Shown: positions 1 through 63,999, counted from the first letter of the whole stretch. The stretch: DNA of 63,999 nucleotides, filler included, from Chrysochromulina tobinii (GCA_001275005.1; 8 parts of 8 records of this genome joined end to end with filler, not necessarily neighbours in it), one strand, 5' to 3'. A program made the numbers and translations. Notes: generated from the letters alone by a model not told the origin.

Positions 1-1296
1 CGGCGCGCGCTGTGCCCTCTTTGAGCCGTTTGGATTCAAGCAGACGCTCGCGCTCAAATCGGCGCGAGCGCTCTGCATCGTCATCAGGCGAGTGCCCTCT
101 CATAGTGCCTCTCTTGGTGCCTCTCGGAGTGCCTCTCGGAGTGCCACCCTGATGGCCTCTCGGAGTGCTCAACTCGCGCTCGGCATCTCGTCATCAGCCT
201 GGACAATGGGAAGACGAGAGAAGATTTGGACCTGCGAGAGAGCACGTGGAGTTACCAATACCATGCGACCAAGTTCCAATTACTACACCAGTATGGGGGC
301 ACTCTCGAGAACCTTCTGCATGCCTCTGGATGCCTCGGAAAGCCTCCGAATGCCTCTGAATGCTCCGTGGTTGCAGGTATGGCGTCTATCTCGAGAATCT
401 CGTCTACTACCGCTCAACGGGTGCCTTCTCCGAGTGTGCGACGCACTACTTTGTCATGTCGGTGAGCAACATCGAGTCGCTCCAAGCCTTTGGCGTGCTG
501 CACCAGGCGTCCGTGGAAGAGCTGCGTGCGTCTTGCCACGATCCCCATGCGACGCTCTGCCAGCCGTCCAATGTGAGCAACAAAAAGCTCGAGCTGTACG
601 CACGTGCGGCCATCGCCACCTTCGTCCCCTCGCTCGCGACACATCCTATGGTCCCTGGGCAGCTCTCGCTCTTTGACTTTTCGGAGCGGTGGCAGTCGAA
701 TCGGGCGGCGATGCTCGTGCCGGGCGCCGTTCTGGGGCAGCAGCACGAGGTCCTCGTGACGCGCGTGGGCGACGCGCTGCAAGAGCCGTTTTGGTGACTG
801 ATGGCCACTGATGACCCTTGAGGACCACTGATTGCCACTGATGGCCTCTGATGATCACTGCTCGGCTACGTCGAGTCGCTTCAGGCCCGAGGGTTTGGGC
901 ATCAACCGCGGCTTCTTGGGCGCGCTCGACTGCGCGCACATGGTGCAGCACTACGCGGCCGTGCGGCGCGAGCGGCCAGGCGACGTCGAGGAGTGCTTGG
1001 CACGGCGCGAGGAGCTCTTTGGGCTGACCAAGCTGCTCTCTGGCCACAACCGCAAGGCAGAGTTGCGAGATCATCTCGAGGGCGCGGGGAGTGACGCGGA
1101 GAAGGGCTATGGCTACACGATCCAGCCACACACGCGCTACTTGCGCTGGAGCAGCAAGGCTGGGCTGTCGGCTGTGGCTGTGCCGGTGCCGGGTCGGGTT
1201 TGGGACAGGCGCCCACACAGCGAGCCGGCGGCGGACGAGAGCGCCAAGGCCAACCCACAGCAGGTTAGTGCGCTCTCGGCACTCTTTGGCTATTAG
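1..1296 (+). CDS. MICAL-like FAD-dependent monooxygenase, 5'-partial; exons 1-87, 198-290, 377-793, 885-1296
   Basis: The spliced product has MICAL monooxygenase motifs LENLVYY..THYFVM, VGDALQEPFW/PEGLGINRGFLGALD and YTIQPHTRY. Introns 88-197 (GC-AG), 291-376 and 794-884 restore the frame. The 3' end is uncertain (possible donor at 1264). Confidence 0.8.
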
Positions 1297-1527
1297 TGAT
1301 TAAGTGTTCTAGCGGGATTGACACGTCGAGGCGAATCGAAAAGAAATGATAATAATGGGGGGGGTGTTGTTGGTCCACTCCTACGAGTACATCTACGAGT
1401 ACATGCTACATGAACATGTGCGAGTAGTATTTACATAACTGTTAGCTGAAGCTGGGCGGAGGTAATCGTGGCGGCGGCCCAGCGGCAGCGGCACAGCGGC
1501 ACAGCGGCGCACGACTTGAATCCGCCT

Positions 1528-2526
1528 TCAATCAGGCACACTGTCGCCTCCCTCGACGAAGCCCTCGGCCCCCTCGACCTCCGCGATGCCGCCCTCTTGC
1601 CACCTGTCCTCCCACTCGCCGAGCGGCTGGCCCTGAGCTGCGGCTCGCGCCAGCATCTCTTCCTCCTCCTGCCAGTTCCGGAAGATGCGCATGCCTCGCC
1701 CGCCGATGCGCTCGAAGACACGCAACTCCTCGCCGCCGGGCGCGCCCGGAAGCGTCGCGATGCCGCGCGAGATGCGCACCATCTCGTCCACGTAGGTGGT
1801 GTCGAAGCCCCCCGCGACGACGCCTTGCAGCGGGCCGGGCAGCTCGATGTCGCTCTCCCGTGGGATCAAGTCGGTCAGTGCGCCCACGCCCACGCCGCCG
1901 TCGGGCTTGGTGTCGCCGCCGCTTGCGGGTAGTCCCTCGAGCCGCCGGCGCACGCGCTCGAGGTTGAGGCTGACTACGCTCCCCGCCGCGGCGCGCCGGC
2001 CACCCTTGCCCGCGCCACCCTCACCTTCGACGGCGAAGGAATGATCCAGCTCGAGGAACACCTGCGCCTGCTGCAGCGGCCCGAGCACGTCGCCCAGCGG
2101 CCCGGGTAGGGCTGATAAAAAGTTGCCTGCTGCACCTCCCGGCCACGGCGAGAGCGAGAGCGCGTTGACGACTCGCCGCGCCCGCACATCAATTCTTTGT
2201 ATCACATTCTGCGGAGCGAGCGGCGAGGTGGCGAGCGGCCCACGAAGGGTCGCGATGAGGCTGTCGAGCGCATCTGGAAGCATGCTCGCGGCAAGAGTCG
2301 ATGAGTACAAAAGGCGCCACTCGCCATCGAGAGCCATAAGGTCACGTGGGAACGCGGGTCTTGCCGCGTCCGCTTCGAGCGCCTCGCAAGCCGCCGCTAT
2401 GCGCCGGCCGGCGGTGGGACCACACACGTACCCGCTCGCCGGCAGGCCCTGAGCTTTGATGAGCGAGAGCAGCTCGGCCGACGGGACCGACGTGGTCGCC
2501 GTGAGAGCGGCGAGGAGGCAAAACAT
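1528..2526 (-). CDS. PAP/fibrillin (plastid lipid-associated) family protein
   Basis: Motifs LDGEWRLLYSST and FDTTYVDEMVRISRG; signal-like start MFCLLAAL (ATG at 2526). The longer ORF-track extension is antisense overlap with PDH E1 alpha. Confidence 0.8.
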   Translation of the reverse strand: MFCLLAALTATTSVPSAELLSLIKAQGLPASGYVCGPTAGRRIAAACEALEADAARPAFPRDLMALDGEWRLLYSSTLAASMLPDALDSLIATLRGPLATSPLAPQNVIQRIDVRARRVVNALSLSPWPGGAAGNFLSALPGPLGDVLGPLQQAQVFLELDHSFAVEGEGGAGKGGRRAAAGSVVSLNLERVRRRLEGLPASGGDTKPDGGVGVGALTDLIPRESDIELPGPLQGVVAGGFDTTYVDEMVRISRGIATLPGAPGGEELRVFERIGGRGMRIFRNWQEEEEMLARAAAQGQPLGEWEDRWQEGGIAEVEGAEGFVEGGDSVPD

Positions 2527-2577
2527 GAAGCAGAGATCGCCGCTCCGACGCGCGCTCAACTCGGCGCCACGAACCAT

Positions 2578-3789
2578 ATGCTGCGCCTCGCTGCGTCTGC
2601 GTCCGCGCGCCGCGTGGGCTCGGTCGCCACGGCAGCGCGCCCGCTGGCCGCTCGGAGCTTCTACTCTGCGCCAAAGCCGACGGAGGGCGCCGTGAAAATC
2701 GACTTCGACGTGCCGTACGATCTGCACAAACTCGAGGAGATCGGGGGCCCGGCGACCTACACTTATGCGACCAAGAAGGAGCTCATCGAGTACTTCTCGC
2801 TCATGTACCGCATGCGGCGCATGGAGATCGCGGCCGACACGCTCTACAAGGGCAAGTTCGTCAAGGGCTTCTGCCACCTGTACGACGGCCAGGAGGCCTG
2901 CCTCACGGGCATTGAGGCGGCTGTCACGCATAACGACAGCCTCGTCACGAGCTACCGCGACCACTGCCAGCAGCTCACGCGCGGCGACACGATGGAGAAC
3001 ATCTACAAGGAGCTCCTGGGCAAGTACAACCCGATCGCCAAGGGCAAGGGCGGCTCCATGCACATGTACAAGCCTGATGCCAACTTCTTCGGTGGCAACG
3101 GCATCGTTGGTGCGCAGGCTCCCATCGGTGCGGGCCTCGCGTTCGCGCACAAGTACAAGAAGGACGGCGGCGTCGCGCTTGCGATGTACGGCGATGGCGC
3201 GGCCAACCAGGGCCAGCTCTTCGAGGCGCTCAACATGGCAGCTCTGTGGAAGCTGCCGCTGATCTACGTGTGTGAGAACAACCAGTACGGCATGGGAACG
3301 AGCAAAGGGCGCTCATCGGCCAACTCGAACTACTACACGCGCGGCCACTACGTGCCCGGCATCAAGGTGGACGGCATGAATGTGCTCAACGTGCGCGAGT
3401 GCGTGCGCTTCGCGAAGGCGTATGCCCTCGAGCATGGACCAATCGTGCTGGAGATGGACACGTACCGGTACCACGGCCACTCGATGTCTGACCCGGGCAT
3501 CACGTACCGTAACCGCGATGAGGTGGCGGGCGTGCGCAAGACGCGCGACCCGATCGAGCGCGCCAAGCGCTACCTGCTCGAGCTTGAGCTCGCCACGGCC
3601 GCGGAGCTCAAAGACATCGAGACTGCAGCGCGAGTTGAGGTCGATGAGGCCGTGGAGAAGGCGAAGGCGGGCGCGCCGCCGGTGCGTGACCTTCTCTTCG
3701 AAGATATCTACGTCAACCAATCGAAGCAGTTCTACATCCGCGCGTGCGACCGCACCGTCGACCACGGCGTCATGGGCGTCACAAAGTAG
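2578..3789 (+). CDS. PDHA1: Pyruvate dehydrogenase E1 alpha subunit, mitochondrial
   Basis: GFCHLYDGQEA, GKGGSMHMY, TPP motif YGDGAANQGQ...ENN and YRYHGHSMSDPG; Arg/Ala/Ser-rich presequence; intronless. Confidence 0.97.
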   Translation: MLRLAASASARRVGSVATAARPLAARSFYSAPKPTEGAVKIDFDVPYDLHKLEEIGGPATYTYATKKELIEYFSLMYRMRRMEIAADTLYKGKFVKGFCHLYDGQEACLTGIEAAVTHNDSLVTSYRDHCQQLTRGDTMENIYKELLGKYNPIAKGKGGSMHMYKPDANFFGGNGIVGAQAPIGAGLAFAHKYKKDGGVALAMYGDGAANQGQLFEALNMAALWKLPLIYVCENNQYGMGTSKGRSSANSNYYTRGHYVPGIKVDGMNVLNVRECVRFAKAYALEHGPIVLEMDTYRYHGHSMSDPGITYRNRDEVAGVRKTRDPIERAKRYLLELELATAAELKDIETAARVEVDEAVEKAKAGAPPVRDLLFEDIYVNQSKQFYIRACDRTVDHGVMGVTK

Positions 3790-4423
3790 GCGTCCCCTCC
3801 CGAGCGCCATGTCGAGCGTTTCGTGCACGAGATCGTGTGCTCGTCCGCGCTAAGAAAGGGACTGTGCATCACGTCGGCATGTTCACCGAACTTGTGGGCT
3901 GAGATCGCGAATCTCGGCGGAACGCGATGGGCCACACGCGATGTGCGAGTGCGTGACAGCGTGTCGCACTGTGACTGTTGACGGTCGCCGCAGATCACGC
4001 TGTGCTGAGTCCTTCCGCGTTCGAACCGAACCCCGGACCGGTGGTGGCGCCTGCCGGATGCGATGCGCGCACATGAGAGTAGTGAGGGCGCGAGGCGACG
4101 TGTACTTTAAGGTCGATACGAGTATCTCATGATGGTAAATACAGGTAAAACGAATAAAGCGCGCGTGCCAGGCCAGAGCGCAGCCTGCAGCGGAGTTGCG
4201 GAGATATGATCAGCTGCAGGGAATTGGTCGATTCGATTGCGAGCCTCAGGTCGACGACGGACCGTACGGTCCTCGGTCGGGGCTGCCTCCGTCGGGCGCG
4301 GGTGGCGCGCTCGGGACCTCGGGTGCACCTAGCACCCCTAGCCTGCGCGACCATCTCGGAGATCGGCGTGCGAGACGTTCTGCTTCTGTGCACGCGAACG
4401 CAGCCCTCTATCCGCGTGTCCGT

Positions 4424-5782
4424 TCATAGCACGCCATCCTTGCGCTTCTGGTCCTGCAGCATCTCGAAGAACGACTTTGGCGGCCGGGTCTGCGTCTGCA
4501 CTCCTCCGCTGCGGCTGGGCGGCCGCGCACTGGCCGGTCGACTGCCGCAGCTCTGTGCGCCCGGGCTCGTCGAGCCGTTCGGCGGCGGCGGCGCGCCGCC
4601 CGGCGCACATCCACGCACGGGCTTGATGCCCGTCTCGCGCAGCAGCCGGCCCACCTGATCGGCAAGCGTGCCCATGGAGCTGAGACCGACTGCCCCGTTG
4701 GCGATCGCGACGGCCTCGCTCATGGACAGCTCCATCGGAAGACTCAGCTCCATCTTGAGGGCATGCACCTTGTCGGCGAGCGTCGGCTCACTCGAGGCAG
4801 GCGCGGCAGGCGGTGCCGCCGCGCCGAAGCGCGACGCCCGTTTCGGCGCGGCAGCCATGGAGGTCGTGCTGCCTCCGCCCGAACGCCATGCATTCAGAGC
4901 CTCGGCAAACGAGGCGGAGCTCGCCTCCTCATCGAATGCGTCACCCTCGAGCAGACCACCTCCGGAGCCCGTGCCTGTGCCGCTGCTGCCCGTGTTGGCG
5001 CCGCTGCTCACCTTGCCAGCGCGTGCGGCGCCGAAGCCCCCACCGCCGCCGACGGCGCCCGCGGCGACGCTCCGGTCACTGCCCCCTACGTCGATTCGCC
5101 CCGCGCCCAAGAGAATACCCGTCTGCGACGGCCCGCCGCCGCCGCCGCCAGCGGCCGCCGCACCGTCGGTACGCCACTCACGTACTGCGTCCGCGAACGC
5201 CGCCGAGTTGGCCGCCTCGTCGAATTCGCCCTCGAGTAGTGCGCCGCCGCCGGAGGCGGGTGGAGGCTCGTGCGTGTTGCTGCCCCCTTCAGGGCCGAGC
5301 AAGTCCTCGTAGTCGCCGCCGAGGTCGCCGCCGAGGTCGACGAGCGAGGCGCTCGGGTTCCAATCGAAGCTCGCGCGCGTCTTGCCAAACGGCGCCGGCC
5401 CGCCACTCGGCGGCGCCACAGGAAGGGAGCCCGCGCGGAGTAGAGGCTGCGTGGGCTTCGCCGCCGCAGCGTCCTGACCTGCCTGCTGTGCTGCGACGTC
5501 CTTAGACTTGAGCACCTTGTCCACGTACGAGCTGCTGTTCACCGGCACGTCCGTGCGTGCGGAGCGCCACACAGCCCCTGTGGGATTGCGCCCACGTGCA
5601 GAGTCACGTTTCTCGCGCTCGGATTGCATGGTCGCCTTGAGCTGCGCGAGGCGCGTCTCCATCGAGATAACATCCTGCTCCATGGCGGCGGTGTGACTCT
5701 TGGCGGCGGCGCCGCGCAGCGAAGACGCGGATTGCATCCGCGACTCTTCAGAGACGCGGGACACGGAGGAGAGACCGGGCAT
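4424..5782 (-). CDS. ZBBX-like low-complexity protein lacking a B-box
   Basis: N-terminal coiled coil METRLAQLK...WRS and two copies of (L)EG.FDE.A..A.F..A...WR, resembling conserved ZBBX blocks (recalled, not searched). Confidence 0.55.
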   Translation of the reverse strand: MPGLSSVSRVSEESRMQSASSLRGAAAKSHTAAMEQDVISMETRLAQLKATMQSEREKRDSARGRNPTGAVWRSARTDVPVNSSSYVDKVLKSKDVAAQQAGQDAAAAKPTQPLLRAGSLPVAPPSGGPAPFGKTRASFDWNPSASLVDLGGDLGGDYEDLLGPEGGSNTHEPPPASGGGALLEGEFDEAANSAAFADAVREWRTDGAAAAGGGGGGPSQTGILLGAGRIDVGGSDRSVAAGAVGGGGGFGAARAGKVSSGANTGSSGTGTGSGGGLLEGDAFDEEASSASFAEALNAWRSGGGSTTSMAAAPKRASRFGAAAPPAAPASSEPTLADKVHALKMELSLPMELSMSEAVAIANGAVGLSSMGTLADQVGRLLRETGIKPVRGCAPGGAPPPPNGSTSPGAQSCGSRPASARPPSRSGGVQTQTRPPKSFFEMLQDQKRKDGVL

Positions 5783-5953
5783 GTCCTTTTCCTACCGTTG
5801 AGCGCGCCGGACTTCGGCGCACGCCGCGAGTTTGGAGAATGGAGCTCGTCGCAAATTCCCCTCATTCTACACACTCAGGACCAGGCCAGGGTATCCTACA
5901 TGTTATGCTGGGAAGCAGCTCTCCCATCGTCGCTCGTCGCGACACTCGGACTT

Positions 5954-6607
5954 TCACTTCTCGCTGGCTGATGGTTGGCTGGAGCCGCCGGCCACCTTGG
6001 CCAGCGCGTCCTTGGCGCGGTCGAGCAGCCCGCCCTGGGTGAGCATGCTCTTGGACACCGGTATGATCTTCTGCTTCTCGATCTCGCCCGAGGCCTCCTT
6101 GGCCATCACGTCGGCGTCCAGGATTTTGAATCCCCACTGCAGCCGCGCCTTGAAGTCCTTGAGCTGACGGTACTGCTCGCACGCCATGTCGGCGAGTCGC
6201 CGCTCGGAGTCGAAAATGGAGCGCGCCATGCCCTGGTCGAGTCGGTCTTTGAACACCTGCTTGCCGAACGGGCTGTTGAGCCAAGCGTTGATGAGGCCCT
6301 TTGACTGGCCGTCGCCCTTCATTGCAGAGACTGGGTACCACGGCTTGCCAACCCCCGAACGACAATAGAGGTAGAAGACCGGGATCCCATCCTTGGGTGG
6401 CGGGGGCGCCTGCGGCATCTGCTGCATCGACGACGGCATCGCCATGCCCCCGACGGAGGGCATCTGCGGCTTCCCCTTGCGGCTCATCATTGCGACGTTG
6501 GAAGCGCGAAGCGCGGCTGCGGCAGTCGTCTGCATGAGGTGGTGCGGCGCGCCCGGGGCCAGTTGCAGCGCCGCCGCGCACGTGCAGCACAAGAGGATGC
6601 GCAGCAT
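5954..6607 (-). CDS. HHL1-like plastid protein (PSII photoprotection family)
   Basis: Bipartite-type leader MLRILLCCTCAAAL. Core DGIPVFYLYCRS..KPWYPVS.MKG...GKQVFKDRL...QY..LK....WGFKI matches the HHL1 pattern. Confidence 0.75.
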   Translation of the reverse strand: MLRILLCCTCAAALQLAPGAPHHLMQTTAAAALRASNVAMMSRKGKPQMPSVGGMAMPSSMQQMPQAPPPPKDGIPVFYLYCRSGVGKPWYPVSAMKGDGQSKGLINAWLNSPFGKQVFKDRLDQGMARSIFDSERRLADMACEQYRQLKDFKARLQWGFKILDADVMAKEASGEIEKQKIIPVSKSMLTQGGLLDRAKDALAKVAGGSSQPSASEK

Positions 6608-6869
6608 GGCGAGGAGCTGTCGGATTCCTCGCAAGATGGCCGTGGTTCGGCAAGCGGACACGTGCCGCCGAAACCCGTGCTTCAATGGTGTATGCTTCCA
6701 GGTTTTCCAAGTCTGCAAAAACCATATGCAGATTGAAACGTCAAGTTTGCTGTGACCGCATCGACGAGGCCGCCACCGCCGAAGGCCGAGGTGCGCGCGG
6801 CAGGGTGGCGCTGCCTCTCTGAATCGCTCAGAGCCTGAGCCGGCTGCACGCGAGTGACATTGCTCTGCG

Positions 6870-9488
6870 ATGACGTCCACCCGTGAAAACGGCCTGCCGA
6901 GCAAGGAGGCCGGTCTCTTCAAACAAATTGTCAAGCACTATGAGACGAAGCAGTACAAGAAGGGCATCAAAGCCGCCGATACGGTGCTCAAAAAGTTTCC
7001 CGACCACGGAGAGACCCTGTCGATGAAGGGTCTCATCCTCAACTGCGTCGACCGCAAGGCCGAGGCGTACGAGCTCGTGCGCAAGGGCGTCAAGATGGAC
7101 ATCAAGAGTCACGTGTGCTGGCACGTGTACGGGCTGCTCTACAGGTCGGACCGCGAGTACTTGCAGGCGATCAAGTGCTACCGCGGCGCGCTGCGCCACG
7201 ACCCGGACAACATGCAGATCCTGCGCGACCTCTCGATGCTCCAGGTCCAGATGCGCGACCTCGAGGGCTTCGTGCAGACGCGCCAGCATCTGCTCACGCT
7301 CAAGCCGACCAACAAGAACAATTGGTTCACCTTCGCCGTGGCGGCGCACCTGATGAATCGGTACGACAAGGCGGTGAACATCGTCAAGGCGCACGAGGAC
7401 ACTCTCGAGGGCACGCCCGAGAACGACTACGAGCACTCCGAGATGCTGCTGTACAAAAACATGCTGCTCGAGGAGGACGGCCAGCTGCAGGAGGCTCTCG
7501 ACCACCTCGAGAGCTGCGAGAAAGACATCGTCGATCGGCTCTTCTGGCTCGAGAAGCGCGCGCAGCTGCTGCGCCAGCTCAACCGGCACGCCGACGCCGA
7601 GCCGCTCTACCGCCAGCTGCTCAAGCGCAACCCGGAGCACGTCGGCTACCACGCGGGGCTGCAGGCGTGCGTGCTCGGCGCCGGCCGTGCGATTGAGAAT
7701 TGGATGCCCGAGGAGGTGGACGAGGCGACGGAGGCGAAGCTCAAGGTGTTGTACGCGGAGCTGCAGCACCACCACCCCAAGTCGACGGTGTGCCGCCGGC
7801 TGCCTCTCGACTTTGCGCGCGACGGCGCGCACTTCCGCATCGCATGCAAGACATACATCCTGCCGCCGCTGCGCAAGGGCGTGCCGTCCCTCTTTGCCGA
7901 CCTCAAGCCGCTCTACCGCTCTAAGCCGAAGGCGGAGGTGCTGGGCGCCATCCTCGAGGAGTGGCTCAAATCGCTCGAGGCCGACGGCAAGCTGCCGGGT
8001 GAGTCTCGCCACGAGATGCCCACCGTCATCATGTGGGTACGTGCCCTGCTCGCGCAGCACTACGACCAGGTGGGCGAGAGCGCGAGAGCGCTCGCGCAGA
8101 TCGATCTCGCGATCCAGCACACACCTACGCTGCTCGACCTTTACATGCTCAAGGCGCGCATGTACAAGCACGCGGGCGCGCTGCTCCAGGCGTCCGAGTG
8201 TATGAATCTCGCGCGCCAGATGGACTTGGCTGACCGTTACATCAACACCAAGGCGACACGCTACATGCTGCGGGCGAACCAGGTGGACGAGGCGCAGAAG
8301 ACGATCGCGCTGTTCACCAAGGACGGCGACCAAAAGTCCAACCTGTTTGATATGCAATGCATGTGGTACGAGCTAGAGATCGGACAGGCGTACTGCCGAC
8401 TCGCGCGCACCGACGCCTCCCACTACGGGCGTGCGCTCAAGCAGTTCACGTCGGTGGACAAGCATTTCACCGACATCATCGAAGACCAATTCGACTTCCA
8501 CACGTACTGCATCCGCAAGATGACGCTGCGCGCGTACGTCAATATGCTTCGCATGGAGGACACGGTCCATGGCCACGCGTACTACGTGCGCGCGGCTATG
8601 GGTGCTATTGAAGTCTACATTGCGCTCGTGGATAAGCCTAAGCAGGACGCGGCGGCGGCGGCGGCGGCAGACGAGTCGCAGATGTCGGCAGGCGAGCGCA
8701 AGAAGCTCGAGTCGAAGAAGCGCAAGGCGGAGGCCAAGGCCAAGGCGGAGGCTGAGGAGGCCAAGGCCAAGGCGGCGGTGGCGGCCAAGGCGGAGAAGGG
8801 CGCCAAGGGCAACAAAGGCAAGCCCGACAAGCCCGTAGATGAAGATCCGGAGGGCGCGGCGCTCGCCAGCGTCGACGACCCGCTTGAGAAGGCCTCCGTC
8901 TTCTTGCGGACGCTGCAGCAGCACGCGCCCAAAAACCTGCGCACGCACACGCTCGCGTGCGCCCTCGCCCTGCGCAAGAAGCGCTACCTGCTCGCCCTGC
9001 GCGCGCTGCGCCGGGCAGTGGCTCTGGCACCGGCCGACCCGGACGTGCACACGGCGACCGTTGAGTTCTTGCTCGAGATGGACAAGGAGGCGGCGATCCT
9101 GCCGCCGACGATTGCGCGTGTGCTCGAGGCCAATCGCGCCGCCATAGGCGCGCCGCCTGGCAAATCTCTCGAGGAGCTCAATAAGGCCTTCCTGCTCAAG
9201 GCTGAGGGCGCGCCCGCGGCGGTGCTCGCGGCCGCCGCGCTGCAGCTGCAGATCGCACCTGCGCAGAAGGACGCGGCCAAGGCGCTCGTTACGTCGCTCG
9301 ATCCGAGCAAACTCAGCCTGGCGCTCGCCGTGCGTGCGCACACGCTGCTCGCCACCTCCTTCGGCGACGCCGCCGCGGCCGAGGCTTTCGGCGCCAAGGT
9401 GCGCGCGCGCTACCCGCTTGCCGATTACTTCCAGCCGCCAGAAGTCCTGTCCCAAGGCATTCAGGACGGCAAGGGTGCGAGCGAATAG
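6870..9488 (+). CDS. NAA15: NatA auxiliary subunit (NAA15/NAT1)
   Basis: KHYETKQYKKGIK, HGETLSMKGL, SHVCWHVYGL, DLADRYINTK, EDQFDFHTYCIRKMTLRAYV; TPR architecture; intronless. Confidence 0.97.
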   Translation: MTSTRENGLPSKEAGLFKQIVKHYETKQYKKGIKAADTVLKKFPDHGETLSMKGLILNCVDRKAEAYELVRKGVKMDIKSHVCWHVYGLLYRSDREYLQAIKCYRGALRHDPDNMQILRDLSMLQVQMRDLEGFVQTRQHLLTLKPTNKNNWFTFAVAAHLMNRYDKAVNIVKAHEDTLEGTPENDYEHSEMLLYKNMLLEEDGQLQEALDHLESCEKDIVDRLFWLEKRAQLLRQLNRHADAEPLYRQLLKRNPEHVGYHAGLQACVLGAGRAIENWMPEEVDEATEAKLKVLYAELQHHHPKSTVCRRLPLDFARDGAHFRIACKTYILPPLRKGVPSLFADLKPLYRSKPKAEVLGAILEEWLKSLEADGKLPGESRHEMPTVIMWVRALLAQHYDQVGESARALAQIDLAIQHTPTLLDLYMLKARMYKHAGALLQASECMNLARQMDLADRYINTKATRYMLRANQVDEAQKTIALFTKDGDQKSNLFDMQCMWYELEIGQAYCRLARTDASHYGRALKQFTSVDKHFTDIIEDQFDFHTYCIRKMTLRAYVNMLRMEDTVHGHAYYVRAAMGAIEVYIALVDKPKQDAAAAAAADESQMSAGERKKLESKKRKAEAKAKAEAEEAKAKAAVAAKAEKGAKGNKGKPDKPVDEDPEGAALASVDDPLEKASVFLRTLQQHAPKNLRTHTLACALALRKKRYLLALRALRRAVALAPADPDVHTATVEFLLEMDKEAAILPPTIARVLEANRAAIGAPPGKSLEELNKAFLLKAEGAPAAVLAAAALQLQIAPAQKDAAKALVTSLDPSKLSLALAVRAHTLLATSFGDAAAAEAFGAKVRARYPLADYFQPPEVLSQGIQDGKGASE

Positions 9489-9897
9489 AGGTGCCGGGTC
9501 GCTACGGTCGCACGCGATGGTCTCACGCGGAGGTCTCGGCGTGTCTGAGGTGAGCGGCGGGTCCTGTTTGCAGCATTCACACTCACACGCGACGCCGCGT
9601 GGCGGTCGCCGACGAAAGCCGCATTCGGTGCGCCTCGACATTTATTTGCCAGACCAGACAATGATAGTACAGGTGTTGGTGTATGAGTTCGACTTCGACC
9701 TCGCAGTTTTTTCTCCGTCTTTCAATCCCGGGGACTATACCTGCAATACCGCCTGTCGTTCTCATCCACCGCGCGCGCGCGAACGGCAACGGGGCGTCGC
9801 GCACACGGACACGCGAACTGCTCGTGTGAGCCGAGTTTTGCGGGTGTTTCGTCTTGAGGGATATCGACGCACCGCTGTATGAGCGCTGCATTCGACA

Positions 9898-10677
9898 TCA
9901 ATTTGTCCGCCTCTCTGATCTGAACCAGCCCACGACGCATTGGCGCGGCTGCTCGGTCGGCAACACCTCGTGAGGTACACGGTCAGAGCGCAGCAGGACC
10001 AAGGTGCCACCCTCTGGCGTGATGTCTGTGTGGGCTGCACCCATATCACCCTCGGCACCGTGATAGATGCGGAGTTGGCCTCCCCACGCTGGATCCCATC
10101 CACGATTCAGGTAGAGCAGCATGCTCACCTCGCGCCGTGTCGCGTGACCCAAAAACGAACCGCCATCCTCGGTGCTGCGGCCGCTGCGGACCCAGCCGTC
10201 GTTTTTATTCGGTATGTCTATATGCCGCTGGTAGCGCCCACCAATAGGATACAAGAGGTACGCGAGTTCCATGGACAGCGGCTCAAGCTGTAGCGGCAGC
10301 TTGAGGACGTGGTCGAGGTCGATGCAAAGGCTTCGCATCGCTGTCGTGAGCGCCATGCGTGTATCCACGTTACCCGCGCTCGTGCGCGGCGGCGGTATGA
10401 GCGGGAGCTGGGACGAGAGACGGACTGATGTGTCCATATATCCGTTTTTGGTAGTCAGCCCGGCGGCCCTTGGTAGACCCTCTTGCTCGCACAGCAGCAC
10501 GTCGGTCAGGATGGCGTCCACAAAAGCTGGCGGAAAGTAATTCGGCACGACGCAGAAGCCCACGTGCTTGAACTGCGCCAGAGCTGCGGACGGAATCGGA
10601 GCGGCGCTTCGCTGCAGCCTGCTGCGATAGTCCAGCATGGCCGGCGCTAATAACCCAATTCCGTCTGTGTTCAGCAT
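9898..10677 (-). CDS. 2OG-Fe(II) oxygenase, EGLN/prolyl-hydroxylase-like
   Basis: Y..GGRYQRHID (HxD), LLYLN..W....GGQLRIY, P.GGTLVL..S..PHEV..T..R..VVGWF. Start codon approximate. Confidence 0.85.
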   Translation of the reverse strand: MLNTDGIGLLAPAMLDYRSRLQRSAAPIPSAALAQFKHVGFCVVPNYFPPAFVDAILTDVLLCEQEGLPRAAGLTTKNGYMDTSVRLSSQLPLIPPPRTSAGNVDTRMALTTAMRSLCIDLDHVLKLPLQLEPLSMELAYLLYPIGGRYQRHIDIPNKNDGWVRSGRSTEDGGSFLGHATRREVSMLLYLNRGWDPAWGGQLRIYHGAEGDMGAAHTDITPEGGTLVLLRSDRVPHEVLPTEQPRQCVVGWFRSERRTN

Positions 10678-10849
10678 TGCCCGGGCGCAAGGGGGGGAGG
10701 GCGTCGAGGGCACGGTCCCACGCCCCAATCAAGCGAGGCAAGTCAAGTCAATTCGAGTCCAGCGAATCCTCGGATCTCCCTCACGGCTGACCTTTTCGTT
10801 TCAGACTTTGACGTCCATGACGGCGGCCCGGTGACGAAACACTGTACTC

Positions 10850-13004
10850 ATGAAGGTGAACCCGCCCGCACGTGCTCCCGCAATGGAGGTTGCTGTGACA
10901 GAACAGTCCGTTCTCGACATGACCCGCGAGGCGGCGATGGCTTTCCTCGAAGCGGACGCGGACGGAGATGCGCTCCTCGACTACGAGGAGTTCCGCATGG
11001 CCGTGCCTGAGCGCATGCGAGGGCAGACGTCCGAGGCCGCGCTGCGAGAACTCTTCAACACGGCGGACGCGGACGGCAGCGGGCAGATCTCGATGAGCGA
11101 GTTCTTCCTGTGGACACTGACGATCGCTCAGTCGGTAGGCGGCAAAGGGCTCGAGGCGGTCTTCATGCGCTATGACCGCGACTATCGCGGTACGCTCGAT
11201 GAAAGCGAGTTCGCGGCTGCGTGTGAGGAGATGGGCTTTGGCGGGCTCGCGAGCGAGCTCTTTTCAGAGCTGGACAGTGACGGCTCGGGCACGATCTCGT
11301 ACTCTGAGCTGCTCGGCATCCTCAAGGGGCGCGTGAACGTGGTGAGCAAGGACTGTAAGAGGTTCCTGACCACGCTTGCTTTCGACGCCACGAAGCCGCG
11401 CGCCAACGCCTCGGCCAGATCCGGTGGGCTGCTTTCCGACGTCGCCAAGGGTTGGACGCTGCATGGCTCAGATGCAGATGCTCTGCGGCTTGAGCTGCGC
11501 GAAAAGCTACAAGCGGCGAAGCTCAAGGTGTCGGATCTCTACCGCTTGATGACGCGCGGCCAGTCGCGCAGCCTGAGTGCGGCGACCTTCAGCAGCTCGA
11601 TGGTCGACGATCTCGGGTTCAAGGGGGAGCTGTCGGTCCTCGAGGGGGTGTTCACTGACCTCGATGACGACCGCTCGGGCGTGCTTGGCATCTCGGAGCT
11701 GTTCGGATGGATTAATGGCAAGCACAGCAAGGCGAAGCTGGCCAAGACGGTGACCCTCGCGTACGGGCGCGCCGAGGACGCGCGCTTAGCACGTGAAGCG
11801 AGGGCCGCGGCCGCGGTGGACGCCGCCCATAAGGCTGCCAAGGCCGCTGGCGCCACCGCGCCACCCGCGCCCGCTGCGGAGGAGGTGTCGGCTGACGAGT
11901 CTGTGTTCAGCCTCGCCTCGATCGAATGGTCAGCGGTTACGCTGCAATCGGAGCTCCAGGATATGCTGCTGCGCGCGCAGCTGCTGCCCCTCGACTTGGT
12001 CGATGCATACGAGGGCTATGCGTACGAGGGGCAGCTCTCCTTCAAGCAATTCCTCAAGATGATGAAGCGGCTCGTCAACCCGATCTCCGTCGAGGAGCTC
12101 GATCTCTGGGACATCGAGGTGCGCCCAGCCGTGACGGCGCTCTGATGACCTCTGATGACCTCTGATTGCGAGCTCGATCTCTGGGACATCGAGGTGCGCC
12201 CAGCCGTGACGGCGCTCTAATGACCTCTGATGACCTCTGATTGCATCTGATTGCGTCCCTCTTCAGGTGCGCCCTGCCGTTACGGCGATCTTCCAACGGA
12301 TCCACGGACTGGCGACCTCTCGGACACGTGCAGCTTCGTCTGCCCCCTCAAGCGCGCCAACCCCGGCGCCCACCCCGGCGGAGATCGCGCCCAGCAGAAT
12401 GGGCGATGTCAGAATGGCGGAGGTGCAGCGGTGGCTCATGCTTGGCTGGGCGAAGCGAAAGGAGAAGCGCGAGCGCGAGCGTGCCGCCGCGAAGCTGGTC
12501 ATCTATCGCGCCGCCAATCCCGACGAGACGGCGGCTGCCGACGCGGCCGCCGAGCGACAGAGACTCGCAGACGAGCAGGTCGCTGTGGAGCTGGTGAGGC
12601 GCGCTGCCGAGCGCCGCGCGTACAAGCTGGCGCTCCAGGGCGCGCCTCCGCGCAGCCATCGCGCCCTCGATCGCGAAGTGAGTCGAAGGGTGCAGTTGGA
12701 TAAAGCCGAGCGCACCGCTCAGATGCATGCGGACGCCACGAGCGCGAGCGGCGGCGCTGGCCACCGCGGCTTGCCGCCGGTGAGTACGACTCATGAGCGC
12801 ATCCTCGGGACTTCCGCGAAGCTGTTCCTGCAGCTCGCGTGCCGCATCGCCGAGGAGGGGGGGCAGGCATGGCTAGTCAAGCAGCGAATCGACGAGGCGC
12901 GACGCCGGCACGAGAAGAGCCTAGCCGACGCGCAGCAAGCGGCGCGCCAGCAGCGCGCCGCTGGGCATGCGCCCCTCCCGAGGTCCCGCCGAAAAATGTA
13001 CTAG
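10850..13004 (+). CDS. Multi-EF-hand calcium-binding protein; exons 10850-12118, 12267-13004
   Basis: EF loops DADGDALLDYEEF, DADGSGQISMSEF, DRDYRGTLDESEF, DSDGSGTISYSE, DDDRSGVLGISE. A phase-0 GT-AG intron 12119-12266 joins the two ORFs. Confidence 0.8.
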
Positions 13005-13223
13005 TTAGATCCAGCCCGTAGTCCACACATACTGTACTATTTTAACTAAGTCGTGCATCAGACCAAGAGACCATCAGTTCGGGGCCGAATGGCATTCGCT
13101 TCAAATGTCAAGTTTCATGAACGCATGCATGCAGCATTTCTAGCGTTACTCGCAGTTTTAGAAATTGACTGCGCGTGAACATCCCGGAACTGAACATCTT
13201 TGCTCAAGCCCCTCCCAGGAGCG

Positions 13224-15818
13224 ATGCTCGATGCCACCCCAACAGGGGATGCCTCGTCAGGAGCTGCGAGCAAGAAGCTCTCTGCCACGCCGCTCAAGCT
13301 CGACGGCGACGGCACCATCCCCTCGCAGATGCGCCGTGCGCTGCAATCGTGCCTGTCTCGCGTCCTCGACCTGTTTCGCCAGTTTGACGACGATGCGAGC
13401 GGGTACATTGATGGGCCCGAGTTCGTCAAGGCGCTGGCCGAGCTCGGCTTCGATCCCGACGAGCCGTCAGTGAGCGCGCTCTTCGCCTCCTTCGACCCGG
13501 ACGACAGCGGCACGATCGAGTACGAGGAGCTGCACAATCTCCTCGTGCGCTCGGTGCAGCGCAAGCCGGAGCTGGAGCCGCTGGAGCTCAAGGCGGCTAA
13601 TCGCATCGCGCTGCGCAAGAAGCGCGTGAGCAAGGTCGACGCCAACCTGTTGAGCGGGCTCGAGCTCTGCAGCCTTGACGCCGACGCGATCCCGGGCGCC
13701 CTTCGCAAGGCGCTCGACGAGAGGTTGGTGCGCGTGATCGACCTGTTCCGCCAGTTTGACGACGACTCGTCGGGGCTGCTGGACGCGTCCGAGTTTGCGA
13801 AGGCGATGCGCGAGCTCGGGCTGACGGACGCACCGCCGGAGGCGATCGCCGCCGTCTTCGCCTCCTTCGACCATGACGAGAGCGGCACGATCGAGTACCG
13901 CGAGCTGCACGCGATCATGAAGCGCTCGTTGCAGGATCGGCCCGTGCTGGCGCCGCTGCCGCTCCGAACGGCCCACCGCATCACGCTGAGCACCAAGAGG
14001 GTGCTCAAGGCGAACGCCAACCTGTTTGGAGGTCTGGACCTCGATGAGGCCGCGCTGCACTCGCTCCCCGGCCAGATCAAGGGCGCTATGCAGGCGTCTC
14101 TGGTGCGAGTGGTCGACCTATTCCGCCAGTTCGACGATGATCGGGACGGCCGTATCAGCTTCGATGAGTTTGGCAAGGCGATGGGCGAGCTCGGCCTGGA
14201 CGTGCTGCCCAAGGCGCTCCGGCTCCTTTTCGACGAGTGGGACCCGGATACGAGCGGCTACATTGAGTTCGAGGAGCTGTACACCTTGCTGCGGCATGCC
14301 AAAGTGGTCGAGGACGCTCACGAGGACTCGGGTCGGTCTGCGACTGCGGCAGATGATCGAGGGAATGGAGCGAGGCCTGGAGTGCCGTCGGCAGCTGATG
14401 TGGCAGCTGACGGGGCGAAGAGGGTGCCGCGCTCTGCCGATGCTGATGGTACCGCTGCTGATGAGTTTTCTATTCGCGCACCTAGGGCTGCAGAGGAGAA
14501 GGCCGCAGCGGAGAAGGCCGCGACCAAGGTTCAGGCTGCCAAACGTGGCAAGGACGGGCGAATCAAGGTGGAGAAGGTGAAGGAAGATCAGGCGGCCACG
14601 AAGCTGCAGGCCGCCAAGCGAGGCAAGGATGGGCGCGAGAAAAATATGGCGGCGGCGATGGAGGAGGCGGAGAAGCCCCCGTCACAGCCCAAGCCCACAT
14701 CACAGCCCATGCGTCAGGGGCTTCCACCGACAGTCACGCCCTTCCCCACCCAGCCTTTCAAGCCTCTCGAGCCTCAGCGCAATACGCCGAACCATCAGGC
14801 AAGTGCTGTGCAAGCTGCTGCCGACACGAGTCAACTGCCAGCATGCATCCAGCCAAGCAGTCGGGCAATGTCTGCATCCCGCTTCAGTGACGCCGATAGC
14901 ATCTACAAGACGGCGGCGCTGGAGACGCCATGCGTAGGCGAGTACGACGCGGCGGCTGCAATTGATGAGTTTAAGGGCGGCAGCTTCTCAGATAGCGCCT
15001 CGCGAGGCAATTCGGCCTTCCTCTCGCGACAACCTCAGCAGCCGCGCACGCGTGTAGCACCTCGTCAACCAATTGCTTCGTCGTCGAAGCTGTCGACGAA
15101 GCTGACTCTAGCAGGGCGCAGCATCAGTCCCCGCTCTGCGAATGGCAAGGGCAAGAATGCCTTTTCAGGCAACAAGACTCTCTTCTTCCAAGCTTCGCGT
15201 GCCTCGCCTACGCCCGCTGCTCACCAGTGTTCGAGTCTCGACGAATCGGACTCCCCTTCGATCTGCACCTCGTCGACGCGAGAGGCCTTATACGACTACG
15301 CCTGTGAGCTGGACCCACGGGAAGCGAGCCTCTCGAGTGTATCTTCGCGTGGGTGGGGGTGGGCTCCTACCTTCCCAAGGGCACACGCAGCTGCACGCAG
15401 TGAGCTTTCCTCTCCGCGTACGTCCTTGCATTCTCCACGCACGTCCACCTCGCATGATGATCGGAAGCCAAGCTCGATGCGACGACCATCGCGCAAATCG
15501 GCCATGGGATCTCCTCGATTCCCATATCCCGAGTTGGCAAGGCTGACTCCGCTCGCACTCCAAGCGCTGTCATCAGAATTGGGTCTCGAGCCTCGAGTCA
15601 TGGCAAGGGCCCCCTTAGTATGGCACCCTGATTATGGCACTCTGATCAGATCTACAGATGAATTCCTCCGGTCTCCGGGACGACCTCCCTTGGCTCCACG
15701 TATCATGCCCCACTTAATCGCTGTACCTCCGGTCATCATGCCTCGCTTAATTGTCCCGCGCTCAGCACGGCAGCGGCGGCGGCGGGGCGGGGCTGGCGGC
15801 GACTGTTACGGCGACTGA
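13224..15818 (+). CDS. Protein with three repeated EF-hand pairs, IQ-like motifs and a disordered C-terminus
   Basis: Three RV.DLFRQFDDD.SG..D..EF / FD.D.SG.IEY.EL units and two ATK.QAAKRGKDGR motifs. Confidence 0.8.
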   Translation: MLDATPTGDASSGAASKKLSATPLKLDGDGTIPSQMRRALQSCLSRVLDLFRQFDDDASGYIDGPEFVKALAELGFDPDEPSVSALFASFDPDDSGTIEYEELHNLLVRSVQRKPELEPLELKAANRIALRKKRVSKVDANLLSGLELCSLDADAIPGALRKALDERLVRVIDLFRQFDDDSSGLLDASEFAKAMRELGLTDAPPEAIAAVFASFDHDESGTIEYRELHAIMKRSLQDRPVLAPLPLRTAHRITLSTKRVLKANANLFGGLDLDEAALHSLPGQIKGAMQASLVRVVDLFRQFDDDRDGRISFDEFGKAMGELGLDVLPKALRLLFDEWDPDTSGYIEFEELYTLLRHAKVVEDAHEDSGRSATAADDRGNGARPGVPSAADVAADGAKRVPRSADADGTAADEFSIRAPRAAEEKAAAEKAATKVQAAKRGKDGRIKVEKVKEDQAATKLQAAKRGKDGREKNMAAAMEEAEKPPSQPKPTSQPMRQGLPPTVTPFPTQPFKPLEPQRNTPNHQASAVQAAADTSQLPACIQPSSRAMSASRFSDADSIYKTAALETPCVGEYDAAAAIDEFKGGSFSDSASRGNSAFLSRQPQQPRTRVAPRQPIASSSKLSTKLTLAGRSISPRSANGKGKNAFSGNKTLFFQASRASPTPAAHQCSSLDESDSPSICTSSTREALYDYACELDPREASLSSVSSRGWGWAPTFPRAHAAARSELSSPRTSLHSPRTSTSHDDRKPSSMRRPSRKSAMGSPRFPYPELARLTPLALQALSSELGLEPRVMARAPLVWHPDYGTLIRSTDEFLRSPGRPPLAPRIMPHLIAVPPVIMPRLIVPRSARQRRRRGGAGGDCYGD

Positions 15819-16399
15819 ACGTCGGACTTCTCGATTTTTTCATGCAGATGGCGGGGATATACGCCGCGATCGGATCGAAAAGGCGACGGCCCGACGCAAG
15901 AAAGTACTTAGAAAATACATGGTACACACTTTGCACGCAACGGCACGACACTCAGTGAATAGCTGTACAATAGCTGTAACCCTGAATCCCTGTGAAACAG
16001 TCAAGTATCGTGCATAATGCGAGATATGGCCCCAACCCCCATATCATACGAAGTGAAATCGGCGGGTACGATCATAGATGAGAGTGCAGAGTCAGAATCG
16101 CGAGAATGAAATCGGGGGGCGGGGATGCAGGGGCGGGCGCGCTCCGCTTACCGCTCAAGCTCCACTCCGAGACAGCCGGGCTCTTCTCCTGTTACCATGT
16201 GAACTCCGATCTCCGTATTTTGCTCCTTATTTTAGTCCTTGTGAAACCATCTGGGGGTTCACCCGCTCCCTCCCTACCATAGTATTGTCAACTCTTCTGT
16301 TTCAAATGCGTTATCTAGGCATGTGTTTTCTTTTCAAACCATAGGGAAAGAACTCGAAACTCTCGAGAGAGCCCGCCGTCAAAAATAGCATCCGAGACA

Positions 16400-17566
16400 A
16401 TGCAAAAACGCATCCTGTTTCTCGCCCAACTCATGCTGGTGGTCTTCACCGATGCGCAGACCTGCACGTCCTTATCCACTCTAGTTGCCGGCAGCGCAGG
16501 CGGTGCCCCTGCCGGCCTCGGCACTCCAGCCTGTTCGTATATTCAGGCGAATGCGGCGGCCATTTGTTCTAACAACGTCGGAGGCGCTTGGTCCATTATT
16601 AATGGACCTGCGTGCAACCTTCGCGGCTCTGGATACGGCTGCCAGTTTTCAAATACGTTGGACCCAACAGATGCGACCTTCTTTTGCCAGCTCGCATCTG
16701 TTGGGCTGCCGCCACCATCTCCGCCGCCGCCCTCACCCTCGCCTCCGTTGGTGACTGCCCGCAATGACCCGCACTTCCGTCTCCCGCATGGCGGCCGCAC
16801 TGACATCCGTGGCGAGGACGGCGCGATTTACAACCTGCTCTCGGCTAAGAACGTCTCCCTCTCCGCCCTCTTCGAGGCCGCCGACTTCACGTGGTCCAAG
16901 CGCTCGGTGCACGGCACGAAGATGGCCGCTGCCTTTTGGGTGATCAGGACCTACTCCAACGACACGGTGACAGTCAGCTACACCGCCGCTGTACACGGCC
17001 AGGAACGCTACGCGATCGTGTCTGTCGTTGGCGCGGAGGCTACGGACAACAAACTGCACGTCGACGCGGCGATGCCCTTCAAGCTCTCCAACCTTGCGGT
17101 CACCCTGGTCGGCCGCAAGCTGATTGTCGAGACCGACAAGTGGCAGATGGCCGCGTCGGCGGACCCCTTCCCCTTCGCAATCCTCAACAAGGGTAAGGTC
17201 CTCATGAACATCGAGGTGACGCCAAAGTACGACGCAGACAAGGACGTGGTCGCGCCGCACGGCATCTTCGGCCAAGCGTACGACGACGATGAGATGGCCG
17301 TCAATGGCGCAGTCGACTCCCCCACCGGCAACGAGTGGACGACCAAGGCACAAGGCGAAGGCGCCATCGAGGGATCCATCGCCGACTACAAGCTTGCCGA
17401 TGGCTTCTCGACGGACTTCAAATATAGCCGCTTCGATGCCGTCCGCGCCCCCCATCGTGACGTGTCCAAGCTCACCGGACCCAAGGAAAAGCGAGGAAAA
17501 GGTTCGTCGGCTCGAGTCGAGCATTACGCTGAGCCCGAGCCGTCGGCAGCCGTCGGCAGCGACTAG
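16400..17566 (+). CDS. Secreted protein: Cys-rich N-domain, Pro linker and VWD-like (NDPHF) domain
   Basis: Signal peptide MQKRILFLAQLMLVVFTDA; NDPHF...DIRGEDGAIYNLLS; PHGIFGQ.YD. Confidence 0.7.
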   Translation: MQKRILFLAQLMLVVFTDAQTCTSLSTLVAGSAGGAPAGLGTPACSYIQANAAAICSNNVGGAWSIINGPACNLRGSGYGCQFSNTLDPTDATFFCQLASVGLPPPSPPPPSPSPPLVTARNDPHFRLPHGGRTDIRGEDGAIYNLLSAKNVSLSALFEAADFTWSKRSVHGTKMAAAFWVIRTYSNDTVTVSYTAAVHGQERYAIVSVVGAEATDNKLHVDAAMPFKLSNLAVTLVGRKLIVETDKWQMAASADPFPFAILNKGKVLMNIEVTPKYDADKDVVAPHGIFGQAYDDDEMAVNGAVDSPTGNEWTTKAQGEGAIEGSIADYKLADGFSTDFKYSRFDAVRAPHRDVSKLTGPKEKRGKGSSARVEHYAEPEPSAAVGSD

Positions 17567-18680
17567 TGCTATCCACGGGGCCGGCCTGCAGGTGAGGTAC
17601 AGGGTCCAGCTGGAGACTGTGCCGTCGTGAAGCCGTCGTGTCACTGCAGGTGAGGGTCAAGGTGGAACAAGGTGGAGACCTTGCCTTGCCACATGAGGAA
17701 TGGCGAATGAGGATGACGCACTATGCCGGGCGGTAGGGTATTTGTGTCAGACACCCGCTCCGATAGGCTACTACTATGAGCCCGGGCAGTCTGGCTGGTA
17801 GGTGTGTGGGGTGTCCTGAGCCAGGTAGTGAACGCCGCTGAAGATGCTCTCGCCAGCCCTTCTGGATCACGCGCGCAGCAGTAGGGTTGAGCACGATGCG
17901 CATGCCAAACTCATCACGCGGCGTCAAGAGCAGATCGAAGCCCGTGTCCTCGGATGACTTGCTGCCAGAGGCATCGTATGCATCCCCGCAAGGCATGCCG
18001 CAAGGGTCGCGCTCAATCATGACGATCGTGCTGGACTGCGCCGCCCGACGCGCTCGAAGCTGCATTCAATTCCCAAACAGGTGTAGGGGTGGGGCCTTAT
18101 AAACATGAAAAATAGTAGACCACTCCCCCTTGGGTCAAGCCTGAGCCTCGAGCTGCTGCATCTGGTGCTGGATGCGTTCGGACTCGGTGCTCTTGAGACC
18201 GTAGAGCCTCGGTCTCGATATCCGTGCTGTTCTTGATCTCGGTTGACCCGTCGTGTCAAGGAAGACGATGGTCTGGAACTTCTTGGACATGCGCAGCGGG
18301 TACCCATCCAGGAGCGCATAGGAAAGTTTGCTTTTGGTGACCGGACCATACCTATACACGCACGCACCCTAGGGAAGGACGTACCCGCCCGAACGCGATG
18401 GGCGTGTACTACGGTACAGTATAGTCTGCAGTGGTGTACACTAACTAGACCCCCCTTAGTAAGAACCCACACCTCGAACCCCGCTTTCCCGACGGGGGGT
18501 GGGTTGGGAGGTTTCGTTTTTCTTGCATGTGGTGGTGTTGGACGTCGTGGCCGCCCCCGTAGAGGGGGGTGGTCCCACTCTTCCCCTGTGGGGAAGGGTG
18601 GTGACGTTATGTTATTTTGCGTTCTGTTGCGCGGGTGGTGTGTGTGGGGGTTGTTTGACGCGTGGTGTTTGAGGTGGTGA

Positions 18681-20606
18681 TTAGTGTGTTGCTGGTGTTG
18701 GGTGGGCGTTTGGTGCGGGGAGGTGGGTGCCGGGTGCGGGGGGATGGGCGTAGTGGAGGGTTACTGTTGCGTCGTCGTCGTCAAGTGCTTTTTGGAAAGC
18801 TGTGGTGAGTTTGAATTTGTAGTCGAGCTCGTTAATGGTGACGAGGGCAGCGAAGCGCTTGCGAGCTTCTTCGGGTGGGGTTTTGAGTTTTTTCGAGGTG
18901 AAGCGCCTTTTGATGTAGAGGAGTCGAATCGTGTAGGCGTAGCGGAGAACGGCGGAACGGAAGCTCAGGAGGGTTTCGTGGAAGACGAGGGTGGGGATGA
19001 AGGGTTTGTTGGTGAGGTCGATTTGTGAGAAGGCGTCGTAGAAGCAGCCGAAGGCGTGGCGTAGAAAAGCGGAGGCTGATTCTGTGCCTAAGGTGTCTTG
19101 GGTCCACATGTTGAAGATGATGGCGGTTGTGTAGTTAGATGGGGGGGGGTCGCCGAGTACGGTGGTGATGAATTTAAGTACGAGTTTCCAGTACGGTCTG
19201 AGTTTGTGGCACTGAACGATGTGTAGTTGGCTCTCGATGTGGGTGCACCCGTGCATTCTGCAGAGGATTGTTTTAGTTGGGTCGCGCTGTCGGTTATGGA
19301 CGAAGATGCCGCGGTGGAGGAGTTTTCGCCAGTGTTTTTCTTCGGAGGCGTCGGAGATGGGTGTGCCGAGAGATTCCCAGACGAGTGGCCACGGGACGGT
19401 GACGTGGGGAAGGCGGTGTTCAGTGGGGTCGGTGGAGGCCCATCCTTTTTCGCAGTTCGGTCGTGTGTTTTGGATGTGTGGCTCGGTGTAGTGCTGCGTG
19501 ATGATGGGGATGGTTAGGTGGGTGAGGTTTGTGATGGTCTTGGACGGCTGTACCGTGGTCCATCCGTCGGGGCTGGGGAAGGTGGTGGTAGCGGGGCCGG
19601 CGATCTGGAGGTAGTGGGCGGGGTTGGTGTCTTCTCCTTCATCGCTGTCGTCTTCCTCTTGTGGTTGGACTGTGCGCCATGTGATTGCTTGCGTGATTTG
19701 GGCGTGTGTGAGGGCGGCTTGGCCGAGGGTGCGTCCTGTGTCGTGGGGGGCATTTCGGGAGTCGAGCCATTGGACGTGGTAGGTTTTGTTACCGTGTGGG
19801 TCGATTTTAAGTAACGCTATCTGGGTGTTGCGGTTGGTCCATTCGATGTGGAGATAGTCCCCTGATTTAGGTTGGTCTCTGCTGATCGCGGCTTGGACGA
19901 TGGCTGGTGTTATTTCGGCTTTGATGGCTGGCCATGTGCTCATGAGGGCGTCGGAGAAGGTTCGGGCGGCTGCTCCTTTGAGGTAGCGTGGGGCGTGGGT
20001 GTAGGTGTATTCGTTCATTTCGTCGTCGGTGAAGATACGCGCGTGTGCGCCGTCGATGACGTCATAGATTCTTTGAAGACCGATGAATTTCATCCATCGT
20101 TTGGCGACGTCTTCATCGATGTCGATGGAGAATCGCCAGTTGTCGAAGATGGGTTCGCTCTGGACGGTGTGCGTGAGTTTTGTGGTGTCTTGTTTGAGTT
20201 GAAGACTGTAGAAAGTTTTAAGACAGCGACGGAGGTACCGGGCTCTTGTTGGTACGTTTCCTAGGTATGGGTTTCCTTTTGCGAGGATTGCGCCGCGGCC
20301 GTAGCATGTGTCGGTGAGCCAGAGGTCTGCGACCTGTTTCCAGGGTTGATTTCCGGGCTCGATGTATCGGCGGATCCATTGTGTGTAGTATGCGAGGGCG
20401 TGGGAGCGAAATTGCATGACACCTCCGCCGCCTTGCTTCTGCGGGAGGTAGGAGGCCGCCTTGTGTATGTATGCGCGTGCGTTGGCTGACGTGCCGTCTT
20501 CATTGGAGAAGATCTCGGGTTGTTGGGCCCATAGGATGTTGTACGAGTCTTCTTCGAGCGCGTTGAGGATGCTCTCCGGCATGATGAGGGAGAAGAGCCA
20601 GTATCT
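18681..20606 (-). mobile_element. Non-LTR retrotransposon (L1/Tx1-like) ORF2 C-terminal part, truncated by a gap
   Basis: Post-RT motif YLPQKQGGGGV, QWIRRY...PWKQ, EPIFDN, and the C-terminal zinc knuckle C..HGC..IESQLHIVQC. The A/C-rich coding strand differs from host genes. Confidence 0.75.
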
Positions 20607-20706
20607 NNNNNNNNNNNNNNNNNNNNNNNNNNNNNNNNNNNNNNNNNNNNTTAATTAATTAANNNNNNNNNNNNNNNNNNNNNNNNNNNNNNNNNNNNNN
20701 NNNNNN
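20607..20706. other. Assembly spacer (N-TTAATTAATTAA-N); same at 27033-27132, 46450-46549, 51532-51631, 54729-54828, 59535-59634, 62565-62664
   Basis: Identical 100-nt N blocks, each with a central six-frame-stop 12-mer. Confidence 0.98.
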
Positions 20707-23700
20707 CGGCGGCGGCGAGGGCGAGGGCGAGTGCGGCGATGGCGGCGGCGACGGCGGCGACGGCGGCGATGTCGGCGGTGGCGGCGATGGTGGCGATGGT
20801 GGCGGCGCTGCCCCGCACCACGTGCGCATCATCGAGATGAGCGGCGCTGTCGTGTTCGGCAGGCCGCCGCCGAGCCGCACGCCATGCAGCTGCGCCGGGC
20901 TGAGGGCGGCGTCCCACACCAGCAGGTCCTTCATCTGGCCCGTGAACATCGGATCGGCAGACCAAGCGCTCTTGCCCACGTAGAGGTTGGAGCGGCTCAC
21001 CGGCAGCGGGAAGCGCATCGACGATGTCGTCGCGACGCTCGCTCCGTTCCAGTAGATCTGGGCGGGCCCGTAAGTGTCGGCGAGGCTCGCACGCGACTGG
21101 ACGACAGCGACGTGAGTCCACACGTTTGCGGGGAATGATGGCGCCGAGCTTGCATAGACGAAGGAGGAGGAACTCCCATGAGTCACATAGTAATGCATTC
21201 CGTTTTGGAAACTCAGGAAGACGCTGTCTGCAGATGCACCGTTGCCGAAATCGATGACGCGATCATCTGCAGAGCCTATCCGCGTGCGGTAGACCCACGC
21301 GCAGAGCGTGAAGCCGAGCCCCCCGCCCACGATTCCGGTGCGCGACGTGGCCCTCAAGTAGGAGGTCGCCGCCCCGGTGAAGGTGTATGCGCCGTTGACG
21401 GCGCACGGCGGCGAGGGCGGCGAGGGCGGCGTGGGCGGCGAGGGCGGCAAAGACGGAAAACAAACCACAAAGTCTAAATAAGTCGGTTGTTGTTGTGTCT
21501 CCGCCGCGCTGCACTTGTTCAAATTGCATCGCGACGTTGATGCCGACCATTCAAAGCTCGTGCAGCCATTTGCTCTCTGTGTAGTGCAATACTGAGCGCA
21601 TGCCATTTGGCTTACAACCTGGCCACCGCCATAACCGTTGATTGTGCCGACATAGGGGCAGTCGCCGGGCACCAAGTACCAACTAGCCGGGCACCCACCT
21701 GGCAAGGGCGAGGGCGGCGGCGGTGAAGGTGGAGGCGGTGGAGGCGAGGGCGGCAGCGAGGGCGGAGACGGCAACGGTGCTCTCCCAGTTGGATATGGTA
21801 ATAACGAGGGCGGAGGCGGCGAGGGCGGCGAAGGCGGCAGTGGCGGCGAGGGCGAGGGCGGCGCTGCCCCGCACCACGTGCGCATCATCGAGATGAGCGG
21901 CGCTGTCGTGTTCGGCAGGCCGCCGCCGAGCCGCACGCCATCCAGCTGCGCCGGGCTGAGGGCGACGTCCCACACCAGCAGGTCCTTCATCTGGCCCATG
22001 AATATATCACTGCCCCAGTTGCTCTTGCCCACGTAGAGGTTGGAGCGGCTCACCGGCAGCGGGAAGCGCATCGACGCGCTCGTCGCGACGCTCACGCCGT
22101 TCCAGTAGATCTGGGCGGGCCCGTAGGTGTCGGCGAGGCTCGCACGCGACTGGACGACCGCGACGTGAGTCCACACGTTTGCAGGGAACGGCGCTGGGCT
22201 TGCAGAGAGTACCTCATTGGACCTCAATGCATTCCCATGGAACACCAAGTACCTCATTGGGCTCCAAAAATCCACAAGGACATTGTCTGCAGATGCACCG
22301 TTACCGAAGTCGATGACGCGTTCCCCCGCATCGCCTGTCCGCGTGCGGTAGACCCACGCGCTGAGCGTGAAGCCAAGCCCCCCGCCCACGATTCCGGTGC
22401 GCGACGTGGCCCTCAAGTAGGAGGTCGCCGCCGCGTAATCCCCGGTGAAGGTGTATGCGCCGTCAACGGCACACGGAGATGCCGGCGGCAGCGACGGGGG
22501 CGGCGGGGGCGGCGGGGGCGACGGCGGCGATGGCGGCGATGGGGGCGATGGTGGTGGCGCTGCCCCGCACCACGTGCGCATCATCGAGATGAGCGGCGCT
22601 GTCGTGTTCGGCAGGCCGCCGCCGAGCCGCACGCCATCCAGCTGCGCCGGGCTGAGGGCGACGTCCCACACCAGCAGGTCCTTCATCTGGCCCATGAACA
22701 TAGGAACACTGCCCCAGTTGCTCTTGCCCACGTAGAGGTTGGAGCGGCTCACCGGCAGCGGGAAGCGCATCGACGCGCTCGTCGCGACGCTCACGCCGTT
22801 CCAGTAGATCTGGGCGGGCCCGTAGGTGTCGGCGAGGCTCACACGCGACTGGACGACCGCGACGTGAGTCCACACGTTTGCGGGGACTGATGGCGCCGAG
22901 CTTGCATAGACAAAGGAGGAGGAACTCCCATGAGTCACATAGTACTGCATTCCGTTTTGGAAACTCAAGAAGACGCTGTCTGCAGATGCACCGTTGCCGA
23001 AATCGATGACGCGATCATCTGCAGAGCCTGTCCGCGTGCGGTAGACCCACGCGCAGAGCGTGAAGCCAAGCCCCCCGCCCACGATTCCGGTGCGCGACGT
23101 GGCCCTCAAGTAGGAGGTCGCCGCCCCGGTGAAGGTGTATGCGCCGTCGACGGCGCACGGAGGAGCCGGCGGCAGCGACGGCGGCGGCGACGGCGGCGGA
23201 GGTGACGGTGGTGGTGAAGGTGGCGGGCTAGGTGGTGGCGGCGAGGGATGGGGCGGTCGAGGCGGCGACGGTGGTGGCAAACATCTCACACCGCAGTCGG
23301 CACAGTCATACCCAAGTCCGCACTCGTCGTATGCGGACTGCGGACCTCCATCGTCGCAGAGGGCGTCACCGGCAAAGTGGCACGTATTTGCGCACAGGCA
23401 GCCATTTTCGGTGTACAACATTGGAGGAGGAGGCGAGCGCGGCGGCGGCGCCGAGGGCGAGGGCGGCGGCGGCGAGGGCGAGGGCGAGGGCGGCGACGGT
23501 GGTGGTGGGGACGGCATGAGCGTGGGCGAGGGCGGCGGCGGCGAGGGCGGGGGCGGCACAGGCGGCGGCGGCGAGGGCGAGGGTGGGGGCGGCGAGGGCG
23601 AGGGCGGAGGCGGGGATGGCAATTGTGGCGCAAGCGGCGGCGGCGGCAGCAGCAGCGGCGGCGTGTCTGGTGGAGATTGGTATGGCACGAAGTGTGTGAC

Positions 23701-26700
23701 GATGTTCGTCGCGCCGCACCACTGGTTCTCGCTCGCTGCACGCGCCATGCAGCCCGCGTACGTGCGCGCATTGGCGTTGGACTCGCCGTAAAAGTCGCGG
23801 TTCCATCCGAACGCCGGGTAGTACGCGCTGCTGTTCGCAGCCCGGCAGCCGCTGCCAGCCGAGCACGGACAGCCCGTCGGGTGACGCATCCAGCATGAGC
23901 CGAAAGGCGTTGTCGGCAACGTCACGACAGGCGAGGGCGGCGGAGGAGCGCGTGGATTGGGCGGCGGTGGCGTGCCACCACACAGGGCGGCCTCGCAGAA
24001 GGTGGTCGCGACTATGAGGTTGCGGATCGAGAGGGTCCAGGGGGGTGTCGCGGTCCCCTGCCGGAAAGCGACTGCGCTGATCGTATATGTTGGATTCGCG
24101 GCCGCAGCCGTCAGGATGCTCGTGGAGGCCTGCGAGGTGGGGTTGACCCAGAGCGCGCACTTGTCGGTAACGGTGTCGAAGCTGTAGACCAGGCGATATG
24201 TGGCGCCAAACGCCATCTCGGCGGTGGTGCCATACGTAGAATACACCGTCGAGGCTTCAGTAAATACGCCGATGGCGAGCTTGTAGCCCGTGCTCGTGTG
24301 GCCAGTCGGGAAGACGCGGCACACGGAGGTCGCCACCGAGACCATGAAGTGCGTGAAGTACGTGACAGAGGTGCCTGTCAGGGTAAACGGGGTGGCATAG
24401 TTGAGGTCCATACCGGCGTACACCGAGCCATTAGACACGGCTGTGAATGCGCTGTTCACGTCTTCAGCAGCAGCGCTGCTTACGGTCATTGCGCCTTGAC
24501 TGACTACAACAGGGCCCGAACCGGCTGAAGAATGGGCTGCCCACACGCCGCCCACGTCTGGCGTCGACCCCACGAGGTTGCCGTTGGTCGAGAAGTCGTC
24601 CCTCACGAGGATGGTAGGCGGGGGCGGCTGCGGAGGCGGCCTGGTCGGCGGCGAGGGCAGCTCGGGCGGAGAATGAGGCGGCGCGGGCGGCGACGGGGGC
24701 GAGGGCGGCGGCGACGAGGGCGAGGGTGGCGGCGGCGAGGGCGAGGGCGGCGGCGGCGAGGGCGAGGACGGCGAGGACAGCGGAGGAGCGCGTGGATTGG
24801 GCGGCGGTTGCGTGCCACCACACAGGGCGGCCTCGCAGAAGGTGGTCGCGACTATGAGGTTGCGGACCGAGAGGGTCCAGGGGGGTGTCGCGCTCGACTG
24901 CCGGAAAGCGATCCGGTCGATCGAGGTACTCGTGGCTGTAGTAGGCGTCAGGATGCTCGTGGAGGCCTGCGAGGTGGGGTTGACCCAGAGCGAGCACTTT
25001 TTGGTGGCAATGATGTAGCTGTAGACTAGGCGATATGTGGTGCCATACGCCAGAGTCTCTGCGGTGGCAGTCGTAACTTCGGTACCTGCTGCGCTGATGG
25101 CGAGCTTGTAGCCCGTGCTCGTGTGGCCAGTCGGGAAGATGCGGCACACGTAGGTCGCCACCGAGACCATGAAGTGCGTGAAGTACGTGGCAGTGGTGCC
25201 GTTTGTGGTGGACGGGGTGGCATAGTTGAGGTCCATACCGGCGTACACCGAGCCCACAGACACGGCCGGTGTGAATGCGCTGTTGACGTCTTCAGCAGCA
25301 GCGCTGCTTACGGTGATGGCACCTTGACTGACTACAACAGGGCCCAAGCCGGCTGCCGCGTGGGCTGCCCACACGCCGCCCACGTCTGGCGTCGACCCCA
25401 CGAGGTTGCCGTCGGTCGAGAAGTCGTCCCTCACGAGGATGGTAGGCGGCGGGGGCGGCGGAGGCGGCCTGGTCGGCGGCGAGGGCGGCGAGGGCGGAGA
25501 ACGAGGCGGCGCGGGCGGCGACTGGGGTGAGGGCGGCGGCGACGAGGGCGAGGGCGGCGGCGGCGAGGGCGAGGGCGAGGGCGGCGAGGGCGGCGGAGGT
25601 GGTGACGGCGACGGGTACGGAACGTAGTACGTCACGATGTTCGTCGTGCCGCACCAGTTGTTCTCAGTTGTTGCGCGCGTCGTGCAGCCCGCAAACGTGC
25701 GCGCGTTCAGGTTGCTCTCGCCATAAAAGTCGCGGTTCCATCCGTAAACTGGGTAGTACGCGCTGCTGTTCGCAGCGCGGCAGCCGCTGCCCGACGAACA
25801 CGGACAGCCCGTCGGGTGACGCATCCAGCACGAGCCGAAAGGCGATGTCGGAAGTGACAGATTCCCGGGCGGCGGCGGAGGAGGCGGAGACACCGTCACA
25901 TTCAGCGCCGCCGGTGGAGGAGGAGGCCGTGTCACATTCTGAGCCGCCGGCGGAGGCGGTGGTGTCACATTCGGCAGCGGAGGAGCGCGTGGATTGGGCG
26001 GCGGTTGCGTGCCACCACACAGGGCGGCCTCGCAGAAGGTGGTCGCGACTATGAGGTTGCGGATCGAGAGGGCCCAGGGGGGTGTCGCGCTCGACTGCCG
26101 GAAAGCGATCCGGTCGATCGAGGTACTCGTTGCTGTAGTAGTAGGCGTCAGGATGCTCAGGGAGGCCTCCGAGGTGGGGTTGACCCAGAGCGAGCACTTT
26201 TTGGTGGCAATGATGTAGCTGTAGACTAGGCGATATGTGGTGCCATACGCCAGAGTCTCTGCGGTAACAGTCGTAACTTCGGTACCTGCTGCGCTGATGG
26301 CGAGCTTGTAGCCCGTGCTCGTGTGGCCAGTCGGGAAGATGCGGCATACGGAGGTTGTTCCGGCTCCGGGCATGAAGTGCGTGAAGTAATTGACGATGCC
26401 CGCCGTGGTTGAAGACGGAGTGGGATAGATGATGTCCATACCGGCGTACACCGAGCCATTAGACACGGCTGTGAATGCGCTGTTGACGTCTTCAGCAGCA
26501 GCGCTGCTTACGGTGATGGCGCCTTGACTGACTACAACAGGACCCGAGCCGGTTGCCGCGTGGGCTGCCCACACGCCGCCCACGTCTGGCATCGACCCCA
26601 CGAGGTTGCCGTTGGTCGAGAAGTCGTCCCTCACGAGGATGGTAGACGAGGCCGGCGGCGCCGAGGTCGAGGGCGGCGGGGGCGAGGGCGAGGGCGGCGG

Positions 26701-27032
26701 CGGCGACGGTGGTGGTGGGGACGGCATGAGTGTGGGCGAGGGCGGCGGCGGCGAGGGCGGAGGAGGAGAGGGCGGTGGCGGCGAAGACGGCGGTGGCGAG
26801 GGCGGTGGCGAGGGCGGTGGCAACGGCGGCGGTGCCATGCCTGGTGGATAAGGTGGTGGATAAGGTGGAAGCGGCGGCAGCGGCGGCGGCGGCGGCATTC
26901 GAGGGCCGCAGTCGGTGCAGTCGGTGCCAAGGCTGCAGGAAGTAAACTCGGCCCCGGATCCGCCGTCGTCGCAGTCACCATCAGAGGCGTAGTCGCACGT
27001 TTCTGTGCATAGCAAGGGCAGCGGCGGCGACG
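20707..27032 (-). CDS. Large Pro-rich modular extracellular protein, partial at both ends: 2 CDDGG Cys modules, 3 DDFS beta-sandwich domains, 2 Cys-rich modules, 3 LamG/ConA-like domains, 1 PAN-like domain
   Basis: Open ORF of over 2100 codons. LamG-type motifs FTL.AWVY, RVIDFGNG, WTHVAVV, IYWNG, LYVGKS.W...F.G.M.DL.VWD.ALS; PPPSP linkers. Confidence 0.8.
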
Positions 27033-27316
27033 NNNNNNNNNNNNNNNNNNNNNNNNNNNNNNNNNNNNNNNNNNNNTTAATTAATTAANNNNNNNNNNNN
27101 NNNNNNNNNNNNNNNNNNNNNNNNNNNNNNNNAACACGGACTTAGCTCAACACGGACTTGCTAAGTCCGTGTTGAGCATGTGGTGTAACTATTAGATCCG
27201 TGTTGAGCAATAACCTCGTTTTAGTTTTCAGCTTTTCACAGCCTACGCAGAAATCCCAGACAAAAACCCCAGGGGGCTCCTCTCCGCGCTCCCGCCGCGC
27301 GCCAATGTGAACTCCA

Positions 27317-28768
27317 ATGTGCCTTTTCCGAACCCCATGGGGCGTCTGGATGACGTTCGTCCTTGGCTTCATCTACTTTGTTGCGTGTGGATGGCTGATG
27401 CCGCCACATGCACCCTACTGGAAACTGCTGCTGATGCACATGGCCCTGACGCCGCCTCCTATAATATACACAGTAATGGTTCTGGTGCTAAGTGATGACA
27501 CGTGCTTCTCCCAAGATTCCAACCAGCTTGGTGTAGCCAATACCATCGCGTGCATTGTTGTGCTCAGCCTCAGCATAGTTGCAGCACCCCTCTCGCACCC
27601 GTTTGCGCTCGGCCTACGGGCAATATTTGCTGCTCGCGTCATCGAGATCGAGGGTGATCTTCCGGCGAGACTTCGTGATGGGACGATACGACTTGTAGAC
27701 ATCGCTTGGTTGCTCAACCTTCCACCAGGCCATGGGATATTGCGAAGGCAGGAGCTCAGCGAGTCGGCTTTTGTCCCTGTGGAAAGGGCTGTGCACATGC
27801 TGCAGCAAGGGAAAGTTGCGGCATTATCTTACCGATGGCTTTCGCGCGGACATCCAGATCCCAACATTTTCCACCTTCGAGCATTGCAAGCTGTGCTTTC
27901 AAAGTGGCCAGGCTCTTCTATGTTGCCCGCAGGTCTCCTGTGGGATTTCGCGTCATTACCGCAGAAAGATGCGGATGGATATCGTTCCGATGAAGATGAG
28001 CGCGTGTTTAAGTCAGGACTGCGATGCATGGCCTCTGTGTATGCGAGCCCGCGAGTCCTCGTTCTACAACATAGGATGCTACCAGAAGGTGCAAAGGACG
28101 GGGATGGCATGGACCTCGTGCCATACGGCGGAGTGGATGCGCCTCCACTACCTGAACGAAGCACCGCTCCTGGCACTCGTTCAGGATGGTGCACATTTGA
28201 AGAAGCGGTGGCCTCTCTCGCGACCGCCGAAGGAGGCCGCCTCTACGAAATCGGCGTCGGCTGGCGTGCCGTCCGCGCTGATACACGTTGTTCACCTGCA
28301 GCCATGCGCACGATCTTTGAGGACCCTGCCACTTATTTCTTCGGAAGTGCCGACCGGACGAGTGTGGGCGACATGTACGCGCACCTTCACGAGAAAATGG
28401 TTGCATACGACAATCAGCATGGACGAGGCTTCCACCAAGTGGCGGAGGAGGTCATGACCATGGAGGGGCCAAAGTATGGTTGCTCGCGCATCAAAATATT
28501 TGTCTTGTTACCGATGTCAGTGCTGTCACTCGGCTTGGCACTTGCCGTCAGCCTTCAGATCTACCAGATCCTCATCGTCTTTGGTGGCATTGCATTGACC
28601 CCCTTTGCCATTATGTGCATCCCATCACCAAGTGTGCAACTTCACCTGCGTGCAATCGCTAGGGGCGTCCCTCGCCATATGCGAACACATGGAATGCGGT
28701 GCTCCTTGTGGGCTCCACCATTGTGGCAACGCTCTATGCGCGACCATGATCTTGCTGCGCGACCATGA
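27317..28768 (+). CDS. HET-like domain protein with N- and C-terminal transmembrane segments
   Basis: ALSYRWLSRGHPDP, LLWDFASLPQK, GL..M..VYA and RSGWCTFE resemble HET-related domains; hydrophobic stretches at both ends. Confidence 0.6.
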   Translation: MCLFRTPWGVWMTFVLGFIYFVACGWLMPPHAPYWKLLLMHMALTPPPIIYTVMVLVLSDDTCFSQDSNQLGVANTIACIVVLSLSIVAAPLSHPFALGLRAIFAARVIEIEGDLPARLRDGTIRLVDIAWLLNLPPGHGILRRQELSESAFVPVERAVHMLQQGKVAALSYRWLSRGHPDPNIFHLRALQAVLSKWPGSSMLPAGLLWDFASLPQKDADGYRSDEDERVFKSGLRCMASVYASPRVLVLQHRMLPEGAKDGDGMDLVPYGGVDAPPLPERSTAPGTRSGWCTFEEAVASLATAEGGRLYEIGVGWRAVRADTRCSPAAMRTIFEDPATYFFGSADRTSVGDMYAHLHEKMVAYDNQHGRGFHQVAEEVMTMEGPKYGCSRIKIFVLLPMSVLSLGLALAVSLQIYQILIVFGGIALTPFAIMCIPSPSVQLHLRAIARGVPRHMRTHGMRCSLWAPPLWQRSMRDHDLAARP

Positions 28769-28987
28769 GCACCTGCAACTTGCCAACTCCAACTGCAGAA
28801 GTTTCTCAAGTGTAGAACGGAACATAAGTGACAACTGACACGCGAATTAAATTCGTACTATTCAGTGGACAATTCAGCATTGAAAGCTGAGAATGTGCTT
28901 TATGTTTACGCTGTGCGGCATTTTTTGCGTACGCCCAGAGTGTGAATGCACGGTCGTGCCGTTTACGTATTGTGTGTGTTCATATGA

Positions 28988-29654
28988 ATGCGAAGAGGCG
29001 TGGAAAACCGCGTGACGGCAGAAAACGCGCAGCCGTTGGCCGACGACGTGACCGCCGAGGAGCTTGCAGCACGGCCGGAGCAGCCGAGGGCGCCGCGCAG
29101 CAAGTCGACCGAGGAAGCGTACGCGAGCTCGGCGAACAAATGGTGGCCGATGTTCCTTAAAGCGGTTTGCTGGGATGGCACTGAGAAGGGCGTGTTCATT
29201 GACGCCGCCGGCGACCCGATATCGACGGCCATATTATATCAATTTTTATATTCAATTGGTCCGGGGGGCATCCCCACGTATGTGCTCGCGCCAAACAAGG
29301 AGACGGTCGCGCGCCTCTGGGAGGAGTACACGACGGGCTTGAACGGTGGACCTGCCGTTCGCAACCTGATTCACGACTAAGGACTATGGCAGGAAGTGGC
29401 GCCCGCCTGGGGATGCAAGCCGCCAGCTCTGGAGGTGGCACTCGTATGTGTATGAGGAGATCGAGCGTCGCATGAAGGCCGGGGAGTCTGAGGTGGACGC
29501 ACTAGCAGGGGTGCAGGCGCGGCTTGATGCGCATGCTAAGCCCAAGCGCACAGGGAGAGGAAGACCGGCCTGCCCTGCCAACTGGAATGGGCTCGTTAGG
29601 GAGCTGCAGGCAGCGCATCCGCGTCGCGTTGAGGACGTAGAGGCCGATGTGTGA
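28988..29654 (+). pseudogene. Frameshifted GCR1_C-domain ORF, possible Crypton-like transposon remnant
   Basis: TVARLWEEYTTGLNGGPAVRNL continues in another frame (shift near 29375) as KDYGRKWR...QLW....VYEEIERR, the GCR1_C pattern. Confidence 0.55.
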
Positions 29655-29882
29655 GCCACCGTATCTCAGTTTCATCCAAGTCAGATCTTGGATTCTCACT
29701 TCACACTTCACAGCCAATGTTTAGAATTCGACACCCAAGACACCGGACACTTCACACGGTGTCTCCAGAGTTTCGCTCGCATTCAGTCAGGAGTCCTCAT
29801 CAGATGCGCCGTCTGGGGAGCCTCCGCAAACGCGAGGCGCAGGAGCTCGAGCCAAGCACCGCATCTCACGCAGCCAGCATCC

Positions 29883-30578
29883 ATGGGTGCAGGCTTCTCC
29901 TCCTCGCACAAGGCCAAGCTCGAGGCTGAGCTCGCGAAACGCACAGCTGAACTCGCCGAGATGAAGGCTCGCGTCGATGCCTTGGAGGCAGAGAAGGCGG
30001 CGAAGGAGAGGGTATCGAAGGTGGTCATGCCCGACTTTGTATCAACAGATCTCGTACCCGCGGGCTCACAGGCGCTCTTTGGAAGCGGGCTCGGAACCGC
30101 GGCCGGCTACGCCCTCCGCGTCGTCGGCAAGGCCGCCGCGTTCACGATCGGCGCGTCCTTCATTGGTTTGCAAACGCTGAGCTACCTCGGCTACGTCCAA
30201 GTGGACTGGCGCAAGGTGGAGCGCGACACGACGGCAAAACTCGACCGCGACGGCGACGGCAAGGTCACGGCCAATGATCTCGCCCTTGTTTGGCGTGAGG
30301 TGGAGAGCGTTCTCATATTCAATTGTCCGGCGGGCACGGGCTTTACCGCGGGGCTGCTGTACGGGATTGGCATGTCGGCGACGCGGGCGGGCGGCACGGC
30401 GGCGCTTGCAGGGCTCGGAGCGCGCATTATCCTGCCGCGCGTCGTCATTGGAGGAGCCACCGCAACCGCCGTCCCCGCGGCCGTCATAGCGGCGAAGCAC
30501 AAGTACGACCACGGGGGCGCAGACCAGAAGCCCAGCAGCAACACGGCGGCGGCGCAGGGGGCACCTCGGCCATCGTAA
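29883..30578 (+). CDS. FUN14 family mitochondrial outer-membrane protein with an EF-hand-like loop
   Basis: G..AGYALRVVGKAAAF.IG..FIGLQ.L.Y.GYVQVDW.KVE, DRDGDGKVTANDL, GF.AGLLYG. Confidence 0.85.
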   Translation: MGAGFSSSHKAKLEAELAKRTAELAEMKARVDALEAEKAAKERVSKVVMPDFVSTDLVPAGSQALFGSGLGTAAGYALRVVGKAAAFTIGASFIGLQTLSYLGYVQVDWRKVERDTTAKLDRDGDGKVTANDLALVWREVESVLIFNCPAGTGFTAGLLYGIGMSATRAGGTAALAGLGARIILPRVVIGGATATAVPAAVIAAKHKYDHGGADQKPSSNTAAAQGAPRPS

Positions 30579-30683
30579 CCTGTTTGCGGACTGGTATACG
30601 GCCGCAGCGTTTTTTACACGCGTCCAGACTCACGCTTGTTCAAAACTCACTGATCACGCCGAACTCGACAGTCGACTCGACCC

Positions 30684-31385
30684 TCAAGACCGAAGACACC
30701 GAAGGACGCCTAAGTTCACGCCTTCATCGCCCCCTCCGCATGCAGTGCTTCCATCCTCGTCACAGCGCGCAGCGTCTGCGGCCCGTGCGAGGACACTGCG
30801 CACGTCCTCGGGCTGCGCCGCAATGAGCGCCTCGAGCCTCGCCTCCGCCGCCGCATCGTCCCATGCGGCAGTGTAGAGCATCGCATCTTCTGGCGGTGGC
30901 GGGTGCTTGTAATATTTGGGTCGCCTGCCGACGATTTGCAGCCCGCATCGACTGTACAGCCCCATGGCGGCCGTGTTGCTCGAGCGCACCTCGAGCGTCA
31001 AGCATCGATGCCCGGCCGCGCGAGCCGAGCTGAGCGCGGACAGCAACAACGTGCGTCCCAAGCCGCAGCCACGCCAGCTCGGATGGACCACGATGGAGAG
31101 TAGGCTCGTTTCATCGAGGACGCGGTCCGTTGATGCGAATGCCACGAGCTCACCGTCTGCCCTAGCCACGTACGCAGTCGAACGGTCGTGGCTGAGCTCA
31201 CCGGTAAATTGCTCCTCAGACCAGCGTCCATCAGGTGGGTAACCGAGCACATCGAGAGCTCGGAGCGAGGATGCGAGTGTCTCTGCCCAAGCAAGCCGTG
31301 CCTGCTGGCCGCACATCGTGCACGGTGTGCGGCTCAGGGTCAGCAAAGAGGTCGGGTTCGAGGCGATCAGAGCGACCCCTTTCAT
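30684..31385 (-). CDS. RimI-like GNAT acetyltransferase
   Basis: WS...F..EL, DE..LLSIVVHPSWRGCGLG, LTLEVRSSN.AA.GLY...G..VGRRPKYY...EDA. Confidence 0.85.
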   Translation of the reverse strand: MKGVALIASNPTSLLTLSRTPCTMCGQQARLAWAETLASSLRALDVLGYPPDGRWSEEQFTGELSHDRSTAYVARADGELVAFASTDRVLDETSLLSIVVHPSWRGCGLGRTLLLSALSSARAAGHRCLTLEVRSSNTAAMGLYSRCGLQIVGRRPKYYKHPPPPEDAMLYTAAWDDAAAEARLEALIAAQPEDVRSVLARAADAARCDEDGSTACGGGDEGVNLGVLRCLRS

Positions 31386-31672
31386 CAGCCAACTTGAGGT
31401 TCAATGTGTGAATGTGATTCGACAGTTGTGAATGTGAAAGTGATTTTTTGGAGAACTTTGAACTGGCAGCTGTCGATTTTTTCCTGGTTCACCGGAGCGT
31501 ACCTAACGCGCGGTAGGATCCATCGGGGCACAACGAGTATACGCCCCCGCTATCCGGCCTATTCTGACGTCCCTATGAACGAAACGCACCGAAATGTACG
31601 CAACGACGTACTCGCAATCCACAACCCAGCCTACCGGGTGGACGTAGAAGTGAGGCGAGTCAGTTATGATGT

Positions 31673-34600
31673 TCAGGACTCGTCGCGATGGCGTCGGTAG
31701 ATTACGGGCCTTCTGGTGAAGCCCTTGATGCGTGACTTGAAGCGGTGGAAGCGGCCGCGCGCCGCCTTCTGCAGCTTGACCATGCGATCGAGATACGATG
31801 GCGGCGGGTTGGCCGCGCGAAGAGCAGCGGCCTCACGCCGCTTCTCGGCCTTCTGTTCGTTGCGCTCCTCCTGCGCAGTGGTGAACGTGAAGGGTGGAGT
31901 GTGAACGTGAAGGGTGAACTGAAGTGAGAAATGGAAGTGTGAATCGATTGGACGCCATTCGATGCGCTCCGGCGCTGTCAGAGGCACTGAGGTGCAATCA
32001 GAGGCACTCAGATGTCAACAAAGGCACTCAGAGGTCATCAGAGGCACTCAGGTGCAATCAGAGGTACTCAGAGGTCATCAGAGGCACTCAGGTCACCTCT
32101 GCGCCCTTCGCCGCGCCGTAGTAGTCATTGAGGATGGCAAGGAAGACGTTGACGAGGATGAAGAACATCCACACGACGTAGATGATGAAGAAGAGGACCG
32201 CGAGGGTGGTCTCCTGCGCCGTGCGCACCATGTCACGGTAGACGGCGACTGATCCAAAGAGGATGTTGAGCAGCGTGGTTGCAGATGAGAGCGTATCGGC
32301 GAACACACGCAGGGTAGGACCGAACATTTGCTCGGCGAACAGGGCGAAGCCCGCGATGAAGAGGAAGAGCATGAGGAAGAAGTACCTGATCAAGGGAGGC
32401 AATCGCTGGCCATTAGGGGGCACTCAACGGCACTCAACGGTAATCATCCGCAATCAACGTACGCCATGTCCTTGGTAGCGGACTCGAGCACGACCCAAAG
32501 CAGCGAGGTGGCGTCGAAGAGCCGAAAGTACCTGATGAGGGAGGCCATCAGGGAGGCATCAGAGGGGCCATCAGAGTGATGAGGGAGGCAATCAGGGAGG
32601 CATCAGAGGAGCCATCAGAGGCCATCCGAGGTCATTACTTGAACAGTTTGAGAAACGAGATTATAATGGAGAGGGAGTCGAAGGCGAAGGCAAGCACGTA
32701 GAAGTCCGCCACTGGGCCCAGCTCGGCATAGCGCGTGGCGAACATGCCCTTCGTGTACACCCAGCGCAACTCGGACGATGAGAAGAGCATGCGAGTCACC
32801 CAGGCGATGATGTAGGGGATGAGGTTTGCAATCTCGAGCATGTTCCAGATGTTGGTGATGTAAGGGATGGAGGTTCCGTACGTCCATCGTATCGACACGT
32901 AGCGCACGAATTCCTACGAGGCGCCGAGGTGGGCGCCGAGGCGGAAGGAGGAGCGTCAGGGGTACTCCGAGGTCACCAGAGGCCATCCGAGGCCATCCGA
33001 GGCCATCCGGATGGCCATCCGAGGCCATCTGAGGCCATTATGGGCCATCAGGGGCAGTGTACCTTGATGAAGAGGCGGAAGAAGAGGAGCATGAGCGCCG
33101 CGTCGTATTGGAACTCGACGGAGGTTAAGTAGTCGCTCATCTCCTTGACGCCCTCATACAGGTCGATCTTCATCACCTGCGATCTCGCGGGAGGGAGATG
33201 GCAATTGAGACAATCAAAGGCAATCAAGGCAATCAAGGGCATCTCCTGCACGCCCTCATACAGGTCGATCTTCCTCCCTTGAATTTGGGGATGGCGATCA
33301 GATGCAATCAGATGCAATCAGATGCAATCAGATGCAATCAGAGGCATCTCCGATTGTCCTTCCTCACCTTGAATTTGGGAATGGCAATCAGATGCAATCA
33401 GATGCAATCAGAGGCAATCAGAGGCATCTCCGATTGTCCTTCCTCACCTTGAATTTGGGAATGGGTGTGATGACGCCACCGGGCGAGAAGCGGAAGATGA
33501 GGTTACATGCGGCGTACAAGTTGAAGTTCGCATTGTAGACGGAGAAGTGCACGAACATCGCGCGCGTGCGCTCATCGAGCCACAGCATCTTCTTGAGCTC
33601 GTCGATGTCGGCGAGCATCCGGTCCTACAATCAAAGACAATCAAAGGCAATCAAAGGCAACCAAAGGCAATCAAAGGCAATCGAAGGCAATCAAAGGCAA
33701 TCAAAGGCGAGCATCCGGCCCTACAATCACGCGGATGGAGCGAGTGCCGTCAGAGGCCGTCCGAGGCCGTCCGAGGCCATCGGAGGCCATCGGAGGCACT
33801 CGGAGGCCGTCAGAGGCACTCAGAGATCATCAAAGGCCATCAGTACCTACCTTGGGCACGGTAGGGATGTCGGCCCCGGGGAGAGGCTCATCGGGACGAA
33901 TGTCACGCACGTAGCCGCCCCCGTCGAAGATCAGGTACGACGGCGCCTTCACTAGTGCCGCAGGGTAGTACTTGAAGCCGGAGCCTTGGAACGGTTCGGG
34001 CCCGCCGCACGTCTCGTTGTACTTGTTGATCTGCTCGATGCTCAAGCCGGGCGTGCCTAATAAGGCAGCACGCCCATCCGTGGTGCACGGCCCGAAGTCG
34101 TGCACGTCGCGCTTCTCCTCCGAGTACTCGAAGAAGCACTCGCCGCCACCCGTACACTCCGTCGGGTTGGAAGGGCTACACGGCTCGATAGGTCCCTGTG
34201 GGGAGAGGGGCGGGCGGGGCGCCGTGATGAGCACATGCATGCCAGCCGAGCACATGGCTGGAGAGCCAAGTACCTGTCATTAGTGGTCATTAGTGGTCAT
34301 TAGTGGTCATCATTGGTCATCATTGGAGAGCCAAGTACCTGGCATTAGTGGTCATCAGTGGTCATTAGTGGCGAGTCAAGTACCTGGAACACGAAGGATT
34401 GCTGGAACTTTCGCGATGCGATCTCGACGCGCCGTTGGATTTTGGGCGAGATATTGCACGAGATATTGCTCACACGCACCTGCATGCAAGGAGGGAGGCC
34501 ATGGGTGCATGCAAGGAGGGAGGCCATGCGAGACGCAGCTGGCTCGCTACCTGTCGGAAGCGCACCGCGCCCACGAGCTGGTTGTACATCATGATGTTGC

Positions 34601-35845
34601 CTGTTGCGTCAACGTCACTATCAAATAGTCCACTAACGAGGGTGCCTGATTAGGGGCGCAATCAGTGGTCCTCAGCGGCAGTCGGCCGCATCCTCAGCGG
34701 CACTCGGAGGCACTCCACATACCCTCCGTCCAGTCCCAGACATCCGCAAAGGTGCGAACATCCATAAAGGTTTTATCATTATAGTCCGCCTCAACAAAGA
34801 TTCGTTTGAGCGACTGGGTCAAGGCGAGCGCGTCTCGAAGTTCTCGCTTCTCGCTTGTAGACTGGCAGAGAGGGGTCGATCATGGTCATCAGTGGTCATC
34901 AGTGGTCCTCAGTGGCCCTCAGAGGCCATCAGTGGCCATCAGTAGTCATCACCTGGTAGAGGAGTAAGATGAGGATGAAATGCAACCCCATGTCAAAGAT
35001 CTCGCGCCGCCGATTGAGTTTGGGCTCGACATACTCCTTTCGCTGCATGTCGTCGTCGTCGGAGTCACTATCCTCCATCGTGGCCATCGCAGCGGCCGCT
35101 GCGGCTGCTGCGGCCGCGTCGGCCTCGTCCTCACCGTTCAGAAGCTCATCGCCGCCGCCGCCGCCGCCGCCGCCGCCCGGAAGCCTCCCGCCACCATCCC
35201 CTAGCATTTGGACTAGGCTCTGCACGTTAGGCTCGGGTTCGTCACCGTCCTCCTCAAAGTCCGCAGTCTCCTGTTCCTCCTCAGCCTCCTCGCGCCGCAC
35301 GAGTCGGATCGTCTGCTCGCCTGCGACGGAGGAGATGGCGACCCTCATCAGTGACTACACTCACTCGCAATCTCAATCTCACTCGCACTCGCACTCGCAC
35401 TCTCAATCTCATTCAATCTGAATCTCATTCACAATCTCACTCGCACTCGCACTCGCACTCGCACTCCGCACGCACCTCGGTAGCGAGCAATCTCACGCGA
35501 GACCGCCATGTCGTACGGCCAGACAGTTCCGTGTTCGTCCTCCAGCACGCACATGCTTGGATCGTCGCCGAAGGTGCGCGCGGCGTTGTTGCGCACCTCG
35601 CGGAAGGTTGTCGTGCGCCCGAGCCGCATCTCCAGCTTTTCCAGCGCGGCCTCGCGCGCCTCACCATTGGGAGTGTAGAAGACCGTGGTGATGGTCGGTC
35701 CGGAGCCTGCCGTCTTGTATGCCAAAGAGGCAGGCACGACGCCCCTGTCGGACTCCTGCTTCTTTTGGATCGCGCGGTCCATCGTCACTCGACACAGCTC
35801 CGTGAGCGACGCGACGCGCTGGTCATCGGTCTGGCGGACCGGACC

Positions 35846-35887
<42 letters not shown>

Positions 35888-36179
35888 CAGCCGCTTGTGC
35901 TCCCTCTCCATATCGCGGAGCCGCATCTGCATCGAATCGACGAGCTCCTGCTTCGAGACGTGCTCGGCCGAGATGATGACCGCCTTTTCCTTGAGCGCCG
36001 TGACCCGTTCCCTCGGTGCGCGCCGTCACTTTCCTCATCTCCTCGTCCTCCTCCAACTCCGTCGCGTTGGCAGAGCGCACCGCGTCGTCCTGCATGAGAT
36101 TGATCGTCTCATAGTAGCGCTCGACCGCTTGGCGCTGCTGCTCCTCATCCAAAGATGTCGCCGCATTGGCTCGCTTCAT
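31673..36179 (-). CDS. PKD2/polycystin-like cation channel, 12 exons: 36179-35476, 35320-34953, 34861-34723, 34645-34551, 34479-34384, 34195-33851, 33624-33448, 33176-33063, 32913-32639, 32531-32463, 32385-32097, 31870-31673
   Basis: All 11 GT-AG introns preserve the frame. Motifs DVWDW.EG, YNQLVGAVRFRQVRV, WLDERTRAMFVHFSVYNAN, WNMLE, KLFKY, FILVNVFLAILND. One apparent frameshift near 36010 in exon 1. Confidence 0.88.
35360..35466. repeat. (CACTCG)n/(CAATCT)n hexamer microsatellite in PKD2-like intron 1
   Basis: Tandem hexamers visible directly. Confidence 0.9.
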
Positions 36180-36407
36180 CTCAGCGCTGAGCGCGAGGCC
36201 AAGGCCCCGACTAGCAAGCCGACCAGATTGGCTGGCGCCAACATACGTAAGTACCGGTACAAGTTTTACGCTCGCACGCGGGGCATGTAACCTCCGAGTC
36301 CGGTGTTCTCAATGCGGCGATCGCGCGAAAATCTTCCAAATCGATCGAGTTTGCTCCTCGTCCTCCCTTCACTCGCGGCGTTCCTGAGCGCACCGAAAGG
36401 TTCTCAT

Positions 36408-37181
36408 ATGCGCGCAGCAGCCCTCACGCGCGCGGTCGCGAAGCCTGGCCGCATCCTAGCGAGGCGAAAGCACTTCCTCACCTTGCCACCGTCGGTCCCA
36501 GCGCGACCGCATCCACAGCCCGCCGGCGCCGATGCCTCGGCTCCGCTGAGGTATGGATGGGGTGATTGGTTCCTCGCGTCAGTGATGAGCTCATTCGTGG
36601 CTTGGCCGTTTGTTGCAACCACCGATGCGCTGTGGGGCGAGGTCCTCCTTCCGCTACTCGCAGATAACGCCGATGCATCCACTGCGGTTGCGGCCGCGTC
36701 GATCATCCCAAAGGCGACAGCGAGCTATTTCGGAGCGCAGCTGTATGGTGCGGGCTCCTCGCTTCGAATGCAGCGCTCTCGGGAGCCTTACGACGTCCTC
36801 GCGCCAGCTGCCGCCGCTCGCTCACTGACTGCGTCGCCTTCCGAGTCTCTCTCACGGGCAGTGCCGCACGCGTGGTGGTTCTGGAAGCTCTCTCTGCTGC
36901 CGGCGCTACCCATCAACTTAGGGCTTACCCTGGCGATCCACGTGCTCTCGAATGATGGCGCCGTCAAGCACAAGGTGTACGACGACTGGCTGCCCATGCG
37001 CCCGTCCGAGCCGCTCCTCATCAACACAGCGTGGCGGCTCTCCAGCGCCGGCTCGAAGAGCATTCAGATGCGCCTGTGTGAGGCGGCTCCACGGCCCGTG
37101 CAGCTCGTGCTGGAGCATTATAACGTGGCCGGGGTCCGCGACGCGTATGCCCTCAGACCAAAGGGATCGCAGGGCTCATAA
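36408..37181 (+). CDS. Hypothetical membrane protein, possible mitochondrial presequence
   Basis: Open ORF with host-like codon use, Arg-rich N-terminus and two hydrophobic segments; no recognised family. Confidence 0.45.
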   Translation: MRAAALTRAVAKPGRILARRKHFLTLPPSVPARPHPQPAGADASAPLRYGWGDWFLASVMSSFVAWPFVATTDALWGEVLLPLLADNADASTAVAAASIIPKATASYFGAQLYGAGSSLRMQRSREPYDVLAPAAAARSLTASPSESLSRAVPHAWWFWKLSLLPALPINLGLTLAIHVLSNDGAVKHKVYDDWLPMRPSEPLLINTAWRLSSAGSKSIQMRLCEAAPRPVQLVLEHYNVAGVRDAYALRPKGSQGS

Positions 37182-37441
37182 GGCGAGCGCCGCATCTATT
37201 GAAACTATTGTGGATAGCGAACAGGGCGGGGATCTACTATTTCGCCTGTAATATTTTGGATTTTGCTGGGAACGACCAAATCGCAAATGTTGAGCCTCTC
37301 AGCACTGAGGCATGCTCTCGGATAGGAACTTGATTTTTGGGATTTTGCTGTGCGAGAAGTTTGTGACGGAACTTGCGAACTTTGCTCACGACGTGGCTGA
37401 CAGGACCTTGATTTTTCCTCCGGATTCTTTATCCGGCCGCG

Positions 37442-38188
37442 ATGTCAGGCAACAACAGCGAAGGACTGATGCACGATCCGTACGCTTCGTCTGGCAGCAG
37501 CGGTAGCCTGATGACTCCGCCGCCGCTGCCGAGCGCAGACGATTTCCATCCGGTTGCGCCCTCCTCTGCTCCTGCCGATGATCTCTTCCTCAACATTCCA
37601 TCGGCAAAGCCGCCACAGCCTGACTTTCTCTACGACGAGAACTACGACGAGAGCTTTCGCCGCTCGTGGGGCGAGCGGCTGACGTACCATGTTGGCGCCG
37701 CCTATTCTGCCGGTGCGCAGGCTGCCTTGTATCTCGCTGCGCGTCCCGTCCCAGCGCTCCCGCACGCCTGCCGCCGAGGCCTGCACGCGTGCTGACAGCG
37801 CTGCGTTCCACGCGCGTGCGCAGGCTTCCTCTTCGGCACGTCGTACGGCCTGGTGCAGGGCCTCGCCGAGTCCAAAGGCCAGCGCCAGCGCATCCGCATC
37901 AACAGCGTGCTCAACTCTATGGGCATGAGTGGCCCTGGGCTTGCCAACTCCCTCGGGTGCATCGCACTAATGTGCTCATTTTTCGAGAGCGTGGCGTACA
38001 ACGTGCGCGGCACGGACGACATCCTCAACCCCGCCGGCGCGGCCGCGCTCACGGGCGTCCTCTACAAATCCACATCGGGCGCGCGCGTCGCGTTGCCTGC
38101 CGGGCTGGGCTTTGGAGCGCTCGCCGCCCTGGGCGCCTTCTGCTCCAGGCAGGTGGGTGTGCCGCGTTACCTCAAGAATCTGATGTGA
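37442..38188 (+). CDS. TIM23: Mitochondrial inner-membrane translocase Tim23; exons 37442-37712, 37824-38188
   Basis: RSWGERLTY.VG.AY..G, RIN.VLN....GPGLANSLG.IAL, RGTDDILN..GAAALTGVLYKS. Confidence 0.9.
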
Positions 38189-38494
38189 GCGGCGCTAGGT
38201 CGAGGGAGTGGCTGAGCGCGCGCTGCCGTCGCTCCCTGTGGGAGCAAAGGTCAGCTGTGCGAGGCCGGCGAGAGCCATGCGCGGAATTCGCAGACGACCG
38301 TGGTCAAGATGAGTTTTGCGTCTTTCAGATGAGAGGCTGCGCTGGCGCTTGTGTATACAGCAGTATGATTATGATGCAAGCACTTTTCACAGAGAAAATG
38401 CGTGACGAAAAGTGACGAAACCGCCTTCATCCGTCCGCAACTCGCACCCGCTGTCGGCACCCTGAACAGGGAAGCCGAGGACTAGTGCGCGGCG

Positions 38495-39997
38495 ATGGTC
38501 GAGGGTCCTGGCTGCACGCGCAATGGCCAAAAGGTTCGTGCGGCACTCATCGGCAAGCACGTGGTCGGAGTAGCTGGCCATGACAACTCAAAGGTGGCCA
38601 GCTTGATTCGCGCGAGGACCCTGATCGACTGTTTGACGCTTGGCAAGGAGTTGTGGCTGCTCTTTGCGGATGCAGCGGGGGAGCAGAGCGCAGTACGATG
38701 CCACTTTGGTATGAACGGCTCGTTGCACTGCGATTCGCAGCCTAAACATCCCGGGCAGCTGACACTCCTCATCCGCTTCCACGACGGCTGCCAGCTTCAA
38801 CTCTTCGACGCCACCACTTCACCAGCCGATGCACTGGCAGCTCGGCGCGCGGTTCAAGAGGGTTGTAATCGGGACGTGTGCCAGCCAGCCTTCGACGAAG
38901 CCGTGACCACGGCCGCGCTGACCGCCTCTCCAGCCGATCGAATGATCTGCGATGCCTTGCTCGACCAGTCCCTCGTGCCTGGCATTGGCAACATCATCAA
39001 GAATGAGGCGCTGCACGAGGCGTGCATGGACCCTCGTCGGTTAGTCAGCTCGCTCTCGCCCCCGGAGCTGCTGACGCTCGTCCGAGCAGCACGCGCCTTC
39101 TCGATGGCTTGGTGCCGTGCAGGCCGACACCCTGCTTGTCACATTTACAACCGGACACGTTGCCTTGCCTGTGGAGGGCCAGTGAGCTTCTGCAAGATGG
39201 GCGCCCTCGGACCCCCGCGCCCGACGTTTTGGTGCGCGGCGCGTGCGGCCGCCGGCACGTGCACCAAACCGCCCAACCCGGCCGCCGAGGCGCCCATTAC
39301 GGCGCCCATTACGGCCGCCGAGGCCGTCGCTCCTTTCGAGGCGCCCGTTACGGCGTCATCATCCAAGCGGCCCAGGAGCCTTCCACAGAGCCTTCCACAG
39401 GCGAGCAACCCTTGGACCCTCTCCGTGCCAGCGGCACCGCTCATGCCAGCGGCGCCGCCCTCGATGATGGCGGCGCAGCCCTCGCCCGGCATGCAAGTGC
39501 TCCCCACGGCGCCGCTCTCGGTGCTGGCGGCGCAGCCCTCGCGCACCAGACATCCATTAGGTGAAGCTTGCATGCATATGCCGATGGCCCCTCCGGCGCA
39601 CACCTCAGAGATTCTCTCCGAGATTGGGCACGAGATTGCGTGCCGGCCAAATGTTGCCGTTGTAACGCCCCCGTTGCGTGGGCGGGTCTGCCCGCGGCAC
39701 GGTCGTCACACGGTCGTGCTCCGCCGGGTCCGACGCACCGGGGACAACTTCGGCCGCCTCTTCCTGAGCTGCCGGGAACGAGAGTGCGAGCACTTTGTGT
39801 GGAGCGATGGCGCGTTCCCCGCGTGCGCGTGCACACCCGCCAGGAGCGCTGGGCTGCGCATCTCCAAGAAGGCGGAGAGCGGCGGCCGTTGGTTCTTCGG
39901 CTGCCGGCGGCGCGACGCGCAAGCATGCGGGTTCTTTCGCTGGGCGGCGGCCGAGGATACGCTAGCCCTTGGTGATCTGCTCAAGCCGCTGACGTGA
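38495..39997 (+). CDS. NEIL3: Endonuclease VIII-like 3 DNA glycosylase with two GRF zinc fingers
   Basis: N-terminal MVEGPGC (Val2, typical of NEIL3), GKELW, HFGMNGS, H2TH motif LLDQ..PGIGNIIKNEAL, and two C-terminal GRF-type fingers. Confidence 0.92.
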   Translation: MVEGPGCTRNGQKVRAALIGKHVVGVAGHDNSKVASLIRARTLIDCLTLGKELWLLFADAAGEQSAVRCHFGMNGSLHCDSQPKHPGQLTLLIRFHDGCQLQLFDATTSPADALAARRAVQEGCNRDVCQPAFDEAVTTAALTASPADRMICDALLDQSLVPGIGNIIKNEALHEACMDPRRLVSSLSPPELLTLVRAARAFSMAWCRAGRHPACHIYNRTRCLACGGPVSFCKMGALGPPRPTFWCAARAAAGTCTKPPNPAAEAPITAPITAAEAVAPFEAPVTASSSKRPRSLPQSLPQASNPWTLSVPAAPLMPAAPPSMMAAQPSPGMQVLPTAPLSVLAAQPSRTRHPLGEACMHMPMAPPAHTSEILSEIGHEIACRPNVAVVTPPLRGRVCPRHGRHTVVLRRVRRTGDNFGRLFLSCRERECEHFVWSDGAFPACACTPARSAGLRISKKAESGGRWFFGCRRRDAQACGFFRWAAAEDTLALGDLLKPLT

Positions 39998-40289
39998 TCA
40001 AAAAGCACGGTTTGGGTTCACTTGCACGCCGCGGTAGACGCCTAGTTTTTAGTACTTTAGTTTGTGGGCAGTTTGTGTGCGTCGCTTTAAAGAATGTGGC
40101 ATTTATTGCCATGTTGCTTGGGACAATTCGGAGAAGAAACTCGGACCCGGCCACGAGTCCGGTCCCCACCGCGTGAACTCCGAGACATGATGTGCAACTT
40201 GTAACTTGTAGGCATGCAATAGCCAATACTCGCAACACGCAGGACAGCAACTGCCGCCATTAAGTACTCGTGGCACGTAAGTCGCGCCG

Positions 40290-40739
40290 TCAGGAGGCGG
40301 ATCCCGATGGCGGCGCCGTTGGCTGCTGCGGCAGAGCCGCCGTTGGCTGCTGCGGCAGAGCCGCCATAGGCTGCGGCGGAGCCGCCATAGTAGGCTGCGG
40401 CGGAGCCGCCACCGGCTGCGGCGGCGCCACCATCGGCTGCGGCGGCGTTGGCTGCGGCTGCGCCGCCATTGGCGGCGGCGTTGGCTGCGGCTGTGCCGCC
40501 ATTGGCGGCGGCGGCGCCGTCGCAGCCTCAGCGTACGCGGCCATCTCCGCGTGTTGTTGCCGAAAGCCTTTTAGCGCTGCTTTGGAGAAAACGGCAGTTG
40601 GCGGCAGCGCGGCAATCTTGGCAGTCAGCTCGGCGCGAGCCCGCGCCTCAGCAGTTGCCATAGCGGCCCAGTCGGGCACTCGTCCGCTCAGCGCGGACGC
40701 CATCGCGTGCAGGCTGCTCGCTGTCTCGTCGCGCTCCAT
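40290..40739 (-). CDS. Hypothetical protein with Pro/Gln-rich repeats
   Basis: Short ORF ending in (M/T)AA(P/L)PQP repeats; no recognised family. Confidence 0.35.
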   Translation of the reverse strand: MERDETASSLHAMASALSGRVPDWAAMATAEARARAELTAKIAALPPTAVFSKAALKGFRQQHAEMAAYAEAATAPPPPMAAQPQPTPPPMAAQPQPTPPQPMVAPPQPVAAPPQPTMAAPPQPMAALPQQPTAALPQQPTAPPSGSAS

Positions 40740-40957
40740 AGCGCTTTTCTCGGGTGTGTACAAGAATCATAGCCCAACACAGCGCGGCGGACTGGGCTCC
40801 CTTGTTCGCCATATACGCTTTTCTGTGATCTTCTCTCTAAACGTAATCCGCCGAGACAACAGGGCAGCGCCCACCTCGGGTGACGAAACACAAAGAGATT
40901 CTCAGGATACATATCAGAGACTCAGCAGCCCTATTGGCCATGTTTTGTTCTTTGCAT

Positions 40958-41731
40958 TTACGACACGAGCGTCGAGGCGGTGGCCGACTCGTATTTCCAG
41001 TTGGGCGGCAGCGCCTTGACGGTGCGGTAGTAGCGCGAGGTGCGGTGGATGCGGGACTCGATCAGGATGAGGCGGAACTTGGCATCCTTGTCCTGACGGA
41101 ACTTGTCGAGGTGCTTACGAACCTGCACCGCCTTCTTAATGAGGCAATAGAGATCCTCGGGGAGTGCCGGGGCGAGACCTGCACGCGCAGAGAGAGACGC
41201 ATGGGGCGACGCCGGATGAGCATAACGCCACGCACGCGAGCGTTCCACTGCACGGCAGCCGCAGCCGCCGCCGCCGCCGCCGCCGCCGCTGCCGCCGCCG
41301 CTGCAGTAGCCGCAGCCGCAGCCACCGCCGTCGATATAGACCGTTGCTGACCCACGATGCGGCAGCCGCTGCTGCCGCCGGCCCGCTCGCTCTTCGCTTC
41401 CTACGTCCGAGCGAGGCATCGTTCCGCTGCGGACGCTCATCGCTCGTGGCCGACCGCTGGAGATGCTTCCGGGCGTCGCGCGGCAGGAGCGCGCACCGTT
41501 CTTCTTGAGCATACGCAGGATCTTGCTGCCGGTCAGGTGCGACACCTGAGCGATGCCGTACGAGTCACGAAGGATGACACCAATCTGCGACGGCGTCAAG
41601 CCCTTCTTGGCGAGCTTGCAGACGTGCTCGACGACCTCAGTCGGCGACGTCTTGAGCCATGACGGCGGCGTCCGGCGGTAGGGCAGCGCAGACTTGGAGA
41701 TACCCTTTCCCTTGCTGTGCATACGACCCAT
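40958..41731 (-). CDS. RPS13: 40S ribosomal protein S13 (uS15); exons 41731-41497, 41178-40958
   Basis: [18 protein letters not shown]...[13 protein letters not shown]...G/LAP.LPEDLY...[16 protein letters not shown]; intron 41179-41496. Confidence 0.97.
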
Positions 41732-42110
41732 GGTGCTTCGAGGTTGGTGTTGGGCGAACGCCTCTTCCTCTCCTCACCTGAGACACAGAGAGCCGAAAGC
41801 GCCTGAGGTCAGCGCTGAGGTCCAAAGAGGCCTGCCTGGTAGCCGCGAGCGCGCGTGCATATCCGGGCGTGTGGCAACGAGGCGTGGTCCATCCGACGCT
41901 GCGCGCCCATCGGAAGCGCGGAGCCGGCGGTGGCCGCGACAGGGAGAGCGCCGCATCGCAAGAGCGCAGGCGACCTCAAGACGACGGGGACGAGGCCTGT
42001 GTGAAGTGGCGCTTCCCCTTCCCTTTCTAGTTGCCAGTCGGAAATCGTTGCACAGTCGGAAGACTAGCTTCCTGCTGAAGCGGCGGCGCGCGCGCTGGAC
42101 GCGGAGCGCG

Positions 42111-43214
42111 ATGTCGTACGACGCGGCCGGGATGCATGGCGACTATGACCCGTCGCAGGCGTCCGCTGACCACATCCCCGTGAAGAAGCTCACGATCGGA
42201 TCGTGGAACCTTTTGGCCAAGTACGACGAGCACGTGCTGCTGTCGTGGTACTGGGCGGAGCGCAAGCTCGTGTGGGAGGTGCTCCACCTGGGGGTGGTGC
42301 GCAAGATGGAGGTCGACTTTGAGGACATCGCGCAGGCGACGCTGACCGCCGGCACCGACGAGCAGCAGCAGGACAAATTGGCGATCGAGCTGCACCGCCC
42401 GCCGCGGTTCTTCAAGGAGAACCCGCCATCGGCGGTGGCGGCGGGCGCGCAGGAGGTGAGCTACGTGTACACAACCGACTTCACCAACGGCCAGGCGTCG
42501 ACGGAGAGCAGGCATGTGCTGCTCTTCGACCCGGGCGCGATCTCGCGGGAGCACATCAAGCGCATGCAGCTCAGCGGCCTTCGGTTGCAGCTCGAGGGCG
42601 TCGCGGGTGCGCAGGCGACGAGCGGCGCGGGAGGCGGTCGCGGGCTGCTGCGCGCCTCGGGCGGCGTGCACGCGACGAGCGCCCACCTGCGCCAGCCGCC
42701 CACGTCCTCGCCGCGCCTCGATGCCATCATCTTGCAGGATCAGCTCAAGCGGGAGATGCGCGAACGTCAGGCGCGCTACACGGGCGTCTGCCCGGTGCGT
42801 GATCGCATCTACGCGGTGGTCCTCGACGAGCTGATCGCGAGCGTGGCGCGCGACGAGGGCAAGCGCGGCGGGCTGCTGCGCCGCCTGTACGCCGAGGCAC
42901 GCATGACCATCGACGCGTATCGAACGGTCTATGAGCAGTCGATCGAGTTTGGGTCGCGGAAGCTGACGCAGGCGGCGATGACCAAGGGGAGCCTGGCCGA
43001 CGACATCGAAGCGCTAGAGGCCAAGATCGCCGAACTGCACGTCGAGGTGGGGCGCCTCGGCCGGCTCTGTGAAGGCCTCGAGTTCCGCGAGGCAGAGAAG
43101 GAGCGCGGGTACGAAGGGGAGAATCCCGAGGTCACGGCGCTCAAGGCGGAGCAGAAGCAGTTACAGGACCTTCTAGTGGTTCTTCGGCCGTCGAAGCCCG
43201 AAAAGGGCAAGTAG
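42111..43214 (+). CDS. Fusion of a TRF2/HOY1-type PH-like domain and an axonemal dynein light chain p28 (DNALI1-like) domain
   Basis: N-half L.IGSW...Y.AERKLVWEVL...K.EV.F.DI...PPRFFKE...TDFTNGQAS...H; C-half RLDAI.LQ..L....RQARYTGVCPVR..IY....DELI...RG.LL.R...E..MTIDAY..VYE.S..FG.RK. Confidence 0.75.
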   Translation: MSYDAAGMHGDYDPSQASADHIPVKKLTIGSWNLLAKYDEHVLLSWYWAERKLVWEVLHLGVVRKMEVDFEDIAQATLTAGTDEQQQDKLAIELHRPPRFFKENPPSAVAAGAQEVSYVYTTDFTNGQASTESRHVLLFDPGAISREHIKRMQLSGLRLQLEGVAGAQATSGAGGGRGLLRASGGVHATSAHLRQPPTSSPRLDAIILQDQLKREMRERQARYTGVCPVRDRIYAVVLDELIASVARDEGKRGGLLRRLYAEARMTIDAYRTVYEQSIEFGSRKLTQAAMTKGSLADDIEALEAKIAELHVEVGRLGRLCEGLEFREAEKERGYEGENPEVTALKAEQKQLQDLLVVLRPSKPEKGK

Positions 43215-43962
43215 ACGCGCGGAGACCGCATGGGCTGAGAGAGCTCCCCGCCAGCTGCCGCCCCCCCACCCTCACCCACCCGCCGCTGTCGCCGCCGTGA
43301 AGGCGAGACCGACTGGCACACCGACGCTACCACCCGTGAGCGTCACAGCTGATTGAATCCATATGACTTACTTTGTGATTGTGCTTGCATGCGAGCCCCA
43401 TTTCCTTGGCGCTGTGTATTTGTGGCTGGAGAGTGATGTGGCTCGGAAACAGTTCAAAGCATTCTTCAATGTAATTCCTAACGTAAGATTTCACGGCCCC
43501 GCAATGCGATCGGCCGCCCGGGACGCCCGCGGTTTCCCGTCCCCGGCCGGGCGACGGCGGTCGCGGGTCGGCGCCATCGATTCCGTTGACCGGTTCGGCG
43601 ACGGTTCGGGGTGCGCTCGAGGCACTCCCTCCGCGCGACTCGCGAGAACCATCGATGAGCACGTACGACGTGGGACGTGCGGCGGCGGAGCAGCTCGAGA
43701 ATGTCAGCGGAGCGGGGCAAGGGAGCTCGGGACAGCGCCGGTCACGAGACGTTCTCGTGTATCCGCCGCCACGTGGAACTAACACCTCGGCCCGCTCTCC
43801 TTCCGTATCTAAGGTCTCACGTCTCTAGTCCCTGGTCTCACGCGAAGCGAGCCTCGGTTTCGTCAGTGGCTTCAGCAGCGTCCTTCCTCAAGGTTTCGTC
43901 TCAAGCGAAGCGAGCCGACGGAGGTGAAGGATCCAATTGACGACTCGCTAACGGCTCTGGTC

Positions 43963-46347
43963 TCACGCGAAGCGAGCCTCGGTCGGCCGATTATTGAAGC
44001 CGGCCTGGTGCCCATAGCGCAGTGAGCGGTCCTTGAGCGCTGTCATGAGCGAGAGCACCTTAAACTTGTGCTCGCCGCTCATGGTCTTCTCGAGGATGCG
44101 CACCTGATGAGGGAGGCAATCGGCGCCAATCAAGGGCACTCGTCGGCACTCTCGATTGCGGCCGCACTCAGTCGCCGTGCCGAGGATGGTTGCCTCATTC
44201 GGATGCGCACCTCGACCGTGCAGCCGCAGTCGGCGGCGCTCGTGACGGCGCTGTGCGTGGCCGAGCCCGTCCGCTCAGCACGTCGCGTGGCTGTGATCAT
44301 CATGGCCTTGAAGACGGAGAAGCGTCCACCGGGCACGTGGCCGTCGATCTCAACGGGCTCGCACGCGCAGTCGTCGACGCACGTGACGCGCGCGATCCCC
44401 ATGTGCTCGTAGCTGATCAGGTGGCCCAGGATGAGAACGAACGGCTCGCCGCGCGGCAATCGGGACACGTCGAGGCAGAAGCGCGCCACGTCACCTGTGC
44501 GGAGGGGCGAGGGCGTCGTGGTGAGCACTTGCATGCAGGTGCCCACATGACAGCGCGTCGAGGCAGAAGCGCGCCACGTCACCCGGCTTGCGCCCGACGA
44601 TGCCCGGCTTCATCTTGGCATCAGTACCCTCGATCGTGTACGCAAACCCCACAGAGGTCGAGAGCTGGAGCCGATCGCGCAGCTGCTCGTCCTTGAGGCA
44701 GGTGCCCACTGGCGCTTCGTCGGCGTCGGCGTACCTGATGAGGGAGGCCATCAGGCACGCCACACACAGTGGCCATCAGTGGCCATCAGTGGCCATCCGT
44801 GGCCATCCGTGGCCATCAGTGGCCATCAGTGGCCATCAGTGGCCATCAGTGTGATTCGGCGTACAGAGGCGCGTTTAGCTGCGGCCCGCCGTGTTCACGC
44901 AGCGTCGCTGTGCACGTGGGGCCAATATGGAGGGCGTCGTGGTGGGCGTCCGGAGGGGCGTCTGCCGGCGTCGCCGCTGCTGCTGCCGCCGCCGCCGCCG
45001 CCACCGCCGCCACCGACGACGACGACGGCTGAGCGGCCGCGAGCGCGCGCTGATGATCGATCGCGCCCTCGATGAGAGTAACGACCATCTGCGCCATCAG
45101 TGAATGCCCCCACGCGGAGGGATGATGACGGTCATGGAACACTTGCTTAATCGGGAAGGCGCTCGCATTCGCTTTGAGCTCGCGAAACAGAGCGCCCCGC
45201 AGTGAGACGCAGGGCACGCCGTAGTACGCCGCGAGGTCGTTGATGGCGTCCTCGGCGCCAACCGTTGCGCCATGCCCTCGCCAATTGAACGCGAGGTCTT
45301 GCGGACTCGGGTAGGGGACCTGTGGGGAAGTGAGAGCGCATCGTGGTGGGCACTTTCACATGCTGGGCGCCGTCTTGGGCAAACCATGGACCTCCGCTGG
45401 CTTGGTAGGGTCGGAGGCAATCAGAGCTCATCAGAGCTCATCGGAGCTCATCAGAGCTCATCAGAGCTGATGAGGGAGGCAATCACCGTCGCTGGATTGG
45501 TAGGGTCGTAACTCCCATGCTCGAAGGGTAAGTGACCAATCTTTGGCACAATCTCCATCGTGTTGACGATGACGATCGCGGGCTGCGAAGGCAGCCGGAG
45601 CAGTCTGCGCAGCAGCCGCTCGAAGCTCTGCGCGTCGTCCGGCATCGCATCGAAGTTGACCGCATACTCGAGTAAGATCAGATCGGCGCCGTTAGGTGGC
45701 AGGTGCCACGCCACACAGTGCTCCATGTACGAAGGACCCGAGGCTGGCACCGCCCCCTGGAAGTGCTCGTGCGCCGCCAGCGGGAAGGACGCATTCAGGT
45801 ACTGGTAGACCTTCCAGTGATAGAGGGCGCGGCTCCTGCCCGTGGTGAAAGTCGTGCCGAACGAGACTGAGCCTCCGAGCACGCTCAGTCGTGTGAGGTG
45901 GCCGGCGAGGAGCTTCTCCGCGAGGCAGCGCAGGCGCTGCGGGTCGCCCGGGTTGACCAGGCCGCGCGCCAGCTGGCGCTCGCTCAGAAAGGTCCAGCGC
46001 GCATCATGCTGCTCCTTGTACGAGTTGTGCGGTGGGTGCCGCCAGATGCGCTTGAGCCGCGGCTCGCTCGCCGAGTAGAAGTTCTCGGCGACTGCGGGTG
46101 CCGACAGGCCAAGCTGCGGCGACGCGGCGGCGGGCAGCACCATAGCCGGCGACGGCGGCGGCGCGTGGCCGTCGTCGTCAGCGCCTCTTGGCGTCGCCGT
46201 CGGCCGTGGCGTGCACCACGTCGACTCCGGCGAGTGCGTCACGTGCTCGACCGAGACGGACAAGTGCTGCCACGACATGAGCGTGAGCAGCAGCAGCGAG
46301 TTGAGCACGCTCGACGCGATCAGCATGAGGTTTTGTGCGGTAGGCAT
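43963..46347 (-). CDS. SGNH-hydrolase-like type II membrane protein; exons 46347-45487, 45319-44865, 44734-44583, 44494-44211, 44103-43963
   Basis: N-terminal TM segment; blocks LGGSVSFG, GAVPASG, DLILLEYAVN, FERLLRRLL, D.HHPS.WGH; C-terminal T.SGEHKFKV. Four GT-AG introns restore the frame. Confidence 0.82.
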
Positions 46348-46549
46348 GAACACTGGTTTTATGTGTTGCGAGAGTTCGAGAGTAGCTCCTCAGATCCCCC
46401 ACAGGCGATCTAGAGGGAAGAAGTGGGCGAAGACCGCTTACACTAGCTTNNNNNNNNNNNNNNNNNNNNNNNNNNNNNNNNNNNNNNNNNNNNTTAATTA
46501 ATTAANNNNNNNNNNNNNNNNNNNNNNNNNNNNNNNNNNNNNNNNNNNN

Positions 46550-49500
46550 GGCGAGAGCGACGGCGGCGGTAAGGGCGGCGACGGCGACTTTGGGGGCGAG
46601 GGCGCTGGGGGCGGCATCAACGGCGGCGACGCTCGCCACGGGCGGGGGCCGCAGTCGACGCAGTCGGTGCCGTACGCGCAATTCGAGTACTCGGAGCCGG
46701 GGCCACCGTCGCTACAAGTGCTGTCGATTGCGTACATGCACGTGTTCAAGCAAACCGGAGGCGCTACGGGCGGCGCAGGCGGCGATGGAGGAGGTCTTGG
46801 AGGCGCTGGCGGCGATGGAGGCGGCGAGGGAGGCAACTGACAGAACGACTGTCGCGCCACCGCCTGGCACGAGCTCAGGCCGCTTTGGAGGCGGCGGAGG
46901 TGGGGGTGCAGCTCGCTTGCTGGCGACGAGGCTCCAAAGGAAGGTTCAGGAATGGGCAAACGATAAATGCCGACGCTCGCATGCCCTAAGCGAACGCCGG
47001 CTGACGAAAAAGCTGCTCGAGCCGTGATCGGATTGCTTCCTTAATGCTTGGGGCGACCTCCGGATGATTCTCGACGTAGTCGAGCAATTCGTCGGCAAGG
47101 TCCTTAGTCTCGTGGGCGGAGTCGGCGATCTCGAGTGGCACCTCGGAGGCCATGCGCCGGCCGTTGCTTGCGTCACACGCGATCTCACACTGGTTGGTGA
47201 TGGCGTTAAAGAAGGTGCTAGGGCCGAATGTCATGGGCGGGGGCGGGGGCGGCGGCGATGCGAAGGCGGGCGGCGGCCTCATCGGCTGGCGCGGGCCGCA
47301 GTCCGTGCAGTCGGAGCCGTAGGCGCACGTGGCGAACTCGGCGCCGGGACCGCCATCGCTGCAGCTGCCGTCGCCCGCGTTGAGACAGTTGTTGAGGCAA
47401 ATGTACCCAGGAAGAAGTGGCGGTGTGGGCGGAAGCTTCGGAGGCGGGGGCGGCCTTGCGAGGCGCGGGCCGCAGTCCGTGCAGTCGGAGCCGTAGGCGC
47501 AGAGCGGGAACTCGGAGCCGGGGCCGCCGTCGTCGCAATCGGCGTCGGAGGCGTACACGCACGTCTCGCCGCAGAGCAGCACGTTGGGTGGGTAAGGCGG
47601 CCTCGCCGGTGGCTTCGGTGGCGACGGAGGCGACGGGGGCGACGGGGGCGGGGGCGGCGTGCGCGGTGGCGGCGATGGCATCGAGACGCGCGGGCCGCAG
47701 TCGATGCAGTCGGAGCCGTAGGGGCACGTTGCGAACTCGGAGCCGGGGCCGCCGTCGCTGCACGCGCCACCGCCCGCGTTGAGGCAGTTGTTCATGCACA
47801 CGAAGCCGGGGTGATGCGGCGGCGGGGGCGGACCGCGGGGCGGCGACGGCGACCGCGGTTGGCGCGGGCCGCAGTCCGCGCAGTCGGTGCCGTACTGGCA
47901 GTCCGGGTACTCGGCGCCCGGGCCGCCGTCGTCGCAGAAGCCGTCCGAGGCGTACGTGGGCATTCCGATGCAACTATTGAGGCACACGTACCCAGGAAGA
48001 AGGGGCGGCGGCGGAGGCGCAGGCGGCAACGGGGGCGGCGAGGGCGGCGGCGGCGGCGACTTTGGGGGCGAGGGCGCTGGGGGCGGAATCAACGGCGGCG
48101 ACGCTCGCCAGGGGCGGGGGCCGCAGTCCGTACAGTCGCCCCCGTAGGTGCATCCCGTGATCACGTACTCGGAGCCCGGGCCGCCGTCGTCGCAATCACC
48201 GTCTGACAACCAGGGGCACGACGGTGCTTCGAAGCAAACCGAAGGCGCTACTGGCGGCGCACGCGGCGATGGAGGAGGTCTTGGAGGCGCTGGCGGCGAT
48301 GGAGGCGGCGACGGAGGCGAGGGCTGGGGCGGCGCGGAGGGCGGGTCGGGGTAGATCTCGAACGAGGGAATGACGAAGCTCGCCACGTTGCCGACCACGT
48401 TGCTAAAGGCCCAGTTGCCAACCCGGGTGATCGCCCGCCGCAGTTGCGGGACGGTGCCGGCGCGGGTGATGTTGAAATCGAGCTGACCGGCTGGGGCGTA
48501 GCCGCCCCGGTACGCGAGGTTGTCGTAGTGCCCATAGCTCACCTCACTGTAGCCGTCCTCGAGGGTTTTGGGGAGGTACGAGCGATCCGCCGGAAGTGCC
48601 GATAGATCACGCGTGCCGCAGTCAGTGCAGTCGGTGCCGAGGGAGCACGTGCCGGTATACTCGCTGCCGGGGCCGCCGTCGTCGCAGTCGCCGTCGGAGG
48701 CCCAGACGCACGTCTCGGTGCAGGCATTGGGGTTTGGGACGAACCATTGTGCGGCGGTGTTGTCGATGGCGCACAAAAACGTGGGATTGGACGTGTTGCC
48801 CACGTACGCGAACAGCTGGTCGCCGAGGTCGCTGGCCTGGAGGATGCCGCCGGTGAAGTTCCGCGCCTGGAGCACCGTGCCCGGAGGCACGTCCCTGCCG
48901 TCGCCGTTCGTCGCGGACCGGAAGGTGAGGTGGGGCTCGAGAGGGTTGCGCGCAAACGGGCCGGTGGGCGAGAGCCAGTTGTCGTCGGTCACGTAGAGCG
49001 TCTCCGCGTAGCCGAGCGTTCTGAAAAGGAGCAGGCCGAAATTGTCCGGATTGTCCGTCTTGATGGCGGTGAAGAGGCAGTCGCCCGGCATCAGCGGCGG
49101 CGGAGGCGGCGCCGCCGGTGGTCTCGGGGGCGGCCTAGGGGGAGCGGGCGGCGACGGCGGCATCTTGGGCTGGGGGGTCCTCGGGCTCGGGGGCGGTCGC
49201 GACGGGGGGAGGTTGGTGATGCGGTATCCAGCCGCCGGGACGACCTCGTTCATGGGGATCCAGAGCGTGTTGCTCGCAAACCAGTTGCTGCGCTGCCCCA
49301 TGGCCGCCAGCAGCAACTCACGGGAGCCTTGCGTGGGGGCCGCGGCTCCAAGGCCACCAGTGCTGGTGAGCACGGCGGGGCGCGTGTCGTAAATCCACTG
49401 ATCGAAATAGCCCGGCTCGTTCCCGGGGTTCCTGAAGTTGTGGAACAGATTCCAGACGGCACGGGGCTGGGTGGCGAAGCCTGGGATCATTGAGAACCCA

Positions 49501-51531
49501 CAGTCGTAGCCTGCACCAGTCGCGGGCGAAGCGCGGTTGCAGAAGCCGCACAGCATTTCTGGGTTGGCCTGCGTGCCACGGTAGACGATGAGGTCATCAT
49601 AAAAAGACAGGAATAGGGAAGGGCCCGTGAACTCGGCGAAAGTGAGGACGCTGCCGGCTGGCTTGAACGTGGGGGCCGTGTACGTCAGGTGGGTCTCGCC
49701 AGTGCTGAACGCAGGGGGGCGAGGGCCGCAGTCCGAGCAATCGGTTCCGCGTGTGCACCAGACAAACTCGGAGCCAGGGCCGCCGTCCTGGCAATCGCCA
49801 TCGGAGGAATAGTAGCAAGTGTCGGAGCAGCCTGTCAGATACGAGTTGTCGGTCACGAAGATCTGGTCGCCCGGGAACAGGTGATCGAAGAGCACGATTG
49901 CAAAGTCATCGGGGTCGTCGTGCTTGACGTAGATGATGGCGCACTCGCCCTGGTCTAGCTGCGGCTGCATTGGCGGCGGCGGCGTCGAGGGTGGAGAGGG
50001 CGGCGACGAGGGCGGGGGTGGCCGAGTCGGAAGAGGAGGCCTGTACGTGCTGCGCGGGCCGCAGTCCGTGCAGTCAGTACCGAGACTGAAATAGGCAGCC
50101 TCGGAGCCCGGCCCACCGTCCTCGCAGATGCCGTTCGACGCATACACGTAGCCGTAGCTGGTACCGTAGTAAATGCATGTGTCCAAACAAGTGATGACGC
50201 CGCCCGGGAACGCCGGGGGCGCGGGTGCTGGCGGCGGCGGCGACAACGGCGGCGACCGCGGTTGTCGCGGGCCGCAGTCCGCGCAGTCGGTGCCGTACTG
50301 GCAGTCCGGGTACTCGGCGCCCGGGCCGCCGTCGTCGCACCAGCCGTCCGAGGCATAGTATGGATTTCCGATGCACGTATTGGTGCAGATCGCAGGCGCT
50401 TCGGGCGGCGCAGGCGGCGATCGAGGAGGTCTTGGTGGCGCTGGCGGCGATGGAGGCGGCAAGGGAGGCGGTGGCGGCGGCGGCACGTGCGCCCCAAAGC
50501 AGATGATGAAGCCGCCGCCAACGACAACCGAGTCGGTAGACCACTGCAGCCGCGTGCCCGCAGACGCATTTCCCAGGTTGGCCATGGCGTTGAACGCCGC
50601 CACGCCCGATGTGGTGCCGCTGCAATATGAGCCCAGGGCGCACGAGGCGCAGTTCGGTTGACCGGGGCACATCCCGGGAGCGTACCCGGATGCAGAGTTC
50701 ACGGACGGGTACGAGATCCTGATCCAGTCATAGTTAGGCTCGACGTCGTAGTACACAGCCGTGATGGTCGACGGTGCGGTCGTCTGGATGACGCACTGCT
50801 CGTTGTTCTGGTGGAGGCCCTCGCCGTCCCACACGCAGGTGCCTATGCCCGGGAAGCTCGTGTGATTCGTCGACTGGCAGTGCTGCTGGCCCGAGACCAC
50901 GCAGAAGAGCTCGCCGCAGTCAGCCGGCGGTGGCGGTGGCGGTGGCGGCGGCCTGTACGTGCTGCGCGGGCCGCAGTCCGTGCAGTCAGTACCGAGCCTG
51001 CACCAGGCAGCGGAGGAGCCCGCCCCACCGTCCTCGCAGATGCCGTTCGACGCGTAATATGTGCCGCCAGAGAAAGGCGGAGACGGAGCGCATGTGTCCA
51101 AACAAGTGATGACGCCGCCCGGGAGTGCCGGGGGCGCGGGTGACGGCGGCGGCGACAACGGTGGCAGAGGCGGCGACGGAGACGGATCATATGGGCACCA
51201 CACTGTTGAGGACGCAAATCCTGTCGTCCTTGGACAACAACATGACGATCCCGATCCCGAACACCCCGGCACTCCATAACAATTCGAGCCCGTATTCTCG
51301 GTGTATCCGATGATGCAATATTGGTTTGAACACGCCGACCCACCGCAGTTGGAGCACGACGGGGGCGCAGGCGGAGGCGCACGCGGCGCAGGCGGCAAAG
51401 TAGGAGGTCTTGGAGGCGCTGGAGGCGGCGACGGAGGCGAGGGCGGCTGGGGCGGCGCGGAGGGCGGGTCGGGGTAGATCTCGAACGAGGGAATGACGAA
51501 GCTCGCCACGTTGCCGACCACGTTGCTAAAG
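46550..51531 (-). CDS. Large Pro-rich modular protein with about a dozen CxDGG Cys modules, a CUB-like domain and two D.PD.F...TDN domains; partial, probable frameshift near 47008
   Basis: Repeated C..TC..ASDG.C.DGG.G.E...C..G.DC.DCGPR modules; NEQC.I...YDVE..YD...W.TD..V..GGF.IC (CUB-like). The ORF continues in another frame after 46986. Confidence 0.78.
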
Positions 51532-51631
51532 NNNNNNNNNNNNNNNNNNNNNNNNNNNNNNNNNNNNNNNNNNNNTTAATTAATTAANNNNNNNNNNNNN
51601 NNNNNNNNNNNNNNNNNNNNNNNNNNNNNNN

Positions 51632-53565
51632 GCTCGGCAGCTCTCCCATCGAAGAGATCTCGTTCATCGACAACCCCATCTGCCTGAGCAGCTCGGTCGT
51701 GCGCAAGCAGAAGCTCGAGTAGGAGCTCGATGCGGACCTCAAGAAGCAAGCGAACGCGTCGCGATCGACACCCGCATCCGAGTGGGCCAAGGTGCAGCTG
51801 CAGACGCGCCAGGCACTCGCGGAACGGACGGCGCAGAGCGTGCCCGCCACGGCGCTCCAACAGGAGGACTTTGCGGCGGTGCTGCGACTCCCTAGGGAGT
51901 TACGTCAGGATCGTTGGCAGGTTCGTTGATTGCCAGTGCTCACCACAGCGCGCGCCCTCGGCCGTTGGCAGGATCTTGGGGGGTTGTATGGCTGGACGCA
52001 CCATGTATGGCTGGACGCACCATGCCTCGACGCCGGGGCGCGGTGGAAAGCACTTGCATGCTACGACGCCGGGGCGCTCGGCGCGCGCCGGCGCCGGCGC
52101 GAGCTCAGCGCGAGATCAACACGACCTGCCTGAGCGCATGCTGCTGCCCCTGCCACGTCATCTCTCGAGTCTCACCGACGAGCAGCTACACCAGCTGTGG
52201 GAGATGGTGACTGCGCCACAGCCCCAGAAGGAGATTGTCTATCGCTCCGGCGCGCTCGGCGCGATTGCACAGCTCATCATGATGCCGGGCAATCGGCTGC
52301 ACACACTGGACCTATCAGGTGTTGCGCTCTGTGGGCTGGATCCGGCGGGCAAACCCAAGCTCACCGGCGAGTATCTTTCGGATAGCATCGAGCTACTGTG
52401 CAATGCCATCGAGAGCGAGAATTGCGTGCTCAAGGTGAGTGGAGGGCCACTGATGGTCACTGATGGGCACTGATGGGACACTGATGACTTTTGATTGCAT
52501 TACCCACAGGTTCTCCGGCTCGAGCATAGCAAGATGCGGGAGGCAGAGGCACGCAAGATTGCCGCGGCGGTGCATCGGTCCCTGCGTCACGAAAGGCCCA
52601 TGCTCGATGCCCTCGTCGTGGAAGAGTTCGTGATCCCGGTGTCGACGCTGCTCGGATACGTGGTCGAGCCGGATCGCATGGTCGGGTTCGGCAAGACGAA
52701 TGCGCCTGTGGGGAAGAGCCGGCTCGACTGCGACAAGCACGTGCTCCTTCCGACCGAGCTGCGCGTGCTCGTCGACCTCCTAGGCGCCAACGAGGTGCTC
52801 GAGGAGATCTGCTTCACGGGCGCGCGCGTTCGTCATGAGCTTGTGTGGATGTCACAGACGATCCGGGAAGGGCGCATGCCACTCGTCAAGCTGCTGCTCG
52901 CCAACAACGGCATCTCGGCCATCCAAGGGCAAACTCTCGTGCACTCGCTCCAAAAGGGGGCGAGGCAGCTCCAAGTGATTGCCACTGATTGCCACCGATG
53001 GCCACCGATGGCCACTGATGGCCACCGATGGCCACCGATGGCCATTGGTGGCCATTGATGGCCATTGATGGATGACCACTGATGGCCACTGATGGCTACT
53101 GATGGCGCTCAAAGTGGGGTGAGTCAGCGTCGGGTTCTCGACTCGAGCCTCTGCGTGCAACGGATTGCCGTTGATTGCGACTTGATGGCACACTCAATGG
53201 CCGATGATTGCACTCCTCATCAGGTGCTCGACTTGAGCCACAATCCAATCTGCGGTGTCGAGGAGGCGCTCGACGGTGGGCGCCAAGAGTACGACACTCG
53301 GTGCATCGAAGCGCTCGCAGCCTGGTTGACCGGGCCGTGCCAGCTGCAGGAGCTGTACCTAGTGGACGTGGCGCTTTGCGGGCGCGCCAAGGACGGGAAT
53401 GGCATGTACCAGCCTGGCTGCTTGCACGTGCTCGCCGAGAAGCTGGGTTCGGAGCGGTGCTGGCTGCGAGATCTCGATCTGACGGGCTCGGCCATCCGCG
53501 AGGAGGAGACCTTCGCTCTTGGGCGCGGACTCGTTCATAACAACGGCTCGCTCCGCGAGCTCAAG
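51632..53565 (+). CDS. RNI-like leucine-rich repeat protein, partial; supported exons ...-52434, 52510-52974, 53224-53565
   Basis: LHTLDLSG, LK/VLRLEH, LVKLLLANNGI, LQ/VLDLSHNPI, LRDLDLTGSAI. The 5' exon has an in-frame TAG at 51720. The 5' junction and the link to ORF 53782-54728 are unresolved. Confidence 0.65.
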
Positions 53566-54828
53566 GTGAGGGCCGTTGATGTCGCTTGATTGAGCTTGAT
53601 TGTCGCTGAGTACCGCTGAAGCTCAGCAAACTCAAGTGGGCGAGATGGGCCTCGCGCCCCAGCTGATTGCGCTTGATTGCGATGGGAAGGCGCACAACTC
53701 ATGTTCCGGTGACTGCATGCGGAACGCCGTTGATGGCGATGGGAAGGCGCCTCCGATGACGAGGATGTTCCACCACGTGGGATGCGGATGAGTGACGGCG
53801 CGGGTGCCGGGGAGGCGCCCACTCCCTTGCTCGCCTCCGACGAGGACTTCGCTGCTGTGCTGCGTGACCTGGCAGACGCCACCAGCTCGCTCGCCGCCGC
53901 CGCCCGCGCGAAGTCGAGAACCATCTTCCCGCCTTTTCTCGCCGCTTCGCCCGCGGACACCGACCTGGCGGTCGCGGTGGCGGGCAGCGGGCTTGAGACG
54001 GCGCGCGTGTCATTGCTGCTCACGTACCTCGGAGGCACCGCGGCTGCCAAGCAGCTCGGCACGATCGGCGAGCCGCTGCCGCTGCTGCAGGTGCGCTTGG
54101 GCGCCGACGCTGCTGCCGCCGACGCCGCCGATGCCACCACGGGCGCTCATACCGCCGCCGCTGCCGAGGCGAAGCTGCTCCGCGCGCTGCTCACGCACCA
54201 AATTGCCCCGCTCATCCTCCGCACATGGGCTGGGGTCACGGCGCACGCGAAGGTCGCGCCCTCAATGGCGTCGTCGCAGTCGACGCAGTCGACAGGAGAG
54301 CGCGACGAGAGACGGGCGGCGCACTCAGAGCGAGAGCGTAAAGAAGTGGCGGTAGCCGCGGCGGCTGCCGTGGCCGCTGCCGCCGCGACCACTGCCGCCG
54401 CGACCGCAGCCGCCGCAACGCGCGTTGCGGTGGAGGGCAGCGATGCCGAGGCGGCCGACGGCGCCGAAGGGGGAGGGCTACTAGCGCCTATTGCTTGCCC
54501 GAACTGCTCGACGCCATTTGGCTCGAGCCGCCGCTTCTGCTTGCACTGTGGCCACGCACAGCGCTCGGCACAGCGCTCGAGGGCTTTGCTGCGGCCGAGG
54601 TGGAGGCGGACATTGCGCTGCGCTCCACAGCAAAAGTGGAGGCGGCCGAGGCCGCGGCGGCCGAAGTGGAGGCGGACATTGCGGCTGCCGAGGCGGAGCT
54701 CGAGGCGGCACGCGCGGCACAGCGCGAGNNNNNNNNNNNNNNNNNNNNNNNNNNNNNNNNNNNNNNNNNNNNTTAATTAATTAANNNNNNNNNNNNNNNN
54801 NNNNNNNNNNNNNNNNNNNNNNNNNNNN

Positions 54829-55998
54829 GCGTACACCCCATCGCCAGCACAGAAGCGGACAGACGAGCCGATGAACCAAATGGAAGCGGCAGCGGCGGCG
54901 GAGGCGGCGAAGGCGGAGGCGAAGGCGGCGGCCGAGGAGAAGGCGGCGGCCGAGGCGAAGGGGGCGGAGGAGGCGGAGGCAGCGGCGGAGGAGACGGAGC
55001 CCCATGATGGTCCCATGGAGATGGTGGAGGCGGTGGGGGAGGTGGAGACAGCAGGGACAGCGGAGGTCGGGCTGTCCCTGCTGCCCGTTGAGATCCACGC
55101 TGAGATCATCAGGCAGATGGTGCTTTCACCGCTAAAAGGCGTCTGGACCACGTTGTCCATGTCGCGGTACTGGCATCAGCTCACTGTAAGGCAGGCGCTG
55201 CAATTGCCGCGCCCTGAGGGGCGCCAGCCGCATGCCGTGAACATCGGTGCAGATGCCGCATGTGGCATCTGCGGCGATCCATTCTCATCCCTGTGTAGGC
55301 CCACCGTCATGCTTAGCTGCAGCCGCCCTCATGTGCATTGTTGGGAATGCATAGCGAAGCATAGCCTCGGCAATTCCGAGACCACATGCGACGGGCTGGT
55401 GGTCTCGTGTCCCATCTGTCGCATTTGTAGCAGCGGATTGCAGGTGTGCGGCATGGCGGGCGGCATGGCAGGGATGGGCATGTCGCGCGTGCTGCTGCCA
55501 GGGGATGTGGTGGGCTTTGCTGACATTCGCCGGAAGCAGCTAGGCCGCAAGGAGCGGGATAGGGAGGAGGGGATGGAAGCGGAGCGGCGCGATCGGGCCG
55601 CCTTTGAGGCGCTGCAGCAAGCCCTGGCCACAGCCCAGCCCCCTGTAGAAGTAGATGTATGGTGGTGCACCATGGGGGCGGAGGTAGCGGTGCTGAGCGG
55701 GTCATGCGAGGCGCGTCAGCTGCAGGGGCTGGCAAACCATGTGGGGACGCTGTCGGCCAGGCAGGTGTCGGTCAGCTCAGAGGTCCTCTCGTTGGCGAGC
55801 GATGACATCCTTCGGAGATGCATGGGGGTGGAAGAGCGCACTGCCGATGTGGTGCACAGGGAGTTGCAGCGGCGCGCGCTAGAGGGTAGGCTTCGGGTGA
55901 CGGCAGCGACGGCTCAGACGGTCATAGACCGTCGGATGGTGGGAATCGGGGGAAAGAGGGTGCGTACTCAGACCCCCGCCTTCATTCCATATAGTTGA
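54829..55998 (+). CDS. F-box-like plus RING finger protein, possibly 5'-partial
   Basis: LSLLPVEIHAEII...SRYWHQL (F-box-like); CGIC...C...HVHCWECI...CPICR (RING-like). Confidence 0.55.
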   Translation, partial: AYTPSPAQKRTDEPMNQMEAAAAAEAAKAEAKAAAEEKAAAEAKGAEEAEAAAEETEPHDGPMEMVEAVGEVETAGTAEVGLSLLPVEIHAEIIRQMVLSPLKGVWTTLSMSRYWHQLTVRQALQLPRPEGRQPHAVNIGADAACGICGDPFSSLCRPTVMLSCSRPHVHCWECIAKHSLGNSETTCDGLVVSCPICRICSSGLQVCGMAGGMAGMGMSRVLLPGDVVGFADIRRKQLGRKERDREEGMEAERRDRAAFEALQQALATAQPPVEVDVWWCTMGAEVAVLSGSCEARQLQGLANHVGTLSARQVSVSSEVLSLASDDILRRCMGVEERTADVVHRELQRRALEGRLRVTAATAQTVIDRRMVGIGGKRVRTQTPAFIPYS

Positions 55999-57315
55999 GC
56001 GAATGTTACCGACCTAATTCTATTCAGACTACAACTTGTCGTGCTTCTCTGGCTCCCGGGTACTCGCTCTGGTCGGATCGGCGCCCTGACGCCCGCCAGC
56101 GGAGCGCCCTGGGCCTGGGACGCCCACCCCCACGGATGGCGGGTTCGTGCCTCGAGACGGCGGGTGCCCCTGCTGGGCGCTTCCCGAGTTCCATTTCAAG
56201 ATGCAGGCGCGTGTCGAGTTGACTAAAAACCTGTGTGTTCACAAAAGAAGGGCGCGCGCGCATCGCGCGAATCAGACATTTCGTTCGCACTAGCGTGTGC
56301 GGCCGACTTTGACTTTCCACAGCTGGGACAGGCCACCATCCACACACGCGTCACACGGGCCCCGGAAAAGCGGAAATGTGCGCCTCCCGGTGACGCACCG
56401 TACATTTCACAACAAACCAAAACTCTTAAGATGATGAGATTGAGATAGGAGAATGTGGTCCACCTGTTACGATTTGTTGTCGTAGACGGCCCGGTCGATC
56501 AGACCTCGGTCCCTTGCCATAGAGGCTCGACCGGTTGTCATTTGGATGTTATTCAGACGAGATTTAGCCACAAGTTTGAAGCTAGAGACCAGGAACTGTG
56601 AACGTTAACACGACAGACGCGTCAAGCGGTGCTACGGCGTGCCGGTGTGCCTTAAGGTGTGTCTGAGTGTGTTAGAAATCACGGGCAGTAACAATGTCGT
56701 AGCACCGGTTGTCGCGTCTCTCGTTAATGTCGTGTTAACGTTCACACAGGCACAGGATCTGGTGTGAATGTCGCTTTTGAGTTTCGTTACTTTCGTGTGC
56801 GTGAATCGTGAGAATGAAGCGGCTGTGACGTGTGCGTACTTGTTGCCCTTCACGCTTTTGAGTTTTGTTTGTGGATTGTGCGTGTTGGTGTGTTGTGAAT
56901 GAACGTGAGTTGTATCATTGAATGAATGTCATTCTCGGCATACATGTACACCATGGAACTCAAGGCGCGTGTTGGTCGAGCTCAAGGGCGTGACTCGTAC
57001 GTGACTCGATCTTGGCTGGCGCTGGCGCAACGTGTCTTCTGCTCGCGCGTGAAAGGCCATCCTGCTCGGCCGCGTGCTCTGCGGCGTGCGAATGCCTGGA
57101 GGGTTGGCGTGGCGTCGACTGCAGCGTACCCATCTGCGAGGGTAGCTGCTCACAGAGCGGCTGGTGCGTTGGGCCCAAAGCGTGAAAAGGGCTGGGCCAC
57201 CTGATGCGCGTGCGATGCGGGCTGGAAGGGTGCGCGTTGTGACGTGCCTGAGTGCTCGGCTGGCTGCTGCGGCCGCGGCAGGGCCAGCGAGCGCAGCCGG
57301 CCAGCTGAAGACGGC

Positions 57316-59534
57316 CTAGAAAGACGCGGCCGACGCGGCGACGGCGGTGCCGCTCAGGTCGAGGGTGTGGAGATGACGGGAGTTGGCGAGGGAGAGGCAC
57401 TCGTCGGCCGCCAGCTGGCTCCCGCTCACGTCGAGCTCCGCCACCAAGCACGACGCCGCGCCCAGCGCCGCCGCGAGCGTCGCGCCGTCGCCCGCGGCCC
57501 ACGCGCCGTTGCCGCCCAGCCGCACCGTGCGCAGCGCGTTGCCCTCGCGACCCATCAGCACGCACAGCGGCCGCAGCATCGCGCGGCACCCCGACGCGCC
57601 CGCCACCACGGCGCGCTCGATGCGCACCTCGACCGTCCCGTGACTCCACCGGCTGACGCCAAAGTGCACGCCGCTCGGCACGCCGCGCACCTCGGCGGCC
57701 CTCTGGCCGTTGATGTGCCACGCGAGCACGCCGCCGGCGAGCGTCATGCGGATCCGATCGCCCGCCTTGTAGGTGGGAAGGCTGCTCTGGACATAGGAGA
57801 CCTTGTGCACAATTCTACCGTCCGACCTGTAGCCCCAGCTCTCGGCGTCTTCACCAAGATAGGTGGACAGGGCGCCCTTGACCGGCAGCGCCGCGCCTAA
57901 AATGCAGCCAACAGGATTGGTGCACTGCTGCACGACGAGCTCGACCATCGGCGAGACCGCGCCGAGCAGCGCCCGCCCGTCGTCATCGAGCCTCACGCTC
58001 CGCCCGCCGTCGTCGCCGAGCGTGGCGCTCGCGACCTTGAGCTTCGGCGCAAACAGCAGCGCGAGCCGTTGCAGCACGGCGGTGTCTGTCGCGCCAATCG
58101 CCTGCGCCGAGCAGTCAACCTCACGCAGCGACAGACGGCACGCGCCGCTCATCAGGGCCGCCTGCCGCTCCAGGACCGCCTCAGACGGCATCCGACCGTC
58201 CGTCGTGTACAGCACGTTCGCAAGCCGCAGCTCGGCAAGTGGCGCCGCACTCTCGCGCAGGCCCTTACCGATGAGACGCGCCGCCTCGGCCGCGCATGAC
58301 GAGCCGCTCAGATCGAGCGTCGACAGGCTGGTGCTCGTCTTGAGTAGGGCGCCCACAACGGCGCCCTCGGCCTCGCCCACCGCCTGGCCACCCAGCCGCA
58401 GCTCGGCCAGCGGCGCCACGCTCGCCCTTAGGCACTCGAGGATCCGCGACAGCGCCGCCGGCGCGCACGACGAGCCGCTCAGATCGAGCGTCGACAGGCT
58501 GGTGCTCGCCTTGAGGAGCGCGCCCAAGACGGCGCCCTCGGCCTCACTCACCGCCTGGCCGCTCAACGACACCGATTCGCTTGATCGCAGCTCGCCCAAG
58601 GGCATCACCCACTCGCCAAGCCTCAGCGTCTGCAGCGCGCGGCCCGCCGAGACGAGCGCGAGGCACTCGTCGGCCGCCAGCTGGCTCCCGCTCACGTCGA
58701 GCTCCGCAACTACGCACGACGCCGCGCCCAGCGCCGCCGCGAGCGTCGCGCCGTCGCCCTCGGCCCACGCGCCGTTGCCGCCCAGCCGCACCGTGCGCAG
58801 CGCGTTGCCCTCGCGACCCATCAGCGCGCACAGCGGCCGCAGCATCGCCGAGCACCCCGCCGCGCCCGTGACGAAGGCACGCTCGATGCGCATCTCGACC
58901 GTCCCGCTGTACCCGCTGACGCCAAAGTGCACGCCGCTCGGCACGCCGCGCACCTCGGCGGCCCTCTGGCCGTTGATGTGCCACGCGAGCACGCCGCCGG
59001 CGAGCGTCATGCGGATCCGATCGCCCGCCTTGTAGGTGGGCAAGCCGCTCTGGACATATGAGCTCTTGTGCATGATTCTACCGTCCGCCGAGTAGCCCCA
59101 GCTCTCGGCGTCAGCACCAAGGAAGTGGGACAGGGCGTCCTTGCCCGGCAGCGCCGCGCCGATGAAGCAGTGATCAGGGTTGGTGCACTGCTGCACGAAG
59201 AGCTCGACCATCGGCGAGACCGCGCCGAGCAGCGCCCGCCCGTCGCCGTTCTCGAGCCTCACGCTCCGCCCGTCGTCGCCGAGCGTGGCGCTCGCGCCCT
59301 TGAGCTCCGGCGAAAACAGCAGCGCGAGCCGCTGCAGCGCGGCGGTGTCTGTCGCGCCGATCGCCTGCGCCGAGCAGTCGACCTCACGCAGCGACAGACG
59401 GCATGCGCCGCTCATCAGGGCCGCCTGCCGCTCAAGGACCGCCTCAAACGGCATCCGACCGTCCGTCGTGTACAGCACGTTCGCGAGCCGCAGCTCGGCG
59501 AGCGGCGCCGCACTCTCGCGCAGGCCCTCGCAAA
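57316..59534 (-). CDS. LRR protein with two SPRY/B30.2-like beta-sandwich inserts, 5'-partial
   Basis: Tandem unit of about 1263 nt; LG.DAESWGY..DG.I.H......P.YKAGDRI...L..G.L.W.ING (SPRY-like); LSTLDLSGS repeats spaced 57 aa apart. Confidence 0.7.
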
Positions 59535-59941
59535 NNNNNNNNNNNNNNNNNNNNNNNNNNNNNNNNNNNNNNNNNNNNTTAATTAATTAANNNNNNNNNN
59601 NNNNNNNNNNNNNNNNNNNNNNNNNNNNNNNNNNCCTGCCTGTCGGACGCGCCGGATTTGCATTCGAGCCATTACTCATCGGCGCCTTCACCCTCGTCGC
59701 CGCCTTGGCCCGCAACGACTTCGGCATTTTGTTGAAAACGCGGTTTGGAAATGAATGACTACCGGTACAGTACCAGAGCTCAACTTTTATAGCACCTCTT
59801 CCCGCCGCCGCCATGTGCTATACGCGGTAAGGAATCGAGACAACGTGACGCGCCACGTCAACTAAAATTAAACTCTTCATTTTGACTTCCTTCATCGCAT
59901 CGCGTTCTCGCGCGCTCAAGGTTGCCACGTGACCCCATCGA

Positions 59942-62278
59942 ATGGCACCCAAGCCCCATCGCTCGTGCGCCTTTACGAATCAGAGGTCGGCGTATGGCGT
60001 GCGACGGAAGGGTGGAGAATGCGCGATGACAAAGAAGCACTTTGGCGACGCAGTCGTTTGCCCGCGTTATACGATTTGCGACAACCGAAAGTGCCAAGCA
60101 GCGATGTGCGTGGATTGTTTGGAGAAGATCTCTGTCCAGGTGGACAAGCTCCAGCTTGATGGACGTGTGGTTCTTCCCAACGACGTTTGGACCGCGCTGC
60201 TCGGCCGGTGCTATCACGCTGGCGCAAGACGCTTCGCAGGGTTTCGGGCTTTGCCAGCTGGCGGCGGTCGTTGGACAAGTGCTTGCCCTTTGTGCGTGAC
60301 GGTCGAGTTGAAGCCACCCATGCCTCGCATGCCGATGACGCTGCCTGCGCTACCTTACGTGACGATGCCGCCCAAGCTGCTCAAACACTGGAAGGGAGTC
60401 ATACGTGCACCGTTGGTCCTCGAAAATTCCAGTGCAGGGCCCGTCGCAACCCATTCGGTGGAGGTCTACGTTTACGAGCAACTGGTGGGCGACGCCGAGG
60501 CTGCCAGTTGTTTCAAGCGCATGCCGGCCATTGGCAAGTACGCAGTCTTTTGGCGGCCTCCAATGCCAGCCCCAGAAGTTGACGGCCTCAACTTACGCAT
60601 CATCGCAGGCAAACCGTCTGACGGTTCACCTTTGGTGCTATTGTCGGCCGTGGCTTTTGGCGCTCTGAAAGGATGCTTGCCCGGCCATGCCTCGCCCACG
60701 ATAGACACGACGGCGCAGCTTGCCCGTCTCATCATGGATAGCTGCAGTCACCGCGTGGTGGGCCACGGCCCCAGCCGTAAGAACTTTGTGCACCATCGGC
60801 CGCACAGCCTCTCGGTGGCACTCGATGCACAGCCTTTGGACGGCGCAGAGCTGCTCGAGCTCACTGCCGCAGTCGATCCTCCGGCGCTCGAGCACGTCGA
60901 TCGCATGGACGTCGTTGATCCTCCGCGGCGGGATAGCCGTCTCTCAGCAATAGATCAAGATTCTCCTCCTTCATTGGGGGTGGATCTGCGTCAGCTGGAG
61001 CCGCGGCGCCCCCGCTGCGGGGGATCGAGTTTGTACCATCGGCCGCACAGCCTCTCGGTGGCACTCGATGCACAGCCTTTGGACGGCGCAGGGCATGTCG
61101 AGCCCGCACAGGTGAAGCGACCCAAGACCGCGCGGTCCCATTGCGCGAAATCTCTGTGGGTCTCGGCGTTCAGGTGTGTTAGGGCTGGTGGTGCTTTTGG
61201 CGTTCTCTACGGAGTCGGCGGCACCACAGCTGCAGCCAAGGAGAGATTGTGCCATCCACGCTGCGACGCGGGACTGCCCCGCTCATTGGATGCTACTGTC
61301 GCCGTGCCGATCGTACGAGGAGAGCACGTGTCAGGCTTGTGCCCGTTATGGATCTCGCCGGTAACCGGCAAGGGTGCAGCGTTGCCGGCTGCGTCTCACC
61401 CACCAGTGTCTGGGGCAGACGTGTCTGGCTGTGAGCTCGAGAACATGATGCAACGTGCCGAGCCTGGGGCTCATGAGGGCGTCTGCCTCTTGGCGCGCAT
61501 GACGAGCGTCAAGCTCACTGTGGCGGGCATCCTGCTGCAACTAGGCGAAGTTGAGGGGCTAGGGCTATCCATAGGGACGTCCTTAGCGACAGAGACTGTC
61601 TCGCTTTGGACCTTGGTGGAGGCCGGAGAGCTGAGGGGTTCATCAGCACCTTCGACGCGTGGCATTAGGCGCGTGGTTGACAACGCTCCAGGGGCCGCCG
61701 CGGCCTTGACCCAATTTCTCTCGCTGCACCACGCCACGCTTGGCGGGCATTGTGGAGGCCACGTGGACACGATGGGCGAAGGGCTTGAAGACAAGGTGGC
61801 ATTAGCTGGAATCGGTGGTGTGGAATCCACACGAGTTCACCTTGAGAGCTGCGGTGCGGTCACGGAGCTACCGCCGTCAGCATGCGCCTTCCAGGCGTAC
61901 AAGGTGGCCACGCTGCTCAGCAGCCCAGGCCCGTTGCCGGACGACGGCGACGTTGAAATCTCCGGAGCCACGCACGCATCTTGCTTGCATGCTCACCCGT
62001 CACCATCCACGTCGGGACCATGGTACCGCGGTGCGTACGTTCGCTCGCTCCAACGCATTTACTCACGAGGCGGCGCCCTTTGCGACCATCCTCGCACTGG
62101 TTCGGCTGGATGGATGGAGAATGCGCAACGGCGTCACGGTTTGTCGCAGCAGATTTGCTTGGCCATTATGACGCTTCCAGACCGGAATAAAATCCATACA
62201 TACCTTCGGATGACGCCCGCACAGCGGCTAGCCTTTATGGCCAATTATCTGGCTAGTGTCGCCGGTGCTGGTGCTGGT

Positions 62279-62322
<44 letters not shown>

Positions 62323-62564
62323 CGCCGCTGATGCCGAGGCCGATCCCGCTGCTGATGCCGCCGCAAATGCCGCTGCTAATGCTGTTGCCGCGGCCGCGGC
62401 CGATGGCGCCGCTGCCGCTAACCCTAACGACGAAGAGGGCGACAGAGTTGTTCTTCAAGTCTGCTTCGACGAGGACGAGATACCTCAATGGATCCATCCA
62501 TTTCAAAGAGGATCCTCAGAACCAGTGCTACCAACAGTCGATCAACTAGAGTATCTCGAGCAGC
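59942..62564 (+). CDS. Hypothetical protein with a Cys-rich N-terminus, 3'-partial
   Basis: Open ORF of about 875 codons; C...C....C..C...CPLC cluster; internal 57-nt duplication; (AG)n tract. Confidence 0.5.
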
Positions 62565-62664
62565 NNNNNNNNNNNNNNNNNNNNNNNNNNNNNNNNNNNN
62601 NNNNNNNNTTAATTAATTAANNNNNNNNNNNNNNNNNNNNNNNNNNNNNNNNNNNNNNNNNNNN

Positions 62665-63999
62665 CGGAGATCCTCGAGAACGTGCGCGAGATCGCCCGAG
62701 GCATGGGCATCCTCTCAGACGAGCCCACCGTCCTCCGCTCGGACAACCTGTCGAGCGTGCGCGTCTCCAACGACCCGAAGTCCGCGGGGCGCCTTCGGCA
62801 CGCTCTGCGGCGCTACGCTACCCTTCAGGCTCGTGTGGCACGAGGCGAGGTGAACGTTATCCACGTCCCGGACGAGTACAATGCGGCGGACTTCCTCACC
62901 AAATGGGTCCCGGCGATCAAGCTCAAGGAGTCGGTCGCCTACACGTCAAACGCGGCGGCCAAGAAGGGCGTCAAGCGCGGCCTCAAGGACCTCGAAGCCT
63001 CCGCGGCCGAGTTCATGACCCTGCGCTCCGGTAAGCGGAAGTTCTCGGCCTCGTTCGCCGAGGAAGCGACCCCGGCCCCGTCCCCGCTCGTCGACGCGCC
63101 TCCGCCGATGGTCTTCCTCTACTACGGCGTCAACGAGCTCTTCGGGGAGGACGAGATGGAGGTCGAGGAAGTCGACGAAGCCGCCGATCCGCCCGAGCAC
63201 GAGGTGTCGGTGGCGGACCTCGACCCGTACTACAGCGACACCGAGTCTGACCTTCTAACCGAGGCGGGCGACGACGCGTGGGCGCCGTGGGTCACCGGAG
63301 CCGGGCCCGCCATGCACGCGTTCGCGTCCTTCGACGATTTCGTCTACTACTACCGCATCTACGAGGCGACGGATGCGATGTGGCACGCCTGGAACGCGGC
63401 GCAGGACTACGAGGTCGAGGACTTCGAGGAGACTGTCCCGAACAGCATCATCATCCTGAAGTCCTGATCGAGCTCGAGGACCGACGGACGACAACGGGCA
63501 GGTCTCCTAGACCACTCGCGCTCGACAACCGGCGTCGGTACCGCGCTCACACAATGGGGGGAAAGGGACGCCTAGGGACCACCAGGTACCGGCGCTCATC
63601 ATGGGGGGCGGGATCGGTGTGCCCTGAGGCACCGCCCGTGGAACAATGGGGGGAGTCGTCGTGCCCAGAGGCACCACCCCTATGAAATACCGCTCTGTTC
63701 GCTTCACGGCACAAGCTGCCTCAAGCGTGGGGGGTGCGAGCGGTAGGGGGGTCATTCTCCCGGTGAGGGTCCGTGACGGACAGCTGGGAGAAACGGACAG
63801 CTGGGAGGAACTGATGAATGTATTCATCTATGTGTGTAAGCTCGCATTGCGTGTTCGTGTGTGTCTCCGTTGCCCGTCGGGTAAGTTCTCGCTTTCCGAA
63901 ATATTCTGTCGCCGTGTCGCTGTAGTACGGGTCGAGGTCCGCCACTGACACTTCGAGCTCGGCTGCGTCGTCGGCCTCCTCGACCTCCATCTCGTCTTC
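62665..63999 (+). mobile_element. Ty1/copia LTR retrotransposon 3' part: RNase H end and acidic ORF tail (to 63467), candidate PPT and LTR start near 63735
   Basis: PTVLRSDNLSS.......K..R.RH...RY..LQ..V..G...V.HVP...N.ADFLTK is the copia RNase H C-terminus. A G-tract followed by TG lies at 63729-63736. Confidence 0.8.

What the first reader, a model, noticed from the sequence alone, without database searches (positions are those of the whole stretch)
88..53223. Candidate intron-generating system: satellite-filled introns built on duplicated exon junctions
Seen: in five unrelated genes on several contigs (MICAL-like, EF-hand, PKD2-like, SGNH-like, LRR), introns combine three parts in various mixes. 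These are (a) arrays of one decamer family, (b) shared 3' acceptor cassettes and (c) direct duplications of flanking exon sequence of variable length (about 4, 6, 9, 10, 25, 27 and 55 nt). Established: introner transposons in algae create introns with short, family-fixed target-site duplications and near-identical bodies. Tandem duplication of AGGT sites is a separately described, rarer route. Inference: variable duplication length, repeated re-duplication and a different decamer variant in each intron fit neither model cleanly. They suggest a repair- or polymerase-driven process (templated insertion or slippage at a break) that adds a splice-competent repeat. I cannot verify whether this is already described for this lineage.
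Basis: partly seen in the sequence, partly recalled or inferred. Interest (0 to 1): 0.88.

Follow-up and report, generated by a model that had tools for sequence, protein, structure and literature searches.

The report
Introns born as patched exon duplications
In this alga's genes many introns are patchworks of a short copy of the neighbouring exon, a shared 10-base repeat and a shared end piece; three are seen spliced out, several are missing from related organisms, and they likely arise when broken DNA is repaired with splice-ready repeats rather than from an ordinary jumping gene.

Summary
Real, with corrections. 12 of 22 introns in the five genes carry a copy of their own flanking exon (about 9-56 nt) above chance; 0 of 2 control introns do. 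The 4- and 6-nt cases are chance-level. Three duplicated introns (S2, S3, S4) are spliced in RNA contigs, and independent assemblies carry the same duplications. S1-S3, M1 and M2 are absent from genomic homologues, so they are likely gains. S4 is shared with one distant clade, and two repeat-filled introns without duplication (M3, P9) sit at shared positions, so the decamer also fills older introns. Intron bodies are at most 70% alike and lack terminal inverted repeats: these are not ordinary introners. One cassette also sits between 18- and 14-nt direct repeats outside introns. A distant relative has new introns of the same build filled with telomeric repeats. Best reading (0.55): staggered-break repair with templated filler, filtered for spliceability; target-primed retro-insertion is the main rival. 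The scan noted this before on other DNA (a 15-bp-flanked intron in this genome; telomere-repeat introns in others). New variant of break-repair/tandem-duplication intron gain; no enzyme identified, no within-species polymorphism found.

The parts
88..197 (+). M1, MICAL-like intron, GC donor; last 10 nt copy the end of the upstream exon; 12-mer decamer variant
   Evidence: site continuous in 10 genomic homologues; splicing inferred from open frame
291..376 (+). M2, intron starting with a decayed 24-nt copy (19 of 24) of the downstream exon start
   Evidence: site continuous in genomic homologues; splicing inferred
794..884 (+). M3, decamer-filled intron without exon copy, at a position shared with homologues
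   Evidence: a 97% identical protein (P0190) runs across it
12119..12266 (+). E1, EF-hand intron: 21-nt copy of downstream exon start (2 differences, both synonymous in the exon frame), decamers, then a 75-nt re-duplication that includes the exon end and donor
   Evidence: no RNA or orthologue test
35321..35475 (-). P1, hexamer-array intron, no exon copy; absent from orthologue's genomic ORF P0003
34862..34952 (-). P2, decamer intron, donor formed by exon-adjacent G plus repeat unit; no exon copy
34646..34722 (-). P3, decamer intron with cassette-A-like acceptor; no exon copy
34480..34550 (-). P4, intron with 25-nt tandem duplication of its acceptor piece; upstream copy stops short of the G
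34196..34383 (-). P5, donor segment repeated three times between decamer runs; cassette B acceptor
   Evidence: spanned without differences by DNA contigs
33625..33850 (-). P6, inner copy of acceptor plus 15 nt of downstream exon (33706-33722) between two decamer arrays
33177..33447 (-). P7, 56-nt inner copy of the exon-exon joint (33240-33294; 17 up + 39 down), two further 80-nt copies of exon end and donor, decamer arrays
   Evidence: junction gap-free against mRNA-like orthologue
32914..33062 (-). P8, decamer intron with an off-register 17-nt copy of upstream exon (32938-32954)
   Evidence: null fraction 0.009
32532..32638 (-). P9, decamer + cassette A (duplicated, 44 nt); position shared with the orthologue (P0004 stops at the same point)
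32386..32462 (-). P10, 4-nt junction match only (chance level); seen unspliced in one RNA contig
31871..32096 (-). P11, decamer array, no significant exon copy; absent from orthologue's genomic ORF P0002
45320..45486 (-). S1, starts with cassette A, decamers, inner 26-nt copy of the exon joint (45388-45413), cassette-B-like acceptor; absent from genomic orthologues; splicing not bridged by RNA
44735..44864 (-). S2, 9-nt copy of downstream exon start, decamer array, cassette A; spliced
   Evidence: (X14, X15)
44495..44582 (-). S3, perfect 27-nt copy of downstream exon start (30 nt in alleles L002, L003) plus 61-nt cassette B body; spliced; absent from all genomic orthologues that cover the site
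   Evidence: (X14, X15)
44104..44210 (-). S4, 12-nt junction repeat, cassette A; spliced; position shared with L010/L012/L017
   Evidence: (X13, X14)
51921..51971 (+). L0, predicted 51-nt intron ending in a 9-nt copy of upstream exon end; partial cassette B
   Evidence: gene model unverified
52435..52509 (+). L1, predicted decamer intron, no exon copy
52975..53223 (+). L2, predicted intron: repeat-derived donor, decamers, decayed 45-nt inner copy of the exon-exon joint (53106-53149), cassette-A-like acceptor
   Evidence: above null maximum
39468..39542 (+). Non-intron insertion: cassette B core (39-nt insert) between 18-nt direct repeats, 57 nt in frame inside an Fpg/Nei-like ORF
52028..52077 (-). 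Non-intron insertion: reversed cassette B core (22-nt insert) between 14-nt direct repeats, period 36
41179..41496 (-). Control intron (ribosomal-protein gene; name from my reading of the sequence): no decamer, no exon copy; spliced in RNA
37713..37823 (+). Control intron (Tim23-like gene; name from my reading): no decamer, no exon copy

Best explanation
These introns are likely scars of staggered DNA breaks repaired by fill-in synthesis, which copies 9 to about 40 bases of exon and patches in a filler templated from the genome's abundant intron repeats. Shown: the exon copies, their variable length and register, splicing of three cases, and absence of five copy-bearing introns from homologues. 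Inferred: (1) fill-in of an overhang or a template switch makes the direct repeat; (2) the filler comes from the decamer arrays and acceptor cassettes of other introns; (3) only products that splice out exactly survive in coding sequence - donor GT from the copied exon or from G plus a repeat unit, branch point from the decamer (it holds the CTRAY consensus, recalled), acceptor from the cassette or the copy; (4) the young, repeat-rich intron is hit again, giving the 44-80-nt re-duplications and inner exon-joint copies; (5) the same fillers also enter older introns. A polymerase-theta-like end-joining route fits (recalled knowledge; no enzyme tested).
For: Copy lengths 9, 10, 10, 12, 23-27, 24, 28 nt at junctions and 17-56 nt inside introns, in downstream, upstream and inner registers. 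Bodies unlike each other: top pairwise identity 0.70, median 0.43 over 276 pairs; terminal inverted match <=6 nt, no more than a control intron. Cassette B also lies outside introns between 18- and 14-nt repeats, cut to 39 and 22 nt, in both orientations: insertion does not need splice sites or fixed ends. Gains: S1-S3 absent in genomic orthologues L016 (3 own introns), L017, L018, L012, L013, L008, and S3 also in L019; M1/M2 continuous in 10 of 63 hits that betray genomic origin by intron read-through. Same build elsewhere with other fillers: L017 has 3 introns missing from L018 (96.7% identical) and 4 missing from L010/L012 besides the one shared with L018; three are telomeric-repeat arrays, one between 24-nt direct repeats, two with G-rich then C-rich runs head to head; L019 has a 32-nt perfect junction repeat. 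At S2 the acceptor folds back on an 11-bp stem that includes exon bases (z -4.9), a hint of snap-back copying.
Against: No enzyme or break was observed. All 59 decamer hits are sense-strand and 5 of the 7 junction copies begin right behind the acceptor AG, as reverse transcription of an AG-ended RNA would also give. S4, M3 and P9 sit at positions shared with homologues, and P1 and P11 are unshared without any exon copy, so copy and gain do not map one to one. No presence/absence polymorphism: L002 holds S1-S4, L003 holds S3 and S4 (the two it covers), and 14 of 15 listed near-identical proteins read into S1. S1 was not bridged in 4 RNA runs and P10 was seen unspliced in one contig. MICAL-like and SGNH-like genes are families, so some 'orthologues' may be paralogues; L018 could be a partly spliced transcript.
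Confidence: 0.55

Rival explanations
1. Target-primed reverse transcription: a non-LTR retrotransposon enzyme copies AG-ended RNAs (excised introns or a short mobile cassette) into nicked exons, giving variable target duplications and 5'-truncated bodies; those with GT at the start of the duplication become introns.
For: Strict sense orientation of decamers; 5 of 7 junction copies start directly after the acceptor; cassettes A and B are multi-copy (intron bins reach up to 15,444 summed depth against about 40 single-copy in DNA run X6); variable duplication length is typical of this chemistry (recalled); about 5% of classified introners are non-LTR-derived (PMC12130899, passages). An earlier scan note read a 15-bp-flanked intron of this genome as a mobile family (not re-tested).
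Against: Upstream-type and inner copies (M1, L0, S1, L2, P6, P8), inserts cut at both ends and reversed (39468, 52028), bodies <=70% alike and the head-to-head telomeric introns of L017 are not expected. No autonomous element with a cassette was found in the window, Rfam, viral contigs or prokaryote genomes; the organism's genome was not available.
Confidence: 0.22
2. Old introns are patched: a break in an existing intron is repaired from the gene's spliced RNA/cDNA or an intron-less allele, copying part of the exon joint into the intron; decamers spread separately. No intron is created.
For: Four introns hold an inner copy of the exon-exon joint (P7, E1, S1, L2). S4 has a junction copy at a position shared with L010/L012/L017. 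The S1 copy matches another allele's exon at one site; both E1 differences are synonymous. M3 and P9 show decamers in shared positions.
Against: S1-S3, M1 and M2 are missing from every genomic homologue that covers them except one with an insertion beside M1. On the tree S4 needs 2 gains or at least 3 losses, and the other clade's intron has its own, opposite-register 13-nt copy. Insertions outside introns are not explained.
Confidence: 0.13
3. Decayed ordinary introners (fixed short TSD) later scrambled by slippage and tandem duplication.
For: A Chrysochromulina sp. introner family with 4-bp TSDs is published (PMC9860276, passages); shared acceptor cassettes; cassette A has a 7-bp local inverted repeat.
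Against: The best-preserved case (S3, perfect 27-30 nt) has no short fixed TSD; no terminal inverted repeats; bodies dissimilar; published TSDs are 3-9 bp.
Confidence: 0.08
4. Assembly artefact at satellites.
Against: DNA contigs of run X6 span 31600-33006, 33679-34305, 34283-34912 and 41336-44531 with no differences (may be the source sample); L002 and L003 from other assemblies carry the copies with their own variants; RNA joints remove exactly one copy; several copies have diverged.
Confidence: 0.02

Closest known systems
Intron gain during staggered double-strand-break repair (Daphnia pulex; PMC4202315, passages; PMC3443670, passages)
   Same: New introns flanked by a direct repeat of adjacent exon, variable length, secondary internal repeats in young introns, parallel gains at one site.
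   Different: Daphnia repeats are 4-12 bp and inserts mostly have no known source; here copies reach 27-39 nt and fillers are genome-wide decamer arrays and shared acceptor cassettes (telomeric repeats in L017).
Tandem genomic duplication of AGGT-containing exon (PMC3443670, passages; PMC4974935, search listing only)
   Same: Splice sites recruited from a duplicated exon segment; L017's 24-nt case uses AG|GT inside the repeat.
   Different: Here foreign filler lies between the copies and usually supplies the acceptor; many donors are not in AG|GT context.
Introners / introner-like elements (PMC9860276, passages; bioRxiv 10.1101/2020.10.14.339549, parts 1-2 of 4; PMC12130899, passages)
   Same: Element-borne 3' splice site with 5' site taken from the target duplication; shared sequence among introns of unrelated genes; reported in a Chrysochromulina sp. 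MAG.
   Different: TSDs there are 3-9 bp and fixed per family, bodies are similar end to end, often with TIRs; none of this holds here.
10-11-bp tandem repeats in Emiliania huxleyi introns (Read et al. 2013; recalled, paper not held) and interstitial TTAGGG in Calcidiscus (PMC13518057, passages)
   Same: Haptophyte introns rich in about 10-bp repeats; telomeric repeats inside chromosomes.
   Different: As I recall and as far as the passages seen go, neither links the repeats to exon duplications or intron creation.

Membership tests
Introner (DNA-transposon type) | Short TSD of fixed length per family (3-9 bp) | tested here: not met
   Junction repeats of 9, 10, 10, 12, 23-27, 24, 28 nt; cassette A introns S2, S4, P9 have 9, 12, 3
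Introner (DNA-transposon type) | Near-identical bodies end to end across loci | tested here: not met
   Top pairwise identity 0.70, median 0.43, 276 pairs; window only
Introner (DNA-transposon type) | Terminal inverted repeats | tested here: not met
   <=6 nt in all 24, control intron also 6; only a local hairpin at cassette A
Introner (any type) | Autonomous partner element | tested here: inconclusive
   None in window, Rfam, viral or prokaryote collections; own genome not held
Break-repair intron gain (Daphnia type) | Intron absent from outgroups | tested here: met
   S1-S3, M1, M2, P1, P11; not met for S4, M3, P9; untested for E1, P2-P7, P10, L0-L2
Break-repair intron gain (Daphnia type) | Direct repeat of adjacent exon above background | tested here: met
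   7 of 24 vs 5 of 552; 0 of 100,000 permutations
Break-repair intron gain (Daphnia type) | Presence/absence polymorphism within the species | tested here: not met
   L002, L003 and 14 of 15 listed near-identical proteins carry the introns they cover; small sample
Break-repair intron gain (Daphnia type) | Dependence on an end-joining pathway | not testable with these tools
   Needs induced breaks or repair mutants
Tandem genomic duplication (AGGT) | Intron consists only of duplicated exon with both sites from AGGT | tested here: not met
   All window cases hold non-exonic filler
Non-LTR / SINE-like retro-insertion | Fixed 3' end with variable TSD and 5' truncation | tested here: inconclusive
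   Fits S2, S3, S4, E1, M2; fails for M1, L0 and the two non-intron inserts
Spliceosomal intron | Removed from RNA at GT..AG | tested here: met
   S2, S3, S4 in 2 of 4 runs each; others inferred from frames and homologues

The most novel reading that the evidence does not exclude
Haptophyte-like algae share a transposon-free, ongoing intron factory: breaks in genes are healed with splice-competent simple repeats (telomerase-type TTAGGG in one lineage, a self-propagating branch-point decamer plus acceptor cassette in this one) between variable exon duplications, and this is a main source of their new introns genome-wide, with old introns serving as templates for new ones.
Probability: 0.3. Interest if true: 0.88.

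Novelty: new variant of a known kind. Interest (0 to 1): 0.72.

Why it matters
How new spliceosomal introns arise without a transposon is a long-open question, and proven break-repair gains are few (5 events in the 2012 review table, PMC3443670, passages; 90 young introns in Daphnia, PMC4202315). Here half of the introns in five genes keep a readable footprint, at several ages, in an organism whose DNA and RNA runs come from mixed cultures, and relatives show the same build with a different filler. Length-variable footprints and dissimilar bodies would be missed by introner searches that need family similarity. The case is directly testable by a genome-wide census and by induced breaks. It also matters for annotation: duplicated donors and acceptors mislead gene models.

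Tried and rejected
No whole genome is held, so there is no genome-wide census. First lay of reads at 85% likeness was swamped by satellite contigs; only the control intron's joint showed; PKD2 junctions have no direct RNA joint. A lake DNA run (X21) covered only fragments at depth 2.5-3.7; it matched 7 bases into P7, a weak hint that a 97% relative has P7; not used. One homologue search was out of frame and found nothing. Cassette A and decamer trimers: 0 hits in viral contigs; cassette B: 1 hit at the end of a contig with tandem-repeat context, no element recognised. 14 hits in prokaryote genomes had at most 1 decamer match each and the 5 read looked like chance. Rfam: 0 hits. Cassette B does not fold better than shuffles (z +0.8, -0.5). 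Inverted exon copies inside introns: 1 of 24 under 0.01, not claimed. Microhomologies at re-duplication joints are 1-3 nt by eye, not distinguishable from chance; not used as evidence. The 4- and 6-nt duplications were rejected as chance. Literature: 10 searches and term look-ups in haptophyte genome papers (PMC4580454, PMC8379373, PMC12480563, PMC11347835, PMC13518057, bioRxiv 10.1101/2024.05.26.595999) showed no description of this build; supplements were not read, subscription papers are not held, and the E. huxleyi genome paper and its supplement may bear on the decamers.
Full report
Setting. The window is a chain of contigs joined by linkers from a GC-rich eukaryote. No whole genome is held. 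A homologue of one gene is named from Isochrysis galbana and earlier scan notes call the genome a haptophyte, so I treat it as a likely haptophyte; I did not test the genus.

Observation. I annotated 24 introns, 22 in the five genes and 2 controls. Removing them gives open frames. All 11 PKD2 junctions agree with a 980-aa uninterrupted orthologue (P0005, 61% identical; 10 without a gap nearby, one beside a gap). S2-S4 junctions align cleanly with SGNH-like homologues; S1 lies in a gappy loop. Decamer pattern hits: 59 in introns, all sense, 3 outside. Cassette A occurs 6 times (0.00 expected) and the cassette B core 5 times (0.13 expected; one of the five looks like a chance match in another gene). 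Junction self-similarity: 7 of 24 introns score >=9, against 5 of 552 mismatched pairs; no permutation of 100,000 reached it. Aligning each spliced exon joint to its own intron adds inner copies: P7 (56 nt), E1 (49), L2 (45), S1 (26), P6 and P8 (17). The union is 12 of 22, and 0 of 2 controls. The 4- and 6-nt cases are chance-level.

Not an artefact, and spliced. Logan contigs of a DNA run span four stretches that include P5, P8-P11 and S4 without differences (the run may be the source sample). L002 and L003, from other assemblies and differing at 46 and 23 places, keep the S-intron copies; satellite copy number differs. RNA contigs skip exactly 107, 88 and 130 nt at S4, S3 and S2, each in 2 of 4 runs, all three in one contig. 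Against: S1 was not bridged, and P10 was unspliced in one contig at low depth; DNA may be present in these libraries.

Are they gains? One metagenome scan gave 19 loci of the SGNH-like gene: 3 are this organism or its alleles, 7 distant ones besides L010 are genomic by own introns or neighbouring genes (L008, L012, L013, L016-L019; L008 and L018 less surely), the rest may be transcripts and were not counted. S1-S3 are absent from all genomic loci that cover them. S4 is present in L010, L012 and L017 and absent from L008, L013, L019 and the P0015 cluster. On the tree of 18 proteins (L010 left out) this needs 2 gains or at least 3 losses; the other clade's intron carries its own 13-nt copy in the opposite register, which favours parallel gain but does not prove it. 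For the MICAL-like gene, 10 of 63 hits end in intron read-through near M3 yet run straight through M1 and M2; an eleventh has an insertion beside M1. The M3 position itself is shared: 4 representatives stop exactly as ours does and 3 break one base downstream. In the PKD2 orthologue, genomic ORFs run through P1 and P11, stop at P9 as ours does, and point to two introns that ours lacks. So five copy-bearing introns look new, one is shared, two new-looking introns have no copy, and two shared introns are decamer-filled without a copy. E1, P7 and the L introns were not tested.

Beyond the finding. Cassette B also sits outside introns, between 18-nt repeats in frame in an Fpg/Nei-like ORF and, reversed, between 14-nt repeats. 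L017 has three insertions missing from L018 (96.7% identical) and a fourth missing from L010/L012; three are telomeric-repeat arrays, one between 24-nt direct repeats that provide both splice sites, two with G-rich then C-rich runs head to head. TTAGGG is the haptophyte telomere repeat (PMC3622300, passages). L019 has a 32-nt perfect junction repeat with another filler. Splicing of these was not tested.

Mechanism. Variable length and register, ragged inserts in both orientations, dissimilar bodies (top identity 0.70), no terminal inverted repeats and interchangeable fillers point to break repair with templated filler, followed by selection for exact splicing (0.55). The decamer and the telomeric C-strand both contain the branch-point consensus (motif recalled), and in several introns a G plus a repeat unit makes the donor; use of these branch points is untested. 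Target-primed reverse transcription of AG-ended RNA explains the sense bias and the five copies that start behind the acceptor (0.22). Patching of old introns from spliced RNA or an intron-less allele explains the inner exon-joint copies and S4 (0.13), but two successive DNA events explain them too.

Known and new. Introners have family-fixed 3-9-bp TSDs, including a 4-bp family in a Chrysochromulina MAG; membership fails on three features. Daphnia break-repair introns have 4-12-bp repeats, secondary internal repeats and parallel gains; this works like them, with longer copies and identifiable, shared fillers. Decamer-rich introns in E. huxleyi are recalled, not read. Ten searches found no account of this build; supplements and subscription papers were not seen. 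The scan itself noted related cases before: a 15-bp-flanked intron in this genome read as a mobile family, and telomere-repeat introns in other genomes. Verdict: real, a new variant of a known route of intron gain, interest 0.72.

Noticed in passing
L017:1167-1241, 1938-2010, 2260-2407: Telomeric-repeat introns absent from close relatives L018/L012/L010; one between 24-nt direct repeats, two head-to-head G-rich/C-rich, as if both break ends were extended and rejoined.
   Followed up: partly
L019:370-438: 69-nt intron between perfect 32-nt junction repeats with a different filler; the same locus has GC and GA donors.
   Followed up: partly
window 39468-39542 and 52028-52077: Cassette B core inserted between direct repeats without forming an intron; the first adds 19 codons to an Fpg/Nei-like protein.
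   Followed up: partly
proteins P0194, P0279, P0281, P0197 cluster: Intron read-through behind the M3 site encodes decamer-like periodic peptides, suggesting this and another 10-bp repeat in other lineages; introns at this site occur at two positions one base apart, even within one 90% cluster.
   Followed up: no
window 32576-32595 and 34505-34528: In two duplicated acceptor pieces (P9, P4) the upstream copy ends one base short of the AG, as if duplications that made a competing acceptor were selected against; P6 is an exception.
   Followed up: no
window 44512-44539 (table 5c): RNA contigs show the cassette B core repeated in tandem with a 30-nt spacer at some other locus; may relate to the palindrome-bounded exon cassettes noted earlier in this genome.
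   Followed up: no
window 18684-20603 (-): 640-aa ORF at a contig end that looks by eye like the C-terminal part of a non-LTR retrotransposon; no Pfam hit.
   Followed up: partly
window 20707-27032 and 46550-51531 (-): Very long intron-free proline-rich, repeat-domain ORFs (2,100+ codons open).
   Followed up: no
window 51632-52130: 5' part of the LRR-like gene has an in-frame stop and a 19-nt tandem duplication; may be broken or non-coding.
   Followed up: no
window 36014: All four runs lack one base here, likely an assembly error that breaks the PKD2-like frame near its start.
   Followed up: no
window 62665-63999: Copia-like retrotransposon end with an internal inverted duplication at the window end, by eye.
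   Followed up: no
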